Shown here: positions 1-54,057 of the stretch, piece after piece
How positions within the stretch are numbered: position 1 is the stretch's first letter
Layout of the letters: every line of letters begins with the position of its first letter
Assembly (NCBI GenBank): GCA_000708835.1
Contig: DF237537.1
Location: 1-54,057, forward strand
Length of the DNA: 54,057 nt
Reading direction: 5' to 3'
From: Klebsormidium nitens
Taxonomy: Eukaryota; Plantae; Klebsormidiophyceae
Made by a program: the position numbers and the translations under genes
The notes under the pieces: model-generated
What the model saw: only the letters and a program-made list of their open reading frames with translations
Told to the model about the DNA's origin: nothing
The model's database searches: none

Positions 1-382
1 GGAACGCTTACTTCTGTTCCCTCTACTATCCAAAGGGCGTCAAAATCACAACACCAACTGAAACCCGTGCCAAACGAATCAATGAAAAACTTAGTCTGCC
101 TGCCAAGGTTGCTTTGTAGTCCAGAAGAATGAGCCGTGAAAGACCCTTTCACGAGCTTCAAAAACACGAACACCACACTATAATGACAGCTCCCGTATCC
201 GCACAGAAGCAAAGTAGCCGAGACGGAAGGGTGTTCAAGCGACGGCATTCCGACGTTTTCTGTTGTGGTAGCTAGGATTGAAAGGATCTAGACCGACTTC
301 GAAGAAAGGACAAAATGATATTTCTTGCTGGAACCAACTGATCCATCTCAAAACTCGAACCTTTTGTCCTCATTTGCGTCAG

Positions 383-1384
383 GTGATTGTTCCAGACACC
401 AGTCTGGTCTGTGATCCGTTGGGATCCGCACCCAACCAATGCTTCAGCGCGGATGGATCCACCTCGATTTGCTGCTCCGGGCAGGTGCGTTTCCTCTCTT
501 CTTTTTCTTCCCCTCTCTTTTCTCCTTCCCAAAACTTGCTTGTGCTGCTTCGCGTCGTGTTACTGCACAAAGAGGCGCGCTTCCTCTAGTGCTGTCTTAC
601 ACTGTCTTACACTCTCCTCGCCGATTGTCCACCGGAAAAGATAGCTTTTCCTTGTGGTTTAAGGAGACGTGGCTGATTCGACTCTGTTGCGAAGTGTTAC
701 TGTGTTGCGAACTATTACGAACTGTCACTCTGTTGCTGCGCCAACCGAGTAAGCTCCCTCTCCTTTATTCCCATTCATTGGCTTGACCGCCTTTGTGCGC
801 TGCCCCCGACGAGCGCGCGCGAGCGCGCTTCGTGCTATTTCCAGAACTATTCGGCCAATTCACTTCCATCTACTGCCCAGTATAAAGCGGAGCTTCTTTC
901 CTTACTCTGATTTAGTTGCTTCGTGTTACTCTGTTCCGCGAGCGGGTGTGATCTTGAACACGTCTGTTTTCATCTGCAGTGCCGCTCAACCCCCTCCGCC
1001 GTTCCGTCCTGTGCCGACGGATCACCGGGCATACCCAGCGTTACCGGTTCGCCCGCCCCGGTTCCAACCGGCGCCGGTACCACCTCCCCGGTTCCAACCA
1101 CATCTGCCCCGGTCCCAACCACGTCTGTGCCCGTACCAACCACAAATGCCCCGGTTCCCTCCACTCTTCCCCCGTCTGCTACTTTGGCGCCCGGGGGAAC
1201 TTGTGACCCGAGCTCCGCTCGACCAACCAGTGCTTCAATTCCGCCGGATCTGCTTCCGTTTGTTGCCCCGGGGCTTGCTCCTCGACGCCCGGGGCTTCGC
1301 CCACGTGTGCCTAATGTGCAGGTGCTACGTGTTGCTCTCGCAAGAGCGTTCAGTTCTGATCATGAAGAGAGAGAGATGAGGTAG
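383..1384 (+). CDS. Partial spliced gene for a Cys-rich plus Pro/Thr-rich (mucin/AGP-like) protein; exons 383-484 and 980-(1321 or 1384); 5' exons not identified
   Basis: Acceptor TTTGCGTCAG|383, donor CAG|GTGCGT after 484 and acceptor CATCTGCAG|980 join in phase 0, giving VIVPDTSLVCDPLGSAPNQCFSADGSTSICCSGQ|CRSTPSAVPSCADGSPG followed by PVPT(T/S) repeats. Confidence 0.55.
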
Positions 1385-3087
1385 TGGCCTGGAGTCCACA
1401 GTCTGACGTCAAAAAGCGGGTACCTTGTCGCCACAAACTTGGTATTAGCAGTCTTCCGCGAAGCAGTCAACTGTGGTAGCGGTTTGATGATAGGAGTCAA
1501 AAGGGACGCCCTCTGAAGAGCTAAGCGTACTTTAACGCACTGTTTCCATCAGGGAAGCTCGACGTCGGTCGCCCAGTTTGCAACAATTCACACCGTACGG
1601 AGCCTCGTTGCCCTTCGTGCAACTGGAGTCGCGTCGAGGGGCGTAGAACTTCCTTCCAATAAAGATCGCTTGGTTGCCAACATGAGCGCTGTAGTCAAAG
1701 TGTGTTCTTAGACAAGATTTCAGGTATGCTACTTCCAAGAGCTACAATTCAAGCTGTTGCAGCGAAAGCAGACTTCCAGACTTGGACTGGATTTGTCGTG
1801 CCGGAGACCCGACCAGACCTTGACGACAATTTTGGAGCGCAGAGGTGGGCCGCGTGCAATGACGGAAGATCGACGTAAGCAGGAGCTAGCTTACGTTTAC
1901 GACTTCCAGTTTGCAGGGGTTTTCGGGCGCACGTTGTTAAACTAGCTAGCTCTTCCTTTTCTTGATGCTTCGCATCATTCGATTGACTCGTTTCGCCTTT
2001 CTGAACGTCCGATCACGACGGCGGCTCTCGTCATGCATCATTCAGTGTCACGTGTACTACTTGTGATCAGAAACCACATGACAGTGACCTGACTTCTAAT
2101 CACTCGCGCCTTTAACCGGCAGCGGGCCTGGCGAACTAAAATGGAGACCAAGAACTTAGAATCGCACGGGCCGCATGCAGGCAATAATCTTGTCGTCCGA
2201 CGTCAGATCGCCTCCAGATACATCCCAGCAATCACTTGAACGTCATTTTGCTAATGCAACATGGCATGCAGCTTAGTACGGTACCTATGGACTCTATGCA
2301 GGATTACAGCGCCGGCCAATTGTTGCATGATTCACAAAGTCTTATGCAACTTACAAATGGTGCCAGTCAGTCGGACTCAGCAGCTTAGGTCACTGCGAGT
2401 GAATGATCATCTGCGCGCATGATCAGTGCTTCTACTTCAGATGATGTATTTGAGGTTTGCTGGTATAAGAACAATCAAGCCGTGAAATAACCAATGAGAC
2501 GGCCGCTGAGTCCTCTGACAACGATTGGTGGATTGCGGGCCGCGGCCGCCCATATAACCCCATTGGCGATTCCAAAGAAGCGCACGCGGGTATCAATCAC
2601 ATATGGTGCGCGTAACATCCCTGAATTTGCCTGGGCCCACAGGCTGCCAATCAGGATCATTTGGCATGGGATCATCATCGCCCCATGCCTTTGCCAGATA
2701 CGCACGGGCTTAAAAAGAAGTCGCAACCAATAGATTTGAAGCTGCACTGTGGCAGCTAGTATAGTGCGCAGGCGGCCGCACTCAGTCACTGATCCATGCA
2801 GCACGTACGGAACGCGAACTTAAGGGCTATGCTCTTTCAAGTAGGATTATATAAAGGCCTTTCAAGCGTCCTGGAATGCGGCCAGCACAGTAACCATTAA
2901 GCTAGGTACCACACTGATACTGCCGCTAGCTCCATCATTTGCTGTTTCAAGTTTCATTTCGTGCACTGGCATATTAACAATCTTTTTCAAATTGGCAATG
3001 AGGGCTTTCCAACTCGAAGAACCAGTAGGACGGACCCTCCCCTTTTTCCAGTAGCCACAACCAAGTTCTGGCTGGCGTTCATCCGTT

Positions 3088-6000
3088 TTACCGGTCCGCC
3101 GGGAGCGGGGTCGTCCGCATGGACCCGGCCAGGTTCATCTTGCTCCCCGGCCGGCTGCTTCCCCCTGTCAACCCCGCCTGCCTTCGCGTGCGCTTCACGT
3201 CCATCTCCACGATCTCCACCTGTGACAATCCAAGAAGATCTCGCGATTAAGGTTTTGAGGGCTGGCTAGCTTGCAGACCGATGCTCGCTCCATGCCGAGC
3301 GAAAAATACGAGTTACATAGGGGCAATTGCGACAATTAGTTCACGAGCTTGGTTCTATAGGGACTGTCGACGATTCTGGAGAAGCAGCTTGGCTCGGGCC
3401 CCGCTTCCAGTCTTACGACTGGTCGCGCAGGACGGATTTTGGCCCTCGGAGGTCTGAAAGTTCATCCGTTCATCCGTTCATCATTCGTTACAATCTGGCA
3501 GCGTTCCCTGCACGCCGTTCCGCTTCCAGTCAAAGGAGTCCCTCTCCGAACCTTTTGCCTTGGTTATCAAGCTCACTGACTCTTCGCTCGTCACCACCGC
3601 CAGGAACTGACATGGAGCCACCTGTAACCCTTAAAACGACGTGAGCACTGAGGACCATATAACTCCGCTTATCCGGCCGCGTTTCCACTCACCTTCCGCT
3701 CCTATCCGACGAGCTTCCGATTCAGCTTCGCAACCCATACGCAGCTCGAAGCACTTGTAATACGTCCACAGCTCCGGATGATAGATTCCTAGGCGTTTCA
3801 CTGGGGAGCTTGTGACAGTCGCCCCAAGCTTCCGGCTCATTCCGCTCACCTTCCGCTCCCAGTCGACGGACTTCTTCTCCAGCTCCGCCACTTTTGCTTT
3901 CAGCTTGATGTAGTCCATCACGCACGGCAGCTCCGGGTCCTCTTGCTGCTTCTTCAGCGCCGCCTGCCGGTCCTGCGCGGCCGCCTGCGCGGGGTTCACA
4001 GGGTTTTGACTTCAGGATTGTTAGCAGCGTTTAGCGTCGCCTGGTGATCCTGTGCGGCCGCCTGCACGGTTAGGGGTTTAAGAGGCCAGCCAGAGCTTCA
4101 AAAGTAAAAGCATAGCGTTTCATTGGCCCTGCGCCGCTGCTGCGTTATCGACCTTTCCGCTGCGTCTTCAGCGCTGCCTGCCGGTTCTGCGCGGCCGCCT
4201 GCGGGGTTCAGGGTCTTCGAGTTGGGATTCTAGAAGGAATCCCTAGGCGTCCGCCTGGGGGATTGATTCTCTTTCATAGGGGTTTAGATTTTCGCGTCGC
4301 CACCTGACGCTTCGCGAGGCCGCCTGCCAAATGAAGGGTTTTGGGGTATGGAATTTACAAGTTCCACGTGTCAAACAGAGCTTTGAAGACTGCAGTGCGG
4401 CGCGACGGGGTCAAACAAGCTCCGAATCAGAACCCGGTGCAGAAAAACACTCTTGGACCAGGTTCCTTACTGCAGCATTCTATGGAGGCGAACTCCAATG
4501 AGATAACGTCGAAGGCCTGGAGACGATAAAAGCCAAGAGATTACTGTTCGGTGAAGGTGCGAAGCGCATGGGCTTTGAGTTGTCGATCCCAGTTAGATCG
4601 TTCTCGCCATCGCACCAAAGCTTCAATTCGCAGAAGAGATTTTGGGTCTCTGAAGAACTTCTGTCGGTCGAAGCGGTGCAAGCCGAGCTTTCCCTTGATA
4701 CATCCGCTACCCGTATGATTAGCACAGGTGACCTGCGGATTCAAAAGGCGGATCGCCCGCCCTCTTACCTTCTCATCGCCAATGGTCAGAATCTCCTTCT
4801 CGTACCGACTCAGCAGCTCGCGCTTCTCCGCCATCGTCTTGGCGAGCCACGTGCCCTGCCACGTCAGCCCGCTGAGCTTCTTTTTGAGCGTGTTGAGGAT
4901 CTGCGAAGCGCATTGATGTAGTCACGGGGCTTCAATTGATCTGCATGTTTTTTAATTATCAGGCAATGGGGCTGATCATGGGTTCTGACAGTTGGCCGTG
5001 TGGGAGTGTCATGAGAGGTTCTTGAAAATCGGAAACCTCGGCTTCTAGTCAAAGTTCGACGCAAGATAGGATTGTCCTGATCCATAGCTCTAAAAGTACT
5101 TGACGGGTATAAATAGCTTACTAAGAACGCAAGCTTAGCACCTTGTTGGTCCAGAGTCGCGCACTTAATCCGCACTACTAAGGTATCTTTCACCTATGAT
5201 CAAGCGCGCTTGCGCTCGCTCGCGGGTCGCTGAAAGCGACCGAATCTTTTGCTACGACTCGCGTCATTGCCGGGAAAGCTCCCGGCCCATCCGCTCACCT
5301 GTAGCGTCCTTGCTGCCGTCAACTTCAGCTTGATGAGCTCAGCATTACGCTCCTCGACTTTCTCCAGGAACTGCTGGTTCTGGATCTTGAGTTGGTCGAA
5401 ATCGACGGTGTTGAGCACCTCGCCCATTTCCTCCTTCTGCTGCAGACTGGACTCAACCTTGCTGATCTGGAGAAAGCAGGGAAAGGGAGAAAGTCAATAA
5501 GAAGCGGGACGTGTTTTGCTCAAGACCTGCCTGTCTCAGCTCTGTTAGAATATTGTGAAAGCAGGAACGCAAGAAGGTCACATGGAAGCCGGTAGGCCGG
5601 TAACTCAACCTTGCTGATTTGAAGAAAGCAGGGAAAGGAAGAAAATCGGTCAGAAGCGGGACGAGTTCTGCTAGAGAGCTCATTCAGCCTTGCTGATCTG
5701 GAAAAAAGCAGAGAACGCAAGCTTGAAGCGGGACGAGTTCCGCTCGAGAGCTACCTCAATCTCGCTGTCGTGGAAAAGGAGGGAACGCAAGATGGTCACA
5801 CAGAAGTGGGAAGACCTTTGCTGAACCGCAGACTGAACTCTGCTAAAATTATGAAAGCAGGGAAACGCAAGAAAGTCAGTCAGAAGTAGGACGAGTGTAA
5901 AGAGCTATCACAAGCAATGGAAGGCGAACGTGGAGTTGAGACAACGTTTCTGAGATCCCCGTTGGCTACGTTTCTCCTTTGGCTCCATAAAGCGTTGGTT

Positions 6001-7802
6001 CAGGACGGCTGTCGTAGAGTGTCTCGGTCAATTCGCCGTAACTTCAGAGTCTCCTTCAGTGCACCATTCCAGTCGTGCGACTCTTCCTCGTCGTCTTTTG
6101 ACGTTTCTGAGTCTCAATAACCATTATCCGAGTGTATCAATGAACGGAAAAGGGTAGAGTCTGGTCTTGGTGGAGATCGAGTTAGGAGTCATGCCTCCAT
6201 AGTCGGTAAGAAAAAGCAGGGGGAGAGAAGCTCTCTCAAGCCAAGGGGTTCGGGCAGCCACGGTATCGTATCGACCCTCGGCTCTTCGCTGCCAAATCTC
6301 CCCAACAGTGTGACATTTGCTTTACAGAGCGAATTGCCGAATACGGATCCCCGCCATGTAATCCGCTACTTGTTTTTCTCTCCTGTTCCTTGACTGCCCA
6401 AGCAACAGGCAGAAGTATCACACGCACCTGAATCTTTAGAGACGCGTTCTTCAACCGCAACTTTTCCACCGTCGAGTCTCGCTCCCGGAAACGATCTTCG
6501 AAGTACCTGAGAAAAAGCAAATGCAGTCCTTCAGCCGGACTTTTTGTAACTCCTAGGTCGAAACAGAGAGTTTCGGACAAGACTACCGGGAATTTTGGTA
6601 CAGCAGGCACAAGCTACCAGCTCGATTGAAAAGTGATGCACAGACGGCCCTCCATCGTTTCCGCTTAGCATGCTGAAGCAACAACAAACCTGCTGTGCGT
6701 TACCTTTGATAAAGCTTGCCAGGTGTCCTTAAATCATCGATTCTGTCAACTGAAACCAGTGGCCACCATTACGCTGTTACTTTCTTCCTCCGCATATGTC
6801 CATTTTTCAAGAAATCCTGTTGGAGAAAGACGTCCAGGATTTACCCACTGAATGTCCACACTTTAGCTCAGGCACAAAGAAGCCTTTCTTGTGAGAGCGT
6901 TCACTCACTTCAGCACCTTCTCGGCCATGGTCTTTCCCGTCTGCCCGTTCTGCCCCCCCATAACGACATCCCTCCGGAACTCATATGATTCTTTCTTCGT
7001 CTGAGCAATGCTGACGTCAGCTTCCTCCAACAACGCCTTTAGATCCTCGAGCGTGCGCTCGCTTTCTTGCCGCACCCGCTGCGTTTCTTCCCTGATCACT
7101 TCGATCTCAGCGCAGGCAATCTCGTACTTCTCATCCATTGTCAGGAGGCGCTCCTCTCTTTTTCGGTCCTCTACAGCTTTCTTCTTAGGGCTGCGCTTCC
7201 GCCCCCCCAGGGGTTCATCCAGATCGGCGCCGGAGGTCCCAGCAGGGGTGACACGCTGCAGGTAAAAGTAGCCCCCCATCTGTGACTGATATCCTAGAAG
7301 GGCTTTTTGACGTGATTTCAAAAAGGGACACACTGGAGTGGTTGTATTGCGAGTTTGAACCTGGGTGACCAATGAACAGAACTTTTCCCTGAAAAAGTTC
7401 CTTCAAGATACCAGAAAGGTGTATGAGCTATGCAGCTCCCATTTGAGCTTGCAACGAGAATAGGAAATTCACATGCTAATAGTCCTGTAGGCAATGTTCC
7501 TCCATAGCACATATATGCATGCACTTTATACGCAAGTCAGCCTTGTACCTTGTGCTGAGTGTCAATACATCAGGAGTTTACCTGCAAGTAACCTTTTGAG
7601 AGCTGGTCCTCCTTCTCAGAAGCTGAATCACCAGAGTCCAGCATTGAATGGATCAAATGATTTTGCATACCTGCAAGTACGCTTCTAACAGCTGGTTCTC
7701 TTTCTCCAGATGCTCATTTGCTTTCTCCAGCTCATCGAGCTCAGCAGCCAGGTCACTCGGCGGTCCCACATCCTCAGGGGCTGCTTCCGCTGTGTCGTCC
7801 AT
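3088..7802 (-). CDS. CCDC113: Coiled-coil cilia/flagella-associated protein CCDC113 (CFAP263), 374 aa; exons (5'->3') 7802-7671, 7255-6909, 6506-6428, 5466-5299, 4900-4769, 3984-3850, 3219-3088
   Basis: All six introns are GT-AG with consistent phases and no internal stop (1125 nt). The motifs EKLRLKNASLKIQ, VDFDQLKIQNQQFLEKVEERNAEL and VMDYIKLKAKVAELEKKSVDWERK|VEIVEM match the CCDC113 family as I recall it. The length is close to the animal protein. Confidence 0.9.
3680..4335 (-). repeat. Decayed copies of CCDC113 exon 6 junctions: one donor echo (about 3680-3740) and three acceptor echoes (exon-start equivalents 4061, 4198, 4323)
   Basis: + strand CTCACCTTCCGCTCC occurs at about 3688 and at the real donor 3845. 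GCGGCCGCCTGC-like units with the upstream exon sequence recur in intron 3985-4768. Confidence 0.8.
5450..5910 (-). repeat. About five decayed ~75-80 bp copies of the acceptor region of CCDC113 exon 4
   Basis: + strand CAACCTTGCTGATCTGGAGAAAGCAGGGAAAGG at the real junction recurs as variants at about 5605, 5685, 5755 and 5835, and more weakly at about 5535. Confidence 0.75.
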
Positions 7803-9511
7803 TTTCTCTGGCACTTCTATGTGCAGGTTTCAGCACAGATTTTGAAGAGCCACTCTATCACGATGCTTGTCAAAAGCTTGTAAAGCTTGCAGGAGAACGT
7901 GCAGGGAGTCTGCGAGTACGTGATTCAGGTAGTGTGGACCTCCGAGCTCAAGATACGCTGAAGCAGGTGAGTAACGTTAAGCCAGCCCGAGGTGCAGCTG
8001 CAAGGTGCATATGTCTATGTTCCGCAGCAATTGCTGAGTGTACACAGTAATAGCAATCAGCTTTGAGTTCTCCACTCTTGCCGAAAGAGCTTGTGAAGAC
8101 CCTGATTCACATTGCCACTTTTCACCAAAACAAGCTTGGATGAAACCTGTAAAACCAGACCTTACTGGACCGGTGAAACAATGGATTGTCAAGATGCGAA
8201 TTGTTTTCTCCTGCAGCTGGGATCTCTTGACTTGCTGACCTGCTACTGACATCAGTGATACATATGGACGGACAACCAGCTACGCCCTACAGGCTACCGT
8301 ACAGCACTCCCTACACAAAAAATACCTTCTCCGTCCCAATATTGACCATGCTGCTCCAGGCTACAGCTCAGCAGGCAGCACTGAGCACGCGATTTCAATT
8401 GTTTGCTAATACAATACATTTTTTGCAAATGGATCAGCACAAGCAAAAAGGAAGCAAAAGAGTAGCGGATTGTGCGCGCGCAATACCTATTGAGAAGCGG
8501 AAGCAATCCGGCAACTAACTTGCTTATAGATTGCCAGGTGGCGCGCGTTAGACCGTCTTGCAAACCAAGAAGCATCTTAGAACCGTCGATTCACCATTCA
8601 CTCACAATCACTGACTACCAATCATACGTAAATGCACTGTGCCACACAGTGAAGTGCAACATGGCGTGCAAATTGCAATGTTGCAGCTCTGATCAGAGCC
8701 TCATGAGCTCAGCTTCAAGTTCAATGCTACCTTTAAGTTTTGGGACGCTTTAGGAGGGACTAAGGTCGGAAAGCGTGGGGAAAGCAGCTTAGAAGGAGCA
8801 AAGGGGGCCCGCACTTGGTTGCGAGAGAATCAAGAATCAGGAACGCATAACATGTCAGGTGAGCTGGGAGCATAGTAAATTGCACTTGTTTTGCTGAGGT
8901 GGTTTGGATCCTTTTGATATCTTTGTTGCAGCGAACTCTGAGTACCTAACAATCTAACGATCTTGAATAGTTTGTTGGCACGCCAGGGAAAACCCCCGGA
9001 AAACCACTAAAGAGCGGCTCCTTTGGAATGTCTGACGTTGAAGAAATGTGGAAGAATTTTAGCCACATTGGCATCTGGGCTACTTAAATGCACTTATCTT
9101 GATCTTCTAATGGAGCACTAGCAAGTCAGGCGCTGATTTGCAAAGTCAAGAGATTCTGAGACTTCTTGCCTCTCGCCATGTCAGATTGTCAAATTGTAAG
9201 GGGGTTCCATGAGCTTTCAGTTTTCTTTGGAAGGGCCTGAGAAGCGGTTTGCTTTCATAGGGAACACCCCCCTCAGGTCAATCATATGGCCTCAAAAGCT
9301 GATTGCAAAAGAGTCGATATCTGCTTCGATGCTCTCCATTTCTATCTAGTCCCACTAGGTGCTCCCTGAATGCCAAAATTGATGGTGTTGATAAGCCCCC
9401 CTTTTGCTCATGCAGAGCTGCACAAAGCAAATAGCTGTGGCGTTAACCCTGCGTTGATTCATCCAGCAATGCTACGGTTCTTACTCCTGTGGAGTCCGCT
9501 CCTGAGGTGAT

Positions 9512-12299
9512 ATGGCGCTCAATCTGTTTGCCCGTTCCTTGAGCTGGGGGGGCCGCACTTTGCGACAGGCAGTGCGTCCAATTGGCATTGTGCACTTCGA
9601 TGCTGGCTGTCATTTGGGGTCAGAGGGCAATGGGACCAACTCAATGCAGGACCCAGGCAGCAGTGGACGGTTCTTATCTCCCAGGCCGCCGTCAGAATGT
9701 ATTGGCGTTTGCCGCCCCGCTGCTTTTTCGGTGGCTGTCCCAGCTTACACGTTTGCAACAATGGCTGCAAAACAGGGTGTGGGAGTAGAGGCGCAGGAAA
9801 GTGAAGTGGCAAGGGAGAAAAGGAATCAGGCAAGTAAAGAGTTGAGGGATGGCTGGGGCGCCCAGGAAGGTTCAGAAAGACTCGGTCCTCAGAGGCCAAA
9901 AAGTGCGAAAGAGGCGAGGCATCAGTGGGTCAGCATCACCCAGGCGTTTTATCAGCGGCTCAAAGGGTGGCCTGTGGATGTAGATCTTCATGAGAAGCTC
10001 AAAGATAGTAAGGTGTTTGGAGTGAAGATCAATGAAAGGCTTGTCCGGTCGATTCTGCACCTTCTTGGGAATAGGGGAAGCCGTCACAGTGTTATCAGAT
10101 TCCCTTTTTGGAAATCTGGCGAGTCCTCTCTTGCTATGAAAGATCTCCGCTCTACGGATGATGATATCGAATGCAGCCTAGACGACGGGCTACGAGCTCT
10201 GAACATTTTCAACTGGCAGCAGAGCCAGAACACCGAGACGCCTCAACTGATGCTGCTGAATCCACTTTTCAAGGTGCTTTGTCGGGCTCGCATGGACAAC
10301 GAGCTTAGAGTCATCTGGAACACTTACAAAGTGCATGCAACACATGATCGTTTTCTTGTCGCGGACGCGTGCAAGGCTTTTTTTGATAGGGGACTTTATG
10401 AGGAGGCCTTAGCGGTGCATAGTGAAGCATTGAAGAACAATTGGGCAGTTCTTCCAAGAGGGCATGACTATGCAGTCCAAGCAATGCATGCAAAGCATGC
10501 CCATCCAAAGCAGATCTGGATGTTGTACAAGCGGGCAGTACAATCCACAGGCTGGGGGCTTTTAGAACCTGGATATGTGATCCTTCTGAAAGCGGGAGTT
10601 TCCATTGAACCAATTCTTAGCTTAAAACATAGAGATATCGATCGCCTGCTGGCTCGACTGATCGACGCTCTCTCATTGTTGGAGCGAAGAGATGAGGCTG
10701 CTGTGGTTGTAGACAGATTGCTTAAGCGAAAGAAAGCAATCAAGGTTGAAATCTATGTTCGGATTTTAATGGTTCTCATTAGAAACAATTTCAAGGACGA
10801 AGCGCAGATGCTGGCAAAAGTCCAAAATGAGAAGCACGGTGTGAGTTTGGATGCTGCTTTAATCTACACAACCAGCCGAGAACTGGAATGGGTTGGTGTC
10901 AAAGCTAATGAGCTCTTGTCAACTTTGGAGGGACCACACCGAACGAGCATTTCAGTACAAGCTGCTCTTATTATACGATGTTTTTACCCACTGAAATTGG
11001 TAGATAAGATGTGGGAGGTGAGTTCTTCTTAATCTCTATCTTCCAAGCGGATAGGCGATGCAGCCGTAGCCGTGCCATACTTTATGCTTGGAGCACAGAC
11101 GTATTCATTGGACTGCTGGATGAGACTTTGCGCGTATGGCTCCATGCCCGTTGCTTTTCAAATTGTAACTTGTGAGTGATCTTTGTAGTCAATGTCAAAG
11201 TTGCCTTACTTTTGAACATAGCATGTTAGGATTTGAGAATCTGGCTCTTAGGACACAGCTTCCATTTATTATAGACGTAAGTTGTAGGGCTGGATACAAG
11301 GTTGATTGCTAGGCGTCTACACGTAGTCCAGGTGTATGTTCTGTTTAGGCTCCCTGACTACCTCACTTGCAATGAAGTAGTATCTTTCATTTCCTAGCTG
11401 CCTAACTCAAAGTTATACACAGGCCCCGACCCAAGTACTACCATGTACCCCTGTAACTAACCCCGTGCAGGCTTACCAGCTGGGCAAGCAGTTTGAAGGT
11501 ACCTTCAGCCCCGAAGTTGTTCGGTACATGCTGTACGCCCTTACAAGGGCAGACAGAATACCGCACGTAGAGGAGGTGCTCGCGGATTATTACCGGAGTC
11601 TTGATGCGAGCGCACTTTCTCACAGCATGACGGTAATTGGGGAAAGCGTCTTCCATTGGTGAGCTGCGTGTAGGCTTCGTATCCACTTTGCGTTGGGTTA
11701 GTGATCCGCCAGGGTTTCATAAATGTCCATGGGCCCAGCTCAAGATCTCATTTTCGTTACCCGTTTTCTTGTCATCGGAGTCTTTGCTTCTTCAACGTGA
11801 CCTTTCAAGAAAGTTCCACTACATGCCGCCTTGACCTAAGGTGCCAGCTTCGAGGGCAGTGCAAGCACACGATTGCCATTCTCACATCACCAGTAGTTCT
11901 GATTGCATCATGGCCGGGTATTTAAGCACAAATCCGGATTTGTAGAACATTTAGAACGACCCACTTTTCACCATCACATTAACCGCAGGTGGCAGATACC
12001 ATTTCTTGACTAAATAGTGCCTACTTTGAAGTGCCTCTGAAGGAAACTGATTCTGATTCTCACGTGTTGTGTTCAGCTTATTTGAAATGTATATAAGGGC
12101 CGGGCAATCTGACAAGGTTGTCGAGATGTTCAAGGAGATGGTCATGAGGAAGCTTCACATACGACCATACTTTTCTCTCGCTTGGTATAAAAGGTTGCGG
12201 AAACATGGCTACCATAAGGAGGCGGAGCAGCTGAAAGCACTCTCGGTTAAGAGGAGACGGTCAAACAAGGTCCAGCTTAAATCGGTGTACAAATATTAG
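9512..12299 (+). CDS. Degenerate PPR-like (helical repeat) protein, about 638 aa, probably organelle-targeted; exons 9512-11017, 11471-11658, 12077-12299
   Basis: A 506-codon ORF with donor GAG|GTGAGT; the downstream exons join in phase. PPR-like motifs include LFEMYIRAGQSDKVVEMFKEMVMRKLHIRP and ACKAFFDRGLYEEALAVH. The N-terminus is Arg/Leu-rich and acid-free. A paralog at 27420 has the same intron positions. Confidence 0.75.
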
Positions 12300-13295
12300 G
12301 AGGTCCGCTTAGTGTAAGCTTTTGAACAGGATGAGATATGAAAGTTTTTAGATAAGCGGTCAACTCAGGATTCAAAACGAGGGTTGCCATGCATGTGAAA
12401 TGAGTCGGCTAGCTACAAGATACTTTAGACTCGTTCAATTGTCGTTCAGCAATCAATTAACATGTTCGTTGTGAGAAGGACGGGTGGCGGCACGTATGTA
12501 GCCGGTGGACAGCGCCATATGCGAATATTCAATTTGAAGGAACGCCACCATTGAAGCATGTGTCATGCCTAGTCCAAGTCATCCAGTCTCCGATATGATT
12601 GACTCAAAGTGAGCAAACTTAAAGGTAGAAAGCTAGGCATGCTGTTTTCTTTGTTGCATTGTTTGCACTAATGTCTTTTCAACAGTGGTCAAGAAGTTGA
12701 AAGTGACACTCTGCATGGCAACCATAACTCTATTTCCGAGGTGCTCCGTATGGATCGGATTGGCGCATGCCAGTGCCGCCATGGAGAACCTACAATAGCT
12801 AGCACTGAGTGCCAGCCGCCCCCGTATAGTATCAGTGGCACCTCATTGGGACGTTGTTTAGGGAGTCTACATGGCGACAGGTCGTGCATGCCACGATGAC
12901 CGCGGGATGGTGGAAGGGTGTAATACATTGGAGTCGAAGCCTTTTCAGCCCCGCAAGCTGAGTTTCCTGCTATAAGTTACTAGTTATAACTTACACGATT
13001 TTAGTCCAAAAGTCCGGTGTTCCGTCCTCCGTCCTTCCAAGTACTTCCCGTGGGATTGAAGTTCGTACCACCGTCCCTTGCCTATGCGCCCTGCCCCTCT
13101 CGATCCTTTCCTAGGGCCAGGGCTAGGCCATCTGCCTGCTCTTCAATCAGTTCAATACAAAAACGTCATGTATATAAAGCAGCCTGAGCGCTGGGCATCT
13201 TTTTCGGACGCCACTGACCGTCGGCATGATCAATGATGCACGTCACTGTCATGCACCAACGTTAAATTAACATTTCACGGAGGTATGTTCAAGTA

Positions 13296-13558
13296 CCGTA
13301 GTGACTTGGGAGTTCATCCTTTAATAATTATTTTGACTCAAGACGAAAATTCAGAAACTAAATTGGACCCTGAGGGAGAAAAGGAGAAATACTAAAAATA
13401 TTAAAAATCAGCTCAGATTGCTGCCAAACGAGGCAAAAAATCCAAAATTCTAAATTTGAAGAAATGTAAAATATTATCTCGCATCGCCGGACGAAACCTG
13501 AAATCTTTCGAAAATAATTATTCGCGGCGCTTGGGGGTGAATTCCCAAGTCACTACGG
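13296..13558. mobile_element. MITE, Tc1/mariner (Stowaway-like) type, 263 bp
   Basis: Terminal inverted repeats CCGTAGTGACTTGGGA(G/A)TTCA(T/C)CC at both ends, flanked by TA on each side; AT-rich non-coding interior. Confidence 0.8.
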
Positions 13559-13858
13559 TAAGTGTGCTTTTAGCCTGAAGTGACTCAAGTTCACGACTTG
13601 GCAGGCTTTTCGACAAGTGATGGACGGTTGAGCAGTTGAGCTGAGCTTTTCAATCCCTCCAGACACCAGGATAGTAGGCAGCCCGGGGCCCTACGCCTAT
13701 GAAAACCTTTGAAGAGCATGCTAGCTGATGGCGCACTCTCCCGTACGTATCCGCATTGATCGAGATGGTCAGCCGGGTCAGCAAACTTATCGGACGGTAC
13801 TTACAAGTCGTCAATCCAAGTTCACGAGGCCAGAGCTCTCGCTTCTGGTACATCGTTA

Positions 13859-13994
13859 CAGCTTCTCCCGACCATCCTGCCAGACTTAGTGTCATATTCT
13901 AACTTGGAGTGACTAATTTCAGACACTGAGCAGCAGACTGACTAACTTAGACTAATTCTCCCACTAAAACTGGTAGGATGGTCGGGAGAAGCTG
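13859..13994. mobile_element. Small MITE, 136 bp, TA target-site duplication
   Basis: TIR CAGCTTCTCCCGACCATCCT(G/A)CCAG, with TA at 13857-13858 and 13995-13996. Confidence 0.8.
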
Positions 13995-14906
13995 TACGTA
14001 GTCAATCGATCCGACTAGCTCAGGTCACCAGATGAATGTTAGACGGATCTGGGCCCAATCTGAACCTGGACTAGCTCGATGCACCACAGCACATGATTCG
14101 ACCCTGCTAGATTGCACCAGCGCGTCCAAGGGGGGACGAGGGGATGGCCGCGCCACCGGACCAGGCCGGGCGCCCCATACACACACCATACACACGTATG
14201 AACTGATGATCGGTCATATGATACAATGTCGGATATATCCGAACTGGCATGGTTTCGACCGTCGTAGTATAATCATAAAGTGAACACCGCCGGGCCTTGT
14301 TAATGAAGTTTTGAATGAAATCATGGTATAATGAATGTATATGACCGGAGTGATGACTAGAAAACTGTCTTGAGCACCACCGGACGGTCGGCCGTGGCAC
14401 TGCCTGCATAGGATATCATTGGGGCGGATGCATACAATCATATGCACGACCGATCAGAAAGTTGTCCATGCAATAGTCAACTTAGTAAATTGAGTCCGCA
14501 TATAGTAATGATTCTAGCTATAGCTATTCAGCTATAGAAATCAACAAGAAATCAACGTTGGATTCTAGCGACACTCTAGCTATAGTATATAGCTAGAAAT
14601 CCACGTTAGAGATTGAACAACATCGGCCAGCCAAGCTTGGACAGCTGAGCAGGCTCATGCATGACATGAATGATTCTAGCTAGCTTGCGCACCACGATTA
14701 TCAGTGCAGCCGCCCAGGTATTAAAGCTATTTGAAAACTTAGGTGTTCTGTTGTTAGCTAGCTGGAAAGGTGCTCTGATCGAAGCTCTCTTTCTGCATCC
14801 TAATTCCAATAATTTTGAGTTTTACAACCTCAAAAAAGGTACTTGAAGGGACGTGACCAGATAAGTTCACATTCTAACCCACTGCCAGCATCGGATATAC
14901 AACAGG

Positions 14907-15022
14907 CAGCTGTAGCCGAGTGCAGACCGTTTCAATCACCTTAAGATCGGGTTCATGAAGTATATTTCACGAACGAACCCGGTCTTAGGATGATTGAAAC
15001 GGTCTGCACTCGGCTGTAGCTG
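14907..15022 (+). repeat. Long inverted repeat / hairpin with a 48-bp stem and 20-nt loop
   Basis: Arms 14907-14954 and 14975-15022 give 43 Watson-Crick pairs, 4 G-U pairs and 1 mismatch on the + strand. Confidence 0.9.
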
Positions 15023-15601
15023 TCTATACTATGATATAGACCTATACTGGTATAACATTAGGCTGGTTGGCATCATAGATTGTTTGAAGTACGGCGTTAT
15101 GCAAGCGAGGGGCACGGTTGCCATCGGCGCTGCGTGGTCGGAATATCAAATAATGGTCGGACTGAAATGAGCAGCTATTCGTTACTATATCTGGTACGTG
15201 TGTACCATGTTAATGACTGCTTCTAATGTTGCTAAGAAAAGGTCATTATGGTTATACCGTCTCTATCGCTAAGACTAGCCGGCCTTTCTGTCCATAGCCG
15301 CAAATTGCTTACCTGTATCTTGATTGTGATGAACTCAATGGAAAGCACCGCAAAGCCTGTGAAAGATCGTACATACTGAATTAACAATCTAATTATTTGC
15401 CAAACACGGTCCTTCGACTTTACAAATAGTTTTCACCTTACATAAAGTCGTACTGGAACATAGAATACATATATTTCAACTATAAATGTCTCGTGTATAT
15501 ACTCCCGGATATACATTCGTTGGGATAAAAGCACTTTTGTCATAATGAGACGCACCCACCAAAAGAAAACCGTCGAAGCCTTCAATACCGTTTGCGGGCA
15601 T

Positions 15602-18600
15602 CTACGCAATTGGCGTTGTCCTGAACTCCAAGTTCCCTAAATTCCTGAACAGATCCATCCCCAGTCTCTCCGCCACCATTCTCCCGGGGCACTGCCGGCC
15701 AAAGTTCTCGGGGCCGAAGGAGGCAAAGTTGAGCACGTGGGCGGCCAGGTTGGGCCGGGTAACGTCGACCCTGCGTCAGCAAGCGCTACGTGTCAGCACC
15801 AGATGAAGGGAAATTGCATCTCAGAGCGTTACATCAAGGGATTTGCATTTCAGAGTATATCGTAAGAGTAACCAGACTCAAAGTTGGACGGCATCCGGTG
15901 TGACTCGAGTCGGCAGCTACCGTACACGGGTCGACGCCGTCACAGGCAGTCGCCAACTCGCTCTTACCGATACAACCCCCTGGAGCGAAAGAGAAGCCTT
16001 CTGCAGAAGCACGAAAAATAAAACAACTAATTATAGCAGTTTCAGAGCGACGACCTGGTTCTCTGCTTCCAGAACTAAGGAAGGAAGCCCTGAGAACGAG
16101 GGCCCCGTTGCAACGGGCGACACGGCATCAAAAGGGAGGACTTGACCTTTGAGCCAGGGCCGGACTGCCCAAGAAAAGGATACCAAAAGAGCATACAATC
16201 CAGGCAGACACACGCACAGAGCAAGAATGCGTTTGAGATTAGCAAGAGCATGCCCCAACGGCTCGACTCCCGTTTAGAAGCATGGAGACCATAGCTCACA
16301 GGTAAGATTGAGAGCGGACAAGAATCAAGAGCAGAAAGAGAGGGCTAAGGAGAGGCGCGACTTGCTTTTGCGGACAGGGTCAGATTAACAAGGGTGCGTG
16401 CACGTGTACGGACGAATCCTTGCCGGCTGTCGTTATACCGTGTCTTATTTTGCTGCTAATACAGTAAGGAATGCCGTTTTTCCTTGACGCTAAGAGTTTG
16501 CTTAAAGGCTTACGTAGTGTCGTTGCTCCTCCTGTGTGTTGGACAACGAAGAGGGCGTTGGTAGGATCAGAGCACATCCAACAACGAGAACGGAGAAAGC
16601 AACAGGGAGCTAGCTCGAGAAAGGCGACGTGAGAGAAACACAGATCGTAGAAGGTGAATCACAAGGGTAGAATGATCAGCACAATATGTTAAGGATACCA
16701 CAGAAAGAGTTGTAAGCTAGCGGACAGCTTGCGGACAGCCCTTACGTAAGGGCGTCCGCATGCACCGACGGATCCTTGCTGGCAGTCTTTATGCTGTACA
16801 TGACTTTGGTGCCCGCCGGGAACAGGTGCCGTTTGCCGTCGATGTCGATCTCCGTCGGCTGCTGTAGGTACGATGAGACAGAAGCCACTGGGGGGTGCGC
16901 GCGCATCGCCTCGTACATTGCGTTCAAGTTCGCCTCGTCGCTTCCAAAGTCAAACTGCAAAAGGAAGCAAGGGGAAAGTAGTTACGATAATCAGACTCAG
17001 TCTACATTAAGATAGGGTGCTTCATGCATATATATTCTCATACTGTATTCTCATGCATACATACTCTTTCATATGCGCTCCCGTACTTCTAAAAAGAGCA
17101 CCCTCACCCATCTGCCTGCAACTGCTGGTGCTCATCTCTCAAAATACCAGCTCTGAAATCCCATCCGACAAGAGAAAGCCGGGCCTAGAAACAAGACGGG
17201 AAAGGCATACAGTGAAATTGCGGGCTTCACAACCCGTCTCGACGACGGCTTTGAATTGAGCAAGGAGAAATGCACCGGGACGGCCGGCGTCTCAGTCAGA
17301 CTTGATTGACCGTTGTTACTTGAGAGAGGCGAACTGGCAAACGAGAAAGACGTCGTGATCACAACTTTACCACCATGTTGAGCACCCGCAGAAGATCCGA
17401 CGTACAGACGTGACAGCCGTGTACGCAGAATCGTTTTTGCACTCCCACTTCCAACAGCTTGGCAGGAGATTTCTTCATTAACCCGATGCAAGCCACTGGT
17501 CCACAGTTTGGCAGCGACTTTCAGAGCCGGCGTTATAATGTCAGAGCCGTGACCTTTTTGAGGCTAAGTTTGCTGGTAGGACACGAGTCCGTTGGGAGCA
17601 TTGTTGTACAAGATGAAGGTAGCTGGCCTCAGAAATGCGTATTCAGAGACTCTTTTCAATCCGTGAACCTCAGAGCTGGATCAGCGAAAGGCCCCGCTGT
17701 AAACGACATTAGAAGGAGCGTCGTCTCGCACTGATTGAAAGTCGTTGCGAAACGGCCGCGACGTTAAGGAATGGAACCGGGTCGGGGAAGGCGTGAATTC
17801 AAAACGCTGACGTCGGCAACATAGGACCCACCTTAAACGAGCTCGGCAGGAGTGTCGTTGTATAGAGATGAAGGTCGCTGGCCCCGGAATTGCCGCGACG
17901 TTAAGAATCGGCACCGAATCAGTGAAGGGGTGATTGAAAACTCTAACGTCAGCATCACACGACCCACCTTAAAGGAGCTCGGGAGGAGTGCCGTCGTATA
18001 CGAGATGAAGGTCGCCGGCCCCGGAATCGCCGCGATATAGAGGATCGGCATGAGCGCGTCCAGAAACTTCTCACGATCGTATCCCTTCAGGTCTGCGCCG
18101 GTCACGAGGGGAGACTGCGCGAGCAGAGCGCGCACTTTCTTCTCTCCGTCTGAGAGCCCCCACTTGAACATGCCAATCGGCGAGATCTGTTGTGGAAGAG
18201 GGGGAAGTAAGGTGCCTTTTAACGTGGGAGGAATACAAGCTTTCCGGTCCGAGACAAATGGCAAGAGTCAAGGAGGCACAACGTGCGATACCGGAGCTTG
18301 GAGAAGAAGCTGGGAGGGCCACAGAGCAGAATATAATCAGCCGAGAACCTGCGTTGTAAAGCGGGGAAGGTGCGGGTCTGATGTGAGTTAGCACGTAACA
18401 GATTCGAACGGGTCCTTTTTGGTAATCGCGGGTGCCTTTCTGAAGGGGTGACTTATGGCTTTTGCAGCACCACCGAGGAGGATTGGGGCCGCTTGTTGGT
18501 GAATTCAAACGCCACGAGGTTCGTAAGGGAATTGCAAGGAAGAATGTCCACGTGGGGGAAAAAGCCAGAAGAAAGCTTTTTGCTGGGGCCGGGGGATACG

Positions 18601-21600
18601 TTGTGGATCTAAAGCTGTGGAGCAACCGTTTCCTTACCTGATGGGGTCCCTTAAAGGTGAGGAACAGAGCTAAAACGTATGATTGAAGACACAGAGCAAT
18701 GGAAGCTGGACTGGGATGTGAGCGGAGGGCGGTATCGTAAGCCGTTCTGACTTTCGTGGAGGCAACTGTAGTGTCCCAACCGACAAGCATCGAGAACGAG
18801 GGGCACTAAACACAATTGCTCTCAGAGACTAGACGAGAACAAGATAGAAGAGGACGACAGCGGAACGGACGAAATCCGCAGATTCAAAAGAGGCGGGTGC
18901 TTACATTGAGAGCAACCGCTTCTGAAGCTCGAAGTATGGCAGACGAGCAAAGTAAGGGAGACGGTTGTGAAGCTATGTAGAAGTGCGAAGCAGGCCCAAA
19001 TTCTTGTAGCAGAAAGATTTGCCTTTGCGGCGTGTGATATCTGCGTCAGTTTGTGTCCTGTGTTTTGATATCGTGAAACTCGTCTTAGGTCCTGCAGTAA
19101 GAGCAGCTAGAAGAAAATAGAAAATCCATGGCTGTCGCTATCCGCTCACTCTGAAAATGCTGTAGGGTACGATGCCTTTGGTCACGAGCTCCGTCGTCGC
19201 CTTGTCTGGAGTAACACCTGAAGCCAGTGAATCAGTCGTCATAAGCCAGTGAATCAATCGTCAAAGCACGACAATTCCTGCACAGTTTTAGATTGAAAAG
19301 ACACTTCTTTAAAGCTAGAGTGCCATGCATTGTCTCAGAAGTGCGCCCGAGGATACGGAGCGAAACCGCGCAGTCACGCCCTGAGGGGAAAGATTCGTCT
19401 ACAGAAACTGGGAGGGGAAGCTTACACAGAGACGCAGGCATCTTTTACCGGATGCAAGTCCCTGCACGAGCGAATGGATTTCTGCACCGGTGACGCACTA
19501 CTCAAGCCCCAGGCGAAAAGGTCAACCGGGCAAAGAGAAGTTTCCACGAGGCGCACGAAGCTCGTACCGAGCCAAGAAACTCGAGACAAAGTGCAGAAGT
19601 CTCACCAAAAACAACGTACAGGATGTAAGCGGTGCTAAATGAGAACGTGTCGGGCTCGCCGCCCTTCACTTCTTTGGCGAAGGCTGAAACCAGGGACTGC
19701 GCAACCTGCGGGGAGACGTGGACGAGTGTTGACGTCAATCGCTGACGTCAATTTGGAAAAAGGGTCGGAAAAGGCCGCCCCGGCAGAAAGGACACTGTTT
19801 GCTGCCAAATCCGTACAAGAAACAACGTGCTTGAGTGCGATTCAAAAAGGAGAATGTGAAGGCGCTTAGAGGCAAACAGTGACGTGACACCTGAAGACTA
19901 AGGGCCACAAGGAGAAACCATTGACATCACTTAAAGCGCGGCCGACATCCAAAAACGTCAACGAAGCAATTTCTGCACATCTTATCAAGGACCCTCCTCG
20001 GACCGACAGAACAAGTAAACAACGATATCTCAATTCTGTCAACAGCACTCGCCCCTCCAGTTTATGCAGATTTCCAGATAAGGCCACGAATCCATGCTCC
20101 GAGAAATGAGATTTCAAGCGCGCGCAACCGTCGATGGCTACCGGCTCAAGCGAATGAATTCGGCACGGTGTTTTGTATTGGCCTTCACCCTTCCACGTCT
20201 CACGAAAAAGTTCGGGGAGCCGTAGTCTTCTCTCCAAGTCCCCCCTCTCTACAAGCGCCGAGCGTTTCGGGGTTGGTTCTCTCAACTTATCATTGCTCCT
20301 GGTCACGACCTGCTCGAAGGTAAAAAGATCTGGCCTTATCTCGTCCTCCATAACCCCAACTTTCCAAGCCGGTTTTTGGGTGGATTCTTACCTGATCCTT
20401 GCCCCTCACAACAGTCGCCAGGCTCGTTTTCCATTTCTCAATATCTGCCGAATAGCGTTACCCGTTCTCAGGGAACGCATCTCTCGGTCTCTCCTTGCCC
20501 CTATCCCGAATCGCTTCGCTTATGAAAAGGATGGCCTCCTCTGTTCCTCGCCATAGCCTCGCAGAAGTTTCAGGGGGGCGGTTTCTCACCCCATCCTTGC
20601 CCCTGGCGACGACCGCCTCGCTCGCGAAGAAGTCTTGCACGATGGCCTTGATCCCAATTTCTCGTTTTTTCGGGGGGGCACTCTCGCACCTCATTCTTGC
20701 CCCTCGCAACTATTCCCTCGTTCGTGACGAGGTCCAATCAAGATGGCCGATAAGATTACAGAACGGCTCAGGGGGGCGCTTTCTCACCTCATCCTTGCCC
20801 CTGGCCACGACCGCCTCGCTCGATAACCTGACCTAACCTCTGACCCCCCTTTTTGCCTGCTCAATCTCCAGGGGGGCAGTTTCTCACCTCATCCTTGCCC
20901 CTCGCAGCGACCGCCTCGCTCGTGAAGAGATCGATAAAGATGGCTTTGAGCTGATCTACACGTTCCTAAAACATTTCGGGGGGGGGGGCGTTTCTTATTT
21001 CATCCCTGCCCCTCGCAAGAACCGCCTCGCTCGTGAAGAGGTCCATCAACAGGGCCTTCCTGTTCCTGCCCATAAGCCCACAGAACGTTTCAGGGGGCCG
21101 ATTGCTCACCTCATTCTTGTCCTTCAATGAGGTCCACGAAGACGGCCACATTTGTTCTAACCTGATTGCCTTCAAAACCTTTCAGGGGGCAGTTTCTCAC
21201 CTCATCTTTGCCCCTCGCAACGACCGCCTCGCTCGTAAAAAGGTCCATCAACAGGGCCTTGATCTGCTCGCGCTCGCCCGTCCCGCCCGCCGCCTTGTCG
21301 CTCATGAACAGGAGCATGTTGTCGGGAAACCTGCGGGCGTCAGGCTGACGTCAGCAAGCAAGCAAGTCGCAGAATGCAACCTCCCAAGTCGAGACGCGAG
21401 TGAGTGTTGGCTGCGAACCCGCGGGCGTCAGACCGTTGGTTTGCTGGCAGGCGACTTGAGAATCGCAACCTTGCAGATCAGGAGTGTATGGAAGATAGAA
21501 CACAAGAGACATCCAAGTGCCATGCCCACGTGTGTTTGCAGTATATCACCAAAGTGCTTTGCTGTCAATCAAAGTGGACGCGATTGTTTTCCCCGTCGAT

Positions 21601-24600
21601 CCTAGTGGCGGACTTCTGCTCTTGAGCTACAGCGAGCATCGGGTTTAAGAGGAGGCACAGAACGAGAGGCACAAAAAGGTGACTCACGCTTTGGTGACGA
21701 AGCGACCCCACGCGATGTACGGGCCACGCTTCTGGGGACCCAGGATGAGCTGCTTCACCTGCAGAGCGGAACGGAACAACTGAGGGAATGTTTTAAGAAG
21801 GAAGAGCTGGGCTCTTTGGCTCTTGTGGACTTCTTAAGTACAGTAAACAGTATTGTAGATTTGGAATTGGTTTCCACATAAGGGATCGTAGAAGTACCAT
21901 CGTGCCTGAGAAAGTGTTAAACGATTGTTTGAAACATCTGTCCAAGGTTCGGGTCCGGTCTTTGACAACGCCGCCTTTTCAGACCGCCTAAATTACATTC
22001 TAGCAACGGAAAGGTTAAAATAACTTCGGTCTCTGATCAACAAGCGCCGGGCATTCTCAGCTCGTCTCTTGTCGATGAACAGCGGCAAGGGTAACCTTCA
22101 CTGTCGAACAATGCAGGACGCTTGAGCTCAAAGAGACCGCAAAAGCTTTTGATTGTCCACAGACTGTTCATTGATACCGCTTGTCAAAACCTGACGCCAT
22201 AACACGAGTTCGCAAGAAAAAACGTTCCGTTTTACAAGTTGGGCGTCCTTTCGAAACGTCAGGACTACCAACTTTGCATACGGTTTAGCAAGCCCTGAAC
22301 TTACAACGAACCACCAGGATCGATTGCATATAAGAACCTCAATCTGAAGTGTGAATCTTCACATCGACCGACACCAAACGCATGTTCCCTTGTATGCCCA
22401 CAGGGAGGATTGGTCAACAACCTAGGTCCCGTAACCCAGGCACCCAGGTTACGCCTAGGTTACGGGACCCAGGTTGTTGACAAGTGGTTGACAACCTGGG
22501 TGGCACAACCTAGGTTGTTCAACCATTACTTAGGTTATGTACAACCGGAGCGCCTAGGTAGTGAGTAACTTGGGCAACACCTAGGTTACACCAAACTTAA
22601 ACTAGGTTGCATCACAACCTGGGTGGGTTGTTGTCAAACGGGTCAATGCTACCGTTTAAGTCATTGTTTTGGAGAGGCTTATCAGACAAAGGAAGCAATA
22701 GTAGAGTGGTAGAGTGCTTAATTCAAGGAGGCAGGCCAAAGGTCGAGGGCTCGAACCCTCTGCCCTGCAAGGGCGCGTTCTTTTTAGCTGCAAAAACAGC
22801 TTAGAAAACGTTCAAATGGACACTTTTATTACCTCATTTTCTCCGTTTTCCCCCGGATTCAAAACTTTTCAGTCTTGGTTATGCTTGGTAGAGTCCCTCG
22901 CTACGTACTTCTGCTAATATCAGAAACATTTACCACGTTTTCAACGGCAAAAAAGGGTCTCAAAGTTTCCTTTTCTTCTTCTCGCGCACATGGGTTAACA
23001 ACAACCGGGCTTGAGTTGTTCACAACCAGGGTCAGCATAGGTTACGCACAACCTGCCTAGGTTGAGAGTGCCACTTAACCTAGGTGGACAGGCACCTAGG
23101 TTACTGCCTAGGTTGTGCAACAACCCATGACGTAACCTGGGCACAACCTGCCCAGGTTAGCGACCAATCCCCCCTGTGGCCGCCTGATGAGGCCGTGCAT
23201 TTCAGCTGGAAGAATAGCAGCTCTCAATCACCGGAAGACAAGAATTCAAGCAGCGAGTTACCGGAACATTCAAGGAATCAAAAGTCTTACCACGTTGATA
23301 TCCCCAACCATGAGTCCAGAATACGCGGGGAAGTTCGGCCCGAGGTACTTGAGCTTGCGCGTGGTCAGCGTCGCTTGCTCGGGGTCCTTGTCGAGGTTGC
23401 TCACAAGAGCGTCGTACATATAGAACAGCGCCAGCACCAGCTTGGTTAAGAAGTTGGGGTGCTTCAGTAGGAATATCTGTAACAAAGAGTGTAGAGCTTT
23501 AAGAAAAGCAGTGTTGGCTCTTAGAAACCTCTTAGACAAGCTCTCCAGTTGCCCGAGCTCTTCAAATGTCAGGAAACTGAGGAAGCCCTCAATTCCAACT
23601 TGCACAAGGGTTTGTTCAGGTGCAATGGGGCGCAGCACCGATTTGGTGAAGAACTTGCGGTGCTTCAAGAGGGAAATCTGTAGCAAGAAAGAGTAGAGCT
23701 TCAGGTAAATCTGTGGCAAAAAGGGTAGAGCTTTGAGGATGAAAGGAGTTGGCTAGCCACAGTTAGACAAACGAGCTCATCATGTGTTGTGGAGCAGAGG
23801 AAGTTGAACATTTCAGTACAAAAAGCTCAGGTGTTACGAATCAGAGACCTGACCATCTGAAATTTGATCACAGGAGGTTCCGTGCAGGTAAACAAGGCCA
23901 GCATAAGCATGTCAAAAAGCTGGGGTGCTTCATTGGGGAGATCTGCAAAGTGATCGCCGCTGCTTGGTTGAACTTTAAAAGCAGAGAGTTTGTCCTCTGA
24001 AGTTTGTCTGGTTGTTTGATTGCTGACGGGCTCACACAGAAGAAACATGGCCAACATAAAATTTTGAAGGAAAGTTGCTTTAGTGAATATTTTGCTGAGT
24101 GAGCGCCGATGCTTGGTTGGTCTCTGGGCAGCAAAGAGTTAATGCTTGAAGACTGTCTGATCATTCTCATCTGCTCCCAATGTGGCACAGGTAAACAGGG
24201 TCATTTAGAATTACAGTAAGGAAGTTTGCGCGCTTTAAAGAAGAATCTGCTCATAGGGGGTTACGTGAATTCTCAAATCCTGGGTCCAGGAGAGCTCCCA
24301 CTACTTGAGTGCATCATGGAAAAGAAAACCTGCGGGTCGCAGGAGAGGAGGCATAATTGACGGCTTATGAGCAGATTGTTTGGGAGCTCAGAAAGATAGT
24401 TGGGCGAGCAAAAGGATACCCTTTTCCAAATGAGTGCCGGCTTTGTGTTGGCCCGCTAGGGCTACAGCAACTTCATGTAAGAAGGACAGTCATGACAATT
24501 CACGGAGCTTGAGGTGGGTTTGGGGGTTATAGCATGGTTTGGGGGTCTGGGGGTTTGAGGGTTTGGAGGTCATGGCATGGTTTGGGGATTACAGAAGAAG

Positions 24601-25026
24601 GGTATGCAAGGGTGGTTTTATTGCTTTGCTGGCTCTCTCCTGCCTATTTGTACTTCTGTCGTAGAACGTTACCCACGTAACATTCGTCAGACCCTGCACT
24701 TTGAGCAAAGGACCAGAACCGGGCTTCAATGACAGCATCAGAGACTTATCATAAAGGGTGTCATCATCTGATCAGCGCAGAAGCAGAACTTTGGGAGCAA
24801 GAAACGCTGTACATCAATTGAAGCCCACCTGAATCGCTGCGCTCCATTTGACAAAGCACGCCGTCACATCGAAGCCTCCACTCACGGTTGTGAGCCCCGC
24901 TTGCACGAATCGGTGCAAGGGGGAGGCTTCAGGGGACGAGGAAAGCGGCACGGCAGCTGCCGCAGACGCAGTGGCCCTCACGGATGTTTTCCTTTTACGG
25001 AGGTCCATGGGTAATTGGTGGTGGCC
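15602..25026 (-). CDS. Atypical cytochrome P450, CYP74-clan-like, about 445 aa or more; exons 25026-24829, 23476-23291, 21758-21688, 21330-21201, 19705-19606, 19217-19150, 18186-17968, 16954-16746, 15770-15602. Start codon and a possible extra exon near 18640-18800 are unresolved.
   Basis: Phase-consistent GT-AG joins. K-helix YEAMRAHPPV; KDPSVHADALT|VDVTR (PERF equivalent); heme Cys in HVLNFASFGPENFGRQCPG; I-helix PILYIAAIPGP lacks the AGxDT acid-alcohol pair. Segments such as FGVTPD, GYDREKF and HVL...RQC recall plant allene oxide synthase. Confidence 0.82.
17690..17960 (-). repeat. Decayed donor-junction copies of the P450 I-helix exon
   Basis: The unit encoding ILxxAAIPGPATFIS...FK|GTGGGT is repeated, with echo exon end 17832 versus real 17968. 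A more decayed copy lies at about 17700-17770. Confidence 0.8.
20385..21130 (-). repeat. About eight decayed ~100-bp copies of the P450 exon end plus donor (GAGGGGCAAGGATGAG|GTGAGA)
   Basis: Echo exon ends at 21110, ~20999, 20888, 20788, 20690, 20590, ~20490 and 20392, versus real 21201. Confidence 0.9.
22399..23178. mobile_element. Non-autonomous CACTA/CMC-like DNA transposon, 780 bp, inside a P450 intron
   Basis: TIR CACAGGG(A/G)GGATTGGTC; 3-bp target duplication GCC at 22396-22398 and 23179-23181; dense subterminal palindromic CAACCTAGGTT-like repeats at both ends. Confidence 0.8.
22695..22785 (+). other. tRNA-derived (SINE-head or pseudo-tRNA) segment inside the CACTA-like element
   Basis: A-box-like TAGAGTGGTAGAG, T-arm-like GAGGG-CTCGAAC-CCCTC (5-bp stem, 7-nt loop) and a downstream TTTTT. 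The acceptor and anticodon stems are degenerate. Confidence 0.55.
23630..24080 (-). repeat. Decayed acceptor-junction copies of P450 exon 23476-23291
   Basis: CAG|ATxTxCCTxxTGAAGCACC... (encoding IFLLKHPNF-like peptide) recurs with echo starts at 23677 and 23942, plus a weak remnant near 24050. Confidence 0.75.
24515..24590 (+). repeat. G-rich, telomere-like (GGGTTT)n low-complexity tract
   Basis: Five runs of 3 or more G, separated by short mostly T-rich loops. Confidence 0.6.
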
Positions 25027-26041
25027 CTGCAAGAATGTATTTTTAAAATCTGGGTTCGCATGGTTTTGAGATTTAACACGGGATCCTAACGTCCTGGTCA
25101 GACTGCTCTTGTTGCCAGAAATGCAGATTAGGTGGCGGACCGATCCATCATGGAGCTATCTTGTCCTCTAGCTATCTAGGCCCAGATCATGCGTCCAATT
25201 GACCGTAGGCCAGACTTTTCATTCGCCAAGCTGAGATCCATTGGACAGCAAGAATGTGGATCAGACTCGTTGAACCTGACCAATGCATGAGAAAATCGTC
25301 CTGTGATCATTTGCCCCTGACAAAATGCTGCCAATCTTTCCCAGAAGTGCCTCAGATCTCAATCCTGAGCAAGCACCAGTCAAGGACTTGATGTGATGAG
25401 CTTCTTCAATTCCAGAGGACATGGTAGGAATTGGCCCCTCACCAGCTTGAACAGAGTCTCAGCGTTCCCAGCTCTGCGCTTGAGCACACCTCCGTGCTCC
25501 AGAGAAATGTTTCTTCTTGGATCAGCCACTCCCCTCTGCAATGCAAGCCCTGGCTTGGGGGCCTTTTCTGAGCAAGGGTGAGCTGAGCAGAGCGCCTGAG
25601 AGCGAGCTCTAGCAACGGCCTTCATGGTGTTCCCCTGCACACGTGAACCATGCAGAACGTCTTGATCTGCGGGGACAAGAAACTTCACAAGCTAGCCCGC
25701 CGCCCGGGCATCAAAGCCTTGCTTCGACGTGCATTATGCATCTCTTCAAGTGGTCTTCTCGCATGTGAGGCTCCTGTCCGTCGATGACGAGCGGAGATCA
25801 TCTGACGCCGCCGACGCCGCCGGTGACGGCATTGAAACAGAACCTTAATTTTCAAGAAGTCCTTTAAACCGTCAGATGAAGTCAGACAAATTATCGACGG
25901 GAAAAGGCGCGATGGCGAAATCCGATCGATCTCAGCCAGTCCGACGGCGCGCGCGGCGATTGGCCGTTGAGACGGTGGCCGGAGAATGCGTTGAAGCAGT
26001 TTCCCACCGTCGGACTTTAAGTTTCGGTATTTCTCGATCTA

Positions 26042-26188
26042 GTGAACAGCAAGCCCAGTGAACAGTAAGCGTTTTGGGGTTACAAAAACCCTAACCAAAT
26101 GAAACACCCGCTCCGCACCCGTACCCACCCTAACCCCCTAACTAACCCTACCCGTCTCCGTTACTGTTCACTGGCTGTTACTGTTCAC
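26042..26188. mobile_element. MITE-like element, 147 bp, TA-flanked, with telomere-like (AAACCCTAA) interior, between two divergent genes
   Basis: TIR GTGAACAG(C/T)AA..CCAGTGAACAGTAA with a duplicated GTGAACAG core; TA at 26040-26041 and 26189-26190. The interior is similar to 36228-36300 in reverse orientation. Confidence 0.7.
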
Positions 26189-27419
26189 TACCGGTACATC
26201 GATCGGAATGGACTTTCGTCCCGCCGGCAGCCCCCCGGTTCTGTCGGCTCGGTACCGATAATCCGGTACGTACCGGTTCTCGGTACCAGCCTGAGGTAGT
26301 CGGCATTTGGCTCCACCATTCACGTACCGGCCTGCATTTTTTGCCGGCCAGCCAGCCGGGGCCCGGGGGGTGCCATGCATCGGCACCGGCCGGGGTCCCT
26401 TCTCGGACTCGTTCTCGGCCAGGTTCTCTTGCCGGCTGTGCAGTGTGGGAATTTAGAAACCCTGGAGCTTTGAAGCGCAGATTGCTGTACGGTACTCAGA
26501 CTGCAGCGCTAGACAGGCTTCCTTTCGCTCTTCCTGTTTTACTACTTTTAGTGCCAGAAGCTGTAGCCAGTGTATGAAGTGTAGGACAGAGTGCTCATGA
26601 AAGCAAACTTCAGAGGTTGAAAGGTGGAGAGTTCTGAGGAGGCGCGTTTTGAGGTGGCTGCAGATTGATCGGTTTGCAGCTAGGAGGGACCCAGATTGCA
26701 GGATCATTGCATGCCAGGTAAGCAGACCAGCTTACACATAATGAACATAAATTGCCTCTTGATTTTATGGTTTTGCCTTCCCTTCTCTACATTTGAGGGC
26801 TGGTTTCTGTTCCTCAGTTTCTTGATTAGCATTTGGAACGCATTTGTTGATTTGTGGACGTCAATAGAAACATTCAGGCTCCAGGTACTTGAAGCTCAGA
26901 GAATCTTTCTGTTGGCCTGTCCCTCACCTTTTCCCCAGCTCAGAGTATGTACAAGCTGCTTTAATCAAGACACTGTCACAAAACGGTTTTGGGGGCTGCG
27001 ACTTCTGGGTCAATATGGGAGGGACAGAGACACATGCCTTGACACCTGTTTGTGCTTGCTGGCCTAACCAAATAGGGCCTCAATTCATCGATAGACGTGT
27101 GTATTGCTTCCAGCTGGCTGGAGTCAATCTAACAATCCAGCCTCGCCTTGAACCCCCGGCTGCACGATAGATCAGTCTGTGTCAGTCAACATTTCACACG
27201 CCGCAGCCAGAATTCCTGGTTGACCCCAAGCTGTTGGAACGCAACACATGCATGTAGTGGCCTCAAGTCTCTTACATGCTGATATGCAATCTCTACCATC
27301 GGTCCAGACATTGGTTTAGAAACAACCTGTTCAGGCTATGTATGACTCTGAGTGAGAGTCCCTGATCAGGTTCAGTTCCTTGATATGTGCAGAGTGGAGC
27401 AAAGCCGCACAAGTCAAAG

Positions 27420-30400
27420 ATGGCGCTGACTATCATCGGCCGCTGCCTGAGCTGGGTGGGTAGGCGAGTCGCAGCTTGCCCCGTTGGACTTACATTCTTT
27501 GACAGAGCCCATGACTGCGGGCTTGAAGGGGTTGGAAGCAGTATTGACAGGTTCAGGCAATTGGGCAAAGGCGACCCATTGGGATCAGGGCAAATTCCAG
27601 CCTGTACGAGCATCCTGCTGCCTGCATGCGCAGTCTCTGCTCATGTGCATCTGCACACATTCGCCTCTGCTGCAGTAGAGCATGGAGTACGAGACGCCAA
27701 TGGATCTGCAGGGCAAAGGCTCGGCCAACCTATAAGGTGGGAGGTCAGAAAAGGGGCACTAGCTGATCGTGAGTTACGGAAGCCAAAAGAAAGTGGCTTT
27801 TTTTGGGCGGGTGTTACGGAGGAATTCTACCTGCAAGTCAAGGGTTGGCCAGTTGATGTGGATCTCAGTGACAAACTAAAGGATGGGCGGATAGCAGGCA
27901 TGCCAATTGATGCAAAGCTTGTCCAGGCGGTTCTCAATCTGGTTGCAAGTGGTGGAGTAAATTCTTCGTTTGTTTACACCCATTTAGCAGAGGAGGCAGA
28001 AGGGGCAGTGGGGATTGCCACCGGTTTATTCACACCCAAGCCACGTATTTTCGAGCTTCTAGAGTGCAGCTCTGAAGATGCAAAGCGGGCCCTGAACCTT
28101 TTTGATTGGTGGCAGGGCAAACACCCTAAGACGCCGCAGCTCTTGTTGCTGAGACCGCTTGTTAGGGCGCTCCAAAGGGGGGGCCTGCACAATGAGCTGG
28201 AAGCAGTTTGGAAGACCTACAAGGTGCCAGCAACACAAGACAATTTCTTTGTTCTAGATATGTGCTCGGCCTTTTTAAGACTCGGAATGTATGACACCGT
28301 CCTTGCGGTGCATCTGGAGGCAATCCAGAACCAATCAATGCTTGTTGGAGAGTGAATGACATCTTAGTGCGAGCAATGTGCGCAAAGCACGCTTCTGCAG
28401 AGGAAATCTGGGCATTTTACAAAGGTATGGTGGAAGTCACGGGGTGGGGGCTGTACAGCACTGGTTATGTGGCACTCCTTGAAGCAGGAATTACTGTGGC
28501 ACAGATTGGAAGCCTGGTCTACAAGCACCCCAGTCATATACTACACCGCCTGGTCTCCGCACTCACATTTCTTGCAAGGAAAGACGAGGTTGGAGTTATT
28601 GCTAGTGAGCTTATCCAAGTTGACCAACCCATCTTTGATAACAACAGCGTTGTGCTAACCCTTGCGTCTTTGATAGAGGCCGGTTTTGAGACAGAGGCAC
28701 AGAGACTCGCAGACCTCCAGTTTGAAAAGCATGGCGTAAGGCTGGATGTGGCGCTTGAATCTAAGATAAGTCAGAAGCATACGGACTGTCTGGGTGGAGT
28801 CAAGTCGTACGAGTTGCTGTTAAAGTTAGAGGGGCCGCACCGAGCGAGCCTTCCCGTACAAGCGGCACTCATCTTGCATTGCTACTTTCCGATCAAGCAG
28901 ACGGACAAAATGTGGGAGGTGAGCACTCATCTAAGTTGGGCTCTTCTCCCCGCTATTTGTCATTTTCCTTGCCTTTATGTTGCTCCCTCAAGGCTTAAAA
29001 TGCTAGAAGCATACTTCATGACAAGGGAATGTCAGAGGTGACATTCTGCTGGCTTCACGGGACTTCTGAATGTGCATTTGTGAACAGTGGCCTTTTTTCA
29101 CGTGTCCTGCTCTAGCCTTTAATACAGAGGGACTCCCTTTGCTCATTTGACGTCGTCTCAAAAGATATTATACCAACAGCTAGATGCAATGCAAAATTCC
29201 AATCGAGTGATCAAGTAACTAGACATTAGGAGAGCAGGCCGTCAGAGGTGCTATAGCTTGGTTGATAGCTCAGTACATAACCCCTCCCAAACTATCTATT
29301 TACATAAACGGGCTTCTTCTTGCAAAGTTCTGGCCAACCACCTGCATTCTGAAACCTCGTTGAAAAGGCGTCAACCAAATAATTTTCAGCCCGGCCTACA
29401 GTCGTATAATATATCTTTGATGGGCAATGAAGAAAGTGCTTCAAAGCGTTCCGGCTTGAACAGACCTCTTGTCAAAAACCCTTGTTTGACATGACTCCAT
29501 CAAAGCTCACAGGACTTCACCCTACACAAAACGGGTGAACGGCCACGTCAGATGTAGCGCTTCTACGCTTTACATCGCTTGACACCCTTTTTCGAGGTCT
29601 GCGCAGGCATACCAGCTTGGCAAGGGGTTCGACGGCAACTTTGACACCACCGTGATGCGGTACATGTTGTATGAGCTGACGGCGGCCGATCGAATTGCGA
29701 ACGCCGAAGAGGTGCTCGAGGACTATTACAGGATCCGCCGCGACAGCCGGAATAGGCTTGAAGAACTTGGGGACGGCGTCTTTACGAGGTGGGCGTCTAA
29801 TGGGTTGCCAAGTGTCGGTTCATATTAGGATTTGACCACCTTTCCGGTTGTGTGCTTGCTATTCTCCTGTCTCTCCCCTTTCTTTTCGTTTGAAAATGTA
29901 GTCTTTGTCTCTCAAAGCTGTGAGCTTTGCTGCCCTAATTCTGGTCAAGCCAACTCTTTATCCCATTGTATCGCCTTCGCATGTCTTTGCGGCTTTGCTT
30001 CTGCCTTCTTTGCTTTCTTCTTGCCCGATTTTGGCCATTTTCGTGGTGCTCTCTCCAAGACTTGTCTGCTTTCACCTTGTCTGCTGCCAGGATTCCTCTT
30101 TAGCCTCCACATTGACCCCAATGTACTCAACGAGCCGCTTAGAATCCCCCTCTGCTCGACCTCCTTCGAGGTCCCGCAATTTTGAGCGGGGAACTATAAC
30201 ATCAGGCAAAAGCAAGTCGAACGTCTCTGTGTTGGTGATTCAGCCCAAACAATTCTTAAGCACAAGGTTACTCCACCAAGGTAAAAGTTGTCCTCAATTC
30301 AGCAAAACGGAATCCCAACCTTGAAACTTTTGAAACTTTTCAATTGATGGATGCACGAGGCTAAGATTGGATCTTATCAACTTGGACGTTGCGCTCAGGT

Positions 30401-30691
30401 CTGATAAGCGTCTTTCCTATATGAATCAGCCTTTTTGAAATGTACATGAGGGATGGGCGGCCGCAGAAGGTAGTTGACATGGTTCGGCAGACCGTCGAAG
30501 AGGGGTACCGGATCAAGCGCTCAGTGGTAAACTTTTGGGGCATGAGCGTCAGAAAAGCGGGGTTTAGAAATGAGGCGAAGCAGATTGACATTGCAATTGG
30601 TGAACGGAAAGGGCGGAGGCGGCTGCAACCGTGGAAAAAGCAGGAAGCTAGGGCACTCGGGGCAGCGATGCGGGGTCGGGAATCAAGTTGA
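27420..30691 (+). pseudogene. Second PPR-like paralog with a 1-nt deletion frameshift near 28350; exons 27420-28918, 29607-29788, 30430-30691
   Basis: Clear similarity to 9512-12299 (KGWPVDVDL, EGPHRxSxxVQAALI, DKMWE|AYQLGK, LFEMY) with the same intron sites. Frame 1 stops at TGA 28353-28355 while homology continues in the ORF starting at 28352. Could also be an assembly error. Confidence 0.7.
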
Positions 30692-33600
30692 CCCGGTTGG
30701 CAATGCTTTTCACTGTCACCTTGCTTTGTAGTAAGTTCGTATAGATGGATCGAAAATCGTGTGTACTATAATGTATTCCCGCCACTGCTGGCCGCTCGAC
30801 TGGCAGACTCGTTTATTTGGCAAGGCAGCGATCGGAACAAGAATTTGGTAATGATCGGAACGTGATATTAGGTTTATGAGCAACATACTATGCACTGCCT
30901 ATCGTTAAGAGAGGCGGCCCCAATTACCGGTTGTTGTGTGTTGGATTCCTTCGCGAAAGTTGCTCACGAGATGACACCGACCATGACGCATATGCGCTCA
31001 CGCGCGCGCCCGGCGCTCCATTGGTATTTCGAGTTCAGGTCGGCATACCGAAAGACATTTCAACTTAATGCTTGCAATGCCATTGTTTTAGCTGAAGCCT
31101 ATATCATTAGAAGGCGGCCTCTTTCAATGCCAACTTGCATGATCATGAGATGTTCATGATTCAATTTAACTTACATTGCACTGCATACTACCGTATACGA
31201 TTGCCCGAATGGACCGTCAATCATTTCCAGGCAAAACTGTCATGATCATGTAATCCGGGCCGTCAAATCCGTCAATCCGGGCAAAACTAGTAGGTCGAAC
31301 TCAATGAAAGCATGATTCAATTGAGTTTTGTAATTTACTAAGGCGGCCGGGCCGGCCGCGCGGCGCTATTATTAACCACTATGCACACGGCGGGCTGGCA
31401 TATGCGGCTCCGCCCCGGCCTAGCCTCGATCAGAGGGGCCATCATTCAATATCCAAACGAACAATGATTCAGCTAAAAATAATGAAAACAAATATTCAAT
31501 ATCATCTTCTTGCCTAGGCTATTGAATTGTTGTTGTTGTATCGATAGAACATGATTCAAATGCTTGCTACGTACTGCCGGCACGGTTGCGATGTTGTGAC
31601 ACGGTGGTTGTTCGGCGATAACAATGATAGAATGTATGCTATGCTGCATGGAGATACTCAATGCCTGATCTGCGCGGCATGCCCAATCTGCACAATGTAT
31701 ATATCCGGCCGTCTCAAAAATTCTTACTGCGATCCAAGCGCTGGCCAGCTATAAGCATGCACGGTCACCCATTTCAAGGTTTGAAAGTACAATCTTTGCA
31801 TACAGTCTGATTGGTCCGACGCAACAAATTGGACAAACTCACCTGATAATGAAATGCACGTATGCAACTTTTCAACTTTACAACTTCAGGACGTGAAGTC
31901 ATGCGCCGCGAACATGCTTGTTACCGATCGTACAGACGCGCCCAGCCGTTGTGCACTCATGGGCCGGGCTCTACGAGGGCTCTACTAAGGACATCTCCTC
32001 TGGATCATAAATAAGCCTCCTTAACTTGAAGTTACAGGTTGCCAAGTTGAGCGGCCGTTCGATTTGTGGTTTTTATCAACAAGCTTATATAAGCCTGCTG
32101 CTCTTGATTTAATCAATGAATGTATTAATATGTACTCAGCCTTGCGGTCATTCGTGACTACTGTAGGACCTTCACGCGCGCGTTGACTCTAAACCGTGAC
32201 GGCCCACATAAGGACTTTACATCAATCATTACTACTCCATGTGTTGCCTTGCCGGATCGGTATTTTCGTGCTCTTGCCGCCGGACCGTGAAGCGCGCCTT
32301 GAGCGGCGTGCGAAGCGACACTTGCAGCCCCCAGTCCCGCTCCGTCATGTCGATGTCTTCGCCGTCGATCAGCTCGAAGTCAAACGCTGTGAAGACGAAT
32401 TTCGATGTGCTGGATCATATTGACGCGCAGTCGAAGCAGCGTATAAATTCGAGCGCTAAGGGAGGTTCTGGCCTTATAGTATGAGTTTCAACGGTACACG
32501 GGACAATGAGAAGCTAGCTGTAACAGCCCTTTTCCTTTGGAAAGTTCTTTGCGGAGGGGAGTCGAGATTCGTCTCCACGTGGCCTGGTAAATCTATTGAG
32601 CGTGCTTGATTCTCGAGACAAAGTCGATAGCCTAATGTTAACTCGGCGCGCTGGCATAATAAGCTCACGGATCTTTTTCAAAGGCAACACTACCAGTATA
32701 CGAGTATGTCAAGGAGGAGAAGCACTTCTGCCACATCCAAGTGGCCGACGATTCTAAAAACAAAGAGCGCAGACCCACAAGATACGGCGAAGCAAGGAAG
32801 TGGAAGGAACGGGGCGATTTCAGTGGTACCACGATCAGAACCGAATCACCTGAAAGTGCACAAAAGTGAGTCCAAAGCGCCAGCAGAGAAACAGCCCCGA
32901 GAGTTACAAGATTCATTACATAGAGGGAGTCTCGATTCTAAAGGATCGTGTTCAGGAGGAAAGTTGGGACCCAAAAGCGCGACAAGAATCAGGGAAAGTT
33001 GGTTTGAGTACGGCGCTCTCACTCTGGGCGATCCGAGCCACCGCTAGTTGCACCACCGTCAAGCCTTGAAGGATGCCGGGGCAGCCTCGTCGACCTGCAA
33101 CACAAGACCGCTCGTTTTAGGCTTCTGCATTTGAGAGAACGAAGCATTTCTTGATGTTGACGGGGCCGTCGGAATACAGACTTGCTTCGTTGTGATATGC
33201 GGCTGTTGGAGAACGGATATCCTCTTTGACGCCGCTGCGCAATAAGCAGGTTTCTGGGTGCGGTGAGAAACCGTGTGGTAAAAAAAGCAGCCAGTTGAGA
33301 ACCGCTCGAATGGTCCTAGGTCTCGTTGAGTCGGAGATAGAAAGTACCTCAAGCGCGGTCTCAAATCGGGGAGCCCTTTTCTGCCAGTTCTCTTTTCGTT
33401 GTTAGATGATGATGGCTTCAGAATAAGAGAAAGCCAGCGGGCGCGCCTGGTTTCAGGATTTCACGGGCCGCGTTGGAGAATAAGAGCTGCTCTCGGCCAC
33501 CGACATGCGCGAAAGCCACATTTTCTGCAGCTCTCTACAATACAGAATCTAGACTCTCCCTTTCTGAGTCGATCGATCGAGCACTTCACGAATCGGAAGA

Positions 33601-34059
33601 GGTCCCGTGTTCAAACAGGACGGATGTACAAGTTCGACCCTGAGTTCATTCACAGCGCCTCCTTGCCCCTAATCGGTAGCAAACTTACTCCAAGTCGCTC
33701 ATCCAAATGTCAACTCAGCCTTTCATTCGTATGTACGTTCGTAAGAACCCAGATCTTTATGCAGAGCAGAATGATAAGCCGCTCTGCGGATGCGAGTCTC
33801 ACCCGCGCCAAAGGGCGCCACCCGGATGTCCTTCCCGGTTATGTCGATGTCCTCGGTTAGGAAGCGCTCCGGCAGAAACTCTTCCGCCCGTTCGAAGACG
33901 GTCGAGTCTCGAGACAGGCCCCGGGTATGCGCCACAATCTGCAAACGTACGCAAAGTTTTTGTCGATCTGCTGACTTGTTTTTCATTATACGAACGTGAA
34001 TGAGTCAGTTCAACCTTCCCACCAGTAAGCGCTCGCTCGGGCGGGAAACTGCTGCGCCT

Positions 34060-34490
34060 GAGAAAAGACGGCCGGATATCGAGGCAGGCCCCAAGTATGG
34101 GCCACAATCTGCACACGTATGCAGGCTCTTTTATCGGATCAGCTTACTCGTTCATTGATGGGTTTGATACGAATGAGTCGCCTTCATCTTAGAAAGGGCT
34201 CGGCAGGAACTCGTCCTTCGGGAATAAGGTCGGGTATCGAGGCAGGCCCCGGGTAGGCGCTCCAATCTGCACACCGCGTATATATGTCTTCGCAGACTTT
34301 AATCTTTTACAAGTTTCCGCGCTATACTCAAGCGGCTGGGGAGCGTTCGCTTTGCTGAGTCCAGACGGTAACTCGCTCCGATGGTTCCGGGGAAATCGAC
34401 GCGTAGAGAAAGAAGGACGGACTTCCAGATAAAGCCCAAGTAAGTGCCACGATTTGCATACGGTCTGTATACGTCGGTCTGCATACACTT
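34060..34490 (-). repeat. Three decayed acceptor echoes of the PERF exon
   Basis: + strand GCCCCxxGTAxGxGCCACAATCTGCA recurs; echo starts 34108, 34266 and 34453 versus real 33938. Confidence 0.85.
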
Positions 34491-35369
34491 TGCTGATCTG
34501 TCAACTGGTTTTATGCTAGGGGATTGGATGTCGAGCGTTTGATTGCAGATTTCACGTCAAGAGAAACAAGAACGCAAGGTGGGAGCATCTTATAAGGTTC
34601 CCGCACGAAGGGCCTGACTCAAGTGAAATTTCTAGCTGCCAAAAGCTACTTCGCCCATGTTATCGAACCTGCTCTGAGCGCCGAAAGCAAATCAATCGGA
34701 GCGAGTGAGCACTTTGGCACGGGTTCTCCTGCGCCTCATGCGTACTAGAACAGCTCATATGAGAACAAAGTTTCACAGTTGCAGACTCTTGCATGAAATC
34801 TGTCATGCCTTAATGTCCAAGAGAAATAACCCACCAGAGTCTGCGCCGGGATCCTGTAACCCGATATGGTCGTCTCGCGGTCGTTCATGTGGGGCCCCAA
34901 AAATGGGCCGATGCTCCGGTAGCGGAAGTGCTCCTTGATCACTGCGCGAAGCATCGAGCGGCTTGTATAAGCTTCTCAAAGTGGAAAGCAGCTTCTTAGC
35001 AAATATTGCAACCACCATTCAATCATAACAATACCTCTTTTGATAGTTCTGTGTGAAGCTCGAAAGGAAGAACGGGTTCCAGGGGAGGACGTTCTGAAAT
35101 CCCCTTCTTTCCATATTGAAACGGCTTCGTGCTCACCCGCCGCGCGTCTTATGGTCGGCTGTACCTCTCCTTAGTACTCTCAAGGAGTAGAGCAGCTTCC
35201 CCGGGTCGTCTCCACGCACCGCTTCCCCCTCATAAGACGGTTCAGATCTTACTTTTGCACCAGCTGGATGTGACGACGGCAGCGTTCCCCTCATAATCTC
35301 ACAGCGCCCTTTTCGCTTCAACATCGAACACTGTCATCGAGCCACTTCAGAGATCGTGTCAAACTTGAC

Positions 35370-35935
35370 CTGCCGAAAAGAACGTCAGATTATCCAGGAC
35401 CTCCTTTTGCACCGGGACGCCGCGGCCAAACGCTGCACCCGCCTTAGAATCCAAACCATCCTTTTCCAAAAGACACCAAGACTATTACAAAAAATTCCAG
35501 AGCACTGTGTCAAAACTTACCTGCCGCAAAGTGCGGCAGATCCTCCAGCTCGTTTACGCGCACCGGGCGGCCGCGGTGAACGTCCGCGCCCCCTGAAACC
35601 GCCCTTCTCGATTGACACCAAGGACCATCCAGAGCCATCCTAGAACATTGCGTCAGATTCATACTTGCCAGCAAGTACGGCAGGTCCTGCAGGTCTTCTT
35701 CCCCCACCGGCCAGCCGCGGCCAAGCGCCGTGCCTCTCTTCAAATCCAATCCGCCCTTGAAAAAAACAGACACCAAAGAATATTCTAGAGCCCTTATGAA
35801 GCGCTGTGTTAAATCTTACCCGCCAGCAAAGACTGCAAACTCTCTAGATCTTCCTCTTGCACCGGCCGATCGCGCCCGACGACTGCGTCGATCTGCGCTT
35901 GCACTCGCCGCCGCATTGCGGGGCGCCGCGTGAGC
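35370..35935 (-). repeat. Four decayed donor echoes of the I/J-helix exon
   Basis: Echo exon ends 35820, 35665, 35521 and 35370 versus real 36005. All retain GT; several still read GRGxPVxExDLxDLPY. Confidence 0.9.
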
Positions 35936-36210
35936 TCGCGAGCTTTGATCGACACCAAATAGGACAGCAAATTAACCGTCCAAAGATCATAGTGTCAAAC
36001 TCACCTGCCAAGAAGTACGGCAGATTCTGCAGGTCGTCTTCGCCCACCGGCCGGCCGCGCCCTACTACCGCGTCAATTTCTTCTTGCACTCGCCGCCGCA
36101 TCGCGGGGCGCCGCGTGAGCTCCGCGAGCGTCCATTCGATGGAGACGCCGCTCGTGTCCACCGCCGCATACAATGTAAGACTTCGATTTTGGTAAAGTAA
36201 GTTTCAGGTG

Positions 36211-36327
36211 TAGTAACCTAACCAGCCTGGGACGGGTGGGGTTAGTTTGGGGATATAGGGTGGGTACGGGTGTGGAGCGGGAATTTTTGAGGGTTAGGTA
36301 TTTTAGTGTTAGGGTAGGAGCTCACTA
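36211..36327. repeat. Dispersed repeat related to the element at 26042-26188 (opposite orientation, eroded ends)
   Basis: The reverse complement contains CCCGCTCCACACCCGTACCCACCCTA...AACTAACCC...CCCGTC, matching 26105-26157. Confidence 0.65.
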
Positions 36328-37099
36328 TACCTAGAGCTTATTTTAAGTATGTTGAAGGGACATGCATACGACTAGCAATGGCGTTCGTTTCTTTCTGATG
36401 TTTTCTAGATCCCCGTCTCTTGCGTGAGAAGGCGGCTTAAGTCAGAGCGCCGTTAAACTCCGGATGTTAGAACATTTTCGTTGCCCGGCAAGCTGAGGAG
36501 AAACGTGCTCGTGCCAAACGGTGAACGCACGAGAAGGATGCAGATAAACGAAGCAAGCAATTTTGCAGCTCGGTTTCCGGTCCTGGCAGTTGACCAAAAC
36601 GTTACGTCTCAAAACAGCGAGAAGGGGGATTGGAGATACGGTAGATTCACCCGTCGGACCCAATTGATGAAAGGAAGATTGGAAGACAGTCCAGGAGCCG
36701 CACGCTAATTGTTTCCTTTCAAGCCGACAACCTTTCTATCCAGCCGATCAGAATCTTATCCAGAAGGAGTCTGATACGCCCATACAGTTTTCTCTTGTCC
36801 ATCAGCTAGCAATCCAACCGGGCGCTTTGCCACAGCACGCAGTCGCGTGAGAGAGCGGAGAGGCTTTGCGCGAGCTCACATGCGTTGAGAAAGTCCACCA
36901 AGATTGCGATGATGTCATTGTTCTCGAGTTCTTCCTTCTCCTGGATCTCGAGCAAAGTGTCCACCAGGTCGCGCGCGACGAAATCCGTCCCCGCCTTTGC
37001 GCGCGCGCTCCGGTGCTCCTCGATGAGCGCCAAGAGTTCCCTGCAAAGGGGTCACGTTTCAGAGCTGAAAGACCTCATAAATTCTTCACATGTCCGTTG

Positions 37100-37760
37100 G
37101 ATGCGGTTCGCGTACAACCACTTCCGTAGCTTGCCTTTGCGTACGTGGCCCTGCGTTGGACGAGCGCCAATATTTCTTGACATAACATGTGTGGTTGGTA
37201 GCCGTTGCGTTCAGAAAGTAAAGTTGCAAGCGAATAAGCTCATCGCGACTCCTTCTCTTACGCTGAATGTTCTTACACGGGCTTCGATTTGAACGCACTG
37301 CTTCCCACATCTCAGATTCTAATTTCATTTAAGGAGACCAGACAAAAAGAGGGATTCTGGCTGTCTACACCCATCCTTTGCCTACGTTTGCCTTGCCATC
37401 ATCGGAGGTTACATGCGAACGTAAAAGATTACTGGCGGTCCAAAGCCACGCTTTACGGTTCAGGTCGAGTAGAAAAGCTGCACCTGACCAGTAATTCCTT
37501 CGCGTTCATAAAAGCTGTCGCTTTTCTCACAATCCGGTTCACGCAAACGCTCGGGTGATAGAACAGTGTTCCGGTCGAAGATGCCCATATGACGGAAGAT
37601 CTTACTAAAAAGGGACTGAAAGATGACCGTATCCAAAGGCGAGATGTCCGCTCAAAAAGGGCACTCAATAAAAAAGGTGTTCGACAATATACCCGTCCCT
37701 GAACGAGATCTTCTTTCGCACATTGCAATCCGGAACGAGTGCCCCAGTAGGAATTGCCCA
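37100..37760 (-). repeat. Mixed echoes in intron 37836-37041: two donor echoes (~37520-37600, ~37680-37760) and one acceptor-side echo (~37100-37190)
   Basis: + strand TTCTCACAxTCCGGTTCxCGxAAACGCTC and TACCCGTCCCTGAA recur; - strand TTGGCGCTCxTC...CGCAAAGGC recurs. Confidence 0.65.
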
Positions 37761-38109
37761 ACTGAATAAAGCTCTTACTCGGGTCCGCCCATGAATACGT
37801 CGAAAAGGACCAGAAATCTATCTTGCCGTCGCTTACCCGTCCCTGAAAGAAGTTGTCTTTCTCACATCCCGGTTCGCGAAAACGCTCAGGACCGGTAGAA
37901 TGGTGCCCCAGTCGAAATCTCCCATCTGACGAAAGCTCCGCTGCAGGCTCTGGTACAGCGCCTCGCGCGCGTCGGTGAAGCCCGGCTCGTCGCGCGCGGG
38001 AAAGCGGACGCCGAACAGCGGACGCATCATGGTGTTCAGGTTGGCCCTGGACGTGACGAGCCGGTGACGTCAGCAAACATTATTTGGATTGTAGCCTGAG
38101 GTTTCGTCT

Positions 38110-39090
38110 ATCTATATTGCGCCTCGCGCGCGTCGGTGAAGCCCGGCTCGTCAGGCGCCGGGAACCGGACGCTGAAGAGCGGCCGCATCATGGTGTTCAG
38201 GTTGGCCCTAGGCGCGACGAAATCGTGACGTCAGCAATCTTTTTTGCCTGGGACTTGAAGGTTTAATTTGAGAATCGAATTTGCCTTGGTTGCGCCTCGC
38301 GCGCTTCGGTAAAGCCAGGCTCGTCGTACGCGGGAAAGCGGACGCCGAACAGCGGCCGCAGCATGGTGTTGAGATTCGCCCTGCACGTGAAAAGATGGTG
38401 ACGTCAGAGGTGGTTAATCGTTATCTATGTCCTGGGACGTGATGTTGTTGAAAATGAAGTCTGCGTTCACGGTCGTAGCGAATTGCGCACTCCGATGAAA
38501 TCGGGCTCGGCGCGCGCGAGAACAGGACGCTGAAGAGTGGCCGCTGCATCATGGTGTTGAGGTTCGCCCTGCAATAAAAGTGCTGACGTCAGCGCAAATC
38601 GCTGCGATCTGCGTCCGCTGTTTCTCAACCTGTGTTGCGCCTCGCGCGCTTCGGTGAAGCCCGGCTCGTTGCCTGGAACCGGACGCCGAACAGCGGCCGC
38701 ATCATGGTGTTCAGGCTGGCCCTGCGCATAACCAGATCATGACGTCAGCAGGAGACCATTTGTCATTCCTAGCTTTACGGTATTGAAGCTCGACTGTTGC
38801 TTCGCGTCTCGGGTAGCCAGGCTTGTCGCACGCGGGAAACGGGACGTCAAACATCGGCTGCATCATATTGTTTAGGTTGGCTCTGCAAAGGAGATGCTGA
38901 CGTCAGCGAGAATCGGATGGGCACCTTCAGTACTCTAATACTAGTATTAGAGTAAATTACAAGTATGAACTTCCAGCTTTCTTTTTTCGCGTCTATGGTG
39001 TAGCCAGCTGGCAGCTTGTCGCGCGCCCGGAAATTGACTTGATGGAGCAGCCGCATCGTAGTCCTCAGGTTAGCCCTGATATTGAAATCA
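38110..39090 (-). repeat. Six decayed ~170-bp acceptor echoes of exon 38046-37837
   Basis: Echo starts 38207, 38380, 38568, 38721, 38882 and 39075. Each has AG plus about 90 nt of exon-like sequence (ANLNTMMRPLFGVRFP...); five have a CTGAC(G) branch motif. Confidence 0.93.
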
Positions 39091-42000
39091 GCAGAAACCA
39101 CCTTTTAGCCCGAGGTTTGACGGGACTCGAGCTGAGGTTCGTGATTGAAAACAGCGCCCCACGAAAGTCAGAGAAGTCTTCTTGTGGCAAAGAGCGTTGG
39201 TCAAGTGGGCGAAATGCGCAAGAGGGGGAATGTCTCGACCAAGATTCGACAACAAAAGGCAAGAATCTGAATCTTTCTGAAGCCGCTTTTGAGTCTTCTG
39301 TCGAAAGGTAGTATGTTTCAGCATTCCAGTTGGACAACACCCATAGTGCGCTGGAGCGGAAATGCCAAACAGAGGTCTCGTCCCCACGCCCATCATTGGA
39401 CCTCTCACGACAGCCCCTTAGCGCTCGGATGAGTGACGAAGTCATAGTGAGCACAGCAGCGTTGCATGCGCAGTTCTTTCTTCTCATCGACATCTTTCCA
39501 CCCTCGTACGTTTTTCGAAGCTCACCGGAAAATACGATCTCTCGGCTCGATGATGCCCCCGTTCTTCTCGCTCTCCCGCTTGAGATGCTCGATGAGCAGC
39601 TCAGTTTCTTCGAACCGGATCGAAACGCTGGCCTTCACTGCCTTTGTGGAAAGGAGGTGGAGGATTGCCAGTCTTCGGGTCCTGCGGTAACAAGACAAAA
39701 GACGTGTTGATTGTTTGAATGTAAAGGTGCCCACGTGCAAAGTTCTTTCCGTAAAGACGTGTGCGTTAGCATCTATATAGTCCGATTGGAGGACTTCTTT
39801 GATTCTGTTTACAGAAAATCAACCACCTGGGATCAAGCCACGTGCAGTGGAAACCGCGGTGACCGAGAACGTCGGATGTAATTTTTGGTAAGTTGGCTTA
39901 TATGAAAGCCCGTAAGCGCGCCCGCGTCCCTTTTGCGTACATGATCTGAGGTGCCTGCCACCCTAGTTGCAGAAGCCAGCTTGCAAGAGAGCTGCGGCAG
40001 ATTGAAAGGCAATCTCATCAAAGACTTCGCTTCCCCCGAAAGTCATAGGTTCCAAAAGCGAAGGCAAAAACGTTTCAGCTTCCTTTGAGCAATGCGTGAG
40101 GGAACCAGCGGAGCAACATGCCGGTTACGCAAGCTTAAAAAGGTAGCCCAGTATTGTTAACGTGCCCAGGAACCGGTCGAATGTAGTCCTATTAGCACTC
40201 TAGAGTCACGCTGCCTGGTTTGTCGTCGCACTGCTATGTAGAAGGTTAAGGTGTGTCGAATCCAAACGCGGACTGGAGAAATTGTACACCCAGCACGTTA
40301 CATGGATCGGAACAGAAGGCTCGGAACAAAAGCAGTGTCTGGTCGACGTGAAACCTAATGAGCCTCAACTTAAATCCGCCAATAGTCGCCGTAGCCTGAC
40401 GCGAAGATGCTCTTCGGATGGAGCGTGAGCGAGATGCGCTCGGGCAAAGGCGGTCGCGACGCAAATTCCTTGTGCTGGGAGTTTCAGGGAAATGGGACTT
40501 TCGATCAGTTTCCTACAAGTTACGCACACAGCCGAGTCATCTGTCCGATCCATAAAAGGATGATTGATCGAGTCTGTTCTCATCTAGCATAAAATCAGGA
40601 CAGCTTTTGGAGTCACGGTGCCTTTCCACCGAGATGATGTGCTTCCGGTCCGTAACGAGAGTCTTTCAGCTCAAAGATTATAACCACATATAGGATTGCT
40701 TATAGAATTTATCTATTATCTAGCACACAATCTCCACATAGACACACTTGGGGGTAGGGTATTAGTCCACCTACAATGATCGAGTCCCATGTTGAAACAA
40801 TAGAAATTTTCAGCTCAAAGACTACAAAATTGGTCTCGGGTTGAATGAGTCGCTCATATTCAGAAGCCGGCCCTTTCATTCTGCCATAAGTTTCTGACGT
40901 CAGTGACTTCACATGGGCAATTTCTCCAGGTATTGCATAACAAAGGGCACAGAAGATTACTGTTTCTAGTTGGACAGCAATGCGCCACCGCTTCTAGAGC
41001 TGTGATAAGTAGCAGGGTTTTGCAGTTATATAGACAAGTCGACCAAAGTCGATCTAAGAGAGTACATCGCTTCTGAAGGAATTGACCTAACTGCTTGATT
41101 GATAAAACACGTCTTGTCTGGGACCAGGGTTGCAATGTTGTGTAATCTCTAAAATTAGCTGTTTTTAGTAGACCCTCACCTTGGTTACCAGAACTTCTTT
41201 TATGGCCTCATACGAGCTGACGTAGACCGCCAGTTGCGGCCCTAACCAGAAGCTGAAAACGCTTCCGTACCGCTTGGCCTGAACACGGAAAGCTTAGCTG
41301 ATTAAAGAGATAGAATTGTTTTCGGGAAAAACTGTGGAAGATTGACAGCGACCAACCTAAAAAGCAACTCCAGAGACAATTGAATGCGACTCTTGCCAGA
41401 AGCTGAAGGAGTTTCTGTACAGCCGGCATGAGAAACGGATTGGCGTGATAGACTTAGAAGGGGGATGTGGATTTCAAGGAAAGGGCAGCTCATAATCCTC
41501 CACCCGATTGCTTCAATAATGCATCACTGGGGGATGGTCAACTAGACCAGTCTGCGTGGGATTGGAATATTTCATTCCTGTATCAAACTCACATGATTTT
41601 CAGCTGCCTTGAGCTTAAGTCAACAGGAGTCTTTTGAGGTATGAGTTATTTGATTGCTGAAGATGCTACTCATGAACAACAGTGCCCCGAGCTCAGAACC
41701 TACATCTTAGCCCTTAGTTGCGGATCTAGATCTCCGCCAGCTAAGCATAGCCTCGATTTCAAGAGGACACATTTTCTTGACATACAGCAAGCATGCTTTG
41801 CAGGCTGTATCCAGAACAAGAAAGCCAGATCATCGGGCTGCAAACGTCAATGTGTGAAATAGGCAGCTTTATCTTTCCATTCGGAAGCACCATTCTTCCG
41901 AGCGCGTGGTAGACGAGGGCGCGTTGCACCAGAAGATGAAGACGGGCCAAGGCATTGGGCCTGGAGGGATCCCCCGAGTTCTCATGACCTTCAGATAGTG

Positions 42001-44838
42001 GTGCAAAGTCGTCCATAGGAAGGGAACGAGAAGTGCGAAGAGTACCGCAGAAGGTATGAGTAGGCTTAAGGGGTAGAATTTGATTCTTTCAGCAATGCTG
42101 GAACCCGCCGCTTCCATCTTTCCTGCTTCCACTTCTACCCTTGAAAGGACACAAGGAGCGGGTTAGAAAGCTGGAAGAATACACAGACAGTTGTGCCTCT
42201 TCACTTGGTGGCTCCGCGTTATGCAGCCAACATTAACGCGTTCTGTTGGAATCCCGAAAGCACACCACTGATTCTTTGGACTGCTCTTCCCAGATAGACG
42301 GGACATCGGCGAGCTGCAAAAGCTCTGGGAGTGATTTCTGCAACTCTCCAACTCAGGAACAACAGATTCCTGCGCCTAAGCAGAGTGTTAAAGCGCGCCA
42401 ACGTGACTGGAAGCTTCGATCAATGAATTCACGATGAAACCAGCAAAGCGACCTCCATACGGGCAAATTAATATGGGGTCATTATAGGGTTTCACAAAAG
42501 GTTATAAACCTATATCTAGGTAGCTCTGAAGTGTACACGGTGTGCTGCCAGCTCCGGAATCGAGTTTGGAGGCCGAGTCCTTTCCGACTCCTTCGTTGAA
42601 AATCACCAAATTAATTCACATAGTTGCAAGTCGCAACTGGAAACTCCGCCTTCAATGCAATCAGTGGACGTCAGCATCCTGATTCCTTACGATCGCTCAT
42701 GTGCATCCCTCAGTCATGTGCTTGCACAGGTTCGCATGTCACGTCACGGCCATCATTGGCGGAGTTGAATCTGACAGGGACAGTATATATGGAGGGCCGA
42801 CATGGAGGGACATGGAACACGCTTGTGTTTAATTTAAAGATGCCGTAGTCGATCGAGAACGACAGTGCTCAAAACGAAAGCGGCTGAACTTTGACTGAGG
42901 CTCTGACACCATATAATTCTATGGTTCATATTTAGCGATGCTCAGAGCTGATGGTCCCCGTTTTGAGTCGATGTGTCCACTGCCAGGAGGTGAGGTCTAG
43001 TTTTCGGCCCGTCGATCCGATTGGATCTTCGAAGTCAGCGCGGAGTCTCGGTTTTGGAGTCCGCCCAACGGTACGTACGGGCCGCGGGGTGAGTTAAAAG
43101 TTTCGGCTAAATATCTACCAATCGCTATTTGTTTAACTTTTCGTATAAGATGACACCGTGCTCGGCGGACTGACCGACGCATGACCGCCGACCGGTCCGC
43201 TAAATGTGCAGTACGGTAGTCGAGCGGCCCGGCTCGTCGGCCCGGGGGCCGGGGCTGCCTGATAAGCACCTGCCACCGTATGTACGTTTGTCGCATTAAA
43301 TTCCTTAAAGGCCTTGTCCGTGACCCGGTTGGTATCGAGACTGTACCAATGACAAATCATGACGTACCCGATAGAACTCCGACCAGCTGAGTCGCAGTCC
43401 AATCATGAGATGGGACCCATACGAAGTACCGACAACATAAATCACGGCGTACGATGTACGCACGGCACAGAAGTACAAGCCCGGTCTGGTCTCGCCGCCT
43501 TGTAGGCTTCAATGTACACAAACTGCGACTCACCCGGTTGGAAGGGTAGCCGGCGCCGGGGAACCAAAGTTCAAAGGTGATTCGGTGAACTCCGGGCCCG
43601 CGTTACTTTGCAACCGGTACATTTCACCACGCGCAATGGGGACGCCCAGCCAATAGTTGAAGAGTGTACAAGCGAGTGTACGACTCCCTTCTGACGTCAC
43701 TGTGCCGGTCGAGCTTCATGCTGTACCTGCCGGCCCGCCTGAGTGGCCACTAGATTTCGGCCGAAGACTACCTAGATTCCGAATCAAGCTACGTACCTAG
43801 GTACTACAGTACTGTACTACAGCTGGGCCTCAATTATCGATTGGAACATCTAGCTCGGGGGGCCAGCGCCAGCTGAGGCGGCGATCTCTACGAGCGCCAT
43901 GAATTAATTTATGCAGAGGGACTCCAGTACCTAGTTGATACACGTTCTATATATGGTCGAAGGTGAATTATTTTTATGTCCGGATCCCTCATAAAAGGTT
44001 CGACTTCCTGTGGAAAAAGACGGCGGATTGACCGCCCGACCAATAAGGACCCCTGGCGGAGCGATCAAGGACCGCTTGCATGTTGCGTATAGCACTGAGC
44101 ATGCCCCGCTCGCGAGAAGGACGTCACGTTGAAATCAACTCGAGATTAATGGACTTCGGATCGGAGGCTAGGACCGTCGAACGCAGCGGGACGTTGACTT
44201 TTTACAGCTAGAGGAGTAACCCCGTTCCGAGGCGCCCTTGGTTCTCCTAATTTCGGATCGGGTCCCGGTAAGGTCTCGGTAGTGCAGAGTTTCTAAGGTA
44301 CGAAAACACGGGCAAGATTCCCGTAGAAAGAAGCAAGGAGGCTCAGTGCAACCGACGTAGATTGCAGCGACCTTAACGGCGGGAGTCTTTAATCCCAAGT
44401 CGCCAAGGAGCGTTTACGGGCCACATTAATTTTGAAGACGACAAGTCACGGTTTAACCCCTGACCGATAAAGCATATGCTACGATCCGAGCTGATCAGGG
44501 CTAAACTATCTGGGGTGACGTTTTAACGTCGAGGGTGCACTCTTTTTGTCAAGCAAGGCGAGGTAGCAAGGAAGTACTCAGCTTCCTTCTTCCATCGATC
44601 GTATAGATTCGTCCCCGGGATATCCCACCCTTGAAGCTGAGCAGTATATCTCTTTGTTCGGGTATTTCTTCCTACCAGAAGGACTTGCAGCTAGACTCTA
44701 TTTTGAACCAGCCAAAATTCTGTGATTCAATCTTTCAAAGCTGACAAAGAATCAAGAGCTCACTGGCACTCTGCACAAGCATTTCTGAGAGTGGCTGGTA
44801 CTCTGCACCTGAGCCAATCTCTTCAATCCTTAAAAAGG

Positions 44839-47800
44839 ATGGAGAATGGACGCAAGAACTTCTGGTCAGCGGACCCGGAGAAAGTGGGGACTGACTCTAA
44901 GATTGAAAAGATACCAGCTGAAGGACTGAGCATTAAGGAGAGGGCTGTTTACAGCTCGTTCTCGATGTTGAAGGATGCGCCCCTGTTTGGGCCGAGGGAG
45001 GGGAACCCTTACAACGATGCGCTGGGGACTCTGAAAAGTGCCAAGCTGGTGAGACAACCAAGTATGGAATTGAAGGAGATTACTGAGCTTTCTTGAGGTG
45101 TGATGAGGAACAAAACCTGTCCTTACTTTGGAATCACTTGATTGCAACTATGCACGAACTCATGTCAGCCCTGCTTCCTGACACTTTCTTGACCTGCCCT
45201 TGGTGAAATACAGTCCCCTTTCTTTTATAAGAGGCTCGTTGAGTCTCTAAGAGATGGTAACACGATTTTGTTCAGAGGATAACGAGCAATCTTTTCCCAG
45301 GTGTCAAGTTTCTTGGGCAGAGCCTGATTGTTCTAGAGAGTCCTGCACTTGAGATCAACTTTTGAAGGGGCAAGCAAAGGGCACCAAAAACCTTTCCATA
45401 TAACCATTTTGAGTGAACCATCATTGGCTGTTAGAAAGCATAAGTGCTCGTCTAACTGTGGGCAACGAGTTGCGCGTTATTTCTCTGCAACGCAAACTAG
45501 CTCACTTAGCAGCCCAAGTCTGTCTGAATTTCCTTGGAAATCCTGGACCCTCGGAAGGGCTTGAACTCTGAAAGCCGTATACATGTCTTGCAGATTCCGG
45601 CAGGCACCGTCACCTATAACGCCTCCCACCCCCTTCGCCTGCTGTTCCGCATAACCGGAACCGCCGCCAAGATGGTCTTCCAGTCGGTCTCCTTCTACCT
45701 GATCATGTCCGTCCACATTTTCCTGCTGACAATGTACTACAAAGTGGGGAACAACCACACGCGCTCAGACTCGACCTCCATCGAGTCTGGGTGGCCGTTC
45801 CTGAGGTCTGGTACTTACGCGGGGTTTCTTGGAGTGCTGACGTCATTCTGCCTGGTCTTCCAGATGACGCAGTGCTACAACAGGTGAGAAATGACTCTCA
45901 CTCTGTCCCCTGAGTGCTGTCTTTTGGTATTTACTCACAGCCCACTAGCTTAACAAAACTTTTTATAGGGATATATAGCCACGTCTCTCTTGAGGTTTCC
46001 AAGTTCTTATAGTGATCCTACAAAACCTAGTTCGTCACAAACGCCTCATCAATAACAGCTCCCCGCAGGAAGACTCTCACAGTCTCTCTCCTGTGAATCT
46101 GACCTGTCTCTCACGAGCGTAGGGCGGAGTTTAACCTGGGCATAGTTCCCAGTTGAAGAACGACTTGAAAGCGTCATCAGAGGGCGCACATGAGAATGAA
46201 GCATGGCTAGCTTTTTCCCCCTGTTTGAAATGATGGCTAACTCACCAATTAGAGCCAGTCTTTGACACCTAAAGATAACCAAGTCTGTCTACAAATCTGA
46301 ACTGGAATGCTTCCTATCCATAAGACTCACCGGTCAAGAAAGGAGAGAGCTTGAGCTGGCTGCCAGTTCCTCAATGCTTATTACGCGGTCTTCTCCAATC
46401 TCTCTGAAGGGAACCCTAGATTTGGAAACACTCACAAAACTTTTCTGTATGGCAGATTCTTTGAGCAGTACAAAGCCTGCATCGACGCCATCAACTGCGC
46501 TTTGTACGTGATACGAGACAGCTTGAGCCGGCTGCTATATCGACGAATCCTGAAAAGCCTCATAAGGCTCGACAACCTGTTGTGCAGACGTTCAGCTTTT
46601 AGTTTTCCCCCACTTTGTTTTGCAGGTTTTTCGAGCAGTACAAAGCCTGCATCGGCGCCATAAACTGCGCATTTGCGTTCGACACCGCTCTCCGCTCACT
46701 CTTCGACGACCACAAGTTCGAAGGGTCCGGCCAAATCCGCTTGGAGCTGCACGGTTATTGCATGGCCATGCTGTATACGGGCTTCGGCTGGCTGCCCCAT
46801 TATATTGAGAATAACCTGCATATGGACTTTGGAGCGCCTCCACGAGACCGGACTCCTCAAACCGGAAGAGGAACAGCGGATCCTTGAACTCCCCGGGGGC
46901 ACTCGTCCGTACGGCGAGGTAAGCAGTATCTGAATAATCTAGCGCGAGGTTTTGCCGAACACGTGATCCAAACCCCTTGGCCCAGAAGTCCGAAGCGGGT
47001 CTGAACATTCGGATCCGGTTCGAACACATGGAATGTCCGGAGACGTACTGAAACCGGTCCAAATGGAAATCGAGCTGGGCCGCAATATGGTAACGTCGTT
47101 TTGGCCGGCATGAATACCCTTAGGTGCTGATGTAACTCACAGGCCTCACAAACCTGGCGGTGAATGATTTACGCTGAGTAAAGCTAGGTTATGTACTGTG
47201 TGGAAAATTCACCTTCGAAGAAGGCAGTGCCAAGCTCCTTTGGGTGCTCGTCTCTTTTCCTCTTTGCACCGCTTACATAAGGAAGCAAGTTCTTTTGAAA
47301 AGAAAGCTGAGTCCTTTTCTTTGGAGACGACTCTCATCAAAACTGATGTCATCCGTTATCGTCCTTACTCAGGAACCAGCTAACCAGACGGTTACTCTAA
47401 GGAAAGGAGCATCTACCTAAAAGCTAACCAGCCTTGGTTAAAGATAACCCATCTCTCCCGGTGACAGATATACTGCCTTGGAGAAAACGCCTTATACCGA
47501 GAGCACGAGTTGGGGCACATTTCGGAGCGCTCACTGGACCGTCTCGACGGGCTCTTTGGAGCGCTCTCGGCAGCGATCGCAACAGTGTATGAGCATGCTG
47601 ACATGCCGGTAAGCGTTGGAAGAAGAGAAAAAGCGTCTTATATAGCCGAGCCTGCCGTCCACAGCCTTTGAGGATTTACATAACGTACGCTTTAAAAGCG
47701 CTGCTTGCTCGGAGAAGCAAGACAAATTGACGAATGTGTCAAAAGGCCCTTTGATCACTTTGACCAGCATCCGTAAGCGAAAGCGATCTTGGAAGCGACT

Positions 47801-49912
47801 TCAGAAGCAGTCGGATTCCGCCTGCTAAATAGGAAGCCTGTACGTAGTTAAACGATCTTGCCCTGTTCGAGCAAGGCCCGTTTACTTTGACTCAGAAACA
47901 TGATCCGATAAGTAGCCACTTCGAATCTCATTGGGTTGGAACGGCTAAACGAAGGGGCAAGGATAACTTGCTGACGTGTCCTTTTTGCCAGGTACCATTT
48001 GCAGTCTACCATTTGCTCAACATCATGGCACTGGGCTTTCTGATGATCTTGTCCTACACTCAGGTACGTAACAGAAACTTTCTGCATCAGACAAAAGCTT
48101 TTTCAAAGTAACCTTCCAGAAAGTAGACGTGAACTTGGATTGAACGGTGTGACCATAAAGTGTGACCATAAAGTTGGTCGAGTCAGAAACACATTAGCGC
48201 CAAAACGTAGCTCCAACGAATTGTTAGCCTTTCCTTTCTCAGAATTAGATTGCCCGCAAAGAAGCTATTCATGTAAGTAGGTTTTCGGTTCCCATGTTGC
48301 TTGATATTTGGAGGAACAAGTCGACCCCTGTTTTGCTGAGGTGAACGGTGTTCGATCTCATAGTTTTAGTCGAAAGGCTGCTACAACGTCCTTGGCCAAG
48401 TATCTGTACCGGTTCAAGGGGCCGTCTTGATTTATGCAAATCAATGAACGTGCTTAAAACGTCTGCATGGTTTTCAAGGCGGATCACATGCAGGAACAGC
48501 ACAATGAACAAAGACCTTGAGCTACACAGGCGAAGCTCGCTAAGACAAACCACCGAGAATAGCGGAAGCTGGACGAGGCAGCCGTTTTCTGTGGTATTTT
48601 GTCCACGCTATCCCACTGTCCCGGGAGCTGATCTTTCCCTCCTGGAAAACAACCGGAAGCCGTTCATCTTCATCACTCAGGAGTTACGAAAGAACTGGTT
48701 TAGGCTGCCAGCTATCAACTTTCTTGGAAGATACAACCCTTGTGTCGGCTAGCGTTCACATTCGCAGTCGGCTTTCTCCTGACAAAGATCGGTGGCCCTT
48801 AGTATTCGCCCGCGAGCTGCGCTAAGAAGGACCTGACAGCGTTCGAACTTCGGTCGTCACGATGCGGGTTAACTAAAGATAGGCTTTGGCACGCCTCGGC
48901 ACAAAATCAGTATATTGTGTCTTGTTTCCAAGGCAGGACTACCTGGACAACCTCGTGCTGGCCTTTCAAACGGTTTAATATGCACCCGCAAGCTTGATCG
49001 CAAACGTCACGCTGGCAGACCCTTCGCTGCTACGTCAGCAACACTTTAAACACGTTCAAAACTTCAAACACGTGTCAAATGGACACGTTTTTCGTTCCTT
49101 TGGCGCAAGTTTTTTTTCGAGCCCATTTTACAGCATCACTTTCATGTTCCTGACGGTTTCTCGCACAAAGGAGTCCGCGAGCTCGCAAACGCGCTGGCCA
49201 TCCTCGTTTGCCGCCACGTCATCAGAAGCTAGCACGTGTCTCCTTTCTCTTGTTTCAGGTGTCTTTGAGCTACTTCTACAGCATCGTGCCAGAACTTTCA
49301 ACGGTTTCTGCACGCTGGGAATTTGCGAGCTCGCGAGACCGCTGGCAGATCTCTTTACTGCCACGTCAGCAAGTACTTGCCAACGCGTGTCTTTGTTCCG
49401 TTCGTTCAGGTGTTTTCGACCTACTTTTACAGCATCATCCCATTGTTTTCTCACGGCTTTTGCACCCTGTGGATCCCGCAAGCTCCCCCTTTCCCTAGTG
49501 CCAGTGCAACCGCAAAATCTGACACGTGTCTTTCCTTCAATGGCAGGTGTTTTGGAGCTACTTTTACAGCATCATCCCAAAGTTTTTTAACGATTTTGTG
49601 CACTTTGTGGATCCGCGACTGGCGAACACGCTCTTGGCAGATCCATTTTCTAGCCCCACGTCAGCAAAAAGCTGACACGTGTCCTTATCCAATTGCCAGG
49701 TGTTTTCGAGCTACTTCTACAGCATCATCCCAATGTTTCTGACGGTTTATTGTACTTTGGGGATCCGCGAGCTTGCGAATGCGCTGGCCGATCCGTTCGG
49801 CAGTGACGACACCGACATTCCGGTCCTGGACTACGTTTCCGGCCTGCACCACACGTGCGACCAGTTAATGACCATTTGGACCGTTCCCAAACCGCAAAAG
49901 GGAGAGGTTTAG
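44839..49912 (+). CDS. Bestrophin / UPF0187-like channel protein, about 405 aa, with one +1 frameshift near 46800-46830; exons 44839-45048, 45594-45883, 46626-46918, 47468-47608, 47992-48063, 49700-49912
   Basis: Motifs RLLFRITGTAAKMVF, LGVLTSFCLVFQMTQCYNR|FFEQY, MP|VPFAVYHLL and ELANALADPFGSDDTDIP fit the bestrophin family. All introns are GT-AG. Exon 3 is 293 nt, one base more than its phases allow. Confidence 0.75.
46440..46503 (+). repeat. Acceptor echo of bestrophin exon 3 that also has a donor (48-nt candidate cassette exon 46456-46503)
   Basis: GGCAG|ATTCTTTGAGCAGTACAAAGCCTGCATCGACGCCATCAACTGCGCTTT|GTACGT versus real TGCAG|GTTTTTCGAGCAGTACAAAGCCTGCATCGGCGCCATAAACTGCGCATT. Confidence 0.85.
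49085..49699 (+). repeat. Four decayed ~150-bp acceptor echoes of the bestrophin last exon
   Basis: Echo starts 49110, 49259, 49410 and 49547 versus real 49700. Shared core ACACGTGTC-pyrimidine tract-CAG|GTGTTTTxGAGCTACTTxTACAGCATCATCC. Confidence 0.93.
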
Positions 49913-52900
49913 GGCGGTGCAAAACTGGGTTATCCAGAATGTTGAAAGGCGCCGCAGACATATAAGACACTGTATGAGAACGTCCCAGACGAATCTTCAC
50001 GGGTAAGTTAAGAGCTTCATTTCGGGTCAGTGAAAAACTTAGGATCACGTGAGTGCGTCAGCTCCAAGACCGGAAGATAAGTAAGATTGCCTCGTTGTAC
50101 AAATACTCTGTGCATGCTATTGAAGAGAACTCTTGTTGGACCTCAGCATGTGGAGTGTAGGCGGGATAAGCAATAATAAGAAAACGTACATAACTCGTAG
50201 GCTGACGGTAGTTTTACCAAGATATCTACATCTAATCCACTTACAGAACCTTGATACGAAAGACTATGCTCAGACTCTTGCATAGCATATCATGGGGAAG
50301 TTGAGAACTTATCACTGCTAAATGACATCATGCGTGTATAAGTCAACGCCGAGAAGGACTGCCTGGGTTGAGACGCAGACTGCACGCTCATCACTGCCTT
50401 AGCAAAGACACTCGGTTAAGAAGCTGATACGAGTACGACTTCACAGCATGCAACCCAGATGTTCTGCAAACTTAGTTTCACTCAAAAGGAGTGCGAGTGA
50501 CTCACGCACTCAAAGCTTGCAATTTCGAAAGCAGAGTCTGAGGTGCGAGATTTCGTGGGGGTCTGGAAGCTGAGGACTAGGATTACATTCTTTTGGGCAC
50601 TCTCTTATCCATTTGCATACATTCCGATGCACGCTTTATGAGCCGCGCCTGTCACAGTTGCGCGTTATTGCATATAGAGAGAGTTGCGCGCTATACTTCG
50701 TTCCTTCGAAAGCTGGAGAGACTCTCAAAGTAGTCGAGTATGGGAAAAATCTCGTTCCTCAATTTCCAATCCACACGACTCAAATCAGTACGTAAGTTGG
50801 TCTGACTTAAACCAGATTGCCCCCAAGTAGACGAACCATATTTGCATGCAGGGTCCGGTCCGACTAGCCGAAGATGGATAAGCAGGCGTCTTCATCACGT
50901 ATACCTTTTGGGCTAAGCCCCATATGTCCAAATGAACTCTTCATCATTGCCAGTGCCTGCCAGTTCATCTCTTTCCGAAGATTCCGTTCCATTTGTATTG
51001 GGTTAGCTAGGGGCCATGCCCTGGGGGACAATCACCCACGTATATTAAGCGGAGGGGCGAAGATCCCCATCGGAAAGCTTGAAGACACCGTCCAATTGAT
51101 TCTTCGTAGCAGTTGACTGGCATACACACAGCTGGAAGAGCTGCCAACGAGAGCAGATTTGCCCGCTTATTATTTGCGGCGCAGAACGTGCTCAATGTTC
51201 AAGCGTCACCGATCGATCCAGCGGATTGGATCACGTGACAAGCAAAGACGTTGATGAGAAGAGACCCCTTAGCAATTAGATTCGGACGTAGTAGGGTGGA
51301 GCTCGGAGCTTTCTGCAAGCAAGATTTGCTGGCTAAGCTCAAAACTGCCCTTCTGACCAAAGAGGTTGATGCGACAAGATACAGAGGATTGCTCATGTGC
51401 AACAAAAGAAGCAAGCTTGGTCTTGAGTATGTCATAGTAGCCAAAAAAGAAGTATGGAACCGGAGTCCGGAACCGGCCAGCGCCCAGCGCCCGCTAGAGT
51501 CATTTGTGCCCACTCGATTGAGCTCGGACGGCAATCAGACCGACGTACATGGTCTGCTTGAGCTGCGAGGCGACTTAGGCGAGGCAGAATCTGGTCATGT
51601 TTCTTCGTGCACGTGCGACGAACCGAGCTGGCCGGTATCTTACCATCTGTCAAGTCGGCAGGCCTTTAACTTTCGTGGCGTTTCAGAGAATTGAACTGTG
51701 GCCAGCTGTTTGGCAAACAGGACGCCAAGAGCTCACATCCTTCACTCCGTGGATGTTGAACAATGGAATATGAAAGCTTCAGCACAATCCTTCTCATGAC
51801 CCGCGCACTAGGCTCAAGCCCACAAAGGTCGTCATAACAGCCCTCAACCCAGTCACAAACCGTCAAAGTCAAGCCGTCTTCTTCTCCAGTGAGACTTTCT
51901 TATCCAGAAAGACTTTCCAGTGAGAAAATAGTGAAGGTAGTACGTCGTCGCGCTCAGTACTTTTTGTCTAACCTTGCAGACTGTAGTCCAAACCCAGGGT
52001 TCCTTTAAAGGCTGTTGTTTTGTGCCTTCAGAACCGATTGAGTCACTCTACAGTCTTGGCGCTCGAGAAAGCTCTCTTTTAGGCCCAGTATCAAAGTATG
52101 CATTAAGATTATCCTGCCTGGTCAAATGCACGCCCCACAAATTGCTGAGACGCACTCAAGATTTTCAAAGCTGCGGAACTTCCGTGGTTGCACGTACGTA
52201 CGACAAATCTAGATTGCGTCAACTTTCACGCAAACGTTCAGTGGCCGATCTGCTCTTTGATTGGATGATCAAACATGAAAAGGCCACCACATGATGGAAC
52301 GAGGAAGCCAAACCCTTCGACACCGGCATCATTCTTGAAAGGCAGTGGGCGGCCGCGCCGCGCAGCTTGGCTGCGCCCAGCAATTTCAGTCTTCACAGCG
52401 GCCACAAAAACGAGCTGAAGTGAGCCGCTCTTGCGTCACCTTGCATATCCTTACGAGCAGCCTCGCTAAAGTGCGGGTGCATGGCGCAAGGAGCCACCGA
52501 ACTAAGACAAAGGCCGACACGGCAATTGACGTTGCTATTTGCCTTCAAATTCCGCCTGAGATTCTGGGCGCTGAGGAGCTCTAGTAGCGAATCGATAGTG
52601 GTAGGTGTGCGTACCGGTCCTTGATAGGCTTTTTGAAAAGAGAGTGGTTCTTTAGAACATCTCTGGTGTACTTGTGAACGGAGCTCGTGCAGGAAAAGAT
52701 ATACCACGTCTGGCATTTAAAAATTAAGCTTTTCGGAAATCTGAACAAATTGAAAACAATTGGCATGGCGTCAGGTATCGCGCTGCAAGCAATTGTGGAG
52801 CATGACTTCAAGGTCGACAGCTGTGTACCGAAGCCAAGAGAAGCGTTTCTTCACTGCCTCCTGCTTAAGACGTCTGATTTTTTACGCAGAATGACGTCAC

Positions 52901-54057
52901 AAAGCGGAGTCTGTTCTGAATTTTGGCTGATGCCCTGTTTTCCCAGTCAAACGGGCGCTGGCGACAGAAGAACCCAAGGAAGAACGTATGTTGAAATGGT
53001 TGCGAAAGATCGTAGACGGTGCAAAACCACGTGGAGTCCTTCAGACTCGGTCACGTTCACAATGAATTAATGATTCATTCACCGGACTGCGGACTTGAAA
53101 CGAGGGATTCCGGTTCCAACCTTTTACGTGATTGCCAAGGCTATCGGTCTTCGTGCGAAACAAATCGGTTTCCAACGCCCAGGTTTTACAGGCAGCTGGG
53201 ATGTGGGCCGACGTATCCTCCTCCAGTTCCGAGTTGTTATGCTCCGTATCCGACCGGAAAGGGAACTTCGATGTTGGATCCAGACACCGCTGAATCGTAG
53301 TCGGAAACTTGGCTGCAGACCCGATTCGTCGAAATTATACTCACTGGAATAAGAAAGAGGCAGTGTTCTCTGGCATCAGATTCAACAGGAACCGGCACAG
53401 TGGGAGAAGCTCAGGAGGGGAATCATCACTGCCTTTCTTTATCAGGGGGCAAAATTAGTTCCAAGTCGCGAGGCCCTTTGTCGTCAAAACGTTTACACGA
53501 GCAAAAATCGAATTTTGCCAATTTCTATGTCCTTAGCAGAGAGGAACTGGGAGCTTTCTAAAGGAGCGGCCCGCAAACCGACGGAACGATGCGTCAAATC
53601 TAGCAAGCTGCACTTGTGTCCGTGAGGCGAGATGCGAGAAGCGAGAGGCGAGATGCGGGATGCAGCTGCATCTCATACTCGAGCCTGAGATCTGAGAGCC
53701 TAGCTGACCCTTTCTTTGCCTTAACACAGCCAGGCCGACCGTTACATTGAGCACATCTCCTCAGATTCCGTGAGAAAGTGGAGCTTCGTTCAAATTAAAC
53801 CTAGCACACAAATTTTAGATCATCAATCGTCCACAGCGAGGATGGTCTCTAACCCATGCAACGTCGGTGTTGTGGAATGTCAAAATTACGGGTGCTCGCT
53901 TCGTTGCTCGGGTTGTCAAAAGAACGCCCAGAATCACAAAAACCCCAGGACTACGCGGCTACTGCGCACCAAGAATGGAAAAGCAGAAGCTTTTTGTACC
54001 AAAGCCCGAGAAACGATGCGGGATCAGAGCCGATTTGTAACTGTTGAGAATCACTGG

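Follow-up and report, generated by a model that had tools for sequence, protein, structure and literature searches.

Why do so many introns in this stretch of the Klebsormidium nitens genome contain decayed copies of their own exon/intron boundary, and what process put them there? The window (the whole stretch of DNA that was analysed, 54,057 nucleotides) was scanned junction by junction. It contains 14 local tandem arrays made up of 42 decayed copies, called echoes here, in 14 introns of four genes: CCDC113, two P450 genes and a bestrophin-like gene. This bears out the original prediction of at least 12 introns and about 40 copies in four genes. Its description of introns as built from such copies was too strong, since recognizable echo accounts for only about 23% of the length of the introns. 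Arrays sit on about a quarter of the examined junctions, and their copies are 60-95% identical. In all 14 arrays the units lie head to tail and contain one exon/intron boundary, and 35 of the 42 echo alignments cross the junction position itself. Eight arrays are made of acceptor echoes and six of donor echoes, so that both 5' and 3' exon boundaries are duplicated. Self-BLAST of the window gave 33 direct self-matches, 30 of them separated by no more than 850 nt. A chunked, more sensitive version gave 14 repeat regions, compared with none in a shuffled control; 13 of these are tandem, and one region (37503-39078) contains two arrays, which makes 14 arrays in total. A repeat between 410-483 and 1202-1272 (offset 792) is not tandem and was left unclassified. 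Rfam and tRNA scans of the window returned no matches.

The arrays of the first three genes are all on the minus strand. In CCDC113, exon C2 (3984-3850, boundaries taken from the alignment with a relative) is echoed on both sides: array A1 (3518..3734) holds two donor echoes of the working, or master, donor at 3850|3849, and array A2 (4030..4229) two acceptor echoes of the master acceptor before 3984, both keeping AG. Exon C4 (5466-5299), which matches the Pfam domain CCDC113_CCDC96_CC in an exon-level search (E 7.5e-17), has at least three acceptor echoes in array B (5603..5896), with a period of about 152 and AG decayed in two of three. Both P450 genes match p450 in the same search. In P450#1, a single donor-side echo of exon e8 (16954-16746) lies at an offset of 356 (array K, 16396..16456), two donor echoes of exon e7 (18186-17968) form array C (17607..17913, period about 137), and nine donor echoes of exon e4 (21330-21201) form array D (20265..21125, period about 100). 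Array E (23603..24251) consists of acceptor echoes of exon e2 (23476-23291), two of them clear (23603-23948) and weaker ones extending to 24251. In P450#2, array F (34034..34274) has two acceptor echoes of exon Ef (33938-33801) within the RNA-confirmed intron 33939-34834, and array G (35181..35943) has five donor echoes of exon Ed (36163-36005) within the RNA-confirmed intron 34942-36004, with GT kept in all four copies that reach the junction. Exon Eb (38046-37837) is flanked by two donor echoes (array H2, 37503..37723, within the RNA-confirmed intron 37041-37836) and by six acceptor echoes (array H1, 38123..39078, in intron 38047-39526), the latter with a period of 156-196 and AG kept in six of six. 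Array L (41385..41439) is one acceptor echo of the exon starting at 41278, its AG decayed to AT. The plus-strand arrays are those of the bestrophin-like gene, whose Bestrophin_2 match is weak and under the curated cut-off. Array I (46446..46503) is one acceptor echo of the exon starting at 46626, at an offset of 170 and with AG kept, and array J (49114..49631) has four acceptor echoes of the last exon (49700-49909 plus stop), with a period of 142-153 and a steady drop of identity to the master with distance. The exon maps of P450#1 and of the bestrophin-like gene come partly from conservation and reading frames and not from RNA. The master copies run on into exons that RNA confirms or that the relative has in conserved form, so the terminal unit is the authentic junction.

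We consider that these arrays are probably minisatellites of the "mirage" type, in which the unit spans one exon/intron boundary and the copy at the end of the array is the working junction. The founding event of such an array would be the tandem duplication of a segment of about 150 bp that overlaps one junction. No readable microhomology was found at the decayed unit boundaries. Unequal exchange between master and echoes, or slippage of replication between them, could then add or remove units in register, while selection would fix the exon-anchored master and let the echoes decay and be pushed outward. The spacing of echoes has a median of 152 and a mode of 140-160, for units that range from 72 to 265 nt (100 nt in array D), and TRF detected no repeats with periods from 34 to 71 in the window. 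The copies of one array have a common exon breakpoint, and each array lies on one junction. Nearly all echoes are nearest to the master and not to another echo, giving star-like identity matrices, and in four of the seven larger arrays that were examined (D, H1, J and B; rho -0.73 to -1.0) echoes farther from the master are less identical to it. A pair of echoes in array D that are 95% identical and two units apart shows what appears to be later in-register amplification. The strict polarity of the echoes had been presented as a biological property; it is a geometric necessity, because any tandem duplication across a junction must give it.

How does the splicing machinery cope with these copies? 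Assembled RNA contigs indicate that four array-bearing introns of P450#2 are spliced out whole at their authentic sites, always with the copy that runs on into the full exon. The joints are 33938>34835, 34941>36005 and 37039>37836, and at the fourth intron the contig has a loose end at 38047, with upstream exon sequence resuming at 39527. No joint in these four introns uses an echo, at a depth of 2-7 in assembled contigs from which rare decoy use or products of nonsense-mediated decay could escape. The decoys would go unused since an echo does not have the partner splice site that a complete exon has; in donor arrays, the site met first in the 5'-to-3' direction would also win. The suggestion that echoes create decoy splice sites and proto-exons holds in one respect, since 30 of 35 echo positions carry the dinucleotide (AG in 17 of 20 acceptor echoes, GT in 13 of 15 donor echoes), but the RNA joints bypass them.

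Comparison with an uncultured relative, whose homologous loci come from independently assembled metagenome contigs, informs on the age of the arrays and on their effect on introns. One of two exon-sized matches to a P450 exon among protein representatives led to the relative's contig; the P450#2 exon of the relative was found by a word-indexed protein search, two earlier exon-peptide scans of metagenomes having given no matches. Past CCDC113 and P450#1, the contig of the relative carries a TIR-NB-ARC gene and a retroelement integrase, and synteny stops there. The homologous loci of the relative also bear arrays, mostly at other junctions, and lack arrays D, A1, A2, F, G, H1 and H2. Echo decay (about 0.18 per site) is lower than the part of the inter-species third-position distance (0.67) that falls to each lineage. 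Every copy that could be detected seems to postdate the separation of the two species, so array turnover is fast. The intron of array D, which has no such array in the relative, measures 395 nt there versus 1472-1477 nt here (from two exon maps). Across 23 homologous introns the difference in intron length between the two species correlates with the difference in echo span (r = 0.68). Both species have arrays at three of about 48 homologous junctions, an overlap that does not reach significance (p about 0.04-0.16), and at two of the three the units have different breakpoints. These three cases could reflect inheritance or hot junctions. We do not claim shared hot junctions: the p value of about 0.02 obtained with two genes rose to that range once P450#2 was added. 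The exon blocks that flank all compared array-bearing introns are conserved in the relative, and the inspected junctions are common to both species. Echoes thus lengthen existing introns, as had been proposed, but the accompanying intron gain and exon birth are not seen: no new intron or new exon derived from echoes was found among the introns compared with the relative.

Among the other explanations for these arrays, the one that survives best, while still unlikely, is duplication directed by the splice site, the idea favored in the original prediction, in which splicing-coupled events on the DNA such as R-loops, a paused polymerase or reverse transcription of lariat intermediates would cause breakage or copying at the junction itself. 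The anchoring to junctions is real, and many acceptor echoes carry a branch-like motif (CTGAC/TGACGTCA) together with AG. However, neither the junction nor the branch point marks a fixed end of the units. They contain 33 to 124 nt of exon and about 31 to 123 nt of intron (exon share 0.19-0.80), and this lack of a fixed place for the junction argues against cutting at the splice site. Donor and acceptor arrays are also near-equal in number, and a free 5' exon intermediate could not be the source of the intron sequence in donor echoes. We rejected the more specific idea that acceptor echoes are cDNA of lariat intermediates, given the intron sequence in donor echoes and units that start well upstream of the branch motif (about 50 nt in array H1). 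The junction-centred duplication process originally proposed thus stands for the anchoring, which exceeds a null model (see below), but not for the centring, since the junction may lie anywhere in the unit.

Somewhat less likely is pure survivorship, the simpler alternative offered with the original prediction. Uniform duplications of any size would occur everywhere, and only those tolerated by selection would be visible, with no need for a bias toward junctions or exons. Selection alone does account for the polarity and for why no whole-exon or within-exon copies occur, and the roughly uniform position of the junction in the unit is what random overlap predicts. Yet the introns here are 350-1500 nt long, roomy enough for purely intronic units, and the window contains no purely intronic or intergenic tandem array, with zero arrays detected by chunked self-BLAST in about 25 kb of other sequence. 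Unit lengths, moreover, bunch near 150 nt instead of being widely spread. In a null model of three genes, junctions are expected in a share of 0.27-0.37 of tolerated duplications for 150-170-nt units, and all 11 arrays of these genes are anchored (p about 1e-5 to 1e-6). Granting junctions a twofold detection advantage raises the share to at most 0.54, with p at most 1.2e-3. The relative gives six of six in the modelled genes. Hence, an anchoring beyond random duplication plus survivorship is supported. We also considered a "selection-anchored ratchet," with purging of contraction products that harm the exon; it is powerless while echoes are still identical to the master and therefore leaves the founding bias unexplained. 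For the bias toward junctions we tentatively favor duplication of one-nucleosome (or one-Okazaki-fragment) length on exon-associated DNA, a length idea that comes from the modal unit length only. Selection would then remove all products that do not overhang exactly one junction.

Very improbable, in our assessment, is that the echoes are functional, that is, decoy splice sites, splicing enhancers or parts of alternative (mutually exclusive) exons under selection. AG and GT are retained at 0.91 and 0.95, versus a mean of 0.78 at other positions, and several echoes have intact open reading frames. Most of this retention is expected because the signal of the master cannot change: pooled retention is 88 of 95 (0.93) versus a neutral expectation of about 0.87, among copies that are not independent. 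Most echoes thus keep the dinucleotide, as had been noticed, but AG and GT are not clearly conserved over the neutral expectation and the excess is marginal. Differences between echo and master amount to 0.174, 0.150 and 0.326 at codon positions 1, 2 and 3. Echoes also differ more from one another at the third codon position (0.363 against 0.245), as selection on echoes might produce. In contrast, changes found in a single echo are evenly distributed over the three positions (54, 50 and 43); the echoes therefore decay neutrally, and the surplus of third-position differences between echo and master fits silent drift of the master. Echoes also lack a second splice site, no RNA joint of the four introns falls on one, and the majority of arrays are not shared with the relative. 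A cluster of mutually exclusive or cassette exons was rejected on the flat private changes, the RNA joints and the truncation of echoes at a common exon breakpoint.

There is virtually no chance that the arrays are mis-assembled or over-expanded repeats, even if one amphioxus mirage array with aberrant assembly has been reported: copies diverge by 5-40%, array G is matched without differences by RNA-library contigs of two studies, and the same architecture appears in the relative's metagenome contigs, all in line with the earlier view of an artefact as unlikely. The claim that the arrays are gene-specific and not a transposon family proved equally sound. Self-BLAST revealed no similarity between different arrays, and a transposon or Introner-type element was rejected, dispersed related copies not being found and the only distant self-matches in the window being one paralogous gene pair and a few palindromes.

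The mirage-type reading of these arrays has several implications. If their density holds genome-wide, K. nitens would be a good natural system to study intron growth and the choice of sites by the spliceosome. Echo arrays explain much of the difference in intron length from the relative, and the window offers 35 natural decoy positions, including acceptor series in which splicing takes the last of as many as seven AGs. In this genome, gene predictors can misread echoes as exons or as splice sites. It is possible, if rather doubtful, that in Klebsormidium and independently in amphioxus duplications of nucleosome or Okazaki length, preferring exon-associated DNA and filtered by selection, are a main driver of intron lengthening and of rapid divergence in length, with occasional whole-exon duplicates giving rise to mutually exclusive exons.

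How do these arrays compare with known systems? In the Rogers model, an AGGT-containing exon segment is tandemly duplicated and an intron is gained, as in a potato RdRp gene (PMC4974935) and in Drosophila (PMC2891723). As in the arrays here, splice signals are copied by a local tandem duplication within a gene, but there a duplication within an exon creates an intron, whereas here pre-existing introns are merely lengthened. We rejected this model for the compared array introns, which sit between conserved exon blocks at junctions that, where inspected, are common with the relative. Closer is the 37-bp VNTR in intron 7 of human F7, where the first unit spans the exon 7/intron 7 boundary and, of several identical donors, the one farthest upstream is chosen (PMC1557585). 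It resembles our donor-side arrays in having an authentic 5' splice site followed by silent pseudo-sites; it differs in being a single locus with a short unit and identical copies, and has no counterpart to the acceptor-side arrays. The closest system is that of the amphioxus mirages, and the original statement that no description was known does not stand, this architecture being already published. Mirages occur at 5' and 3' boundaries, many of their copies retain AG or GT yet are unused by splicing, and their length and copy number are unstable, by a mechanism that was stated to be unclear. They share with the arrays described here the boundary-spanning unit, the presence at both boundaries, the kept dinucleotides, the undisturbed splicing and even the unit length (150-160 and 157 bp in globin genes, versus a median of 152 here). 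A unit of about 150 bp common to an alga and a lancelet suggests a general, testable cause at the DNA level. Amphioxus units are mostly young (81-100% identical), whereas those of K. nitens show greater divergence and decay gradients, and the amphioxus cases were reported gene by gene, whereas here a substantial share of junctions and of intron length is affected in a streptophyte alga. We found no published description for Klebsormidium in the literature; the K. nitens arrays are a new and very dense case of this published architecture.

The arrays of echoes, i.e., local tandem copies of an exon/intron junction, are real. When every junction was compared with its own intron, we catalogued 14 arrays and 42 echoes. 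Donor-echo arrays occur at exon C2 of CCDC113, exons e8, e7, and e4 of P450#1, and exons Ed and Eb of P450#2. Acceptor-echo arrays occur at exons C2 and C4 of CCDC113, exon e2 of P450#1, exons Ef and Eb and the exon starting at 41278 of P450#2, and two exons of the bestrophin-like gene. The AG is retained in 17 of 20 acceptor echoes and the GT in 13 of 15 donor echoes, and self-comparison of the window found no sequence similarity between arrays. Hence, the original prediction of gene-specific, decaying junction copies was an accurate description. Self-BLAST of the window gave 33 direct matches, 30 of them separated by at most 850 nt, and a chunked, more sensitive search gave 14 repeat regions against none in a composition-preserving shuffle. 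All were tandem (37503-39078 holding two arrays) except the fourteenth, a non-tandem pair (410-483 versus 1202-1272). TRF and a repeat finder recovered the same arrays.

The introns of P450#2 (33939-34834, 34942-36004, 36164-36879, and 37041-37836, minus strand) were taken from RNA-library contigs placed on 33600-39500; a loose end at 38047 resumes at 39527. The intron at 36164-36879, between exons Ec and Ed, is apparently GT..GG rather than GT..AG. This joint comes from one RNA contig, is positionally unambiguous, and keeps the reading frame consistent; the acceptor may be non-canonical, or the strain or assembly may differ here. The exon maps of CCDC113 and P450#1 come from homologous loci of an uncultured relative, on JGI metagenome contigs reached through an exon-sized protein match, as was its P450#2 locus. 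For these two genes, exons share 78% protein identity, introns are unalignable, and splice sites are common to both species. Pfam confirmed the CCDC113 and p450 exons; in the fourth gene, the last exon matched Bestrophin_2 weakly.

Could the arrays simply be random duplications that are tolerated only at junctions? We modeled a unit of length u dropped uniformly along three genes with exon maps, tolerating placements that lay entirely within an intron or spanned a single junction. For u of 150-170, junctions account for 0.27-0.37 of tolerated placements, whereas 11 of 11 arrays in these genes are junction-anchored (p about 1e-5 to 1e-6, and at most 1.2e-3 even if anchored arrays were detected twofold better). 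Beyond these, two arrays in the bestrophin-like gene and the one at the P450#2 exon starting at 41278 are also anchored; in the same genes of the relative, all six arrays are anchored and none is purely intronic; and chunked self-BLAST found no arrays outside the four genes, in about 25 kb of the window. Survivorship alone is therefore not enough: the arrays are genuinely biased toward junctions. The strict polarity of the echoes, noted previously, is pure geometry: a tandem duplication must leave its truncated copy upstream of an acceptor and downstream of a donor.

Echoes retain AG at 0.91 and GT at 0.95, against a mean of 0.78 at other positions. Yet identity to the master (the working junction joined to the full exon) sums changes on two lineages at neutral sites, while the AG/GT of the master is itself immutable. 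With intron-side identity at about 0.75, the retention expected on one lineage is about 0.87, versus 88/95 observed when pooling non-independent copies. This gives no solid sign of selection on decoy AG/GT sites. Echoes differ from masters by 0.174, 0.150, and 0.326 at codon positions 1, 2, and 3, the 1:1:2 profile expected for a neutral echo and a master changing only silently. Changes private to a single echo are flat over these positions (54, 50, and 43), and echo decay is therefore neutral. Echo-echo differences (0.241, 0.249, and 0.363) show a third-position excess, expected if echoes were copied at different times from a slowly drifting master. Within each array, all echoes share the exon breakpoint and lack the far splice site; with the flat private changes, this argues against echoes as functional coding pieces. 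They are neutral relics that make introns longer.

The identity matrices are star-shaped, with the master the closest partner of almost every echo. Identity declines with distance (rho -0.73 to -1.0) in arrays D (P450#1), H1 (P450#2), J (bestrophin-like gene), and B (CCDC113), with no such trend in array G (P450#2) or in two arrays found in the relative. Two copies lying two units apart in array D are 95% identical, which shows later in-register amplification. In array I, of the bestrophin-like gene, a 58-nt core is 86% identical, BLAST reports no similarity over the remainder of the 170-nt unit, and the weak resemblance seen there by eye hints at gene conversion. These dynamics fit a minisatellite anchored at one end in an exon under selection.

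The relative lacks arrays A1 and A2 of CCDC113, D of P450#1, and F, G, H1, and H2 of P450#2, and has its own at exon e6 of P450#1 and exons 2 and 3 of P450#2. At three junctions both species have arrays, with different unit breakpoints at two of them; sharing of this extent is not significant (p about 0.04-0.16, hand calculation). The two species differ at 0.443 of third codon positions (Jukes-Cantor 0.67), against an average echo decay of about 0.18 on one lineage, so detectable echoes mostly postdate the split and arrays turn over fast. In a comparison of 23 homologous introns, length differences correlate with differences in echo span (Pearson r 0.68, p 3e-4). Recognizable echo accounts for 23% of intron length in the window, against 8.5% in the relative. 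Thus, of the proposal that introns are built from echoes, the lengthening stands and the whole construction does not. Compared with window 3100-25000, contig Ga0590114_0001664 of the relative has CCDC113 and P450#1 directly adjoining, in opposite relative orientation, and lacks the approximately 8 kb lying between them in the window, the 9512-11032 gene included, which suggests that the lineages differ by an inversion or insertion.

The window has other features. Two plus-strand paralogous genes flank P450#1 (9942-12149 and 27820-30503; long open reading frames 9512-11032 and 27387-29041), with 59-71% DNA identity over about 1.3 kb of aligned pieces and no echo arrays in either copy. The palindrome TGACGTCA occurs 15 times versus 0.84 expected, 10 times independently of array H1 (1404, 7012, 19730, 19743, 21346, 38065, 40895, 43692, 45838, and 52892) and five times within it. 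It lies 7-20 nt upstream of several acceptors (21346 for exon e4, 38065 for exon Eb, and 19730 and 19743 for exon e5), and candidates for its identity are an extended CTGAC branch-point motif and a bZIP/CRE-type site. Self-complementary stretches of about 100-140 nt, 70-85% paired, lie at 14897-15032, 13857-13996, and 22413-22514. A short dispersed element (36220-36252; inverted copy at 26084-26156, 81%) has no Rfam or tRNA match; its 32-nt core (36221-36252) matches, with one mismatch, abundant RNA contigs with unrelated flanks in all four runs. Another RNA contig, of depth about 500, shares with the window only 32 nt of the P450 I-helix region (36136-36167) and continues into sequence absent from it, indicating a far more expressed paralogous P450 elsewhere in the genome.

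How do the units arise? Copy spacing has a median of 152 nt, with 16 of 55 values in 140-160 and 30 of 55 in 140-200, and TRF found many short repeats with periods up to 33 and none at 34-71, so the length spectrum is bimodal. The position of the junction within the unit is nearly free (exon share 0.19-0.80). Units of a typical length but no fixed register speak against cutting or copying centered on splice sites or branch points, and thus against the junction-centered, splicing-coupled duplication initially put forward. This pattern favors length-limited duplication, in which survival would require merely overlap with an exon edge; judging by their usual sizes, the unit length could reflect one nucleosome or one Okazaki fragment. 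Among the papers searched, mostly outside subscription journals, we found no description of such arrays in Klebsormidium. Junction-spanning arrays themselves have been published as the “mirages” of amphioxus, which affect both kinds of boundary, leave splicing undisturbed, are unstable in length, and have a mechanism described as unclear; their globin units of 150-160 and 157 bp resemble those of K. nitens. Among donor-side arrays, the human F7 intron 7 VNTR was used to show that the first donor is chosen 5'-to-3' (PMC1557585). Arrays of this kind are already on record; the novelty lies in the host lineage and in the density, with roughly one in four of the examined junctions carrying an array.
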